From the NCBI GenBank assembly GCA_977862235.1, contig OZ374557.1:1798001-1862000 (forward strand): a stretch of DNA of 64,000 bases, in the 5' to 3' direction. Position numbers and translations under genes: made by a program. Below, one piece after another: positions 1-64,000 of the stretch. Source of the stretch: Dudresnaya verticillata (Eukaryota). A model generated the notes under the pieces. The model saw nothing but the letters and a program-made list of their open reading frames with translations. It was not told the origin of the DNA and searched no databases. The stretch's first letter is position 1; the number at the start of each line of letters is the position of its first letter.

Positions 1-2568
1 TGGGGTGGATGTCGGAGGGAGAGCGAGCTTAGGTTTGCGTGGCATCTCGACAAATTCATTGCATGGACGACATTGCTTCTGCTGCGCTTCAATGCGGTTC
101 TTGAGGGCTTGCGGGACCTTGCGGCCTTCTCTTTGTTGGCGAATGAGCTCAATCAATGAGGAGCTTGTCGGGTGTCTCAATACGCTATGCAGATGCTCGA
201 CGTTGTTCTCGGTCAGCTTGGAAAACCACCCATCGCGTTCCCATGGTTGCGTAATGTAGGTTGATAACGGGCAATTGTTGTCCACGGGTAATGCGTTAGC
301 AGCATTGTTCGCGTCGTTTGGATTCTTGATGAGGTTGACAGGCGGGTCGACCAAGTAGTTGAAATGGATGTCCTTCTTTGAGAATGAGAACGCCTGGTTG
401 ATGAGGTCATTCCAGTTGAAATTCGGGTCCAGGTCGATGTTGCATGGCTCGAAGTTCAACCAAATGTGAGAGTTGACTGCAATAGGAATGGTAGCGTTCC
501 ACTTGTTCACGATGATGTGGCTTTGTGCTCCATCTCGGAGGCATATGTCGAACGAGTTGCTTCGGAATGTCTGAAGGCCAACCAAGAACGGTATCGGGGT
601 TGGGGGTAGGACAAACACGACTTGCCGGAAGATATGCTGCTGCCCATGAATATCTTCAACGTTTGCAATTAGGCATGCGGCATGTAGTGCGGAGACTCGA
701 GTACCTGCGAAGCGAAACGGCTTGACATAATTCGGAAGATGAAGTGTCTGAACAGGTTGCCAGTTCGCCTGGGCTAGCCATGGTAGGCTGCAAATGCTCT
801 TCGGGGCGCCTGTATCAAGCAGGATGTGCCTGAATACGGAGATGACGCTGTGAGTCATGGTCTCATCGTTTGACCATGGAAGCATAGGTACGAGGAAGTG
901 ATGAGAAGGAGACGGGTTGTTGTCGTAACTGGTATCGATGACGTATAGGAGTTCGCATATCCAGTTGTCGAAGTCGGAGGTATCCATGCTGTCACTGATG
1001 TCGGCTTCAAAATCGGCAAGGTATGTTGCGATCTCTTCCAGATCATCGGTAGGGTCCTGCTCAATGGCTTCGATGAGCATAACAGCTGCAGATCCAACTT
1101 GCTTCAGGTTATGTAGACGGTTCTCATACTTGCGTCTCTCTGGACAGTTTCGAGCAATGTGACCTTCCATGTTGCATGCGAAGCAGCGGCGAGTACGAAG
1201 TTGAGACGGAACGCGGCTATTCCAACGAGAAGAGTTACCGTATCCTGAGTTACCACGGTAGTTGTTGTATCGCCCGTTTTGACCATGATTTTGGTAACGT
1301 CGTGGGAAGCCTCGATTCTGGTACCTCTGCGGTCGACGGTGTTGAGGCGGCGGTCTTGTTTTGGCGAAGAAGGTGGCGACTAGATCGGGTATCGGGTCAT
1401 GTCCGTTGTCTGGGTTGACAGGAAACATGGGAGTACCGGGTTGCTTCTTGCGTTTGTTGCGGTCATCGTGGTTGGAAGCGGCAGTCTTAAGAAGTTGTCC
1501 AAATGAGAGAGGGTCTTGGTTCGGAGTCGTGCGCTCATAGAGAGTCATACACCACGGGAGATCCTTGAATATCGCACGGATGCGTTCGAGAAGTGTCGCA
1601 TTGTTGTTCATGTGAGCGGGGAGGTCTTTGCAGTGAGCCGTGAGGTAGTCAATACAATTGCCAGTGGCTTCATGCTCTGAACTAACCTTGTTGCGAAAGT
1701 CAGCATACTGAAGAGCGTTCCAACGGTTCATCTTGCGTTGTTGGGTGTTGTGTTCCTTGACAAGAATGTTGGAAAGACCTTCAACAAATTCATCGATGGT
1801 GGCCGAGTTAGACCGGATGCGTTGCGCAGCGTCTTTGGCACGACCAGTTAAGACAGAGAAGAGTGTCGGAACCTTGTGCTCATCGGGTACCTTTGATGCA
1901 TCCATCTGGTCCAGAAACGGCTGCAAGCGGTGGAAGAATGGTTCTTCTTCATCGCCAGTGATGCGATCTGACTTGTCAAAAATGGAGGTGATAATCTTGA
2001 TAGCACTGCTCAGGTCCATGCGATGGTCGTAATCTTGCGTCTTGATCGCAGTGATGGGAGAAGAGTCGGTCGAAGAAGGCGAGTCTTCGGGACAAAGTTG
2101 GGCAGTCTGGTCGTTGTCGTCGATACAATCGTAGCCGTCTAGGTTGGATATGATACAATCAGTCGGGCTCACGTTACGCGTGCGGGGGCGAGAACACTTG
2201 GTGAAGTTGATGAGGATGTGGTGTAGAGTTTTTAACCAGAAGGGCTTCATCTTGCGGACTGCTGTGGCAGAGATGTAGAAGGAGAAATGGTCACAGCGTT
2301 CGATGATGTTGGTGTAGGAACGGAAGTCGAACTCCAAAGCTGCGGCGAGGGTAGCTGGAATCGGACCGGCGTCCGGGTTGTGCTCAGGGGTGAGCTGTGA
2401 GGTGACGAGGCAGATGTTTGTGCACGGCCATGGTTCGTCGTCGTTGAGGTCTTGGGGGCGGCGGAAGAAGTGCCAAATGTCCTTGGTCTGAGCACGAAGC
2501 TCATCGGAGATGTGGTCTTCTTGAGGGCGGTTCAGCATCGGACCGGCTGAGTTGTGAGACTCTGCCAT
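1..2568 (-). CDS. Ty1/copia gag-protease-integrase polyprotein (element 1), uninterrupted reading frame running off the left edge
   Basis: Manual translation from ATG at 2568 (MAESHNSAGP...) has no stop down to base 1, so the ORF track misses it. It contains a zinc knuckle CFACNMEGHIARNC (~1140-1185), protease ILLDTGAPKSIC (~795-830) and an integrase Zn finger LHSVLRHP...CRPC (~60-195). PR followed by IN is the copia domain order. Confidence 0.9.
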   Translation of the reverse strand, partial: MAESHNSAGPMLNRPQEDHISDELRAQTKDIWHFFRRPQDLNDDEPWPCTNICLVTSQLTPEHNPDAGPIPATLAAALEFDFRSYTNIIERCDHFSFYISATAVRKMKPFWLKTLHHILINFTKCSRPRTRNVSPTDCIISNLDGYDCIDDNDQTAQLCPEDSPSSTDSSPITAIKTQDYDHRMDLSSAIKIITSIFDKSDRITGDEEEPFFHRLQPFLDQMDASKVPDEHKVPTLFSVLTGRAKDAAQRIRSNSATIDEFVEGLSNILVKEHNTQQRKMNRWNALQYADFRNKVSSEHEATGNCIDYLTAHCKDLPAHMNNNATLLERIRAIFKDLPWCMTLYERTTPNQDPLSFGQLLKTAASNHDDRNKRKKQPGTPMFPVNPDNGHDPIPDLVATFFAKTRPPPQHRRPQRYQNRGFPRRYQNHGQNGRYNNYRGNSGYGNSSRWNSRVPSQLRTRRCFACNMEGHIARNCPERRKYENRLHNLKQVGSAAVMLIEAIEQDPTDDLEEIATYLADFEADISDSMDTSDFDNWICELLYVIDTSYDNNPSPSHHFLVPMLPWSNDETMTHSVISVFRHILLDTGAPKSICSLPWLAQANWQPVQTLHLPNYVKPFRFAGTRVSALHAACLIANVEDIHGQQHIFRQVVFVLPPTPIPFLVGLQTFRSNSFDICLRDGAQSHIIVNKWNATIPIAVNSHIWLNFEPCNIDLDPNFNWNDLINQAFSFSKKDIHFNYLVDPPVNLIKNPNDANNAANALPVDNNCPLSTYITQPWERDGWFSKLTENNVEHLHSVLRHPTSSSLIELIRQQREGRKVPQALKNRIEAQQKQCRPCNEFVEMPRKPKLALPPTSTP

Positions 2569-2737
2569 AGTAGGAGGCTGGGAGGGTGCGGTGAAGCGGG
2601 TGAACAAGTCGCGAGCGGTGGCTCAGCTTCTTGTGACTCAATGCCGACGGCAGTGAGCTGTTCCGAAAGCGAGCGATGGCTCAGCCAAGGAATCAACAGC
2701 GGCTAGAACGAGAAACGTTGACCAGTCGATGCTACCA

Positions 2738-2890
2738 TGTGGGTGACACAACGGTTTATTGGTAAGAATCTGATGACTATGATAGCGGAGTGGCGCGGGT
2801 ACTGTGTCCCTTGATATAGGGTTCGGTCCCACGCTCGTCGAGGGATCCGGCGTCGTCCGTACCGACGGTGCTAGCCTATCTTACAGTACA
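2738..2890 (-). repeat. Putative short 5' LTR of copia element 1
   Basis: On the minus strand it reads TGTACTG...CACCCACA, with a TATA-like CCTATATC and AATAAA. It is followed by TGGTAGCA, which matches the 3' end of animal/fungal-type tRNA-iMet. The partner LTR is outside the window, so the boundaries are unverified. Confidence 0.55.
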
Positions 2891-3200
2891 TAACTTACAC
2901 TACCCGTTACACTGAGCATTGCAATGTACATGTATGCAAATTTTTGGTCGGTCGAGTTCTGAAGTCAATTTTGGCGCGGAAATGTCTAAGACAAATTTGG
3001 ATTACCGTGTGCATGATTCCCAGTGATTCCATCTCGAGATGTTCCTATGCTTCCGTCTCCGCTCTTAGTCGGAATAACACCTCGCTGAAAGCTGGTTTAC
3101 TCTTCTGGTGAAGCAAATAGTACAAACCTGGCCTCAAGGAAGGCTTTCTGGCAGCCTAGTACTGCATTCCACTAGCTGTCATCTTATCGCACTAGGTAGT

Positions 3201-4928
3201 ATGGAGGTGTATCATGCACGATCGAATTCTCAAGGCCTTGTCCCCGGGGACACGGCGATAAGGTTTGATTGCTCTCAACTCGCGATCATCAAGGCATTTC
3301 AGAATGGTAAGAGCTTGGCCATCCTTGGGGGAGCTGGATCCGGAAAAACATTTGTTATGAAGGAACTCGTGAGGCGTGCCCGCTCAAGGACCGACGGAAG
3401 GAAAGCAGTCGCAGTCTGTGCATTGAGCAATGTTGCCGCATCCGCTCTTAATGGGTGTAGCATGCACTCTTTGTTTTCAGGGCTTTGTTCTTGGGAATGG
3501 TCCAAGAGGTTGCTCTGGGAGAAAGTTTCCAAAAGTGAAAGACTTTCTGGGGTTCTGCGTGCAGTCAAAATAGTCATTATAGATGAGATGTCCCTTATCA
3601 AAAGAAACGAAATAGAAGCTATCGAATATGTTCTTCGTCGCCTCACATCCAGTGAGGCGGATGCTGCCTTGCCCTTGGGTGGAAGGCAACTGGTCGCTGC
3701 CGGAGACCCATTTCAGCTCGAGCCATGTGGAGTCGAAGATACGAAGTGTTACTTTGAGACCTTCTTCCAGTCGCGAGTCTGGTTTCTGATGTTTACCGGA
3801 TATGGAAATTGCGTAATCGCATTACTAGATCACAACCATTGGCAAAGAGGAGACAGAAGGTATTTTTCTATGCTGCAAAGGTTTCGATACGGCTTCCAGT
3901 CTGACTGTGATATTGATGCTCTGAACAGTACAAGCAATTTGTCGCCCAGTGCTCCTCCTCGTTCTTCGACCCGCCTATGTCTTAAGAAGGCAGAAGTAAG
4001 CACTGTGAACAATAGAGAGCTGCAGGAACTACAAGGGCCTGACTTTGTGTCAATTGCGGTGGACAGACATGGTAGTAGAGCTTCAGATTCAATCGCGAAG
4101 CGCTTGGGCGAAGTTGCGCCGGAAAGGTTGGCTCTGAGGAAGAATTGTTTGGTTGTGCTTACCAGGAAATGCGGATGTTTCAATCCAGGATCAAGGTTTG
4201 AAGTATTGGACATTGAAGTCAGCCAGCCTGTCCCGCCAGTGAGGCCACGATTGCATGGACGGGAGAGAGAACGGCTTCTCGATGCCAGGCATGTGTCACT
4301 GGTCCGATCGCAGCCATTCGCATCTTCATCGAGAAGGGCCAGCTTAAGGAGTACAAACACTCTTCGTGTGCGATCAATGGATTTCAACGTACACAACTAC
4401 GACACGAGTGTTGCTGGGACAAGAATTCAGCTTCCCGTTATCGTTGCTTATGCGATGACGATCCACCGCAGTCAAGGAATGTCTCTTAACAGCGTGGCAG
4501 TGGATTTCTCTAGAATGGGTTCATGGAGGCCGAATGGAATGGTGTACGTTTCGCTGTCACGTTGCATACAGAAGGATTCTTTATGGGTCAAAGGCCTGTC
4601 CGGTGATCATGTCTGTGTCAGTGAGAGAGCCAAGGTAGCTATGTCGGGAATCTCGAGATTTGCTGAAAGTCACCCAGTGCGATTTATCGGAAAGGAGGCC
4701 CTCCGAAATTATCTTTCCGATGTTGGGAACATCTATGGTGAAAGCCAGACAACGAACAGTGGTGAGATAAACGGGAAAACCGGGCAAGATAGCATTATTC
4801 AGCAGAAGAGTGCGACGTCGCATAGTACTATGGATTCGCGGAAACGGAGGAGGGATAATTTCGAAAACGAAAGTAAGGAAGACATCGACCCGAATGTGAT
4901 TAGCCCCACGAAGCTTGTTGTGCTCTGA
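3201..4928 (+). CDS. PIF1: PIF1-family SF1B DNA helicase
   Basis: Walker A GGAGSGKT, IIDEMS, GDPFQLEP, QLPVIVAYAMTIHRSQGMSL and YVSLSR. ORF is open from 3108; first ATG at 3201. No Helitron Rep domain is seen. Confidence 0.9.
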   Translation: MEVYHARSNSQGLVPGDTAIRFDCSQLAIIKAFQNGKSLAILGGAGSGKTFVMKELVRRARSRTDGRKAVAVCALSNVAASALNGCSMHSLFSGLCSWEWSKRLLWEKVSKSERLSGVLRAVKIVIIDEMSLIKRNEIEAIEYVLRRLTSSEADAALPLGGRQLVAAGDPFQLEPCGVEDTKCYFETFFQSRVWFLMFTGYGNCVIALLDHNHWQRGDRRYFSMLQRFRYGFQSDCDIDALNSTSNLSPSAPPRSSTRLCLKKAEVSTVNNRELQELQGPDFVSIAVDRHGSRASDSIAKRLGEVAPERLALRKNCLVVLTRKCGCFNPGSRFEVLDIEVSQPVPPVRPRLHGRERERLLDARHVSLVRSQPFASSSRRASLRSTNTLRVRSMDFNVHNYDTSVAGTRIQLPVIVAYAMTIHRSQGMSLNSVAVDFSRMGSWRPNGMVYVSLSRCIQKDSLWVKGLSGDHVCVSERAKVAMSGISRFAESHPVRFIGKEALRNYLSDVGNIYGESQTTNSGEINGKTGQDSIIQQKSATSHSTMDSRKRRRDNFENESKEDIDPNVISPTKLVVL

Positions 4929-5659
4929 ACACTTGGACGGATTATCCGGTAGACGTTAACATTGTGGAGGTTCTTAGGAGAGCTTCATGCAATTGAAACT
5001 GTACGAAAATCAGAGTAAGGGAATTTCCGCTTAAGCGTACCAGTAGATAGATTTTTAGTCTCGCATTCCTGTAAATTTATCTTCACAGGGGAATAGAATA
5101 GAAACTTGTTTTAGTAGATAATGATGTTCATAGATAGTGGTTCACATCCAAAAGAGTTGCTAAAGACCTGTTTAGGAGCCATCGATCTGACTAAATAACT
5201 TAACAAACAATGGCACCTTTGGATATCATTTCACAGACACATTGCTACTGAAAACGATTCCACAGCACATTTATAGGGATTTTCTTCTGATGCCGTGTGC
5301 TTTATGATCATGATGAAAACATTGTTAGTCCGTAAGAAGATCCGATTGGTAGCGGCGAATGTGAATTCACTGGTTAACCAGGCAATCCATAAGCATCAAA
5401 TTTTGGATCTGGTTCTTTGAGCGAATAGTTTAATCTTCGTGCTTTCAATAATAATATATGTACTGACTCCAAAATACCTGTAGGACTCATTTCTATTTGG
5501 CTATTTGTTAAACGTCGGCAAGCCAGAGATCTTCCAAAATCCTAAGTTACAAGAAAGTCTCGGAACATATGTTCACAGTATAATATGTTTGTGGAATCAA
5601 TATTTACATGTCAATAGGCCTGTAAAATAAATTACTTGGGTATCTAAATGTAGATTGTA

Positions 5660-6185
5660 TGGGCCGCTGAAACGAAGTAAGACAGAATTATTTCGGCGGC
5701 ATAGAAAGTGCAACGAGGAGACCACCCTGATTCGAGGCTGGTTTGGCCGCCGAAACGAATCGCTCGCCGAAACGTTTCGGCGGCCTAGACAGTACAACGA
5801 GGGGATCACCCTGCGTCGAGGCTGGTTTGGCCGCCGAAACGAATCAGCGATCGATTTGTTCCGATTTGTTCCGGCGGCCCAGACAGCGCAACGAGGAGAC
5901 CACCCTGCAGCGAGGCTGGCTTGGCCGCCGATACGAATCGGTTGCCGAATCGTTTTGGCGGCCTAGACAGTACAACGAGGGGAACACCCTGTTTCAAGGC
6001 TGGTTTGGCCGCCGAAACGAATCGCTCGCCGATTCGTTTCGTCCCCTGTACGATCAAGTAAGATGCATGTGTGTCAATAGGGGACGAAACAAAAGTATCA
6101 TCCGATTCGTTTCGGCGGGCAGAAAATATTGTAATTTAATGATGTGGCAAAAAGCCATCTGATCTCCTTTCGTTTCGGCGGCCTA
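5660..6185. repeat. Array of ~4 imperfect ~85-95 bp units built from alternating GGCCGCCGAAACGAAT and its reverse complement
   Basis: Motif at ~5661, 5745, 5829, 5923 and 6007; reverse-complement copies at ~5690, 5773, 5868, 5951, 6105 and 6168. Confidence 0.85.
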
Positions 6186-6934
6186 TACGATCTGCGTTTT
6201 GCCCATCTTGTAAAACGTTTCTTAGACAGATGCGTCTGCGGAAATACTTTCATAGGCATAGCTGAGGATATGGTAGTGCCAAAACCGTTACATGGAAACC
6301 ATCCCCCTCACACTTGCGAACAGAAAGGGTGCTGTATAGGAACCTCGGCCAGTTCCAGGCCGGAATTAGAGGTGCTTTATCAGGGCTATATAGAGACACC
6401 TGATGATATGTCCAATACGAGGGGTGCCACAGTGGCATGAGAGAGGGGAGAGAGAGCCTGAGGGGTGGCATGAGAGCGTAGAGAGAGCCTGTCTTTCCTG
6501 CGCAGCTGGAAGGGGTGCTGAGAGGGATAGTAGGCAGCAACGTCTCAAGGGCATTGTGAAGCATGTAACAAGCGTAGCGCTCCATAACGCGTCGCTTCAG
6601 CAAAGGAGCGGACTGTAATGCTCGAGCTGCCCGCTGAAACCCTGGAGGTGCTAGAGGTGCCGGCAACTCCCAGCAGAAGGCACCAGAAAGACACGTGATA
6701 CCGGCGCTGCTCAGCGACTCGTGAGGGGGGCATGTCCTCACGGCGCATTTTCGGCTTTGTCATGACGTTCGTGTTTTGTCTTTATTTTTTCTTCGACTGG
6801 TCATAAACCGACCGTCCCCTCCACTCACCGACCGTCCCCCCAATCAAGCTCATATACGCACACTCTCCCTTTCGTTTCGGCCCCTCCAACTTCAATGGTT
6901 CGCTCGTGTGGGCCGACAGCGCGAAGCTGCACAG

Positions 6935-7078
6935 CACTTACTCAGAAAGCCATTCTCACGTGAACTTGCTATTTCCTTTATATTCTTATGCAGCCCTCCT
7001 CTCCTTAATCATACACCTCCCTCTGTCCCCCCTTCCCCTCCCTCTTTCACCCGACCCCTGTTATTTCAATAGTTCACC
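6935..7078. repeat. Dispersed ~140-bp repeat, copy 1
   Basis: Reverse complement of 50832-50970 and 57340-57460 (shared ggtgtatgatt...ggctgcata.gaata..aaggaaatag...cacgtgaga). Confidence 0.85.
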
Positions 7079-7598
7079 CGCCATCAATTACGCTGCCTTG
7101 GAGGGCGCTCATTGGTCACCCTGTCCTCAAAGTGTGGGCACAGTGTGTGCTATTTCTACTGAAATGCACTCCTTCGAGCAGTTTCCGTGCAATTGGTGAC
7201 GAGCACTCAATGTAGACACTCAAAAGCCTGAAATCCCACAAGCTCCCGCCGGCAAGAGCACTCCTGTCAGTTGTGCGCCCACAGCTGTCACCTACAACAT
7301 TCCTTCAACACGCCTGTGATCTGACGTATTTCTTGTCTCCGCAGTCGGGCAAACAGAGGTTAGTGGCAACCTGATCGAGATATCTTCCCCCAATCGTGTG
7401 TTCTCCGCTTGAGTGGGTAGCACGCCGAGCTGAGGACAATCAGGACGATCAGGACCATCAGGCGGTTTCGCTATCATTGGCTCTATTGTACTAAGCATCA
7501 ACGCACCGTATTTTTAGTACGACTCTATCGGTGCTTGCTGTCGTTTTACCTCACAGCACGCCGCGGGCGCTATACCCTCGTCCCCTCTACTTGCGCAG

Positions 7599-8861
7599 GT
7601 GGTGCGCCCGCCTCGCGGATTATTCAGCGAGCTGACCTCGCTGCAATCTAGCAACAAGCCCACGGGCTCTTCACCAACGATATCACACTTGCGCTACGGT
7701 GCAGTCGGGCTGCGAGCGGGCTTCGTTCGGCAAGAGTCCCGCCCACTGGCGTTCTTACCGGTCAAGGCTCAGCGTTATGCGAGGCTAGAAGGAACCAGGC
7801 TTAGTCTGGCAAAGGGACCACATGGAGAGGTTCTTTGGTCGTTTGACATTGCTGGCAGTGTCGTCGACTGTTCCGCAGACGACGGGAAGATATTGATTTC
7901 AATTATGGATAGCCAGCATCGTCGCCGACGCGTCATGGCTCTAACAGCGCCCGACGAGAAGGCCTTTCAGCTTTGGAGTACATGGCTGACGAGAGCGAGT
8001 AAGAGCGTCTTAGAAATGCACTACAGCATGGATAGGCTGATTAACAAAGGAGCCTTTGCACGAGTAGTTCTCGGGAAGGACCTACATACTAATGAACCAG
8101 TGGCCATCAAGCTCATCGAGAAGAGCAATGCACCACCTTCGGTACGGAAGTATTTTGAACGTGAAGTTCGAATTACTCAATGCTTGTCACATCCGAATAT
8201 TGTCGAATGCTATGACGTTTTTGATAACAGGTTGCGTACCAGAATTGTAATGGAGTATGTTCGGGGCGGGACCCTTGCCGACGTCATTGCAAGACACGAT
8301 GGTCCGCTGCCGGAGTGCGAGTGCAAGAGCATTATGCGCGACATTCTCTCAGGCGTGCAGTATCTTCACGAAATGGGTACGATTCATCGCGATTTGAAGC
8401 CAGATAATTGCCTTTTGTCGGACTCGAAGAAACCATATGGTGTAGCAAAGCTTAGTGATTTCGGGTTGTCGAACGTGTTGACAAAGTCATCTAATGCACG
8501 AAGTGAACGTCGAAGGGAGTATGGTGTTTTGACAAGTGCAGTCGGAAGCCCCGCATTCGCTGCCCCGGAGATTTTCGAATCCAGTTACGGCACGGCTGTG
8601 GACATTTGGTCTTGCGGGGTAATCTTGTACATGCTTTTGAGTGGTGGGGTGATGCCGTTTGCGGGCGCTTCGACATCAGAAATTGTAAGTCATGCTCGGA
8701 GAGGCGAAATTGATTTTTCATCAGAGGGGCTGGCGAACACATCCGAGCTAGCAAAGTCCCTCGTGCGTGCGTTGCTCAATGTTGATGGGAAGCAGCGCTT
8801 AACTGCAGGGGCAGCATTGCAACACCCTTGGTTCGCTCTCGAGCAAACCAAGGCCAGGTGA
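7599..8861 (+). CDS. Ser/Thr protein kinase (CAMK-like) with a probable N-terminal PH-like region
   Basis: [24 protein letters not shown] and DIWSCG motifs. The ORF begins right after a pyrimidine-rich ...tgcgcag, which resembles a splice acceptor, so the true start may lie in an upstream exon. Confidence 0.9.
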
Positions 8862-9384
8862 GCAGAGGGAAACAACGAAGCTATGTCAATCCCATCTGTA
8901 AAATGCGGACTGGCATCCGTTGTCTTCGTGCCTAGTGTATCAAGCGAGGGTGGTGTTTGCGCAATTTCTCCGTGGCGTTTGCAGGGGAGACTTTGTTACC
9001 GGCTTGAGAAAACATGCCGCATCCACAAATTATGATCTGCAGTACTGGACTTCTCAAGAATCATGCGACCTCATCGCAGCCATCGACTAAAGAACACCAG
9101 GGTGTAGCGTAAGAGCACAATGGGTGGATTGGGAATTGACACTCGACCACTCGACCACCCCCTTGGCCAATGAGAAGACGTTGCGAATGTAGTGACAGCA
9201 GTGAGAAAATGCGGTGAAGCGTGGCGTGTCAGCGGACCCCTCCACACTTGACCATTCGAACTCACTTAGCTGCCCCGCAGTCGCGCCCCGTCCAATGCAT
9301 CCCCTCCGCCGCGTGCGCGCCCCCCACCTGCGATGAACGCCGCCGCCGCCGCCGCCGCTCCCGCTCCTCGCCCTGTGCTACGCC

Positions 9385-10755
9385 GTGCTGCCGCCGCTGC
9401 TGGACGTGGTGCCGGCCGCGGACACGCCGCGCGCGCTGCATCTGCCGGCCGCGTCCGCGCTGCTGTGGCTGTGCACGCCTGTGCAGGCCGCGTGGCTGTC
9501 GCACCCGCCGGCCGCGCGTGACGGCGCGCGCGCAGTCATGCTGCTCGACTTTGCCGCCTTTGTGCTGTGCCTCGCCTGCATCCCGGCCTTTGCGCTCGGC
9601 GTCGTGCGGCGCAAGCCTTCTTGCGCGCAGCGGACGTGCTGCCGCTGCTTGTCGCGCTCCATGTCGTTCACCGTGTACATGATGGCCGGCCCCGCGTGGC
9701 GCATGCTGGGCGCTTCGTGCCAGTCACACCGACACATCAATTGGTACTGCCTTCCTCGCCCCGTTTCGCCGCCGCACGTCACTGCCTCCCCGTTGCAGTG
9801 GCTCTCTTGGCTGCCGTGGCGGCCCCCGGAGCCGGAAGAGATGCTCACGAGCGCGGCCGCCGAGGGGGGGAGGAGGCTGCTCGGCGTCTCCACTTTTGGA
9901 GGGCCGTCAGTGCAACTGCTCGTGTATTTGCCAGCATTGCTTGGCGTGTCCGTGGTGGTGTATCTCGGTGTGCAGGCACCGCTAGAAGCTTTTATTGTGT
10001 CTGCGCATAGGCGTTTGATGCAGCTTGCGGAGGATGGCTTGTTGTCGCAATCTTCTGTGTGGTCGCGCCTGGTGGTATTGCTCTGTGTGGGGCCTGAGAG
10101 AGGTAAGAAGCCGAAGAGGAGCGGTTCTTTTGCGGAGCGCGTCATTCGTGTGCTGCTATACTACCTCGGAGGCGCGTTCTGTTTGCGGTTTGTATTCCGG
10201 TACAGCCTGCCAATAACGATTCACGTGTTGCACACAAGGCCAGGTTCGGCATTTTGCCTTCTGCCAGGATAGACCTTGCCTCACAGATCCCGGAGCCTTC
10301 AATTAGCGAAATAGTGGTTCCACAAGAGTATTCGCCCCCCAATGGGGCAATGTACAAAGCAAGGGCTCTCAACTACGCAATAGAAGCATCTCCAGCAAGA
10401 TCAATGGATTGGATCGTACATTTAGACGAAGAAACACGCTTTGATTCGGATACAATACGGGCGATTTTGCAGCACTGTGGCAGGGAAACATACTTGACGA
10501 GGGCGGCAAAATCACAGCAATGGCCACGAATAGGGCAAGGGTCGATTCTTTATGGACGTGCCCTAACAGATAGATCTGTTGCTGGAGGCGACTTAGGAAC
10601 TCGAAACTGGTTGACCACGCTCGCGGATTTGGGCCGAGTCTCCGACGACTGCGGGCGTTATCGGATACAGTATGATGAGTGTAGCGAGGTATGGGTTGGC
10701 ATGCATGGATCGTTCGTGATTGCCGCGAATTGCGTGGAGCAGGAGGTGACGTTGG
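9385..10755 (+). pseudogene. egghead/bre-3-like GT2 beta-1,4-mannosyltransferase, 5' part (frameshifted, interrupted by copia A)
   Basis: EIVVPQEY...AMYKARALNYAIE...DWIVHLDEET...GQGSILY...NWLTTLADLGRVSDD...GSFV...EQEVT closely parallels Drosophila Egghead motifs. The hydrophobic N-terminal part lies in another frame. Confidence 0.85.
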
Positions 10756-12224
10756 TGTGGGAGTGAATTCGAGGAAAAGACAGAAAATCGGTGATTTATT
10801 CAAATAGCCGTATTTGTAATCGGGCTACGCCGTCCGCACAAAAAGCGGCGACCGATCGCGGGCGGGCGGAATAAAAGGCGCATGCGGACCGACGCATCCT
10901 CCAGGTCCAAGGCAGAGACGAGACAAGGAAAACCAACGGACCAACCTCAGACCTGGAGGGGGACAACTTTGTGCCCTCCACCTTCGCCTCCCGAGTCTCC
11001 CTAACCTCCTTGCAAGCTGTGGCAGTATGTGTCGTCCGTAGCCGGTCGACACGCGCGCGCGGCGTGAGAGTGGTGTACAATCACCGCTCTGCGGGCACGG
11101 CGCGCAGGGTCGCGGAACGCGGGGAAAGGGGCGCGAGCGGGGCGAAGCGGGGCGCGAGGGGAGCGAGGCGGGGCGCGAGGGGAGCGAGGCGGGGCGCGAG
11201 GGGAGCGAGCGGGTCAGAGAGGCGGGCGAGGTTTATCGAAGCAAGGGAAGAGGGCTACGGCAGACCACCGCGGCTGACGCAACGGACGTTCTCGTCAACG
11301 CTGCTTACTCTTCTACTTCGATCGTGCTCTCGAGGAGCGGGGGTGGTCTGCAGTGGTCAGCGGGGCTTGAAGTAGCCCAGCCAGTTGCAGTCGGGCGCGC
11401 GCGTCGCGCGCGGACGGCGCGTTGGTCGCCGACGGCGGGAGCACTGTAAGGTATCTTACAGTGCAACTCTGCGACACAGATGGGTGCAAATCGACACTCC
11501 CCCCTGTCGCAGAACGGTCGTCGGCGATGCGCGCATAGCTAATTTGCATTAGACATAGGCGGGAAGAATAGTCGGGCGCAGGGCGGCAATTTCCGGGCCA
11601 AAAATCTGGCACCGAAATCGTCGGGTAGAAATTGCACACTATGATAATCATGAGGCGGGCAGATAAATCGGGCCTAGGGCGGCAATTTCGGGGCGGGAAA
11701 TCGTGCGCCAAATGGTCGGGTAGAAAATATCAACTGTGATAATCATCAGGCGGGATATAAGAGGCCACTGGGTGTGCCTTCCTTCCCCTCCCCTGCCCTG
11801 CTCACGAACCAACCTGACCGCGCAGCACCCTATGGCGTCCTGGTTCGCTTGTGGACTCGTCTTCACTCAAATGGTAGCTTGCTACCACTCCTTCTTGCCG
11901 ATTGACCCATGCGGCGGGCTACAAGACACATTTGTTGTGCCGGTCCGCAGCTTCGCGCTCAACCTTGCGGGGGAAACCCCAATGGGAGAGGTCCAATTCT
12001 CTACGCCATCCAAACGTCGTATGGGTCGGGGCCCAAAAGGCTTCGTGCCGGGTCCCAGTTGCAAGTTGGGGGGCTTCAACCATCTTGGACGCTTGGGGTG
12101 TTTGCAATGTCTTCTTCTTGTTCGTGGGTATGCGAAACAATGCGAGACTTGCGAAAATGCCTCAGAATACTGACAGTTTCTTTCTTCTTTGCGCGAACGG
12201 TAATGCCGTCATCGTGCGTCTCTG

Positions 12225-15200
12225 CTATTTTCGAACGATCCACTGCTCCGGCTGAATGTTTAGCGAACCGGAAACAACAACTTCTCGCAACTGTGCTTGA
12301 CTCATCATCTTCGTCAAGCCATCAGCGATGTTGGAGCTACTGCGGACAAACCCGATGTCCGAGATCGTCTTATCGCGGAACCCTTCGCGTGCCGCAGCGA
12401 TGTCAAGAATCATCCTCTTCTCAGATGTTCTGGAGCCCTTGGATATGACGTCGAAGAGACTCTTGCTGTCGGTTAGAAGTTGGACCGGGACAGTCCTATT
12501 GAGAAGAACTACAAGCTCACCTGCGATGGCGATGGCGATGTCGAACATGTCGGAGAATGCTACAACTTCCCCGGACATTGCTGAGCGAGTCACCCGTCTT
12601 GACTTGTACGACTTGAAGCTGACCGGGACTGAAGATCCACTGTCGTCAGTGAGAAGTACAACGTGGCCAAGCTGGGAACTGAGATCCCTGTTGTTAGCGA
12701 ACGAGGCATCAGAGAATCCAACCACCTTAATGGTGTCTGCCTTCAACCTTGGGACGCGTAGGCGGACTCGATGGTCAACCGCGTACGTTGCAGCCTTGTT
12801 GAGACGTCGGATGTTGGCTTGCCTGTTTTTGAAGAAGTCTTCCTCTGTGACTTGTGCGAGCTGAGATACTTCGAAAAGGCAGTCAGGGCGTGAGTTAGAC
12901 AACCACGCCAGCTTCATGCGCATGGACCGGAATTCGCGAAAGGTTGCATCTGGATGCAGACATTCCAGCTTGCGGAGGTACGCGTTCTGGTCGATGTACA
13001 TCGTGCCATCCTTATCGCGATCGATGACAAATCCTGTGAACTCTGCTGGAAGCTTGGACTCGTCCGTCATCTCGAAGCGTGCGTTGGTTTTCTGCGAGAG
13101 TTTTCGAAACATTTCGCTTCCGCAGCGGATGAGGTCGTCAACATAGCACCCACTCAAGCCTTGTAGTACTCCTTCACTCAGCAGGTAGTACAGTGCGGGA
13201 TCAATGCGCATCGGCTTCATTCCCAACTCAAGGCGGTGGTGCTTGTCAAGCGTGATATGCCACAGATCTCCTGCATCGCATAGTCCATATAGCGGCTTCA
13301 AGAGTTGAAGACACTGGTCAGGCTCAAGTTCAAACTCTGCAGCGGGCTTGCCGACGAACACATCTCGTGCCAATGGTTCGGAAGCTTGAAGGTAGGCTTG
13401 CCTGATATCTGCTGTCCAGATGTCAAAGCCAAAGATGCCTGCCAACGCAAGAAGCAGTCTTACTGACTGAGGTTGCAAGGTTGTCGTGGAGTGCACCATC
13501 ATGTCCTTCATCTTGTCTCGATGGCCTCCAATGACGTATCGGGCCTTACACTTGATCTTGCCGTCCAGCGAGGACTTGATCGCGAGTAAAAATCTGCCGG
13601 GAAGAACATTCGCGTCTCTTGGGATGTCTTCCTTGAGTATCACCTTGAACGTACCGCGCTGCATGAGGTTGCGGAGTTCTACCTTCTTAGCTTCAGTCAT
13701 CTCGTAGTGCTTGGCTCGTTCATCGTTCGGATCAAGCACTTCCGTCATGAATATCCCATGGTCTTCCATCTTCGGGGACTTGAACGGGTTCAGACTTTTG
13801 TCGATGTCTGCCATGAAGGTTTGTGCAAGAAGTTCGGGGGTGAAGTATGGTTTCACCTGCGTGACGCTGAAGGGCCGAGCGGGACTTCCTTCGATGTCTC
13901 GGATGAACACAAGCTTCTTGGAGTAGGCAACTGATTCTACTTCGAAGGGTCCGAGCCATTCTCCAATGCGGTTGGCAATGATCTTCTCGCGAAATACGAG
14001 CACGCGATCACCAGGCTCATAGCTACGCTCGGAAGCAGGTGGGACAGCGTAGTGAAGTGCTCGTCTGACCTTGAGCTCAGCCATCCGCTTCTTCATCTCC
14101 TCACGAGCAGCTGTAGCAATAGAAGCGCGTTCAGCTACCGTGGGTCGAGGTCCGGGCTCTTCAGACAAGGTGGCAATTTGTGGAAATTCTCCGAAGACAA
14201 GAGCAGAAGGTACTAGGCCTTCGGGTCCAAGGGTGTCGTTCATTGCCTTCACAGATGAAGCTAGAAGAATCTCCTTGCCTGCATGCGGGTAAGCATGTCG
14301 GAGCTTGCGGTATGTCGTTCGCAGCGGCTCATGGTACCTCTCGCACAGTCCAAGACTGGAGTGGGCTTCAATGCCGTTGCGGTTGACTTCAACGTTGTTG
14401 ACTTGGGCTATGTGGATGAACTGTTTTCCAAACTGTGAGCCTTGGTCAGTGAGAATCCTGTTCGGAAGTCCACAGTAGACGAGAGCCCAGCATGACATCA
14501 AGGTTGTCCAGATCGTCTGCGTCGACACATCAGGGAGGAATCGTGCGGCGCTGAACTTCGTGGCTTCGTCAACGATGTGGATAACAGGCGCTGATTCAAG
14601 TGACATGATGTCAATGAGGATGAGTTCATTGAATCTTAAGTCTTCGGCACCAAACGATACACGGAAACGATGAGGAGCGTGTTGTATTCGTTGACACGGG
14701 TCACAACGTTTCGCGATGTCTTTGAGCGTTTCCAGTGTTTGAGGTGTAGCTTCCTCTGGACGTGCTCGCTTAATAAGGTTTTACAGCTTCTGTGCGCTTA
14801 CATGGAAGAACTGTCGGTGAAGTCTTCGCAACTGTGGACGCGTGAAGTAGCTGGCTGTCGAGAAGTGCATTTGAGCATACAAGTGGTTGCTTCCAGAGCG
14901 GGTCAACGGCACCTGCCATTCATTGAGGTGCACCAGCTTCCATTATTTGTCGGTGTGTCTCGTACGCTTGATGAGTTGGTTCGAGACAGTGCATGGAGTC
15001 AAGGAGTGTTTGTCCAGTACGTCCATGCCAAGAAGTGCGGGGATGTCGGCTTCGACAATGTCCATTTCAACGTCGATATTGCTTATGCCTGGTGGGGTCA
15101 ACAGCGGTATGGAAATGCGACCGAGTGACTCGTACGTGGCGTCGGCAAAGCGAAACCTGTTGCGCGAGGGCATGAGTCTTCGGGAATGTATGCCTGCAGC

Positions 15201-15458
15201 AGTAAGGATGCGTTGCATCTCTTTGCGTCCTACGACAGACTTTGGAGCCCCAATGTCCACACAGAAGCCAGCTGGTCTTGTATTCCGTATCTGCTTTCCA
15301 AGAGAACCAACGTGGATGTCTACCTTGAAGATGTCTGGTGGCTTGGTGCTTTGGGATGGGTGGGAGTGCCTCGGGACTGCTTTGCGATGATTCTTCGGCC
15401 ATCGCTTGTTCGCTCGGCGACAAGGCTGAGGCATTACATGCTCTTGTCGCCTATCCAA
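12225..15458 (-). pseudogene. Copia B pol (PR-IN-RT-RH) with two in-frame TAA stops
   Basis: PR VDIGAPKS; IN LHRQFFH...CDPC, TDQGSQF and ERYH; RT KARYV, DIRQAYLQ, LKPLYGL and YVDD; RH SDAS and IADGLTK. Stops at 14943-14945 and 14781-14783. Confidence 0.93.
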
Positions 15459-17578
15459 AAATCCTGCGGCATACCAGCCGAGATGTGGTTGGTTACAATC
15501 TCCCCTTCCAAGTTCTCGATAGGGTCTACGAAGTTGGTCTGGATTCCGGTGTTGGCTAGAGCTGCGTCGAAGCGATCTAGTTCAGACTCTCCGGGTTCTC
15601 CATAGTGGACGTCCGCATCTTCCTGATCCTGAGAGCTGGTGAGTTCCTCCTCCATGTCTCCGACAAGAGAAGCAACGATGTGCGTGGCATATTCACCACG
15701 AGCAATACGGCCCCGGATGTTGGACTGTATGGCTCCTTTCGCGCAACGATGCCCTGGCTTCCAATTGGCAGCACCACAGCGGAAGCACTCATTGCGATGT
15801 CTAGCATCAGCGAATGTGCGTGCAGCATTGTTTCGTTGCTGGCTCCGAAGTTGTGCACCAGGATCACCACCTTTGGAACTGTAGCGCGAGAGTTTGCGCG
15901 GGTTCCGACCGTACTGAAGCATATGAGTCTGGACACTGTTGCTATGCCGAAGGTTGTCTTCTTCGGTGAGTCCTGTGAAGGTAGACTGGCGCGCATCTCC
16001 ACTTGTGAGCAACTCCAGCTGACGAAGATTCTGGATGGACTCGTGAAGCGTGGTGACGAACGCGTTGAAGCTGTAACCTTGCGACGTGATGTTCTGTATC
16101 GGAATGCGGGACCATTCTTGGAACTCAATCACTGCTCGGCGGAGGTAGTCAACCTTATGAGCATCAGAGCGAAAGTCCTTGGGGCATTGCGGTACAAGCT
16201 CGTTGATTGTCTCAACTAGCTTCGTCAAGCCATGTGCGACATCAGAAATGTCGTTCTTGGTCATGAAGGTCCGGAGACGAAGAGTCTTAAGAGTTCCTTT
16301 GACTTGGAGCTGACGAGCGTCGGAAACATACTCCTTCATCATGACTTGTGTCTTCTCTTGATATGACATGTCCTCTCGTTTGTGTTCAAAGTAGAACTTA
16401 CGCGCAGCGCCATCGAATGCATGAACAAGAAGTTCTGCCTTGTGTGCCTGAGAGAGGTTGTACTGCTTTGAGCAGACTGCGTACAGCTTGAAGGTTTGAT
16501 GGATGTCTTGAGTCAGGTGTCCGGAGAACTTGTATCCCTTGAACATCTGCTGGACATAGTTAACCTTGCGAGGGTCATCGCGCTGGTCACGATCATCGTT
16601 GGCAGTGTAGCCTCGACGTTGACCTGGGAAGCGGGTGGGAGGGTTTTGACCTCGGTCGTTGTGACCTGCTCCATCTTCGAAGTTGTTCAGCGGGGGTCCC
16701 CTGTTCGGGCGATGGGAACCTCTTCCAAAACCTTGAAACGGCGGACCATGAGGCTGATCGCCACTACCGGGCTCGGGAGGTGACGGGCCGTACTTCTTTG
16801 GACCTTCATAGGATCCATACTGATGCTGTACCATGTTCGGATAACCGTGATACTGGTTGTTTCCCGGGGTATGGCGGGGATGATCAGCGGCGTTGGTGGT
16901 AACACCATGCATTGTAACGTGGTTGTTGTCCACTCGGATATCTTGTCGCATCGGAGCTTCTTGGTCTTGACGGGAGATGGTATCTTCTCTCTCCTCAGCA
17001 ACTGAGCTTTTCACAGTATTAATCTGGAAAGGAAGGTGCATGAGTGGGTTCGGAGATCCACGACAAGCCTTGAACTGGCGTACAGCATCGATGGAGAACT
17101 CAGCCGTGCATCCAGTGAAGAAGCATAACCAAACGAGACTGACAAGCCCTTTGTTCTTCTGCTCAGTGTCTGAGAGGCTGACTTTGTCCCAATACTGTTG
17201 GGGGACATCATCAAAGTCGTACAGTCGGGCCACCTCAAACAGACTGTTGACTGGGAAAGTAGGCACCTCGAAGAAGTCTTCTGTGAAGATCTTCTTGGGA
17301 AGCGGTAGAAGCTCCATCGCAAATCTTGCGGCCTTCTCGGTAGGAGGCTTGGCTTCCACGTCTTCGTAATCTCCTGTACTGCTCCCTGGGATATCTGAAA
17401 GCGGGTAGGAAGAGAGAACAGAAATGGCAACGTTGATCAGCTTCTGCGAAAGCTCATCAGTAAGGTTGGAATTCCTGAGGCAGCGGAGTAGGTTGGCAGC
17501 CTTCGTCTTGAACTCCTTCCTTGAGGTCTTCTTGTCTGCGGCCGAAGTCTTGGTATGACTGCGTGTGCTCGCAGTCAT
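15434..17578 (-). CDS. Copia B Gag
   Basis: 714-aa ORF directly after the 5' LTR, with a knuckle-like CFRCGAANWKPGHRC. It overlaps pol in the -1 frame. Confidence 0.88.
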   Translation of the reverse strand: MTASTRSHTKTSAADKKTSRKEFKTKAANLLRCLRNSNLTDELSQKLINVAISVLSSYPLSDIPGSSTGDYEDVEAKPPTEKAARFAMELLPLPKKIFTEDFFEVPTFPVNSLFEVARLYDFDDVPQQYWDKVSLSDTEQKNKGLVSLVWLCFFTGCTAEFSIDAVRQFKACRGSPNPLMHLPFQINTVKSSVAEEREDTISRQDQEAPMRQDIRVDNNHVTMHGVTTNAADHPRHTPGNNQYHGYPNMVQHQYGSYEGPKKYGPSPPEPGSGDQPHGPPFQGFGRGSHRPNRGPPLNNFEDGAGHNDRGQNPPTRFPGQRRGYTANDDRDQRDDPRKVNYVQQMFKGYKFSGHLTQDIHQTFKLYAVCSKQYNLSQAHKAELLVHAFDGAARKFYFEHKREDMSYQEKTQVMMKEYVSDARQLQVKGTLKTLRLRTFMTKNDISDVAHGLTKLVETINELVPQCPKDFRSDAHKVDYLRRAVIEFQEWSRIPIQNITSQGYSFNAFVTTLHESIQNLRQLELLTSGDARQSTFTGLTEEDNLRHSNSVQTHMLQYGRNPRKLSRYSSKGGDPGAQLRSQQRNNAARTFADARHRNECFRCGAANWKPGHRCAKGAIQSNIRGRIARGEYATHIVASLVGDMEEELTSSQDQEDADVHYGEPGESELDRFDAALANTGIQTNFVDPIENLEGEIVTNHISAGMPQDFWIGDKSM

Positions 17579-18944
17579 TTTTTTTCAGACGGTGTGGGTT
17601 ACGATCGTAACAAAGTCTTGAGCGACGAAGTCGGCGCGTGGAACCGGGTAGGAATCCGGATTGTCGCCCGTAGCCGGTCGACACGCGCGCGCGGCGTGAG
17701 AGTGGTGTACAATCACCGCTCTGCGGGCACGGCGCGCAGGGTCGCGGAACGCGGGGAAAGGGGCGCGAGCGGGGCGAAGCGGGGCGCGAGGGGAGCGAGG
17801 CGGGGCGCGAGGGGAGCGAGCGGGTCAGAGAGGCGGGCGAGGTTTATCGAAGCAAGGGAAGAGGGCTACGGCAGACCACCGCGGCTGACGCAACGGACGT
17901 TCTCGTCAACGCTGCTTACTCTTCTACTTCGATCGTGCTCTCGAGGAGCGGGGGTGGTCTGCAGTGGTCAGCGGGGCTTGAAGTAGCCCAGCCAGTTGCA
18001 GTCGGGCGCGCGCGTCGCGCGCGGACGGCGCGTTGGTCGCCGACGGCGGGAGCACTGTAAGGTATCTTACAGTGCAACTCTGCGACACAGATGGGTGCAA
18101 ATCGACAGTATGGATGGACGCTGTCAGCGGGAAGGCTTACAAGAGCGCGCTTCTTTTCCCGGGACAGACTGTCCCTTAATCAGGACAGCTGTCCTTTCAT
18201 CGCTGTACACGTGGAATACACGTGTGTACACGTGGGATTGTAATGACGCCAGTTGAACACCTTGTATTGCCTGATTTACGACGCGCCGCTGCGCTCCTAC
18301 TCACGAACGAGGAGCGCCTCTGCGCTCAGGGTATCGACAATGCAGCCGAGACCCTGGCCTGGACACCGGCGCATCCGCCACCAAGTCCCCTAACTGGAAC
18401 GCATTCCACCTTTTAAACTCGTACTGACTGTACTAACCTACGTAACTAATCACAGACTAACGTAGACCCTCTTTCGGACTGATAGAGTTTTCGGCTGTCA
18501 AGCATTACTTATGGGCGCCGGAATAGCCGGCGCCCTCAGAATAAACACTCAGCGGAGTTGTTCGGAAAGTATTCACCTTTTCGTCGTTCGGACGCTCCGC
18601 GCCTGCAGGGGTCGCCCAGTACAGGCCCGGACATCTTACGACAAGTACACTACGAAATACCGGGTCGCAACCTCTACATCTTCCCTCAGTCGGTCGCGCC
18701 GAGTCTTTACCGTGCTTCCGCAACCCCCTTTCGGGTCATCAGGACCCGCCTGCTTTCAAACCTCTACCAAACCTCCTTCAACCTCCCACCCATTAGCGCG
18801 TGATATTGCACAGCTGTCTTTTCGTGTTCTTTGCTGTTCCTGGCCGGTACCATACTGCTAAACCAGCCTCCTTTCCCTTGTTTTAGCGAGCGACGCGCGC
18901 GTAACCGCGGCTACACTACCTAACCGCGTCTGCTCTCTCCGATA

Positions 18945-18957
18945 GTTATGGGCCCAG
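18945..18957 (+). promoter_or_regulatory. Half-tRNA(iMet)-type primer-binding site of copia A
   Basis: GTTATGGGCCCAG immediately after the LTR is complementary to the anticodon arm of initiator tRNA-Met (CUGGGCCCAUAAC), as in Drosophila copia and yeast Ty5. Confidence 0.85.
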
Positions 18958-20964
18958 CGGGAAACTTACGCAGGCTCAAGGGCAGAGACTCGATGAAGTC
19001 TCCAAGGTTTCCCTTCGATGTTTAATACGATGAGTGGCGCAAGGAAGTCGCTGACTGGGTCACTACGATGAAGATCATCCACGACGAGGGTGATGACAGG
19101 AAGCTCAAGACTCAGTACAAGCTCCTAGCTCACACTCTCTAAATGGAGTCCCTAACGCCATCGCAGAGGATTGTTGTCGACGGAGGTAAGCAGCGCAAGG
19201 AGATTTACTTTCCAAATCGAAGTGATCCTGTAAACATTGTCCCAGATGTCCTCAATCTTATCGCTAAGGACATTCCATTGTTCAAGGTCACTCGACTTAG
19301 CAAGTCCTTTCAAAATGTTACGGATTGTCGCCTTAAGAAGAACGAGACTCTGGTGTGGTGAAGTGAAAGGCACACCTATAAGGAGAGCTGATCAGGCAAT
19401 CCCAATAAGGAGTGATCCCACACGGCACCGGGGTGGTAGAGCTTAGTTCGTAGACCGAAGGGAGTACCTCGAGCACCAACACCTGTAAGGATTAAAGGGA
19501 CGCAACAGACAAGGGGGACGGTACAGTGCCAGGACAGCTACACCGCGACGGAGGTAAGAGGAATCCGTGCACGGGGCTGGCGAGGAGAAACCGTAAAGGA
19601 GTATGAGGGTAAGGCTTAGGGTAAGTCACTTTGTCCAGGGTTGCGTACCCGTTTACTGTAGGACTCGCGGTGGCCACCCATTAATATACTGGGAGATACG
19701 CCCCGCGGTCCGGTCCGTGTGGGCCAGACCCCAATGGGTCTGGTCCACCAGGTGGGTCCGGCCCTACTGGTCCCGGTCACCGTTGCGGACATGCTCGGCA
19801 TTCTCATTGGCCGGCTCACACTACGTACTGTACAGCATGATTATAATTACCCAATTACAAATAAATCAACTACTTGGCTCTTATTGGTGGTGCGCGCAGA
19901 CTCCTGTAGGGCATACAGTGCTACTGTGTCACTGCATTCCGCTTCGGCTTTTGGCGCCAGCTCACAAGTGCGCCGTGCGCGAGTCGGCTCAACGGTCGTT
20001 CGCACTCCGAAACGGCCGCTTCACCACATCTGGCATCCTTCGTGGATCGCTGCCGTGGTCTTGCCGCCAAGCATTTGATGTACGCCAATGCGTCATCTGC
20101 ATCACATGTTGGGCAAGTCCTCTCGATCACCCTGCTGCACAATGCAAACCTGACCGAGTCAACACTCACGAACGCCAAGATGGAATTGGTCTCGTTATCC
20201 GAGCAGCGTTTTGAAGAGCAACGTAGACGCACTGGGGAGCACAAGACCATGCTCCTGGCATCCTTCAAGCCATTGTTCGAGAAGAGATCGGCAAGATCTC
20301 CGAAGCAAACGCCATTCCTGAACCGCCGTCAACACGTTCCGAACAGTCCGCTAGTCTCGAGACAGCTCTGTCGCAGCGTGAGCAACAGCTGCAGGACATC
20401 TCCGAGCATGTTGTCTCATGCAAAGAAGAGATCGAGAAGCTGTTGACGAATGCCGATCAGGAAGACGAACCATCAATCGTGGAACGTTTCAAGTCTCCTG
20501 GCATGGAAGCGATGATCGACCTGGAGGACACAGCGACCATCGTCCGCAACATGGATCAGGCGAGGCAGGCTGACAACACAGTAAGCACCGAATTGTACGA
20601 ACGTTTGAGGCGCCAAGTCCAGTCTCTCCACGCGCAGCACAGAAACATGCACAGGTCCATGTCAGCAAGCCAAAGTGGGACCGGAAGCAGCCCGGCACGT
20701 CTTCACACACTGATCGGAAAGGACTACAGCGGTCGTGGACGTGGTCGAGGTCGTGGACGAGGTGGTCGTACAGGTGTCGGATTCCGTGAGAGGTTTAAAG
20801 GCAAGTTCTATGCCTGTGGAAAGGCAGGTCATTACATAGGAGATCCGATCTGCGAGAAGATGAGTGATGTCTCGCAGGATGCTGGCGAGAGCGAAAAGGG
20901 GAACGACGACTCTCACGACAAAAGCGATACCCAGCATTTTCAGCGGGGCCCCAGACGCCACTGA
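18948..20964 (+). pseudogene. Copia A gag (stops, frameshifts, interrupted by solo LTR D1)
   Basis: Degenerate knuckle FYACGKAGHYIGDPIC after an RG-rich tract. Removing 19354-20033 restores the frame (KKNETLASFVDRCRG). Confidence 0.8.
19354..20028. mobile_element. Solo LTR D1
   Basis: TGTGGTGAAG...CTTCACCACA terminal inverted repeat. TSD TCTGG at 19349-19353 and 20029-20033. Homologous to 46357-46980. Confidence 0.93.
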
Positions 20965-23900
20965 GACAGTTCAGTCTCGTAGCTACCCCTGGGGCGAAGT
21001 CTGACATTCTCCCAACCGAGGAAGATCCAAACCCGACCATTGACAATGGGTGTCCTCGAAGTGTAGGCAGCATCGCATCTGCCAAGCGATTGTGCAACGC
21101 AATCGGAATCGAGTTCAAGCTCGAGCCTCTTGACTGTGAACCTTTCATCCACGGATACGGGAAGAATTGCAGTGATGCCGAAGTTGTTTGCGGCATCTGG
21201 AACCTTCCCATGGCAGACATATATGGCGTCCAAGTGGACATTCCATTCTATATGACGCCTGGAGACGGGTTCATATTACTCGGAAATGAAATCTTGCACA
21301 AGTCGAATGTTCTTGGACCCGAGAATCTCATCGAGATACCCAAAAATGTTCAAGCACTTTCAAAGAAGGGTGTGTACCTTCCGATATACTCGGATAGCAC
21401 TGGTCCTCCTAACTCAGACGCGGCCCGGACTTATTTGCTCGTTGTGCCAGCAAATACGTCGTCGTTCAAGTCGTACTTCTCATCTCAGATCGCTCTCTCA
21501 GCGGTTCAGCTCAGGACGAGCGAAGACGTGAAGAAACTGTTCACCAATGGCAAGGTTGCGAGGCGGTTCGCCGAAAAGCTGCATGCTTACTCACACCTAC
21601 CACCAGATGACATGATTACGTTGTGCAAGCGCGGGGGGTTCTCTCCAGTTCTCAAGCAGGCAGTCCACTCCGTGTACGATCACTGCACGTCATGTAAGAC
21701 CGTGGGCAGGCCCGGTAACAGTCGCAAGATATCGTTTGGAAAGATCCACTCGAAGTTCAACAGACATGTACAGCTGGACTATATCTTCTTGTCTGAGATG
21801 GACAACGACCCTATACTGCACATGGTTGATGTGCATACAGCCTTGTCAGAAACAGCTGATGTCATAACTAGAAGGATGAAGGTGGCTGCAGCAGCGTTTG
21901 AATCCATTTGGATCAACCACCATGGACCTCCAGAGAAGGTATCAGGTGACCCTGAGTTCTTCAACAAGCCTTTCCAAGAATCGCTTGGCTTCTTTGAAAT
22001 CATGTTTGAGCTGAGGCCAGTACGGAGACACGACAAGCTTGGTGTTGTTGAAAGAAAGAACGCCGTGATACGCACAATTGCACAAAAGATCTTAAAGGAT
22101 GCTGGGTATGCTAAGCACACTCGTGGTATCGAGATGCATAAGGATGTGATTCTTTCCCGAGCCACGTACCTTAGTAACATCATGTACGGGAGCAAAACAC
22201 TCAGCAGTTTCGAGATGGATAAGAGATACCATTCAAAGATTCTTCGCATTCCTCAGTCGCCTCTCGGTGACGAGCTCATCAAAGCACATGAAGAGCAAGT
22301 GGCACGCTGTGCGCTCCAAAAGATGCACAAAAGCCATATGCCAAAGCCACCATCGAGTGATGAGTTCAAGAAAGACGACCTTTTATACTACTGCAAGCGC
22401 ACAGCAACCGGAAAGGCCGGTTCCTGGAACAAAGATTACGTCAGAGGTGCAGAACCTCACTTCTTGCTCATCTCGTCACAAAAAGGACATGTTGGAAAGC
22501 CAATCAAGGCTGCATACGAAGACGTTCGGGCAGCGCCGAAGACTTCGTTGCTACTTGAGTTGGACGCAATGGGTGTGTTCTACCCACGTTCACATGGAAT
22601 CGTTGGCGATGAAGAGGTGAACGCCGAAAGAGAAGGCGAAGTTGAAGCGGAAGAAGTGCAACCCGGCAGTGCTGATAGGGAGCATATTGAAGAAGCGTTG
22701 CCTGTTCCCACTTCGCCAGAGGTGAGAACAGAAGCAGAGAAATACCTGCTAGATGATCACGAAGAGATTGACATGTCAAGAGTGAATGAGATCGTTGATG
22801 AGCTGAGATTAGCCACAGAAGAACCAGAAGCATGGTCAATACATCCAGCCACAATAGCATTCCTTACTGCAATTCATCCGAGAAAGTTGAATCTTCCAGT
22901 AGCAGATGTAGGTGAAACGGTACTGAATAGATGCAAGGCAATGTTCGGCAAGCGTGCCCACATTCCTTCGAAGGTAGCATCGATCAACAGCTCCTATGCA
23001 CCAGCACGACCGGAGAAAGATATTGGCAAGGTAGAAATGACTGCACCTCCAAACCTTCCCCACACGCTGAAGTCTCAAGCGCAGCAAGTCCTGAAGCAGA
23101 TGTACGACGTCATTGGTGACAAGATAGTCTCAGAATCGCAGCTTGAGTTTGCTCCTCGCTGGATAGTAGACAAGGCCATTGACAATGAGCGGAAGAATTA
23201 TGCTGATCAAGAAGCATACAGGGAAGTGCCCATCAAGTCCTTGCCTCGTGGTTCGAACATCATATCGTCACACCACTTCTTCCAGTTAAAGGCAGACGGA
23301 GAAGCAGACAAACTGAAGCTGAAGTGTCGTTTGGTTACTCATGGTAACTGAGATAAGAACAAGGAAGCGATGCGAAAGGACTCTTCCACAGCTCAGTTTC
23401 CCATCATCAGGTTGCTTCTATCCTTTTCAGCCATACTACAGCTCACTGTAGCTTCCTTGGACATCAAGAGCGCATATCTGCAGGCAGAAGGATTCTCACG
23501 TACTGTGTACATGTATCCACCAAAAGGTTGGGCATCAGTGCCCGGCATGGTTTGGCACATCTTGAAAGCAGTGTATGGACTTTCAGAGTCAGGACGCCTC
23601 TGGTAGCTCACAGTTGAGCAGTGGATGAATGGTGAAGGAATATTACCAGTGCCAGGTTTGCCACAACTCTTCCTTAAGCGAGGCAAGCATCAGAAGATTG
23701 TGCTCCTGATTGCGAAAGTGGTTGATGACTTTCTGTTGGCAGGAACACGGGAGGCCATAAACAAATTCAAAGAGCGCATTTCGAAGCGGTTCAAGGTGGG
23801 CCGTTTCACAATCGACAAGGACTTGGTGTTCAACGGGCTGCATATACATAGTATGGAGGATGGAACAATCAAGATCAACATGCAAGAGTACATGGACAAT

Positions 23901-24697
23901 ATCAGACCGCTTAAAATCCCACCGCCACGTTGCAAGCAACAGGACGCGTTGTGCACTCCGGCAGAGATACAGATGTACCGAGCACTGGCCGGCGCATTGA
24001 ACTTCCTTGGGCATGGGATCCTTCCGCAAGCTTCGTGCGTCGCCAGCCACCTTCAACAACAGCTCGGGAGACTTAAACTATCGCATTTGGTCACAGGCAA
24101 CAAATGCCTTGCTGACCTGAAGCGACTTAACCAGTCGATTACGTACCAATACCCAGAGAATGTTGCCAACCCCAGCTACTTGACTTTTTCTGACGCAATC
24201 CAAGGCGTAGGTTCGTATGGGCAGACAGGTTATGTTTCAGGGATATACCTGCCAGCGGGGGGAGCGCGCATCTACCACACCATCGATTGGTTGTCCGCTA
24301 AACAAGCAAGAGTATCGTTCTCGTCGATAGGCGCGTAGATACTAGCAGCGGCAATAAGCACTTACAGAGGTTCTCTGATGACAGATCTCATCAACAACAT
24401 CAACGCTTCCAGGGCGAAGATACCCTTTGTACTCTCCATCGACTCTCTTGGCTTGTACTCAACAATCACGACACTTCACGAAGTCACAGACTTCCGTCTG
24501 CGATGGACAGTCGCAAGAATGCGCGACTCCTTTGAAAAGGAGAGATAGCGACCTTGCAGTGGATACCAGGTCGTGCGAATCTTGCTGATGCGTTAACAAA
24601 AAGGAACCTGTCAACGTACGAGAAGCTGAACAAAGCCATGTCGATTGGACAACTCACGGCCGCGACTTTGAAGGAAGGTCAGCGTGTCAACCTTTAG
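20938..24697 (+). pseudogene. Copia A pol (PR-IN-RT-RH), several stops and a frameshift
   Basis: PR TIDNGCPRS; IN LHAYSH...CTSC, SGDPEF and VERKN; RT KCRLV, DIKSAYLQ, KAVYGL and VVDD; RH FSDA and NLADALTK. Stops near 23349, 23604 and 24336. Confidence 0.92.
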
Positions 24698-24799
24698 GGT
24701 ACTGATAACACGCGTCCGAAGGCGGCGTAGCGTGTCAACGTGTAAGGTGCCAAGTACAGTAGACCACGCTTTTACTCATGTACAGTATGCCAACGAGGC

Positions 24800-25990
24800 C
24801 AAACCCCTTTGTTTCCTTGACCTCCGGTTCCTTCTTCCCTTCCATGGACTACCTTTAACTTGAAGTTGCAGTCTGCGAACTTGATCAACTTGACAAGAAG
24901 ATACCCCGACCCCAAGACAGCTCATGACCGTGTCAAGATCAAGGTGGAGTGCTATCTTCTCGCGAGAATCGAAAATGACGGAGCGATTGCTATCAACGAC
25001 GATGAAGTGGACAATTAGGTCGCCGCAGGAGTCAACGGCAACAAGGGGAATGATGAAGATACCCCTTGATGAGAGTCGAAGACCTCGCGAAGGTCCGACC
25101 TTTGCAACGTGAACTGGCTTAGGTTGCGCTCGAGCCAGCGCTGTGCATCTCCGAAGGTAGAGCAGTTGTTGGCATCCCAGGTTGTCGCCCGCAGCATTGC
25201 ATAGGCATAGTCAAAGTCATAATCTTCATCACAAAAGAGCGCGTTTGCAATCGAGCAGCGCAGAGTCTCTCCATGGGTCGCATGCACGAAAGGCTTCTTG
25301 TTGAAAACCTGGAATCGCCCGAGTTCGGGAACTAAGGGAAGGTTTCCACAGCCATCAAGGTGGAAGACATCACCTCGATCTCGAGAGCAGTCAGCAAGTA
25401 CGTTTTCCATGTACGCCTGTTGCCTGAATCGAGACCACTTCAGATTGACTATTGCGCCAGCCCGATTTTCTTCTTGCATTTCTAGCTCGCTGAACGCGTC
25501 GGTGTTGAGTGGACACAAGCTCGGCGTGATACAAAAGAATGGCGTCCTGAAGAAACGGTCACCTTGGGAATATGGTGAAGCTTCTATGCGTCCGCGGGCA
25601 GTCATACAAAAACGCCGCACGCCATTCAAAGTACGAAATCAGTGATTGTCTGCAAAACGGTATAAGACATCGATGAAACCGAGGTGGGTAAGCTTACGAT
25701 TGTTGAAGGATGACCGGGAACGCGTGCGAGGTACTCACTCAATGATTCTTAGACGCCCAGTGCCCCCTTGATCCGAGAAAGAAACGCATGCTTGGTGAGG
25801 GTTATCCTGCGTCCGTGGTCCTCAGTGTCAATAATGAAAGTGCCGCTCACAGTAGCTTGGACACGGCGCACGCAAACATAGAGCGGCGTGGTACCCCGCG
25901 AGACGCGCACCGCCAGCTGTGTCGACGAGACGTCCCTCGGCTCCATCAACGGGGTGCCAGACAGGCCGCCCCGACGACACAACAAGCACC
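24800..25990 (-). pseudogene. Degenerate antisense extra ORF between pol and PPT of copia A
   Basis: ORFs 25749-25985 and 25015-25629, plus a frameshifted continuation (GIFIIPLVAVDSCGDLIVHFIVVDSNRSVIFDSRE...), read like a globular protein. Confidence 0.5.
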
Positions 25991-26550
25991 ACGGTAATAC
26001 GCGGCATGGAAGAGAGGCGTACGCAGGGGATGTTTCGAACAGGGCACAACTCCAAGGTGGAGCACACCCTGGTTGAAAGAGAATGGGTCATGTGCTCTAA
26101 CGTATTGCCACACAGCGCCGAAAGGGCGCGGTAACGAATGTGCGGGCGTGCGAGTGCATCACAGGGCACGCGATCCTTCCCGCTGAATGCGCGGCAATGG
26201 GGGGAGTGTGGCAGTGAATTCGAGGAAAAGACAGAAAATCGGTGATTTATTCAAATAGCCGTATTTGTAATCGGGCTACGCCGTCCGCACAAAAAGCGGC
26301 GACCGATCGCGGGCGGGCGAAATAAAAGGCGCATGCGGACCGACGCATCCTCCAGGTCCAAGGCAGAGACGAGACAAGGAAAATCAACGGACCAACCTCA
26401 GACCTGGAGGGGGACAACTTCGTGCCCTCCACCTTCGCCTCCCGAGTCTCCCTAACCTCCTTGCCAGCCTCCTTTCCCTTCTTTTAGCGAGCGACGCGTG
26501 CGTAACCGCGGCTACCCTATCTAACCGCGTCTTCTCTCTCCGATAGTTGG

Positions 26551-26670
26551 ACCATGGGGTGGACGGAAGTATAGCGGAGGACGCGTTTTTCGCACTATTG
26601 GCTCGCGCGAAAAACGTGCGGTTTGCTTGGATTCATTGATGCATTAATGTTCGAGCAGATCCCGTTCCCG
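26551..26670 (+). pseudogene. egghead-like glycosyltransferase, continuation after copia A
   Basis: Rejoining across the TSD gives EQEVTLDHGVDGSIAEDAFFALLARAKNVRFAWI, then frameshifted DALMFEQIPF (Egghead: ...FDNGxDGSVAEDCFFA...EMYEKSPF). The gene is then truncated. Confidence 0.85.
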
Positions 26671-28760
26671 AATACCTTTGTCAGATCCCAATGCAGAGGC
26701 TCCTCGCGATCGCGGAAGACCTCATCACGCAATGTTTGTAACTCCATTAGCTTCTCGGAGTCATTGATTCGTAGCTCCTCTGAGCGTAAGCGCTTGCTTA
26801 CCTCATCTTTATCTGGAGGGGAGATTATCGCAGTGGCAGGTGTCTTTTCCAGCTCGGGTGGGAATAGCAAGAAACCTTGTTGAGGTCCCTTTGTTTTCAA
26901 CGCCTTCCACGAATCCTTGCAACCCACTCGTACCTAACAATTCGTCTTATAATAAGCTGCAGTAGAGCCGGAGTACAGTTACGATCTGGACAATTTGAAG
27001 TAGCGAAAGTGGAAGAAAGGCTCAACCCCCCCAATACACTTTTCCTGTTTGCAGAGTCCCGACCAGTTCGCGATGTGTCGCATGCGCGTCACTATAGGCG
27101 CGGGTGTGTACGATTGGTGTAGTTCCTGCATCAAGTCCTGCATAGTCACTGCTTCGTGGACGCGAAGCCTCCTGGGGGTGCAACTAAAAGTTTGGTCGAT
27201 GTCGGCATGTGTGTGCCCGATTGGCAAGAAATACATATGCACTTCAGTGAATACCCCCACGACACGAGCGACTCCAAGTACGCGAGTAGGAATATGTTCT
27301 TGTTTTCACGTGTACAGTTGTCTCATTGCAGAAAGAGAGTACCTCGGACCTCCCCTTTATCATATTTGGTTGCTAACACGCGGTACAACGCCTCAACAAT
27401 ATGGTTTGCACCGGATTCGAACTCGGCAGTCATTGTTAATAACGACAATCGATCTGCACAGCCGTGGTCCAGTACTCCTATCAATTTTGCTGCCAGCGCG
27501 TGGCCTGTTCTCGCTTTCGATCGAACATGGAAGTGCGGGAGACCATACGCCGATTGATCTGCACCATCGATAATCATTGAGCAATACCTTGTCGGCGAGA
27601 GTTTTGCCATGTCGCATTTCTTCCGGTACGCGATTCTTTCCTGCCTTACCATCTCTATATGCCGCCTGCGGCGCTCTCTCAATCCCTCTGTTGCCGTCTG
27701 GTCCGCACCCCCCGAAGTCGTGCAGGCAAGTTGATACCTCACAGTCTCGCACTCGGCACACTTCGCGAATCGGAGGGTTTCGTGCACTTTGATCCTTGCG
27801 CAATGTGCCGTCCAAAGAGTGTAAAAGTAGCTCTGAGACGGCGGTGTCTTTCCTCGGTACAATTTGGAAAGCTCACGCACAAAGACCTCGTACACCGCCT
27901 GCTTTTGAAAGAAGGGTAGATGAAGCTCGTCTCTGTCCGGCATTGCGTCAGATGTATCTTCCGCTAACCTCTCTAAGAAACTCACAATGAGTTCAAGAGA
28001 GTCTGTGGAAGCATCTCGAAAGCTCTTTCTGGGGCCGGCCCGCCTTCGGGCCTGTCTTATTCCTTTCGTTGACGACTGAAAGTCTCTCGAAAATCCAAAT
28101 GCCCGTTCTAGAAACGTGTAACACACCGGCCTGGCGTTGAAGAAGTACATATTAGAGTTGGGTTCCAACAGGCTTCGTAGCTATGCCCGCCGAGCTGCTC
28201 CGTTCATTACAATCGTACACCTCGCTTCCTCCTGAATATATGTGCTTTCAATTGTCGCAAAACATTGTTTTGACTGACAACATAACCATGACGAGATGTT
28301 AGTGTTCTCAAGGCCCTCGACCAGTTTCCGGCGCTTGCTGACCATCAAAGGAGCACAACGGTTGCCTTTCGGCCTGTTGTGATAGTTGTAACTTCGCTTC
28401 TGCCGGGTATGTGCCCTTGTGCTATGTTCACATCCCCCTCTTCCGGCCCTGTGCTAACAGCAGCAGTTGCCTCCCCAGGAGGGCTAGGCACCGCGTTTGC
28501 CTCAACCGGTCGTTCTATTTCGGCATCCTCCTCATCCCCATCACTTTATTCATCGTCCCCGTCACCCTCCGGTACGTATGCCTCGTCACCAGATTGTTCT
28601 GATATTTGAAACCTCTGGTCGAGGTCTCCATCGCGGTCTGGTTCGAGATGTGTATTGCAGAGGTGATGCGGTTAATACCAGCGAAGGAGCTGTTTGCGGG
28701 GAATCGACAGTCAGCCTCTTTCCTCGTCGGTGACTCTTTGGCGGTTTTTCATAGAAGATT
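26670..28760 (-). pseudogene. DNA transposase relic, Sola-like DDD/E type
   Basis: SMIIDGADQ, GANHIVE, LFLQ*DNCTRENKN and FLPIGHTHADIDQTFS, with a Cys cluster (WLCCQSKQC; KCAEC) and an acidic N-terminus. Several stops and frameshifts; termini not identified. The superfamily call is from motif memory only. Confidence 0.7.
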
Positions 28761-31700
28761 CCTCCCCGGGGAGACGGGTCGCAGGGAGAGGTGTGTCTGC
28801 TGCAGTACTGGAGGGTGCCGCAGCATGTTTGTTGCGCATCTGCGCCTCATCCCAAACATGCATTCCTACCTCAAGACCGCGAAGAGTAGCAGGTGGATCT
28901 TCGACGCCCTTGTAAGTGTAACGGTAAGGCTTCGAAGCAGACTTTTTTCTTCTATCTTCACCTTATAAATGACCGACAATGTTTGCCCTTCGTCCTCGAC
29001 CTCGTGCAAAAAATGCCCATGTAGTCCAGTGCAATAGCACCCTGTGCTGTCCGCTGCACTAGGCTCTGGCGGGGCGAGCGGCTCAGCGGTGCCGACTATC
29101 AGCCCTTTGTCGAGCAACTGAACACGCCTTCGCGTAGGGGGAGTAACAATTTCCTTCCCATCATTACCTTCACGCACTGCAGCTGAAGATGTCGACATTT
29201 CTGGTCCAGCTTGCAGACCGTTTTCGTCTCCGCGTCGCGGAGATCTCCTTCCAGCTTATGATAAACTGGTAATTACTGTTGAGGAGGCGAAGACAGGTGC
29301 CGGCGCTGGTGGCACATCTAGGAGATATCGGAAAGTGGCATGGAACCACCTGATTTGCCAGTCTGATTCTAGGGGGTTATGATATTTTCAGAACGAGATC
29401 ACGAAAATGTACATGACCAGGCGCATACGACCCGGTCGGAGCAAAGATGCTTGCGGCACGTCTGCTACACAACTCAGTGACAGTCAACGTATGTGTACAA
29501 ACTAGGCAGGAACAGAGCATATTGTAGTCACGGGGGAAGTGAAGTGGGCGTTTGTGCACTCGTGCTTGTGATGTGTAACGAAGCCATCTTTGCATGTTGC
29601 GTTGATATTTCATGGATGAAAACTAAACCGGCGATGCGCATGCTTCCTAGCGCCAGACGGTAGTTGGTATACCCCTATTACCTGATCCCTTTCAGTATCA
29701 ACAGCGCATGTTATGAGGCAAACGGGGCTGGATCTTATGGTGGCACTGGCCTTAAGGTTGGAAGGCAGCGACATGACTAGAGATTCGGCTCGTCGAACGA
29801 AGCAGAAGAAGAAAACCCGCACAAACGAAGAAATACTACCGGCGGCTATAAGGGGCCATTTAGTTATCTGCCTCGACGGAGAAAGCCCTAATCACAACAA
29901 CCTAGAAGTGTTACTCCGTCGAATGTGGCTTCAAAGAAAGGAAAATATGATGAAGGCTCCAGTTTTCGTTTCCCATACTCGGTTCAAAATATTCCAAACC
30001 GATTTGCACTGCGTTGCCTCTACAGTTGCTTCTTGCATACCATGGCACTTTCGTTTGCTGTGTGTGCCATGGTGTAGAATCTTTGCAGCTTTTACGGGTG
30101 GTACAGCAGGTTCGACCACTGGGCATAAAGTTAGCGTAACAGCAAGAAAACAGACCAGTTTAACCTCAATTGAGGTACGCTTAAGTGTTCTCCAATGGTA
30201 AGTCTAACCATCCACAAGTTGGATTCGAAACTACAGCAGCCATGGCAGGCTTGGGCGGCGATCTACGTGCCTTAGTTCGATTTTTGACGTTTGCGAGTAT
30301 GCTGCCTGGTAGCACAACTGGACCACAGGTGCTTCCCAAGCCGCAAAACAAGAGTAACAGACTCGGCCTCAAAGGGATGACTACATACAATATACAACCA
30401 GTGGGATATTCGTACGCTCAGGGGTTAGCACTATGAACGGCTAGGAGATGAATACTGCAAGAGGCAGCGCTACGCTTCTGGTGAAATGATGATATCATCT
30501 CTGTTCACGCCATTAGTAGCGAGGATACACTGCACCAGGCATAGAATGCCAGGTGCACGTTAGTAGCGAATGGAGTTTTTCAATCTGGTAGATAAACGGC
30601 TCCTGGACCCTACAATGAAGGCTCAGTTACTCTGAGTTCGGCTTTGACCATCAAAGTGTATTGAGCGGCTGTCCCTGTATGCACTTCGAACGTGTTGCAT
30701 GAGGCGTCTTTCCAGTTTGTCATGACCGTGGACCATCTCAAACAACTCTTTGAAGCATAGTATATGAATGGGATCGTCTCTATGTTGCCTTACTCGAGAC
30801 CGTTTTCTTGGCATTCCACAGATGCTGATAGTCGTTCCAGGAACGCTTTATTCACGGATAGAAGCAGCAGATGACGGGCAGCATGCCGAATGTTCTTTTA
30901 GGGCCGCACTGGACATGGTACTGGTGTCTAAGGGCTAGAGCAAGCAGAAAAATGTTGTTAGGATAGATCCTAGGATAGATCCTCTGCACACTCGATGACA
31001 TGGGGAACAAACAGCTTGCCCACTTCTGCACAGTCTGGCAGACAGCACAGCACTGTTCATTCATTTCGTGTGGACAGCGTGGATGCCGGACCAGAGGGTG
31101 GGCAACGGCTCCCAGCGCCTAGTCCGGATCGCTGCGCACGACTGGGCTCCGAACTCGCGCTCATGTCGAGGTTTTGGCGGCAGCTAAGTGGCCTGACGGT
31201 AAGAGCGTGAATGAAGAAGGATGCAGATCTCGGCACGAAGGAGCCGCTAGTTGGTACAGGACCTGGAGAGTCAAAAGGTTTCTATACCAGGCTGCACAAT
31301 CTTTACAACCGAGAAGACGAATATCGGAGAGCAGCTAACTCCGTAGACCAGAACAGTAAGCAAGGAAGCAAAGCTGTCTTCCGGGACGTCTATCCTGAAG
31401 CGCATAACAAGGATCGAAAACGCGAAGGTCTTTGCATGCAATAGGTAGAAACGTTGCTCTTGCAACTGCCATGCACAAAACGTGTTTTACAACGGTTTGA
31501 ATACTCTCATCGCCATTGCAACTCTTCGCGTTGCCCCCCCGTCCAAACCAAAATTATGGTCACTGAATATCAGAGTACAAGCTGGGGGCAAGACGCTCAG
31601 CATGCATGCAACACTAGAAGCGAGCATTTTAGGTACGGTGTTATCGTAGAACGAACACAACGTCATTACCAGCATCGTTGAAGACGCAACAAAGTTCATA

Positions 31701-32154
31701 AAAGAAAGAGAAACTATACTTGCAAGATATCAAGATGGACTGCTGCGAGCTCGAATTCCGGCAGACACTCGGAATATCTGAAATACCGAGAGCAGTACCA
31801 AAACCACGCATGCCTTTCAACTAGACCACATCGTGAGCTGCATTGGACCGACGAGTAGTTCTGCAATGCTGCGGCTGCCTGTACTGGGTGATAAGGGGCC
31901 CATGGAAGTAGCCTAGGTTACCTCAAAATCCGAATTAAAAATCTCAGAAATGACAGCAAAATTAATTATTTCAGACCCGCTGCCGGGTTAGTAGGCCAAC
32001 CAACATAACTCGCGAACTACTACTTAGTTCTCTACTCCGTTTGCACGAGCGTGCTCATGGGACGCTTCCCTTTCCAACGAATGTATTTTGGAAGCGTTTT
32101 ATTTCAGTCTGTTTTCAAAGTACATTCTGTAACGCGGGAAACCAGTGTTAAACA

Positions 32155-33588
32155 GTGTTGGTATGGCAGTCCCGTCGACGGGATAGCCACTTCTTCGAGG
32201 ACGGGGACGGGAGCTTGTGCCGGCGTCACCCCATCATCTCCTCGTCGGAGCAAATAGTGGTGCTCGAAGCGCTACAGCCACGGCTTCTCACGCTCGCCCA
32301 CCACTCCCTCCTGGCTGACCACCCTGGCCAGAACAGGATGTTCTACACGCTCCGCGAGAGCTACTACTGGCCACACATGTCAGCGGATATAGACATGACA
32401 GTTCGGAACTGTCGGAATTGTGCCAGGAACCGCATACGCTTGCAGAGGTCCCTTCATCGGTTGAAGTTGTTCCCGGCTACGAGGCCGCTCGAGTCGCTCG
32501 CGATCGATACCCTAGGACCGCTGCCCAAGACGAAGTCAGGAAAGCGATTCCTGCTCGTCATGACGGATCGATTTACGAAACTGACTCAAGTAGCGCCGCT
32601 GCGCACCATCGCAGCGTACCACGTTGCAGAGGCGTTCTGTGAGAGACGGATCTTCCACTATGGACCACCGAGGTCTCTGTTGTCGGAAAACGGGAAGTAA
32701 TTCACCTCTACGTTCTTTCAGGCAGTGTGCCGCTACCTCGGACTGAACAACGTCTTCACTTCCGCCTACCACCCGCAGGCGAACGGTCAAGTTGAGCGCT
32801 ACAACCGGACCGTCATGGCCATGTTGAGGAATTACATCAACGATCACCAGGACGACTGGGATCGATACGCAGCGGCGTTGACGTATTCCTACAACTGCCA
32901 TGTGCATCACACGACGCGGACGACACCCTTCAGCCTCGTGCTGTCCCGGCCGCCGTCGGCGTTCACTACGTTTCATAAGGCAGCGGCCAGACCGAGACCT
33001 AGTGAGGACGTGCGCGCTGACTTTCTCAAGCGGCTCGACGCCGCCTTCGCAAGCGCATCGAGCGCTCTCGACAAAACGCAGCGGAGATACAAGAAAGACT
33101 TTGGCAAGCATTTCAGAAAAGTCAACTCCCGCATTCGAGCGGGAGACTACGTCTTCATCGACGCGAGCGACGGGGTTAAGAAACCCAAGAAGCTCCAGAG
33201 CCCAGCGATAGGGACCTACCTCGTTCTTAACGACAAGCGCACGTTGCTTATCGACAGAGGTGGCTTGGTTGAACGCATCGCAGCAGACTGCGCCGTCTAC
33301 TGTCCCCCGCCGCTGCGGGAGGATACTGCGCAGCGCAGCGCATACGTACCCACCACTGAGGAACTCGCGTCCAAAGCCGTCGACGGCCCGCGGTTCGTGG
33401 TGGATAATGTCCTTGACCACGGCACGGCCGACGATGGCACGCTCGTGTTCAAGGTGAAGTGGACCGGCTATTGCAAGCCGACATGGGAGCCACGTTCCCA
33501 TCTCCCCGAGGCGATGGTGAGCCACTATTTCGCATCGCAGCGGCGGCGAAACACCAACCGGCTCGAAGCCGCTCGCTCCTCCGCATAG
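32155..33588 (+). pseudogene. Gypsy E integrase + chromodomain (in-frame stop at 32698-32700)
   Basis: H...HPG...YYWPHM...CRNC, AIDTLGPLP, TDRFTK, SAYHPQANGQVERYNRT, and chromodomain FVVDNVLDH...FKVKWTGY...TWEP. Confidence 0.92.
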
Positions 33589-34849
33589 CCCCTCGGCGGG
33601 GGCGCCTCGCGCTTGAGGAAGGGGCCGTAGACATTCGTTCCCCTTTTGCGAAGGCAATAGATGCCTCACCCTACCCTGCAGTGGGCACCGAGCCCAGGCA
33701 GGTCACCCTTGCGCCAGCAGCAGCCGCAGTAGCGTAAGAGGGGCGGCAGAACGCTGATTCCTGCGCATCGACGCGCACAAGGCGGCTGCCAGCTAACCAA
33801 GCCTGGGGCAGCGGCCCGGGCTGATCACACACACTCTCCAGCGGCGATGAGACACAGCCGCTACCTCGCCTCCGCGCGTGACAGGCGTCAACGCCTCACG
33901 CACGCAAGGTAAGGGGCGCTGACCAGCGGCTACCGAAGCCGCTAACCAGCGCCTTGCACGCGGCACTACCTTCGCTCACGCCAGTGCAACCCAACGCGCC
34001 AGCCGCAGCGGCTGCTGAGCGAGGAGGGGTCACACCAGCGTGGGTGCAGAGCGGGGGCGTCGACGCGCCCAAGGCCGTCACTGTCGAAGCGAAGCGGTGT
34101 GGGACAAAGGGCAGCGGCCCGATCGCCATCTCACTCGGGTGCACCGAAGTGCCGTTGCACTCGATGTGCAACGGCACCCCAAAAGCGTGCGTCACTTTTG
34201 CCGTGCGCCCCGGCGCGGGGCGCACGCAGCGCATCGAGCGCGAAAAGTGTTCCGGCTACAGTACGTAGTGTAGGCAAGGGGTTGGGAAACACCCAACCAG
34301 GCCAGCGGGCCGGAAGGCAGCAGCCAATGAAAGGGGTTGCGAACATTCCCCAGCCAACGATTGGCTCTAATTTGGGCGCAAACTACCTCCAGGCGGGGAG
34401 CAACAGCAGCGACTGGTCGAGTTGGCCAGGAGCGGCACGCCGCCGGCACAAGCAGTGGACGCGAGGCAGCGGCCTCGTCGAAGCTAGCCGCAGTAGCACC
34501 AGCCGCCCAAGACGGGCGCACAAGGGCAACCACTGTGGCCTCCCCCATTCCAAGGCGGCATAACGCGCAGCGGCGCTGGGGAGCCACAATGGATCGGCAC
34601 GCTTGCCAATTGCACCTGCGCAGCGGCTCACGCAACCCCCGCGCCGAGACGACCACTGTTGTAGCTTAGTGACAACGCACGCGGGCTTGATGCGCGCGAA
34701 CAGCACTCACCTTGGGCAGCGGCCCGACGTGGCGAGCTTCTGTGCCGGCGATCGCTTTCGGAAAAAGAAATTCGCATCGACGCGGGCCGAAGCCATATCT
34801 CACCCCTTTCCCTTTAACATGTCTATAGACGCAGCGGCGTAACTGGACT

Positions 34850-37787
34850 AAAAGGCGCAGCGGCGCTTTATTCGCTGGGTGCCGCGGCACCCGCGAGCAC
34901 TATGTGTCGATCGCATCATTGGGCAGCGTTGCCCCCAGCCCCCGCTCCCTGCTGTGCAGTCGTCGACGACGGAAAGCCAGGAGCAGAGGGGTCGTATCCG
35001 GTCACCTCGGCCGCAGCGTGCGGCTGAGTTGGCGCAGCAGCGCCCGCCGCGGTAATCGACGCGTGGTACACCGCAGCGGTGCCAGCGGCAGCGGCCGCTA
35101 ATCCAGCGGGGCTCACTTGCCCCACTGGGGGACCATACCCCTGCGGCACGTAGCCCGCGGGACGGGCGCGGCGGCGTCCGGCTGCCGTGGACTCCACCGC
35201 CCTGCACCACCATCGATGGCGTGTAGCCGGAGGGTCCCCATGGGAGCACCTGGACATCGGGCCCGGCGGCATAAGGCAGCATCGGTTGCTGCGCAGACTT
35301 CACGGGCGCATACGACGGTATCGGCTGCTGAGTTGGCGCCAGCGCTGGTAGCGGCTGATACTCCTCTCGTGGCCGCTTGCCGAGCGATTTAACGACTTTG
35401 AACGAGCCAGCAGCGCGCCTCAGCCCCCCCTGTAGTATTGCGCATCGTACTCAAACCTGTCCCGCTCGGTGCGGTAGCGGAGGACAATGGCGTTCGCAGC
35501 GGCGAGATCGTCATGCGTCCCCGCCAGATGGGCCACAAAGGCGGTAACAAGACTCCGCAGCGGCGCGTCATCACCGAACTGTACCAGCGCAGCGGCGCGG
35601 CGCACATCTTGGGTCGAGCGCATCAGTTGTGGGCGGCGGCACATAAGCGGCCACCGCCATCGACGGCGGTGGGCCATATCTCACCGCCTGCATCCACGGC
35701 GTATAGGCAGTGGGCAGCGGATCGACCGCCGCCTGCCGCTCCAGACCTCCACCCATGGCAGCGGTCGGGGGAGTTGGTGCCATAGCTCGGGGTGCCGGTG
35801 CCGCCACTCGTGGCACCGGCGGTAAGTAGGGCTCGGCCTCCGAGGCCATAACGGCAGCGGCCGACTTGGATGCCCCACCTATGCCCCGACGGGGGCTTGT
35901 CCTTTCGGCCCGCTCGACGCGGGCCATATCCGCCATCGAGGCGTATCCACGATCCTTCCGCGGGGCGCGCGCGCGTTGGATCTTGTGGCAGGTCCCCGAC
36001 ACGGGCTTGACCCCGCAAATGAACGCATCGATGCGTGTGGCGAAGTGACGGCGACGGGTGTGCTTCTCTCGGGCAGCGGCCACGAAGCGTGTCGTGTTCA
36101 GCAGCTGCTTGAACTCGAACGTCACCGATGTGTTGTCCGGGCCTGCCGCGCCTCGGAGGCTCGGGAAGCCCGGGCGCCTGCTGCGCCATAAGGCATAGAG
36201 GTACACCAAGAGGCGATCGTCGAGGACCCAACATATTTCCTTCCATAGGATGTCGGAGGCGTAGTGACGCCCCGCCTCAAAGGCATACTCGTCGGAGCGC
36301 CTACCGAGGAACGCTCGACGAATTACCTCACTTCCCGCCGTGGCGTAGTGGAAATACCGCGCGACGCTGGGACACGGGATGATCATGCCAGCGGGCACGT
36401 TCCGGTGGGAATACCACTCCGCGGAGGGAAACCACGACACGTGGAGCGCCGGGTGCAATCTTGCACCCGTAATGATGAGCCCATCACTGGGGGCGCGGCA
36501 GGTCGCCCAGTCCCGCTCCCCCACACACGCCGAGGAGGCGACATACGCAGTCGGCATCGGCCAGACCTCGCGCCTCCTCTGGCGTCTCCTCGATGGGGAT
36601 GTCGCTCAGTCCGGCCAACAAGGCCGCGAGGGGCTCGTGGAACCCATCGACGAGTTTCACAAAAAGGCCTTCGGCGCCCTTATCCACGATCATCAGCTGC
36701 TTGATCGTGGTGACGAACGAGACATCACACGATAGGCCGTTCAGTACGAGCCATACCGGCGATGAGGGCATGAAGGCGTTGTAGGTAGCGGCCCCGCAAT
36801 CATCGCTCGTATCTGCCACGCGCAGGAGACGTTGTACGTCGATCCTTGGCACGGGCAACCGACGTTACTGGTCCAGCGGGATCTGGTGGCGCGGTGCCTC
36901 CCACGCGAAGACAGTGGGAGGCAATGCATCTTGTGAATTGGGAGCCGCGACACCGAGTCGCTGGGGCCCAATGGTAAGAGACACCCCTCGCATGGTGATG
37001 ACCGGCAGAGGGGGAGCCACGGTAGCGGCCGATGACGACTCGATGGCAGCGGCCGTGCTTGTGTCAGGGGCTGTCGACGCCCCTGCACCGGGGTCGCCTT
37101 GCGTCGATGCGTCCAGGCCCCGGCGGGGTACAGACGGAGCCGCAGCGGGCGGAATTCTGCTCCCCCTTGACGCGGAGGCCGTCGACGACCCCGTTAGGTC
37201 AAGGTCGCGAGCCACGGGCAGCACGTCGACGCGCGAAGCGGTAAAGGGCACAGCGACCGGAGCCGCCTCCTCTTGGCATGGACCGGTATCGGCCGCTCCA
37301 CTCCGATCCAGGCCTCCCAAGCCACGCAGCAGCGGGCCTTGGTTGGCCACCTCTACCTCCTCGTAGCTCGGCAAAGGTCGGGTCGCCTTACCCCGAGCCA
37401 GCGCAGCGACTGCTGGCTGAGCGGGAATCTCGGCGGGAGATGTATCAACCGCAGCGGCGGGACGCATCTCCAGTGTCTTTGCGGGCACAGCAGCGCCCTT
37501 CACAGCTTCGTCGGGAACCGGTGGGTCGGCATGCGCAGCGGCGCCGGCCCCAGACGCCGAAGCGGCAGCGGGGCCAGTGGGCACCGAAGCCGCCACCGCG
37601 GCGAGCGGTGGGTGCGGCAGCGCAGCGGCGCTCTCCCCAGGCACATCCTGCGTCTGGGGGTGTTGAGCAGCCGCCACCGGTTCCGCCGGTGCAGCCGTCG
37701 ATGGCGCACCAACGGCCGGTGGCGGCGTGGTTGCGGGCGCCCCTTCGTCAGGGGCCCCCCGAGTGGCAGACGAGCGCGTCTTAGCCA
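34850..37787 (-). pseudogene. Large antisense ORF (degenerate) in the 3' region of gypsy E
   Basis: Consecutive minus-strand ORFs 36865-37932 (MAKTRSSATR..., Ala/Pro-rich), 36484-36858 (same frame after one stop), 35571-36557 and smaller downstream ORFs. Confidence 0.5.
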
Positions 37788-38114
37788 TCCCTATCGCCGC
37801 ATGTCGACGTGGGTGATCGAGTCGAGGCGAAGGGGGAGGATGTAGCGTAGCACGGCACACACAGACGACAGCGGTCACTGGTGTGCAGATGCGTATGAAC
37901 AAGGGGAAGGTCGTGGAGGGCGATACCCGCAACCTAGCCAGAGCTGACTACGCGGTGATCCTTATATGCTTAATGGCGCAGACGCTCGGGCACGCGCATA
38001 CACCATCGACGGGCGCGCGTGCCAATCATTGTCAAGGGCCACTCGGGATTGCCATCGTGGCCCCGGGAAACCTTAACGGCCGTGAGCAGGGCGCTCACGC
38101 TTGAGGGGGGGCCG

Positions 38115-38888
38115 TGTAGTATAGCTGGAAGCACACTATCAGCAGCGGCTGTAGGTTTTGCTGGCAGCCCCGCACTGTAATGGTGCACACGATGACGCCC
38201 GCTGGCGAGTAGTGGTTGGGCAGCGTGCCCTTAGTTTTTTCTTTAGTTTAGTAGCGGTCAACCGCATTGCTGCCGGCAGCGGCCGCGCGTCGCACCGCAC
38301 ACGGCGCGGCCCAGTGACGCTCTCCGGCATCGAGCCGTTGAGAGGGCCGCTGCCCGTTACTCCCCGCGCACGCCCACGGGTAGCCGTTACCCGGACGTGT
38401 CGACACGTGTATGGGCGCGCGCTCACACACCTCCCGCGTTGGTGTTGTGGGGCGCACCTACTGTAGAGTAGCCGTAGTGTAAATAGCGTAGGGTATTTAA
38501 GACCGTCGGCCATCGACGGCTCAGTAAACCGGGCAAGCAACAGCTCGCGCTGAAGCTTGCCCCCAGCCTCTTCGGGTTCGATCCCTTTGCCTTACGCCAG
38601 CGGGCGGTTTCCCTTTTCCCCCTTGCCTCGCTAGGCTTTCCCTTTTCCTTTTCCTTTCCGTCGGCTTCGTGCCGCCCTTCGACAGGGCCGCTGGAATCCG
38701 TCCGCTGCCTACCCGCGTACGGTACGCCCCGTGCGCGCTCCGGCATCGACGCCGTCGATCCGCACCTGCTGGGGCGCATACGGCCGACACTGCTCTACAA
38801 CACACAACAGCTACCCATCGACGGGTCTGTGTGGCGGCTTCGGACCAGCGAGTATTAGATGTCGGATCGATCCGACGTCTATACTACA
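38115..38888 (+). repeat. 3' LTR of gypsy E
   Basis: Perfect 10-bp terminal inverted repeat TGTAGTATAG...CTATACTACA, preceded by a PPT. TATA-like tatttaa at ~38495. Confidence 0.85.
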
Positions 38889-39659
38889 GTTCGGACTGAG
38901 AAAGGAGAGCCTGAAACCCAGGTGCAGCAGAAAGAGATATCTCGTGGTCGTCCAAATTGATTTCCGGCCCCACTTCGCCTTTATTAGCAATACCAAAGAG
39001 ACTTGACTAAACGTTTATGGCTTGTGAACAATTATCTTACGAAATGGGGACTATCCTCGTCTGAAACGACAGTAAACGGCATGGACGGGCTGAAAGTACG
39101 CATCATGGTCCTTGTGTCTAGAAAACCTTTTCTCATTAATTGCCGTCGGCTTCCTCTATCTCTCTGAACAAAGCTTTCTGAGCTCCAAAGTGCCAGAATA
39201 TTGGTACTTGCTGCTGATAGCAGATCATCGTAAACAATGACGTCGGAGTTTGTCGATGATCGCCGTTTGGCAATTCATTTAAACTAGCTAGTAAACGTCC
39301 CACTACACTATACACTACCTGTATACCACTTAGCTTTGTATACAACTTGCTGAATTTAACTAATAATATTGGTCGCGGAATATTTCTGTTCTATTCGAGC
39401 GTTGAACTCTGGTCTTATTAGTCTAGAAAAACGTAGGCTGTCTGGACCTATTTGAATTAGAGCTAGGGAAGCGGATCCAGTTACTTAGGAAAACGCTTAT
39501 CCGCTGAACATTAATTTATGGGGCCCGGGGACGGGGAAGAAGACAAGAAAGTGTCGCAATTGCTTTGCAGATTGAAAGCAACGATGTGACAATACTGTTA
39601 CCCGGATATGACACAGCTGTGAAGCTCCGGTTTCTATTTCAGCACTACGCGGAGGGAAT

Positions 39660-40017
39660 ACGTCGTCCCCAGAATATTCAGCAATTACCGAGACGTCCAG
39701 ACAAACCCATCTTCAAAAAGCTTTCCGGCCGGAAAGTTCGCAATGAAGGTCCTCACGAACTGAATCCCCTTAGCAATGAGCTCTCGGAAAGCATACGAGG
39801 TGTGAAAATGCCCAAGGCGAACCCACTGCTGTGTGATCGTTTCCTGCGTTTTGAGAGGCGAGGTCTTATTGCCCCACCACAGGCTCTCCCCACGAAGTTA
39901 TGGAGAATGGAACAGGCGAAGCAGCAGGAAATTCTTAAGGAAAGGGGAAAGAGGAAGGGTAGAGGTTCAAGGTCGAATCTCACGTTCTGGAAGAACGGAA
40001 AACGCGTTATCAAGTAG
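39660..40017 (+). pseudogene. NOP53: C-terminal fragment of a NOP53 (GLTSCR2)-like ribosome biogenesis protein
   Basis: PLSNELSESIRGVKMPKANPLLCDRFLRFERRGLIAP resembles the conserved Nop53 C-terminus (LSxELSxSLRxLK..GNLLxDRFxxxxxRxxIEP). No upstream part is visible. Confidence 0.65.
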
Positions 40018-40171
40018 TAACTATGTGTAAGTCGCTGTACATAAATATCTACGAAGGGTTCGAAAGAGGAAAGAGAGCTGCGTATTCTTGTCCTGATATC
40101 CAGGGCAACAGGTGCATCGGAAATGGATTAATTCAGCCTACGTCAAAGACGATTGTGAGGTACCCACGGCT

Positions 40172-41036
40172 TTATGCCCATTTTATATATTGCTGAAGCT
40201 TCCCATGAAGCTCAACCATCTTAATACTGGCGGTTGGCTTGTTGTATGCAAGGTGCGCCGATTTCGCCCGGCGCTTGACCTCTGCCTGAAACATGTATTC
40301 AAATGACAGCACCGCATAATCTGAAAGAAGCTCAGGGGGCGCTACGGGGTTCTTTCGATCGTCTCTTGAGATTGCTGTAACACGTTTGGACACTGCTAGA
40401 GATACATCAGTCGAAAGAATCTCAAGCTCCCATAGAGAGCTTTTTTCTGCGTTGTTAGCCTGTGGGTCGAGCTCATTGTCATCATTTGGGTGGTCATGTT
40501 CCGCTGTCCGAGGTCGCTTCTGGTTCTGAAGTCGACTTCAGCTTGGCTTATTCTCCTGAAATAGGTTCACTGAACTATGAACAAGATAGGATACATTTGG
40601 ATGCTTGTACAAGAGATCGAGGGCGAGCCGAAGGCACCATAGTGCACTTTCCGTTGGCGCATGCAGCGTCCGCCTCACTAGTCGTTTCACAAAGGAGGAT
40701 ACAAGCCCGCCCGGCAGCATTGCGCCTTGTCGCAGAAAGAGGGCAGTAAGTTCAAGAAAATGATTGCGACCCTCTGCGTAAAATAGGGCAGTCGGTGACA
40801 TGGGTGCGTAGAGACTCTGATAGAACAAAGGGTAGTTCAGACCATGCTTCGAGATCAGCACGAAAAGCCCATCCAACGCAGAAACGGCAACCGATATATC
40901 CTTGCCGTTGTGTTAAGAATCACTCAAAACGCCTGCATGCTTCAGAGGGTTAGACATGTTCGGAATAAGCTCCTTTGGCAAGCGCTCCAAAATGTACCGC
41001 CGGGGCTTCGCAGTCAACGTTTTGTCCCCTAACACT
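40172..41036 (-). pseudogene. NOC4: C-terminal fragment of NOC4 (CBF/Mak21 family), with a stop and a frameshift
   Basis: LIPNMSNPL...DS*...ALDGLFVLISKHGLNYPLFYQSLY...LPGGLVSSFVKRLVR...HP...DP...SSLWEL. Cut at its 5' side by the gypsy F LTR. Confidence 0.85.
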
Positions 41037-41554
41037 TGTAACTAACGGCGGGTTGCTGGTCGCACGAACAGGGAACGAGTTGGTCGGTCGGCAGGTCGGT
41101 GCGCTTCTCGCTTGCACTCCGGGGAAGGAAAACACGAAATGGCTATGTCGCTCTGCCCAGGGGTCCCGAAGAGAACGATGCCTTACTCGCTTAAGTTCAC
41201 GCGCTCGATTTCCAATGCCTCTCGCACCCTTTGGAGACTGTCGGGCAGGTGTTCATCTCACGCTGGCGGACGGGTCTGCTATTGAACGCCCGACCCTTCG
41301 CGGGCCGTCACTGGCCGGAGGGCCTCGGTTTGGTACACACGGATGCGGACGTCGGTCATGAGCGACGAAGAGTAAGGTGCTCATGGAGATCAATTCTCTC
41401 CGAGTCCGAGATACGGCTCGAACGATACTTGCCCTGCCGCTCCGGGTCGCTTCGTAGATCCGAGCTCGGATCACACTAGCACGAGGCGCCTTGGCTGTTG
41501 GGAATATTTGCACCGGTTACACGGCCCCATGAAGGATTTGCAGTAGAAATTTGT

Positions 41555-44500
41555 TCATTTACGATAGGAGCAAAGCTCCGACGCCTTTGTCTTTAGCTTG
41601 CGTTTCTCGGTGGTGTAAAGGAAGTCCTGCAGAACACCGGGCAGATCTTCAAAGACTTGTGGGAGCGGCTCCCAGGTTTGGTCTACCACATCAGGGAGTC
41701 CTTCCCACTCAATAAGAATTCCGATGCCAGCGCTCCCTTCGCGTATGTCCTGCAACTCCATTTCATTCTGATAAGTTGTCTCGGAGTGGGTGGTATAGCC
41801 AAGCAGCGTTTCGTCAACTTCCTCACCTTCCATGCGTGCCCGATAAAGCAGAATACGCCGAGCGTGCACTACCTCCTGCTTTCCTTTTAAAAATCCTCCA
41901 TCTCGAAGACCCAGGGGGACTTAACTCGCACGATGCGTCGAGGCCCGCGCCATCGAAAACGCAGCTTGTGCCCCTTCTTCTGTGCGCGTCGCACCAGGAC
42001 AAAATAGCCGACCTGCAGACTTGCGCCGTTGACGTTCGTGCGCGAATGATGCTTGGAGACGGACTTCGCACGGGCACCACGTGCACGCTCTGTCACATCT
42101 CTATGCATGTCATCGAGAGCCTGTTGTGTCTGCTCGATCTGGATCCGTTGACGGGCACGGGTCTCGGTGAGGGAAGGCGAATCTTGGTACTTTCCAACGG
42201 GAAGTGCCTGCAGCAGCGGTCTGTTGAGCTTGCGTGAGGTAAAAACCTCTAGCGGTGTGCGAAACACGTCCGGGACATTTGAGTCCCGTAACCCGAGACG
42301 AGACAGGGGTGCGTGGTTTAGCACACTCTGCACGCACTCTGCGACAGCAGGCCAGTCCCGCGGAGCTAGTAGGAACTCGTGAAGCAGGGCTTTGCTTGCT
42401 CGCAATACCTCTCTGCAAACCCGCTCGACTGATCCGTTAGCCCAGGCGGAGTAAGCTGTTGTAAAATGGTGCTTCACTCGCAGCTCCTCAGTGAGATTAC
42501 GAACGAGCTCATTTTTGAAATGCGACCCCTGGTCGCTCACTAACCAGGTAACTTGTCCAAAAGAGGATATCTAAGTGGCACTGGCTTCAGCGGCTTTTTC
42601 GTTCGTCGCGCGATCGCAGGACCACAGCCAAACATAGGGTGATAAGTCGTCACGCAGCAGGAACAAGTACTCCATACCCTCGATGCTAGCACCCATGAAA
42701 AGAACATCCAGGTGCAGGACCTCGTTCGGCTTTTAATCGTGCAATGCGCAACCGCGCGGGCGAGGGACGATTTCCCCGTTTCGCGTCACGACGCAGTGCA
42801 GGCATCGTCGCACAAATGCTGCACAGTCGCCATCCATGCCTTCCCACCTGAAACCTTCGCACAGTACGCTAGCGGTGGCGTCGGAACCGCGGTGCCCCAT
42901 AGTGCCGCAATGAAACACGACCAGTAACTTAAGCTTAAGTTAGTCGGCCTCGGGAGGCACCCAGATGCAGTCGCGCTGATAGAGCAGACCGTCGTCGCCC
43001 GTGCTCAGATTTGGTGCTCTGCTCAAGCTATTGTTTTGAGCTGCACGGATGACACCCATGCTTGGCCACTCCAATTCCATGGCTGCAGGAACTACCTGGT
43101 CGGCTTGCTGTGAACTGAAAATGTTCGAAGTAGCCATTTCTCTTCCACGGTAGCCGCGCGTCCAACGCGTGAGTATGTCGGCACACACGTTTTTGAGTCC
43201 CTCGATGTGATCGATAGAGTAGTCGAAGTGCGATAGAAACAAAGCCGAGCGCTGGACGTTTGACACAATATGTAGTCCGAGCGCAGGCTCCAACGCGAGC
43301 GGAGCGAAGATGAAGAGTAAATTGCGGTGGTCCGTGAAGACGTGAACAGGGTGTTCATCAGTAAATAGGTAGTCCATTCTGTCGAATGTCTGAAAGATGG
43401 CGAATGCCTCTTTTTCGAAAGTGATCCAGTTGAGCTCGGCTCCCTTGAATGCGCTTCCCAAGAACGCAATTGGATCATGACGTTGATCCTCTACGAGCAG
43501 TTTGAGCTGATCCGGATCAGTCTGTGTGACTACCCCGGCTAGTAGCGTTTCGAGGCATCCGTGAAAACACATATGACCCTGCCAGAGCGAGGGTACGCCA
43601 GGCTAACGGAGCTGCAGAGGCTTTCTTGTAAATCTTGAAAAGCTTGACTGTGTTTGTCGCCCCATGAAAACATCCGTAGCTGGATGTGCTTGATAGCGCG
43701 CTTCGTGCGCCGACCCGCTTTTGTGTACGCAGACTCGAGCAGGTCGTTGAGCGGGGCGATTCGTCGGGTGAAGTCGGGGATGGCTACGGCCATCCAACGG
43801 CAACAGTGTAGAAACTCACAGATCTCATCGGCCGTCTGTGGTTCCTGCATCTCTTTGAGCCCTGCCATGTTGGCAGGGTCCATGCGGTAGCCATCTGCGT
43901 TGACAATGCGGCCATACCACGTGATTTCCGGAGCAAAAAACTGAAATTTCTTTGCGGACAAAGTAGCCTTTTTTGCGAGCAAATTTCGAAACACCTCTCC
44001 AGCTTTCCCAGTAATATACGCTCGTCCTTGCTGTACACGTTGAAGTCGTCCAACCACGCTTTGAGATTTGGCCGGAGCTCCGCGAATAAGGGTTCGAGTG
44101 TGGGCTGGAGGTATGATGTGGAATTGGTCAGGCCCAGGAGAGCCCATGTCGATGAGTACGTCCCGCTCGGGCAGACAATTCCGCAGGCGTCCTGCGAGTC
44201 CGGATGGACTGGCAGCTGCCAATATCCGGAGCAGAAATCTAGAGTTGTGAAACACTTGCTCCCAGCGAAGTCCTGCAGCTCCGAGTCGATGTGAGCCATA
44301 GGCCATGCCTGTTTGATAGTTGCGGCATTGACGGGTCGCAAAAACCCATGTCAACCAGCTTGTCGACATATGCGTTCAGGAAAGCCCTTTGACGCGAAGG
44401 ATAGTGTCTTGCTTTAGCCTTCACCGGCCGCTTGCTGGGGTCCAGCTGGATCTCCATCGGCAGAACTTTGGCTGGGTCGGATTTCCCCAGCCTTAATCGA

Positions 44501-46254
44501 AAATCGACCGATGCTTCTGGACGATTCGCTTCAGGTCCTGGGTGCCCTGCTTGGATAGACCGTTTTCCGCAGCTTAAGCTACGGCTGCGTCAAGGGCTTC
44601 GTCCAGTCCGACGGGATTGGCCTCACCGATGTCGATGTAGACCTGGTCATCCGGCAGTTGATCGGACTCTTCCCCACCGCGGCTGAGATAGATTCCTTCG
44701 TCAACCCCAAGCAGGGCCGCGACGATGCCGGCTGGCTTGCCACACTCCTTGATGTGTTCTGAAGACTCCGGGGCATTGATGACGCCGTGGTTTCGGTCGC
44801 AGGCCGCCGCGAGCATAGCCTGATTACTGCAGCCAATGGCGTCGAGGAGAGGTCTCCCAATCAGGACATACTCAGTTTCAGTGTCAAAACCATCCACTGA
44901 ACGCCCCTGATAATTAGCTTGGTTCCGTGCGTAATTCTCAGATGGACATCCGCCTTAATTTTCTGTCGGCAAATGAGCTTGCTTTTTTGATCGACAGCAA
45001 GGTACACCCTCGGCTCTGTAAGCACTTCAACTTTCAGTGATGAATCCGCCGCCTTAATCTCGTTGAAGACGAGCGGTGGAAGGAGATTCGTGTCTGACCC
45101 CTGGTCGGCCATGAAAAAGCTCTCCAAAGCGCCCTTCGCGAACGTTGCGCTGAAGAGGGAGGATTTGGAGTCAATATCCGCAGCTCCGAGCCGGCGGATG
45201 CCTCCGCTAGACTTCAAACCGGACTCTCCTCCGTTCGGGGCGCCTCCGGCCTGCTCGCGGTTCTTACGTTCGTGGTATTCCATTTCAAGTGCTTGCACTC
45301 GTCTGGTGGGGTGATCGGGAAGTTGGACAAGAAGTGATTTTCACCACACCTGGGGTTGAGGCACTGCGGCAGGTCGGGAGTGCGCTTCGAGCCGCTCTTG
45401 CCCAGGTCGGGCTTGCTCGGTCCGGATCCGCCATCCTTGTCGGCAGCGCCATTGCTCTTCGACTTTCTATTCTTTGAGTCGCCAAGTCGGCCTTTGCCAC
45501 GGCTTCCACCCCTCTTGGGTTTCGGCACGTCCTCCTGCTGGGAGTTAGCGGCCTCGTCTTCGCTAGAAGCTTCGTAGCGATTTGGAAGCTGCTCTTGCTC
45601 GATTTTCTTGGCCTGATTGGCCAGCTCCCTCATGAAGGCGCCGAAGTCTTTTTGATCGAAGTGCTCATCTGTACGCCAAAGAACGATGTCTTTCATGCAG
45701 TGACGCAGCTGAGAAGGTTTCATACGCTTCAAGATGTGCTGGATGGCAATGTGCGGCTTCTCTTCCGGCAGGTTGGGCATGCCGCCCTCCTGCAACACAG
45801 TCAGATAGCGGTGGTGCAGGCTCCAAACGCAGTCCTCGGCTTCCTTGATGCCCATGTTCATTTTAACTTTGCGGACGATGTCCTCAATGCGACCGAGCTC
45901 GTGGTCTTCCGGCTTGTGGGTAGCCCTCTTTCGGATGCATTGCTTAAGCTGATCCTCGGCAACGGCATCCAGGTTGTCTCCCTTGATCCACTGAGCCGTG
46001 ATAAAGATCCCAATGTATGAGTCATCAATTGAGGCTCGATACGAGGTCGGGGTGATGGTGGTCCCTGCCTCACGATTCGTCTCATCAGTTTGCTTCTCAT
46101 ACAGATCTCTCTTTCGCAGGAATGTGGTGAAGTCCTTCGGCGAAACTCCCTGCAGCCTTGGCGCCTCCAATTTAGTGACAATGGTTTTTCTAACCGTGAT
46201 GGCTCCCCCGGCTACGCTCTTGCTCTGGGTGTTCGTCATCGTGCCCAATTCCAA
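41555..46254 (-). pseudogene. Gypsy F gag-pol (multiple frameshifts and stops)
   Basis: Gag 45214-46254; PR MADQGSD; RT LDFCSGYWQ and AWLDD; RH FTDAS and FTDHRNL; IN SDQGSHF and ANGSVER; chromo-like IEWEGL...TWEP. Confidence 0.92.
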
Positions 46255-46356
46255 GCAACACGGGCAGTTGGCTGCGCAGTATATACTGTAACTAACGGCG
46301 GGTTGCTGGTCGCACGCACAGGGAACGAGTTGGTCGGTCGGTCGGTCGGTGCGCTT

Positions 46357-46980
46357 TGTGGTGTAGTAAAAGGCTCACCTGTAAGGAGAACTGATCAGGG
46401 AATCCCAATAAGGAGTGATCTCACACGGCACCGGGGTGGTAGAGCTTAGTTCGTAGACCGAAGGGAATACCTCTAGCGGCAACACCTGTAAGGAGTAAAG
46501 GGACGCAACAGACAAGGGGGACGGTACAGTGCCAGGACAGCTACACCGGGACGGGGGTAAGAGGAATCCGTGCACGGGGCTGGCGAGGGGAAACCGCGAA
46601 GGAGTATGAGGGTAAGGCTTAGGGTAAGACACTTTGCCCAGGGTTGCGTACCCGTTTACTGTAGGACTCGCGGTGGCCACTCATTGATATACTGGGAGAT
46701 ACGCGGGTCCGGCCCTACTGGTCCCGGTTACCGTTGCGGACATGCTCGGCATTCTCATTGGCCGGCTGACACTACGTACCGTACGGCATCATTAAAATTA
46801 TCTACTTAAAAATAAATCAACTACTTGGCTCCTATTGGTGGTCCGCGCAGACTCCAGCAGGGCATACATCGCTATTGTGTCGCTGCACTTCCGCTTCCGC
46901 TTTTGGCGCCAACTCACCGGTGCGCCGGTCGCGAGTCGGCTCAACCGTCGTCGGTAATCCACAACGGCCGCTGTACCACA
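46357..46980. mobile_element. Solo LTR D2 inserted in the 5' LTR of gypsy F
   Basis: TGTGGT...ACCACA termini. TSD CGCTT at 46352-46356 and 46981-46985. The other F LTR has the empty site. Homologous to D1. Confidence 0.93.
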
Positions 46981-48619
46981 CGCTTCTCGCTTGCACTCTG
47001 GGGAAGGAAAACACGAAATGGCTTTGTCGCTCTGCCCAGGGGGTCCCGAAGAGAACGATGGCTTTACTCGCTTACGTTCGCGCGCTCGATTGCCAATGCC
47101 TCTCGCGCCCTTTGGAGACTGTCGGGGAGGTGTTCATCTCACACTGGCGGACGTGTCTGTTACTGAACGCTCGACCCTTCCAGAGCCGTAACTGACAGGA
47201 GGGCCTCGGTGTGGTACCCGCAGATGCGGACGTCGGTCTTGACCGACGACGAGTAAGCTGCTTATGGAGATGAATTCTCTCAGAGTCTGAGATATGGCTC
47301 GAACGATACTTACCTTGCGGATCCGGGTCACCTCGTAGATCCGAGCTCGGATGCCACTAGCGCGATTCGCCTTGGTTGTTGGGAAGTATTGCACCAGTTA
47401 CATTATGCCTGACGGAGGTGCATTTCACGGACTGGGTTCTTGCGGCGGAGAACAGGGTTGTTCTGGTTGCTGACAATGCAAACGGAAGGCGATAGCCGTG
47501 CAGTCGCTATTCTTCGTGTGACTCTTGCCCTGCTAGAATCCGGAGCTGTGGCACAGCATGGTTCTACTGGGCGGCTTCGTGAACAGGTATTGTTCTCTGT
47601 TTTCGCGATATATGACTCATTGGCAATATTGCTGCCAGCTGTTGCGTGCGGTTATTGAGACGTCCGCACTACCGCCGGTCGTGAAACATCGAACAGCGAC
47701 GGCGTTGTAGTTTTTTCGCGTCTCCCTAGCACGCCAATCCAACATCGACGGCAAGCACGACCGGCGCACCGCGCTCTCGAGTTGTGTGGGTCAGTGTCAT
47801 TTATTGGTGCACGCTTCAAATAAATTAACAAATGGTGGACGAATGGTGGGTTCCCCCCGACCAATTTAGTTTCCATGGTGGCACATTGGTGGACATTGGA
47901 AGCACATGTCCACCATAGGTCCACAGCCCTCAATAACACCCCAAACCGCCATCCGCCATTGGTCCGCCATATGCCCCCGCTTCCACCATCGGGCCACCAC
48001 ATTTCCACCATCGGGCCGCCATGGTTTCTGCTAGGGACGCAAGGGCCGCCAAAGCATTACAGTACACGTGGTGTACACGTATTGAGGGCACTCGTAACGC
48101 GTGACGCAGCCTGCCGCCCAGGAAACCCGTACATCTTTTTGCGCAGCTGCCTCAGAACGCAGCGTATCTAGGCTCCATGGCCCGTACAAGAACAAAAATA
48201 CAAAAAAAGTGCAGAGCCCTCATAGCTGGGTCGCTTCACCACTTTCACTCAAGGAGTTGTGCATACAAATAATATAACACAACACGGTGCCGACTGTTGA
48301 CAGACCCGTACAGTTCTTCCAACTTGCCCTATTCGCAGGGGCGCCCCGGTGTGGCGGCGGTTGCAAGTTCGGCATTCGTGGGGGTGGTGGCTGGGCTGCT
48401 GCTGGCTTCGCTGTGGGTCGGCTATTGTCGTCCTTGATAAGCTGTAGGGTTCGGTTCTCGAGCGATCTGTCGGAGTCGGTATCGACGGGGCGAGTCTACC
48501 TTACAGTACAGCGGTTACACTACCGGTTGCATATTGCTTCGCAGAATCAGAATCAAAATCATTCTCCGAAGGTCGTAGCTTCCGTAGTGCGGCGTCGTTG
48601 GAGAAAGGCTAGAAGAGAT

Positions 48620-50710
48620 ATGTTGCTTGGTGGACATTGGTCGCGGCGGGGGCTGGCGCGTGCGATACATCATGGTTCATCAGCATCCGCGAAGAATTCA
48701 CCTCGCTCACAGCACCCAGGAGCTGCGGGCTTGCTTTCTTCACTAGAGGAGCGGCGTCTCTGGCGGCTAGCTAAGGAGGCCGACTCTCGACCTCATGATG
48801 CGGAGGTGCAAGCTTCTTATCTGCGCGCGCTGCAGCTTGTCCGGCCCGGTGATGTGGTGCGCCATGTTGAGACCGGGGTGCATGCTGTCGGGGAGGGCGC
48901 CGCACGCGAGTATGTGAAGGCGCTAGTCGCTACAGGCCGTATTGAGCGCGCTAGCATCCCCGAGATGGTACGAGCTGTTAGCGGGGGAAGGGATGGCCCA
49001 GAGTCAGAAGACAGAGGTTCTGGGGAGACAAGTGGCTCTACGTTGCGACGAGCTTCTGAGACTGCTGCTGCTGCGAATGCTGTGGCTAGGGTTAAGGGTG
49101 CCTCCTCATCAGAACCTTTTCATGTGACGCTTGCAGAACCATCTGCGCAATCGCAGCTATGGCGCGTGGTGAAGCTGCTGGGCTCTACGTTTCTAGTCCT
49201 TGGCTTCCTGGGAGTGCTCATCGAGGAGCGCGGAATGACACGCGGAATAGGGATCAGCACAGATATGTTGCCGGAGCCGGAAGCAAGCAATCCAACGACG
49301 TTCAATGACGTGAAGGGTTGTGATGAGGCGAAGGCCGAGCTTGAAGAAATAGTGCAATTTCTGCGCTCACCGAACAGCTTCACACGTTTGGGAGGCAAGC
49401 TACCGAAGGGACTTTTGTTAATGGGCCCGCCAGGCACAGGAAAGACTTTGTTGGCACGTGCCATTGCCGGAGAAGCACATCGGCCATTTTTCTATGCGTC
49501 TGGATCGGAGTTTGAAGAAATGTTTGTGGGCATCGGTGCGAAGAGGGTCCGCGAATTGTTCACGGCTGCAAAGCAGCATTCTCCTTGTATAATATTCATT
49601 GACGAGATTGATGCCATCGGAGGGAAGCGCAACCCGAAAGACCAGCGCTTTCTGACCATGACTCTGAACCAGTTTCTTGTCGAGATGGACGGCTTCCAGT
49701 CCAGTGAAGGCATCATCGTGATTGGCGCGACAAATTTTCCCGAAAGCCTGGATAAGGCGTTGGTGCGACCAGGTCGATTTGACCGACATGTCATCGTGCC
49801 CAACCCTGATATTCGGGGTCGAGCACAAATCCTTGAATGCCACACACGGAATATCCCTCTGGGTGATGATGTTGACCTTGAGATCATCGCGAGGGGTACT
49901 CCTGGCTTTTCCGGGGCGGAGCTAGCAAATCTAGTCAACATGGCTGCCTTGAAGGCGGCCATAGAGGAGTTTCGTGTTGTTGGGATGGCGCACCTGGAGT
50001 TTGCCAAAGACAAGCTGCTGATGGGAGCTGAGCGCAGGTCTGTCGCACTGAGCGAAGAGACGCGAAAGACTACTGCGTATCACGAGGGTGGACATGCGTT
50101 ATGTTGCCTTTACACGGAGGACGCACTGCCAGTGCACAAAGCAACGATCATGCCACGGGGACAGGCACTTGGTATGGTTTCGCAACTGCCGTCTAAGGAC
50201 ATCACATCCATGTCGAAGGCACAAATGCTAGCAAAGCTTGACATTTGCATGGGCGGTCGAGCTGCTGAGGAGCTGGTCTTCGGAAAAGACTACGTCACTT
50301 CTGGAGCATCGTCCGACTTTCAGCAGGCCACAGAGCTCGCAGAGGCCATGGTGACGCGATATGGTATGTCGGAAAAGCTCGGACAAGTGATGTACGATAA
50401 GGATCGCGAGTCAGCGGCCACCCGGGAACTCATCGATGGAGAGGTACGTGTGTTACTCAGTAACAGCTATGCACGTGCTATGGCACTTCTAAAGTCGCAT
50501 GAGAAGGAGCTGCATAGGCTAGCAACGGCGCTCCTCACACTAGAAACACTCACAGGCGAGCAGATCGGCCTCGCCGTACGGGGTGAGCTTTCGCTGCCAG
50601 TTCGGGGTGATCAAGGGCTTGCGGGGGGTGTACGTGCCAGTACTAGTTGCGAGGGGGGAAAGGGTTTAAGGGGTGCCGTGTTGGGCGCTCGTAACACTTC
50701 AGCGACATGA
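48620..50710 (+). CDS. FtsH-family ATP-dependent Zn metalloprotease, mitochondrial i-AAA (YME1/FtsH4-like)
   Basis: [35 protein letters not shown] and HEGGH, with a single TM segment. First ATG at 48620 with an Arg-rich presequence-like N-terminus (ORF open from 48287). Confidence 0.95.
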
Positions 50711-50831
50711 CGTTAACATGACTCGGCATGGGATGACGTGAACCAGAATGGCGAACGAAGCCTTCCAAAATGTATTATCCACTAGGTCTTTCTTTCAAAG
50801 GGCGCGTACCATGGCACCCGGGGTGCCAGGG

Positions 50832-50970
50832 GTTGAACTATTGAAATAACAGGGGACGGGTGAGAGAGGGAGGGGAAGGGGGGAGAGAGAGGTGTATGAT
50901 TGAGGGGGTGGGCTGCATAGGAATAAAGGAAATAGCAAGTGCACGTGAGAACGGCTTTTTGACTAATAAT
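50832..50970. repeat. Dispersed ~140-bp repeat, copy 2
   Basis: Homologous to 6935-7078 (inverted) and 57340-57460. Preceded by the hairpin TGGCACCC-G-GGGTGCCA at 50812-50828. Confidence 0.85.
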
Positions 50971-51399
50971 GCACGGTGCTTCTACATCATAAGCCGTACA
51001 AGTTTTCCTAATGGAAGTGTTGTTCGTTTATTTTCTTTCTGAAAGGGGTTCCGATGGGCTATAATGGAAGTGAGGCAAATCGATATTCGCCAGCTCTGAA
51101 CACCTGTACAACCCCACAGCTCGCACTGCAGCTTGCGGCAATAATTGGAACCACCGCCCGCGGAGGCGGACGGGCGGTGCAGTGGTTCATCGCTGCGCGG
51201 TCGATTCCGGGAAACCGAGTTCGACTCCCGCCAGGTCCCATGGTTCTACATTTTCAAGGATTTTTCCCCACCGGGGTTGTTTGCCCATTCTTCTCATGGA
51301 GCCGGCTGGACTGCCTCCAGATTACGGGTGTAAGCCCGTCAGTAGATAGCTGGTTGGTAGGGCGTGTGCCTGCATATGGGCCTTAGTCGCCCGCGCAAC

Positions 51400-52190
51400 T
51401 GCGCACGTTAAAGACGCAATAAAAGTACAACATCACGTTACGACCCCTTCAGGTCCGGACTGCCGGAGATGCGACGCGTACAGAAGGAGAAATTCATTAG
51501 GGCGTTGTGCAGGGCTCCCTGCTTAGCCCCGCCCTCTACAACCTGTTTGTCGACCTGCTCTCCAATCTGCTCTGCGAAAAGCTCTGAAGCTCTGTTTCCC
51601 GTCTGTTTCCCGCCTACTCCCCGTCTCGTTGCAGATGACCACCTGCTCCTCCTCAACTTTGCCCGCGCACCCCTCTACAAAGACAGCACGCTCTACAACG
51701 GTCGCTTCTAGCCGCCTTGCGAAAAACATCCTGCCCACAGGCAACCAGTACAGCCTCATGACATATCAGGTTTATGCTGTCCGCTCTGCACCATGCACCA
51801 TGCCTTCGCTACACTCGGTGCTTCAGCACTGCCCTCAACGCTCTGACATCATCGCAGATGGCACGATGGAATGGTTTACGGCCTTTCCTGCAGCTTGTCC
51901 AGGCCCTGTGTCAGGAATGCCTTGCTTCTCCCCTACCCTGTACGTCCCCAACTAGCGCGACCGACTCCAATATTTCGCTGCATTTATGCACTTGCCCCAC
52001 TCCCCAGCACTGTGCTGCTGAACTAAACAACCTCCGGGCCCAGGCTCGCAACAAGATGAAACGGCACAGTCTTACAACCCCGGACGTTGACGAGATCTCC
52101 CCTACACTGGCTGCTATTGGAGAGCTCTGTGAGGAAGAGTACCTGCCCCCATCACAGATTCTATGTCCCCCTGACCCCACCACGCAATAG
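51400..52190 (+). pseudogene. Degenerate non-LTR (LINE) reverse transcriptase fragment
   Basis: From 51501 GVVQGSLLSPALYNLFVDLL (LINE QGxxLSPxLFN motif), followed by frameshifted VADD at ~51628-51639. Boundaries approximate. Confidence 0.6.
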
Positions 52191-52355
52191 CAATGCATCA
52201 TAGTCCGAATGGCATCCAAAGCCGGTGCACCTGTTAGCGGGCCACAGTTTCCTGCGCAAGATCCCACCTTGAAGAAAATCAAGAGTTAACACTCATGCTC
52301 TCATAGGGAAACCGAAGAGCTACTCCCGCTCCAATGTAAATAAGTGGCAATACTA

Positions 52356-53001
52356 CAGTCATTCCTTGTTATAAGAATGCTTCGATAAAGGAATATCCGC
52401 GGTAAAGGAATAAGTCTTTCATCCACCGACCCGCTTCCGTTGAAATCAGCCAGTATATGAGGTCTTCAAGAATATGTGATATGGGAATACAGAATCCGAA
52501 AGCCATCCGCCGTGGCCCGCAAAACAGCTCACGTATGAGGGCCACATTCCTCGATAGTAAGAATATGACTTCGGGGCCTGATGTTGATGGTGGCATTGCG
52601 TCCTGCAGAGCACCCAGTAAACTTGTGAGGCAGAATTTGCCTTAGTAGATCCTGCGAGAACTATTGAAACACTGAGGAAGGCGCTAATGAGAACAACGCA
52701 TCGCTACAAAACATGTCAATTGGAGAGAAGCTGAATGTATCTCTGTTGCGAAATGGGCTACTTGATGACTCTGAAGGCATCCCCTCATCAGCCGATGTTA
52801 CGTTAGCCGCGTTCAGTAGTCTCTGACGCGCCACAGAAGTCAGAAGATGTCCCAGACGACGATAGAGCAATTCTTGAGCAAGTAAAGCAACTTAGTCGGT
52901 GTTTTGAAAGAGTGTTCCAACACTTCCTCGATATATTCCCCAATGCGATAAAGGAATATGAACCCGTCCACCGTAATTATTCTTATAACAAGGAATGTCT
53001 G
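52356..53001 (+). mobile_element. Tc1/mariner-pogo-like non-autonomous element (MITE or deletion derivative)
   Basis: TIRs CAGTCATTCCTTGTTATAAGAAT...ATTCTTATAACAAGGAATGTCTG flanked by TA on both sides. Internal remnant ...QKMSQTTIEQFLSK* resembles pogo transposase C-termini. Confidence 0.85.
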
Positions 53002-54254
53002 TACAAAAATTGTGACCAGCGAGCTTCTCCTGCCAACCACTAACGCGTTTTGCTCGCCCACAATCGATCGCTCGAGCTGAGCGTTCCTGGGATCTCACGT
53101 CGCGAACCTTAACGAACGTTTGTCAAGGTGTCAAGGTGTCAAAAGTACAGCTGAGTAGAATACGGGCCTGCTGCTCTGCGTCTGCTGGGTTGTGCGGTAC
53201 CGGGAGAAGAATGCGGAATCCCGTTAACGGGGCACAGTGTGATCACGGATGAAGCCTCAATGCGAAAGCGGAGAGAAGGCTCGAATGATATAGTACAGTA
53301 ACGCGAGGTTGTTCTCTCGGCTGCGCTCAAAAGCCAACAATTTCTAAGTCCTTCTTCTTGTAATTCTCTGGGGCTTGGAATGTTACAGTTTCACGCGACG
53401 GTACCCTTCAGCAATGCTGCGGTGCACTTGGCCGGTGCGTTGTTCGGAGTAAATATGCTAAGTCTTTTTCATAAGGAGCCAGTGCCACGTCTCTGCTTCG
53501 AACCTGCGCAAGCGACGCTCTGGTCGCTCTCAACCCCTCCCTCCGGCTTTCTTTTGCCGTCTTCATTTGCTGTTGCCAGCAGTTGTTGGTCGCCTTGTCA
53601 ACTCGTGATGGGCCCTTGTAGTTTGATGCAGGGACGCGACTATTGCGGGGTCCTTCGAGTTGCCCTTCTCGGAAAACAGGCTGCAATCGGGGTTTCAGTG
53701 CAATGCCAGCTTGCCGTTCTTTCATTGATGAAGACTCGATATTTTACTGGGCATGTTTCAATGGGTGATCTGGCTCATCAGTCTTTCGAATAGCACTGTT
53801 TCGTTCGCACTGTCGCGGGCGTGTATTGCAGTTGAAAGGACTGGTATTGAAGGGGCCCTCCAAGGCTTGAAGGGGGCCTCCAATACCAGTCCTTCCAACT
53901 GCAATCCGCGGAAATATATTTCCTATGCAGTCCTGCCTTGCAGGAGGGCCCGCCGCTCTTGCGATAGAGTAACATCTGCCTCGCTTCAGTACTGCCCTCG
54001 GCCCCCAGCGCCTTAGCTAGCACGGGCGTTCGTGGCGACTCGTGTGCACCATCCGGACCGTAGCGCGAACTTACCTTTATCCGCATCCTTGGTTCTGGCA
54101 GAGAATAAGGGCCGCATGGGGGAGAATGAGAAGGCCCACGGCGCAACGTAAGAAATGAACAGGACTCTTGCCTCAGCTGAGAAGGCTCCGAGGGGCCCCT
54201 GTTCCAGAATAGACGTTCTAATTCACGACGAAGACAGCCTGGGTGATGAGCTAC

Positions 54255-54640
54255 TTCCTGGAAGAATAAACACTTCCTCCTTGACTTGTTTGGTGCTGTC
54301 CTGTTTGCTCTGGGTACGTAGTGTTTTAATGCGAAGACCTCTACCTCCTCCCTCCTGGAGAGGAAGATGGGCAGAGCTTTAATAGTACCTGGAACTGCCT
54401 GAGGTGCAGCTCCGGCCCTATTCTATGCTCTTTTTGAACGAGCATGTGTAGTACTAGTCGTAAACGGTATAGCTAGAGATCCTACACTAGTCCTAAATGG
54501 TATCTCTACAGTATCCCTGAAATTGCCCGATCCTCAGAACAAACCTCCCTCGGGACAGGCTTGAAGATGTTACGTCAATAACCGAACATCTCCGAGCTTA
54601 GAGTAAACCAGTAATTCAAAATGCAATTGCTTCAAGCTAG
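54255..54640. repeat. Diverged LTR remnant related to gypsy G LTRs
   Basis: Shares taatgcgaagacctct.cc..ctcc, cctcagaa and aggcttgaagatgttac with 57686-58110. Boundaries approximate. Confidence 0.7.
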
Positions 54641-55305
54641 TGAGGACGAGATGCCACTGGCAATAATTGTCTACACGGCTCCATGCTCGTTAGGGCGAAG
54701 TCCTGGCGAGTATTACGAAGAAGGAATGCCAAGTTCCTTGAAAGCCCAGTGCACGAATCGTACCCACCCTCAGAAACGAGCAATATAGCCACTGCAATGC
54801 TGCTACGGCCTCGGGAGTTCAAGAAGGGAGATTGTGATGTTGATCCCAGTGGCCAATTGCGTACCCACCTGTATGGACAGAGCCTCGGGCCGCAACAATG
54901 TGACTCAGAGTTATGGGTTGCGGTTCACGTCGTTCAGTGCCTCCATCCTTCCCGTAACTATGATAACCCGTTCAAATACAAAACGTGTGGTACGCCTTGG
55001 CCGGAAACCCTGGGTCGAATGCAGACTGGGATAACACGCATGGGACCTTTTCCAGACGGAGGATCTCGTTTCGGTCTACAGTGCCGAACGCAGAAGAGCA
55101 TCAAGGGAGACCGCCTCTGCCATTAGGGCACAACCGTCCACACTGGTGGCCGACGCCAATACACCATCTCCCCTACTGGCCAGTATTTGCGACCCTCCTT
55201 CTCATGTAGCGTGCCAACATGGTGACGCAGAATGCTCCACGGCGAATGTCCCTGCAACACCCTCGCCGCAAAAAGGGGATGAGATTGAAGTCTCTTTGCA
55301 TATTT

Positions 55306-56847
55306 TCACGGTTGGGGCTCCTTGGGTTCGGTTGGAAGCCGTGGTGGTAGGGCCTCCCATGTCGGATCTAGGTATTTTCCTCCGCCTGCGGCTAGAAAAT
55401 TTTCGAAGTATGTAGGAGTGACATACTTTTTGACGATTGCCAATCGCTGACTAAGCACTTTCTCCACCTCACACTTTAGGCTCGCTATTTTCTGCTCACG
55501 ATCGAACCGGTCTGGGGTATTTGGGCTTGTATATTGTAAAGCAGCTTCCTCTGATCGAAGCTGACTCTTTAGGTCCTCCAGTAAGGCACCACTCCTCCGA
55601 AGTGGCCTTCCTGGCCATACCTTTACACCGTGCAGTCGAATAACATCCTTGAACCACGTCGTACAGACAGGGAGGACCTTAGCCGCCTCGTCTCTGTTTA
55701 GAGTGAAAAACGAATAGAAGTCGATTTCGGAGACATGATTGCGCCTTTGGCGGGCAGTCCGACCACGCCATCTGTTTCGGATTTCAAGCACCTTATCTGC
55801 TTGGTCCTGAGTCATTAATAAATCCCCAGTAAGCCTGTGGGACGGTCTTCCAGCTCGAGCCCTGCGTCGTTCACGAACCATATCACATTCTTCTACTACA
55901 ACAACCTTGTTATTTCTCCCATGTAAGGCCGAATGCGTTGAGGGTGTTGAGAAGCTCTCGCCCTTTTCCGCCAACGACGTTGCGTTAGGGCTTAGGTGAA
56001 AAAGGTTAATACCATCGAATGCAATAGACCCCAAGAAAGCCTCAGACTGAACTGGGTGGAGCAGATTGACAATTGTGCATCGAGGAATGTCCTTGCTAAT
56101 CGGACGGAGTGCCTGCCTTGTTTCAGGATTACTGACAAAGACGCAGCATTCCACTCTGGTCCACTGAGCGTAGACTCCTCTTTCTCGCATACTCTCCAGC
56201 ATATCTGAGTTTTCTTTTAACGAGCAGAATAACTGAAATTTATAAAGACGAGCGATTGCAGTGGGCAAATTCTTCACACATATCCTGACTGCTATCTCCT
56301 TGACATGTTTTCCTCCGGGAGCTGTCCTCTTGTAAAGATGCTGACTTGTTTGGGCGCTGTTTTCAGGAGGGGGAGCATCGTCCATTGGATCTTTCTCGTA
56401 GTTTTGAGTTACATTAATAGCCAAGTCGAGATATTCCCAGGCGTTGTTTTCTGATTCATGTCCTAGAGTGAATAGGAAATGAATATCAATCATCTTGTCT
56501 GGCGTGAGATGCGCAGGAGCAGTTGTCAAGTCACGTTGTCCTTCGATTTGAGGCGCCGTTAGTGCACAGGGACTGGGAAAAACACGAATCGTATTACCTC
56601 CACTACTGTCGGAGGGTCTGGCCTCGTCAGCTCCAGTTTCGGGAGGCTCAACATGGAAGTCGCTCCCAATGAAGGACTTTTCTTTAAAGCCATGACCACT
56701 AAAACTGGGTTCGAACGGATTGAGCAAGCCAAGAACGTCTGATGGATTATCCGGACGGCGAAGTGTCAAAAGTTGTGAAGGGCTTTCAATTCCTTGTTGC
56801 CGTCCTGCTGTATCTTTTTCGGGAGATGTATCGCCTTTCGACTGCAT
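55306..56847 (-). CDS. RWP-RK domain transcription factor
   Basis: FFTLNRDEAAKVLPVCTTWFKDVIRLHGVKVWPGRPL matches the RWP-RK pattern F.L...EAAK.L.VC.T..K...R..G...WP.R, followed by a coiled coil. First ATG at 56847. Confidence 0.82.
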   Translation of the reverse strand: MQSKGDTSPEKDTAGRQQGIESPSQLLTLRRPDNPSDVLGLLNPFEPSFSGHGFKEKSFIGSDFHVEPPETGADEARPSDSSGGNTIRVFPSPCALTAPQIEGQRDLTTAPAHLTPDKMIDIHFLFTLGHESENNAWEYLDLAINVTQNYEKDPMDDAPPPENSAQTSQHLYKRTAPGGKHVKEIAVRICVKNLPTAIARLYKFQLFCSLKENSDMLESMRERGVYAQWTRVECCVFVSNPETRQALRPISKDIPRCTIVNLLHPVQSEAFLGSIAFDGINLFHLSPNATSLAEKGESFSTPSTHSALHGRNNKVVVVEECDMVRERRRARAGRPSHRLTGDLLMTQDQADKVLEIRNRWRGRTARQRRNHVSEIDFYSFFTLNRDEAAKVLPVCTTWFKDVIRLHGVKVWPGRPLRRSGALLEDLKSQLRSEEAALQYTSPNTPDRFDREQKIASLKCEVEKVLSQRLAIVKKYVTPTYFENFLAAGGGKYLDPTWEALPPRLPTEPKEPQP

Positions 56848-57339
56848 TTGTCTTTGAAAGGAGCTCAGCGTAGGTACCAAGTTGACCAAGACTAACGCTG
56901 AAATAATGTCTTCTTCTGTGCCTTTCTAGATGACGATGACTTCATAGACTATGAGCAAAACAAAGAGGTTAAGTCCAAACTGCGTAATGTGAAGTGTGTG
57001 CACCTACAAAATGCTACCGTACATGCCTATTTGATGTGCTCAGTTTTCAAAGTGCTCTGGCATGCTCGCGAGAACCATGACCAGTCATCAAAAGAAAGTT
57101 TGTATAGATTTTCTATAGATTTTCTATCGAAATTGCCTCCTGCTGGATTTGTATTCCGTCCGAAGTCCAATGCTTGATCAATCCTTGCTCTTACATGTCA
57201 CTGCGTACGTTGAAATTAGTCCCGAACCGAACACTGCAGAATTGCCGCAGAGTGTGCATAGCCGCTACAGTGGTACGGTCAGCAGCGGTATATGGCCACA
57301 GGTTTGGGCTCCGCGCCATGGCACCCCACATTATAACCA

Positions 57340-57460
57340 ATAGGGGACGGGAGGGAAGGGGAGAGAGAGGGAGGTGTATGATTAAGGAGTGGGAGGGCTG
57401 CATAGGAATAAAGGAAATAGAAAGTTCACGTGAGAAAGGCTTTTTGAGTAAGTGCAGTGC
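57340..57460. repeat. Dispersed ~140-bp repeat, copy 3
   Basis: Homologous to 50850-50970 in the same orientation. Confidence 0.85.
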
Positions 57461-57619
57461 CCGCTTCGCGCCGTCGGCCTACACGAGCCTAGAACGCAAC
57501 CGTCAGTTGGACCTGGCGGCCTATGCGAGCCCAAAAGGCCACCGCCGGGAGTACCGGTAACGGCGTCGGGACAGCGCAGCAACAAGTAGCAACCAGCCTG
57601 GAACGCGGGCAATGTAGTA

Positions 57620-57685
57620 CAGTCATTCCTTGTTATAAGAATAATCATGGTGGACGGGTTCATATTCCTTTATCGCATTGGGGAA
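57620..57685 (-). mobile_element. Terminal fragment of a second copy of the pogo-like element, abutting the gypsy G LTR
   Basis: TA|CAGTCATTCCTTGTTATAAGAATAAT... is the reverse complement of ~52933-53001. Confidence 0.85.
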
Positions 57686-58202
57686 TATAAGCACCGCCTT
57701 CGTAGTCTTGATGATGATTTTGCGCTCTGTGTGTTGTTTGTGATAATGCGAAGACCTCTGCCTTCCTCCCCTCTTTCCGAGCGAGAGCAAAGCTTTATAT
57801 TCCCCAGAGCTGCCTCCTATGCAACTCTGGGTTCCCGCCGCGCTCGTCCTAAACGAGCCCGAGTCGGTAGATAGCTCTTAACGTTATTCTACTTCTATGC
57901 AGTAGCCGTGAACGTTATTCTAGCTATCTGTGCTATCCGTAAACGTTATTGTAATCACTCCTTCACAGTATCTGTGAACAGTCTGCCTCAGAAACAATAT
58001 CCGTAGGCATAGGCTTGAAGATGTTACATCTAAAACGGAATATCTCCCGGTGCTTGAAGTAGGCCCAAACCTCCCGGTGCTTGAAGTAAGGTGAAACATT
58101 CCAAATTACAAGCAATAGATCGGCCACCGCCAACGGGAGCAATCATCCTTCAACAACTCTCTACACTGCTTCATGCTAGCAGAGGCGCAGCGTTTGTTAG
58201 CA

Positions 58203-61200
58203 TTACGAAGAAGAGATCCCAAGTATCTGAATTGCCTTCCTAGCAATCTTTTTCTTCTTTGTGGAATGAAGAAAGTCTTTGACGCGCTGCGGAACATCTT
58301 GATAAATCTTTTCTAAAGACTGCCATGTCCAATCTATAGAATCTGGCTGTCCAAGCCATTGGACTTGGATAAAGATCCCGTCTTTCGCCTCGCCAATATC
58401 CAGTAGTTTTTTGACCATCTCGTAGTGACTTTCAATATGTTCGGCCTGCTGCATAAGCCTTTCAGAGACTTTGGATCCATCCATACTTGCCTTGTACAGT
58501 AAAAGCCTCGCTGCGTGAACAATTCCCTCCTTGTTATCCACCAATCCACTGATCTCGTACACAGTCTCGCCGATGACTCTCGAAACCCTGCATGGCCCTA
58601 TCAACCTGAACTGTAACTTTTGTCCTTTGTCTTGGGCACGTCGCACGACGACAAAGTCTCCTAACGAAAACTGTGGTACCACCAGGTTGGTTTTCTTGTT
58701 GTGACTAGCAATTTGTCGCTGTCTGTTCTTCGAAACACATTCGGCAACATCTTTGTGCATATCATCTAATGCCCTTTGCATATCGTTGATGTTAAGGAGC
58801 TGATGTACTCTTGCCTGTGTGAGATTGATAGGAATAGATTTCTTCAGTCTTTCGAAAGGGAAGAATGTTCGGTTGGGGCGAATTCCAGTCATGACTTCCC
58901 AAGGAGTTCTGAAAGTTCCATCTGCACGTTTCCCTAGACGCTTTCTCGGAGCCTCGTTGAGGGCTGACATGAAAATGCCTATAACCAGAGGCCAATCCTG
59001 CGGTCCCAGCTTAAGTTCGGACAGGAGAGCAGTAGTCGCGGCTCTTATATGTCGCATGCATATCTCCACGGTACCATTAATCCATGGTGAATACGCGACG
59101 GTAAAATTGTGCGTGACCTTGTGTGCATCAGCCAACATTCCCATCACCTTATTCTTAAAATGCGAGCCCTGGTCGGAGACCCAGAAGTGCATGCTGGTGA
59201 AAACTCGTATCCATCGAGAAATCTCCTTCGCTGCTGTCTCAGCATCAGCATATTCACAAGGACAAATCCACAGGTAGGTTGAGAGATCATCCCTGATAAT
59301 GAGACAGTACTTTAGACCACCAGTCCCTGTTCCCATAAAAATAGAATCAAAGTGCACAACCTCGTTAGGCTTAGTGCCATGAAGTGTGGATGATAAAGGA
59401 CGGGGGATTCTGTTGCCAGCTTTGGAAATAAGGCAGTGAAAACAATCAGAAACGAACTCGCCTACATCTGCAGCCATGCCGTCCCAGGAATACTTTTCCT
59501 TCAGTGTGCGCTCTGTAGCTTCAGCGCCTCTATGACCGGCCGCACCACAATGTGCGACTACCAGAAGCTTGAGCTGGAGGTCCACATCTTTCGAAGGAAT
59601 CCAAAGCTTCCCCTTTTCCATTAGTAGACCATCTTCACCTTGCTGCAAATTCTTGGGGGCACTGTCAACTGCCGCCTGCTGGGACTTCCTAACCATCTCA
59701 CTATTGACCCAGACAAATTCTGGTTCATACGGAGACTGTACTAGGTCTCGTCCAGCCAAAGTGCTAGTAACACGACGAGCGAGACTGCGCTTCCCACGGT
59801 AGCCGGCGAACCATCTGGTCATCATGTCCGCAGTAATATTCCGTGTACCTTCAATATGCTCGATTGTATACATAAAGCGAGATAGATAGAGTGCCAATCG
59901 CTGCACCTTATTAATTATATGTCTCCCCAGCGTGGGTCTGACCGCAATCGGATTGTATACAAACAATAAGTTCCGATGGTCCGTGAACAAATGGATGTTC
60001 TCTTCACACAGAAACATGAAGTCCATTTTTTCAAAGGCCTGAAACACCGCATATGCCTCTCGCTCAAATGTAGACCAGTGTTGCTGTGTCTCATTAAATG
60101 CAGAACCCAGGAAAGCCAGTGGTTGGTGCATTTGATCCTCAATGAGTTTCTCTAGACTGCTTGGCTCACACTGGGTTACCAATGCAGCCCAATGTTCATC
60201 TGAGGCATCCGTATACACTCAGAGAACTTTTAACTGATCCCTATGAGCGAGCTTGACGGCCTGTCGGAGTTGTTCTTGTAGCTCACAAAAGGCGTCAGCA
60301 TGTACACGACCCCAAGACAACTTCGAGAGGTGAATACTGTAGATCCCTACTGAAGTAGGATCTTAAGTAGGGAGCATCACAGCACTACACCAAGCAAAGC
60401 CACACTGAAGCGGCAATAGCTTAGTGGTTTCTTTTTGCTTGGTCCGCCATGGAGGTCGTGGGATCGAGTCCCGCGGGTGTGTGCACGTGCGAAGCTGGAG
60501 AGTAGTCTACAATGATCATTGTAGACGAGGGGCAAGGGAGAAAAGAAAAAAGAAGAGAAGGTAATGTAGATACCTACTGAAGTAGGATCTTAAGTAGGGA
60601 GCATCACAGCACTACACCAAGCAAAGCCACACTGAAGCGGCAATAGCTTAGTGGTTTCTTTTTGCTTGGTCCGCCATGGAGGTCGTGGAATCGAGTCCCG
60701 CGGGTGTGTGCACGTGCGAAGCTGGAGAGTAGTCTACAATACCTTGAATGGAGCGTGAAGTCCTCTTCCCAGACTTCGAATAAGCTTTCTCCAGTACTGC
60801 TCTTAGTGCAGCTACACGTGTGGAAAAATCGGGGATATACTGCGACATCCATTGTAAACAGTTAACAAACTGCGAAAGTTCTGCTCCATTCTCTGGCGGT
60901 GACGCATCCTTAAGTCCACTAAGCCGTCTGGGGTCGCATGCGACTCCATTCTTGTCAATAATGTAACCACACCAGTGGAGTTTTGGACTATAAAGTCGCG
61001 TCTTCTTGGCGGAGATCTTAAGGTTCTTATCTCTGCATATCGTAAAAAAATTATCTAAGTGCGTGAGAAGTTCCTCTCCACTCGTAGCGTGCACGCCGAA
61101 GTCATCCAACTAGGCCTTAACAGCACCACCAAGAGGTTGAAAACACGGTTCCACACGGGATTGAAAATTCTGAACAGCATTAATTCCGCCCTGCAGAGTT

Positions 61201-63293
61201 CGCGTAGGCTGGTAGACACCGGACGGAGTCACAAAACTGTGTAGGTGCTGGCTGTCAGGGTGTAATGGCATTTGCCAATATCCTGCGCAGAAGTCAATAC
61301 TGGCGAAACAGCTACTTCCGGCAAAGTCCAATAGTTCAGACTGCAGGTGGGGCATGGGCCATGACATTGGCTTAGTACATTGATTAACCCGACGGAGGTC
61401 AAAGGTAAGCCTATAAGATACAGTGCCAGGCTTAGGAACGAGTAAAGGCGCCGAAGTCCATTCCGCATTTGGATTAGGTATAGCCATGTCGTACTCAACC
61501 AGCTTGTCGACAAACCGCTTCATGTAGTCGCGTTGGTCTATAGAGTAACGCCGAGCCTTAGTAATGAAAGGCACAGAACCAGGCTTAATGCAAATGCGCA
61601 TAGCTTCCACCCTTGCAGGTGGGCCAGGACCAAGCCTTACCCGAAAAACATCCCGATAGTCCTTCAATAGCGAGTTCAAACGGCCTCTGCCAGCAGGACT
61701 CAATCCCCGACTCGAAGCATCATCAATCATCTCCTTTAATGCAGTATCAAGCTCCTCAGTAGTGTCTTCACCCAACTCAGTACGTTGGGAAGACAGTTCT
61801 TTCACATCACCCCTGGGTTCACCTTGGTCCGAATGGAAGAGACCTGATGTGAGAATACGGGCAATAGAACCCTTGCTGTATTCATCCCCCATTACAGAGT
61901 CCGCATCCACTTCACCTTGGTACCTATTGCAGGCAGCTGCTAGAATTTCCTTGGTGTCCAATCCAAGTGCCTCCTGAATCGGACGTCCCAGCAGAGCTTC
62001 ATCGACCGCATCTGTAACAACAAGCGACTTTAGATTGCGACTTAACAGAGCCTTTCCGTGACGAATACGAAGCTCAATGTTGAGAGTCACCTCTCTATCG
62101 CAGGACACATGCATGTCCGAAGCAGCGAGCCCAAACTTACGGGGGTGGTCAAACACTTTGACTCCCATACTTGCTCTCTGGTGCAATAGCTCTGAGAAGA
62201 CCTTCTGCGGCATTAGATTAATATCTGAACCACCGTCAGCGCATAACCTAGCCGAGACTTTTCCAGCGAAAACGACGCCCATGAGAGTAGAGTTTTCACC
62301 ATCCGAATGATTATTACTGTCACCTGGTGCACGCTTAGCGAAACGCTTCGCCTTTTTCTTCCCACGCTCTTCAAAGAATGATTGTAAAAGTTTTTCGGCC
62401 TCATCTGAGCTGGTATCGGGGCATCTTCGAACACCTTCACGATGCTTGATTCCTTTTTTCTTACATTCAGGGTTTAAGCAAGGAAGTTCGCGGAGCTTCT
62501 CAGACCCCTTTTCGTTCTTGGAGCTTCCGACAGAATCTTTGTCAGAACGATGCTTACCTTTGCGAGAACCTTGTCCATTGCTGCCGCTTCCCTTCTTGGT
62601 TTGTTTCTCTTCCTTCTCATAGCGACTGCGTGTGATCTTGACGTTGTCCTGAATGGCAGCCTCTTTAACCAAGAGAGAAACATATTCATTCACTTTCTTC
62701 TTTAGGCCGGCCTGGAACTCTATATGTTCACTCATTGCAGCCTTCAGGTGAGCTGGATAGAGGTGCTCCTGTATGAGCTTAATTTTCTTCTCCGGATTGC
62801 GCTCTTTAAAAGAGGAGTACCCAACTCCGTTCAACCTTTCGAAGACGTCATGGACATATTCCAGTATGCGCGCCTCTGGGTCTGAAATTTCCATAGGTAC
62901 TTTGATACCTCGCAGTGCCTCCTGAATTACTGTAGGGTTTACCTCTTTAGAGTTTGCTTTCCCAACAGTATTCCTAACCCACTCCTCAATCTGGTCAGAG
63001 TTGATTTCATCAAAAGGAGTAGCGTTAGCAGCGGGGCTCATACGACCCAGGCTGTGCATCGTCTTCAACAGACTACGGTCTACCGAAACCTTAAAAGATG
63101 CTACACTCATTCCTGGTACTTCTTTGCTCTTCTCTTCTACCTCGTCCACATACCGCTCTCTTTCTCGTAGAAACGCGGAAACTTTCAGTGGGTCCACACT
63201 GCGTAGGACCGGGTGGTGGACAGGAGCGAATAATGCGCTAGAAGCGCCGAAGTCCGACTTGTCGGTCTCGGCAGAGCGTGTAGTCGGCGGCAT
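58203..63293 (-). pseudogene. Gypsy G single-frame gag-pol with nonsense stops and a TRIM insertion
   Basis: PR CADGGSD; RT IDFCAGYWQ and A*LDD (TAG at 61110-61112 where F has W); RH YTDAS; IN H-C...CFHC and SDQGSHF; chromo-like IQVQWLG...WTWQ. Further stop at ~60220. Confidence 0.93.
60338..60738 (+). mobile_element. TRIM (terminal-repeat retrotransposon in miniature), 401 bp
   Basis: Two 174-bp LTRs (60338-60511 and 60565-60738; TGTAGA...TCTACA; 2 differences seen). The 53-bp internal part has a long PPT. 4-bp TSD ATAC; removal restores the G pol frame (SIQGIHLSKLSWG). Confidence 0.93.
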
Positions 63294-63339
63294 TCTGAAA
63301 CTTGTACAGCACAGAATTTCTGAGAGGTAGTAAAGCTTT

Positions 63340-63512
63340 ACACAGGAAAGCTATTCTTACTTGTAGAACTCTTGAACCTTGAACTTCCACAACAATAACA
63401 CTTGAACCTAGAACTTCCAAAACTAGAACACTTGAAACTTGAAACTTGAAACTAGAAGCTAGACTTTCCAAAACAAGAACAATTGAAACTTGAAACTTGA
63501 AACTAGAACTTC
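63340..63512. repeat. Short tandem CTTGAAA/CTAGAA repeats in the 5' leader of gypsy G
   Basis: cttgaaacttgaaacttgaaactagaa occurs at ~63431 and nearly again at ~63483, plus degenerate copies. Confidence 0.8.
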
Positions 63513-64000
63513 CACGGGTATAACACAGCTTGCCAACAACACTAGTCAAAGTAATGGCGTCTCCTGCAGGGAATAGAAATTTCTATAAACACCGCCATCG
63601 TAGTCTTGTTGATGATTTTTCGCTCTGTGTGTTGTTTGTGATAATGCGAAGACCTCTGCCTTCCTCCCCTCTTTCCGAGCGAGAGCAAAGCTTTATATTC
63701 CCCAGAGCTGCCTCCTATGCAACTCTGGGTTCCCGCCGCGCTCGTCCTAAACGAGCCCGAGTCGGTAGATAGCTCTTAACGTTATTCTACTTCTATGCAG
63801 TAGCCGTGAACGTTATTCTAGCTATCTGTGCTATCCGTAAACGTTATTTTAATCACTCCTTCACAGTATCTGTGAACAGTCTGCCTCAGAAACAATATCC
63901 GTAGGCATAGGCTTGAAGATGTTACATCTAAAACGGAATATCTCCCGGTGCTTGAAGTAGGCCCAAACCTCCCGGTGCTTGAAGTAAGGCGAAACATTCC

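Follow-up and report, generated by a model that had tools for sequence, protein, structure and literature searches.

A sequence-free palindrome at the primer-binding position of copia, gypsy and TRIM elements in a red alga, a candidate substitute for the tRNA primer-binding site

The window analysed here, 64,000 nucleotides of Dudresnaya verticillata contig OZ374557.1, holds six LTR elements (Table 1) and an FtsH with 80% identity to that of Agarophyton chilense, 71% to Porphyridium and 55–68% to land plants. By domain content B is a copia element and F and G are gypsy elements; F and G belong to one lineage, probably together with the TRIM, which lies within the RT region of G. Many relatives of gypsy G carry a PF00385 chromodomain, for which G itself gave no match at E ≤ 0.001. 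LTR ends that a preliminary description of this DNA had called securely defined are so in copia B (445 matches, 1 mismatch and one 21-nt indel between the LTRs) and the TRIM (172/174 identical), both with LTR pairs and TSDs, but those of gypsy F are the least secure of the three, because its LTRs have 48 mismatches to 436 matches, one is interrupted by a solo LTR and there is no TSD. The internal part of the TRIM, 53 nt in all, consists of a palindrome and a polypurine tract. ARAGORN identified no tRNA within the window, and none in the TRIM even at relaxed score; an Rfam search of the TRIM returned no tRNA-like match.

Table 1. Coordinates of the LTR elements and their putative priming sites within the window.
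Feature	Position	Strand	Details
copia E0 site	2725-2737	-	CA, then TGGTAGCATCG (TGGTAGCATCGAC); tRNA 3'-end type; counter-example
copia E0 LTR	2911-2738		only visible LTR, directly before site
copia A element	10756-26545		TSD GTTGG, ends TG..TA
copia A site	18945-18958	+	TA, then GTTATGGGCCCAGC; half-tRNA-iMet type; counter-example
copia B element	11030-18107	-	5' LTR 18107-17662, 3' LTR 11496-11030, TSD GTATG
copia B gag ORF	17584-15437	-	
copia B pol ORF	14780-12228	-	rve, RVT_2
copia B palindromic site	17654-17661	-	ATCCGGAT; 10 bp including the LTR's last A (17653-17662)
gypsy F element, degraded	41037-47402	-	5' LTR 47402-46287, 3' LTR 41521-41037, no TSD
solo LTR within gypsy F 5' LTR	46357-46980		TSD CGCTT
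gypsy F palindromic site	46279-46286	-	GTATATAC; 12 bp, 46277-46288
gypsy G element	57686-64000	-	RT, RNase H, integrase; 3' LTR 58110-57686
gypsy G 5' LTR	63584 to past window end	-	
gypsy G palindromic site	63576-63583	-	TA, then GAAATTTC, then TAT; 14 bp, 63573-63586
TRIM element	60338-60738	+	LTRs 60338-60511 and 60565-60738 (174 nt), TSD ATAC (4 bp)
TRIM palindromic site	60512-60519	+	ATGATCAT; 22 bp, 60505-60526

In copia B, gypsy F and the TRIM, the 8-mer after the 5' LTR is a perfect palindrome centred 4 nt from the LTR end. Its arms measure 5, 6 and 11 bp, respectively; positions and total spans were reproduced as first described. A fourth palindrome at the same offset, in gypsy G, had been overlooked, as had two tRNA-type counter-examples (copia A and copia E0). 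In gypsy G the terminal TA of the LTR is matched by a TA at the corresponding place of the far arm. With B on one side and F and G on the other, the site is indeed common to copia and gypsy. It occupies the PBS position in four of the six elements and not in all, because copia A and copia E0 retain tRNA-type sites, the former as a 14-nt match to an internal complement of tRNA-iMet and the latter typed by comparison of its motif with TGGTAGCAGAGC (accessible text of PMC5445492). Arms of at least 4 bp have a background of 0.53% in the window (~1 in 190), giving a probability of ~1e-8 for at least four of six elements at one offset, ~1e-7 across 10 offsets, and ~1.7e-3 across the 10 offsets when the elements are counted as two of four lineages. 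Eighteen junctions taken as controls (flanks of 3' LTRs, ends of solo LTRs and LTR starts) included none with an arm of at least 4 bp at +4 and a single one with an arm of 4 bp at +5.

Relatives were gathered on protein similarity alone; of the 25 loci whose sequence extended upstream of gag, 19 carried a palindromic site, against 1.5 expected, under a site rule partly tuned on the same data; control segments had one in 17 of 251 cases, and the simulation maximum was 9 loci in 200,000 runs. The offset of the window elements (+4) occurred in 13/25 loci and an offset of +5 in 7/25, while matches at offsets 6, 7 and 9 were the same palindromes measured from an upstream CA. The earlier statement that the centre always lies 4 nt out thus holds for the window elements and 12 relatives, but not for seven relatives at 5 nt. 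Of eight non-tRNA junctions delimited by an LTR pair, seven held a palindrome, and none of the seven had an arm shorter than 5 bp. Six loci (L002, L005, L060, L061, L071 and L082) had no site under the rule; that of L005 is of the half-tRNA type. In single-LTR loci the end was taken as the CA preceding the palindrome; blind calling of LTR ends from terminal inverted repeats, which is unreliable, made the site unique in 4/20 loci and tied in 3 more. A scan of viral contigs found no relatives, and the tree of relatives came from a quick search only; in it, gypsy elements of Phytophthora are placed beside L032.

The four window elements and 12 relatives make up a +4 set (n = 16), and seven relatives a +5 set (n = 7). 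Twelve distinct perfect 8-mers, varying on both sides of the centre, are found among the +4 elements, and five more at +5 bring the total to 17 perfect palindromes, which bears out the view that geometry is kept while sequence is free. All five core pairs are Watson–Crick in 16/16 elements, with zero G–U, and A(-1):T(+9) is present in 16/16, counts that are partly circular because single-LTR ends were read from the CA before the palindrome. Pairs +3:+6 and +4:+5 occur as all four pair types, and the central 4 nt are self-complementary in 16/16 sites. The -2:+10 pair is found in only 9/16 sites, so copying would extend into the LTR end only irregularly. The LTR of gypsy G ends in TA rather than CA and its +10 base is A rather than G, a pattern also seen in L071 in a post hoc look. 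RIP or deamination is ruled out as the origin of the paired changes because transversion pairs (CG/GC, AT/TA) occur, and a palindromic insertion-site preference is ruled out by the position of the site within the element and by asymmetric flanks.

The geometry itself, of which the preliminary description knew no account, has been described before. According to the accessible text of Donnart et al. 2017 (PMC5445492), fungal GalEa copia elements carry CHSeq1, 9 nt after the 5' LTR that are palindromic with the LTR's last A, reading CTGATCAGT or CTAATTAGT in 85% of families and usually accompanied downstream by CHSeq2, its inverse complement with one mismatch; this Conserved Hairpin Site (CHS) was proposed as a PBS replacement, with its route unexplained and no Tf1-type complement, and presented as a single-origin, fungus-specific copia trait. 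The sites described here share with it the absence of a TGG-type PBS, the centre at +4 and the A(-1):T(+9) pair, but unlike it they are free in sequence (17 variants), lack CHSeq2, have a second offset at +5 and occur not in Pezizomycotina copia but in copia, gypsy and TRIM elements of a red alga. Neither of the GalEa 8-mers CTGATCAG and CTAATTAG is among the 12 of the +4 set, the nearest being GTGATCAC, ATGATCAT, TTGATCAA and GTAATTAC. The CTAATTAGT variant, described mostly from low-GC GalEa families (PMC5445492, accessible text), is read as RIP-like. What is new is the red-algal host, the chromodomain Ty3/gypsy lineage, the TRIM, the free sequence, the missing second arm and the second offset. 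A literature search, thin on subscription papers, found the feature only in the accessible parts of PMC5445492 and PMC6934838, and none for gypsy elements or red algae.

Known primer types were sought at all 23 sites. None starts with TGG, as first noted for three of them, which excludes the tRNA 3'-end type only. Tf1 primes with its own RNA, the 5' end of which pairs with the PBS of that transcript in a 'pretzel' (accessible text of PMC10085805); its PBS is not palindromic as far as the accessible text of PMC5445492 goes. The present set resembles Tf1/sushi elements in including gypsy elements, among them chromodomain-bearing relatives of G, and in having no TGG tRNA site (PMC10085805), but a Tf1-type copy of the site was not found in the elements' own LTRs, where the longest anchored match was 0–5 nt (LTR only partly available for L001, L017, L019 and L065). 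A CHSeq2-like downstream complement was also absent, the best within 80 nt having 2–5 mismatches in 9 nt (2 mismatches in 2/23 sites, 3–5 in the others). The predicted self-dimer was stabler than the monomer fold at all 23 sites (-6.4 to -38.7 vs 0 to -11.5 kcal/mol) and also at both tRNA-type junctions, energies that do not discriminate because any palindrome yields a favourable dimer. Predicted monomer folds often paired U5 with sequence beyond the palindrome; those of several loci (L026, L049 and L003) lay near 0 kcal/mol, and that of the TRIM held a possible 9-bp stem at -10.4 kcal/mol.

On these sequence patterns, we put at about even the chance that selection maintains the palindrome next to the 5' LTR as a PBS substitute free in sequence, likely acting through RNA–RNA dimer priming. 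Two co-packaged element RNAs would form at least 10 bp of duplex, in many cases extended by outer U5 helices. One sense RNA would be cut, or would terminate, at the edge of this duplex, and its 3' end would start minus-strand synthesis where the LTR ends. The 3'-OH would be released by a nick close to +8/+9 (in the +5 class, +10), for which the RNase H of the element is the probable enzyme, as in the analogous case of Tf1, and RT would then copy U5-R of the uncut RNA. Plus-strand synthesis into the RNA primer would restore the palindrome and could lengthen its symmetry into the LTR end. Of the two routes first suggested, pairing of two RNAs fits, but a simple fold-back is weakened by loop bases that are symmetric in 16/16 sites: the symmetric central bases appear to favour two-RNA pairing over a hairpin, because pairing of two molecules requires a symmetric centre, which a loop does not.

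Perfect symmetry, centre included, would suit any pairing of two molecules, and the palindrome could instead be a dimerisation, packaging or plus-strand-transfer signal lying at the PBS position, with priming left to another molecule, such as a small sense RNA, an RNA of the host or plus-strand strong-stop DNA that terminates in the palindrome. The accessible text of PMC6844567 reports palindrome-mediated RNA dimers as demonstrated in Ty1, whose PAL1/PAL2 act alongside a tRNA primer, and Donnart et al. raised the analogy with the retroviral DIS (PMC5445492, accessible text). Like the algal sites, PAL1/PAL2 and the DIS are self-complementary sequences of the 5' region, and they pair two genomic RNAs; they adjoin a tRNA PBS, however, whereas the algal palindrome occupies the PBS position in fixed register. 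A pure dimer signal has no need of such a register to the LTR end, the offsets of 4 and 5 explain the sites, and no alternative primer site is visible; we consider this explanation possible but rather unlikely.

Distinctly less probable is an intramolecular hairpin, CHS-like or formed by U5 with a far arm, that is cut or snaps back with no partner RNA. It has a published model in the CHS (PMC5445492, accessible text), and the frequent U5 pairing past the palindrome and the TRIM stem agree with it, but the missing CHSeq2, the monomer folds of around 0 kcal/mol and the symmetric loop bases do not. Several fungal families are likewise without a listed CHSeq2 in the accessible text of PMC5445492.

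A further explanation, that the sites are bound individually by host tRNA fragments or other small RNAs in which the palindrome occurs by coincidence, is very unlikely. Half-tRNA priming sites do occur in the same genome, and the copia A site holds an 8-bp palindrome (TGGGCCCA, centre at +8); we also counted for this explanation the ATTCGAAT of L008, which we take to resemble a tRNA T-loop. However, a fitting host RNA would be required for every one of the 17 palindromes, with no selection for symmetry, and no site has the TGG start. Chance or selective reporting, suggested by a first account that gave three elements, left out two of tRNA type and drew partly on the single lineage of F, G and probably the TRIM, is ruled out by the fourth case in gypsy G, the relatives, the 18 control junctions and the conservation of the core pairs.

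Dimer priming may, more tentatively still and at a little under even probability, represent a third priming mode of LTR retroelements beside the tRNA and Tf1 types (dimer, cut and symmetry-keeping copying), independent in copia and gypsy and present in fungi, red algae, probably oomycetes, and TRIMs too. Copying through the primer would preserve the symmetry of the site as its bases drift, and palindrome priming would have arisen or spread independently in the copia and gypsy lineages. The CHS has been unexplained since 2017 and known from one fungal copia clade, and the present comparison shows that symmetry and register are conserved, whereas sequence and the hairpin arm are not. If dimer priming is true, both major LTR superfamilies would include a host-RNA-free start of reverse transcription, and PBS-based annotation would miss intact elements in the lineages concerned.

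Bivalve TRIMs, which PMC6934838 compares with the CHS, are, like the algal TRIM, non-autonomous elements with no canonical PBS and with internal inverted repeats or palindromes, but unlike it they have no fixed LTR-boundary palindrome described in the accessible text of that paper. Copia B appears GalEa-like by its motifs, which are similar and not identical (DIGA, KARYVI, DIRQAY, YVDD, SRPDC, SDAS and ADGLTK, with TSD GTATG, beside DTG(C/A), KARLVA, DVKAAY, YVDD, TRPDI, SDAS and ADxxTK, with TG..CA ends and a 5-bp TSD, for GalEa in the accessible text of PMC5445492), and its gag zinc finger is atypical.

The palindromic site at the 5' LTR boundary is a real, selected feature of these retrotransposons, and a variant of a kind that has been described but not explained. 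Palindromes of 10, 12 and 22 bp, centred 4 nt past the 5' LTR end (+4), lie where the preliminary description placed them in copia B, gypsy F and the TRIM, and gypsy G supplies a fourth case. The LTR ends, all taken as secure, are so for copia B and the TRIM, with near-identical LTR pairs and TSDs, but less so for gypsy F, whose LTR pair is 90% identical, whose 5' LTR carries an inserted solo LTR and which lacks a TSD. Palindromic junctions thus number 4/6 in the window, vs 0/18 in controls at +4; the background rate is 0.53% at any one position. The other two junctions have no palindrome at +4: the copia A site GTTATGGGCCCAGC, of half-tRNA-iMet type, agrees over 14 nt with the complement of tRNA-iMet given in PMC1797187, and the copia E0 site TGGTAGCATCG, of tRNA 3'-end type, directly follows the sole visible E0 LTR.

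Protein-based scans for relatives gave 5 copia loci and 79 gypsy loci (best 80 of 303 confirmed stretches); 36 gypsy loci, each at least 3 kb, were screened, with DNA upstream of gag in 21/36 gypsy and 4/5 copia loci. A locus counted as having a site when the 500 nt preceding its gag start contained CA and then a perfect palindrome, 10 bp or longer, whose centre lies at +4 or +5. Such a site occurs in 19 of these 25 loci (17 gypsy, 2 copia), against 1.5 in shuffles and 17/251 control segments. Two parts of this rule, the +5 class and the 10-bp limit, were chosen with the data in view, and for L008, L014 and L032 the gag start was placed once the sites were known. Counting only +4, the offset of the window, leaves 13/25, including a probable LTR-internal chance match in L028. 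Among loci whose end is defined by an LTR pair, the site is present in L012 (TSD AATC, 4 bp), L013 and L049, and absent from the degraded L061. L002, L005, L060, L071 and L082 also lack it under this rule; L005 is of half-tRNA type (24% identity), and in L071 TA followed by ATATTAATAT lies slightly beyond the 500-nt limit (a post hoc observation). A blind end-caller using terminal inverted repeats singled out the site in no more than 4/20 loci and tied in 3, so that end assignment in single-LTR loci leans on the palindrome itself. The contigs of L001-L005, filed as bacterial MAG records, are LTR retrotransposons and most likely represent eukaryotic contamination.

As had been proposed, geometry is kept and sequence is free in both copia and gypsy. 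The 16 +4 elements hold 12 different 8-mers (ATCCGGAT, GTATATAC, GAAATTTC, ATGATCAT, TTCCGGAA, TTCGCGAA, ATTCGAAT, GATATATC, AAGCGCTT, GTGATCAC, TTGATCAA, GTAATTAC), with copia alone contributing three (B ATCCGGAT, L001 TTCCGGAA, L003 TTCGCGAA); all 16 have Watson-Crick pairs at the five core positions, G-U is absent, and the two inner positions show all four pair types. Shuffling the right halves (100,000 trials) paired at most 38/48 cells, for sites themselves selected as palindromes. The centre is not invariably 4 nt from the LTR end, as seven gypsy relatives have +5 sites, with five different 10-mers immediately after CA. In an RNase H-integrase tree (quick search, no bootstrap, midpoint root), one clade (SH-aLRT 97) comprises G, F, seven +4 loci and also three misses; elsewhere +4 and +5 types are intermixed, and the +5 locus L032 groups as sister to a pair of Phytophthora proteins.

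When a Tf1-type self-primer was sought in the LTRs, the longest copy of a site was at most 5 nt, and the best matches to a downstream second arm all have at least 2 mismatches. The central 4 nt, which any fold-back would need as its loop, are symmetric without exception, and pairing between two molecules is therefore favoured; of the two routes originally suggested, pairing with a second RNA is retained and fold-back is weakened. We favour dimer priming, with roughly even confidence: two sense RNAs would pair across at least 10 bp at the palindrome, and one, cut or ending at the duplex edge, would prime the other. The cut might be made by RNase H, a Tf1 feature borrowed for this model. Copying through the primer could extend symmetry into the LTR (TRIM 22 bp, L014 16 bp) and could explain the matched TA/TA change of gypsy G, but no more than 9/16 +4 elements keep the -2:+10 pair, so such copying would not be regular. 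Predicted dimer energies exceed monomer energies at all sites, also at tRNA-type junctions, and hence do not discriminate. A dimer or strand-transfer signal, the primer being another molecule, is a possible but distinctly weaker reading: it too would involve paired RNAs, but the constant register with the LTR boundary speaks for priming beyond dimerisation alone, because a primer's 3' end sets the DNA end. Priming by an intramolecular hairpin, whose would-be loop is the symmetric stretch, is unlikely, and binding of host tRNA fragments more improbable still, every palindromic site lacking a TGG start, as first reported for three of them. Chance can be set aside, at about 1e-7 for the window result with elements independent and about 2e-3 when collapsed to lineages.

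The preliminary description knew of no earlier account, but fungal GalEa copia have identical geometry (Donnart et al. 2017, PMC5445492). That paper describes 9 nt following the 5' LTR that form a palindrome together with the final A of the LTR, proposes them as a PBS replacement, found no Tf1-type complement, mentions a DIS analogy and regards the feature as a trait of fungi that arose once. Our elements resemble this Conserved Hairpin Site in geometry, but differ in sequence, second arm and host, and F and G also in superfamily. Copia B appears GalEa-like by its motifs; red algae have been reported to harbour GalEa-like elements (PMC3587641), and the accessible portion of PMC2806351 leaves primer sites unmentioned. 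A literature search, with subscription papers and Repbase notes outside its scope, yielded no account of the feature in gypsy elements or red algae. What is new is its occurrence in gypsy, a TRIM and red algae, where the sequence is free and two offsets exist; this renders the mechanism testable.

The TRIM shares a 4-bp TSD length with L012, and the gypsy clade of G and F is therefore its likely mobiliser; the TRIM duplication could alternatively be 5 bp long if the LTR has lost its final base. Pol III-like A and B boxes (TAGCTTAGTGG; GGATCGAGTCC / GAATCGAGTCC) lie within the TRIM LTR, arranged as in a tRNA except for an intervening T5 run. The LTR promoter may derive from a tRNA, much as Cassandra TRIMs carry 5S RNA; ARAGORN and Rfam detected no tRNA in the TRIM.

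In this 53% GC window, LTR elements are nested amid intronless host genes. The FtsH protein is 80% identical to an Agarophyton chilense protein, with identities of 71% for Porphyridium and 55-68% for land plants, and the top named relative of copia B pol (62%) is also from A. chilense; judged from sequence, a red alga is the likeliest host.

Coordinates of features in the window and in one related locus
Feature	Position	Observation
Gypsy G palindrome	63573-63586	TA, then GAAATTTC, then TAT; 14 bp; +4
Copia A	10756-26545	Both LTR copies end TA, not CA; three-level nest
Gypsy G	57686-64000	Both LTR copies end TA, not CA
Solo LTR	11018-18862	Contains copia B; lies within A 5' LTR
Second solo LTR	19354-20028	TSD TCTGG; within A leader; 84% related to solo LTR in F 5' LTR
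Pol III-like boxes, TRIM LTRs	60417-60471, 60644-60698	44 nt apart
L049 LTR (gypsy relative)	1-59	Direct repeat, only about 59 bp; L071 LTR possibly shorter
PIF1-like helicase ORF	3078-4928	Possibly a Helitron piece
Tandem array	5685-6040	Repeats recur every 178 nt
Copy of part of E0 LTR	48413-48531	70%; at start of FtsH reading frame
73-bp inverted repeat pair	52932-57689	96%; possibly a gene-carrying DNA transposon; right arm adjoins gypsy G 3' LTR
RWP-RK gene	55309-56925	Inside inverted repeat pair
81-bp hairpin	53825-53905	Inside inverted repeat pair
G-like solo LTR remnant	about 54270-54640	Inside inverted repeat pair
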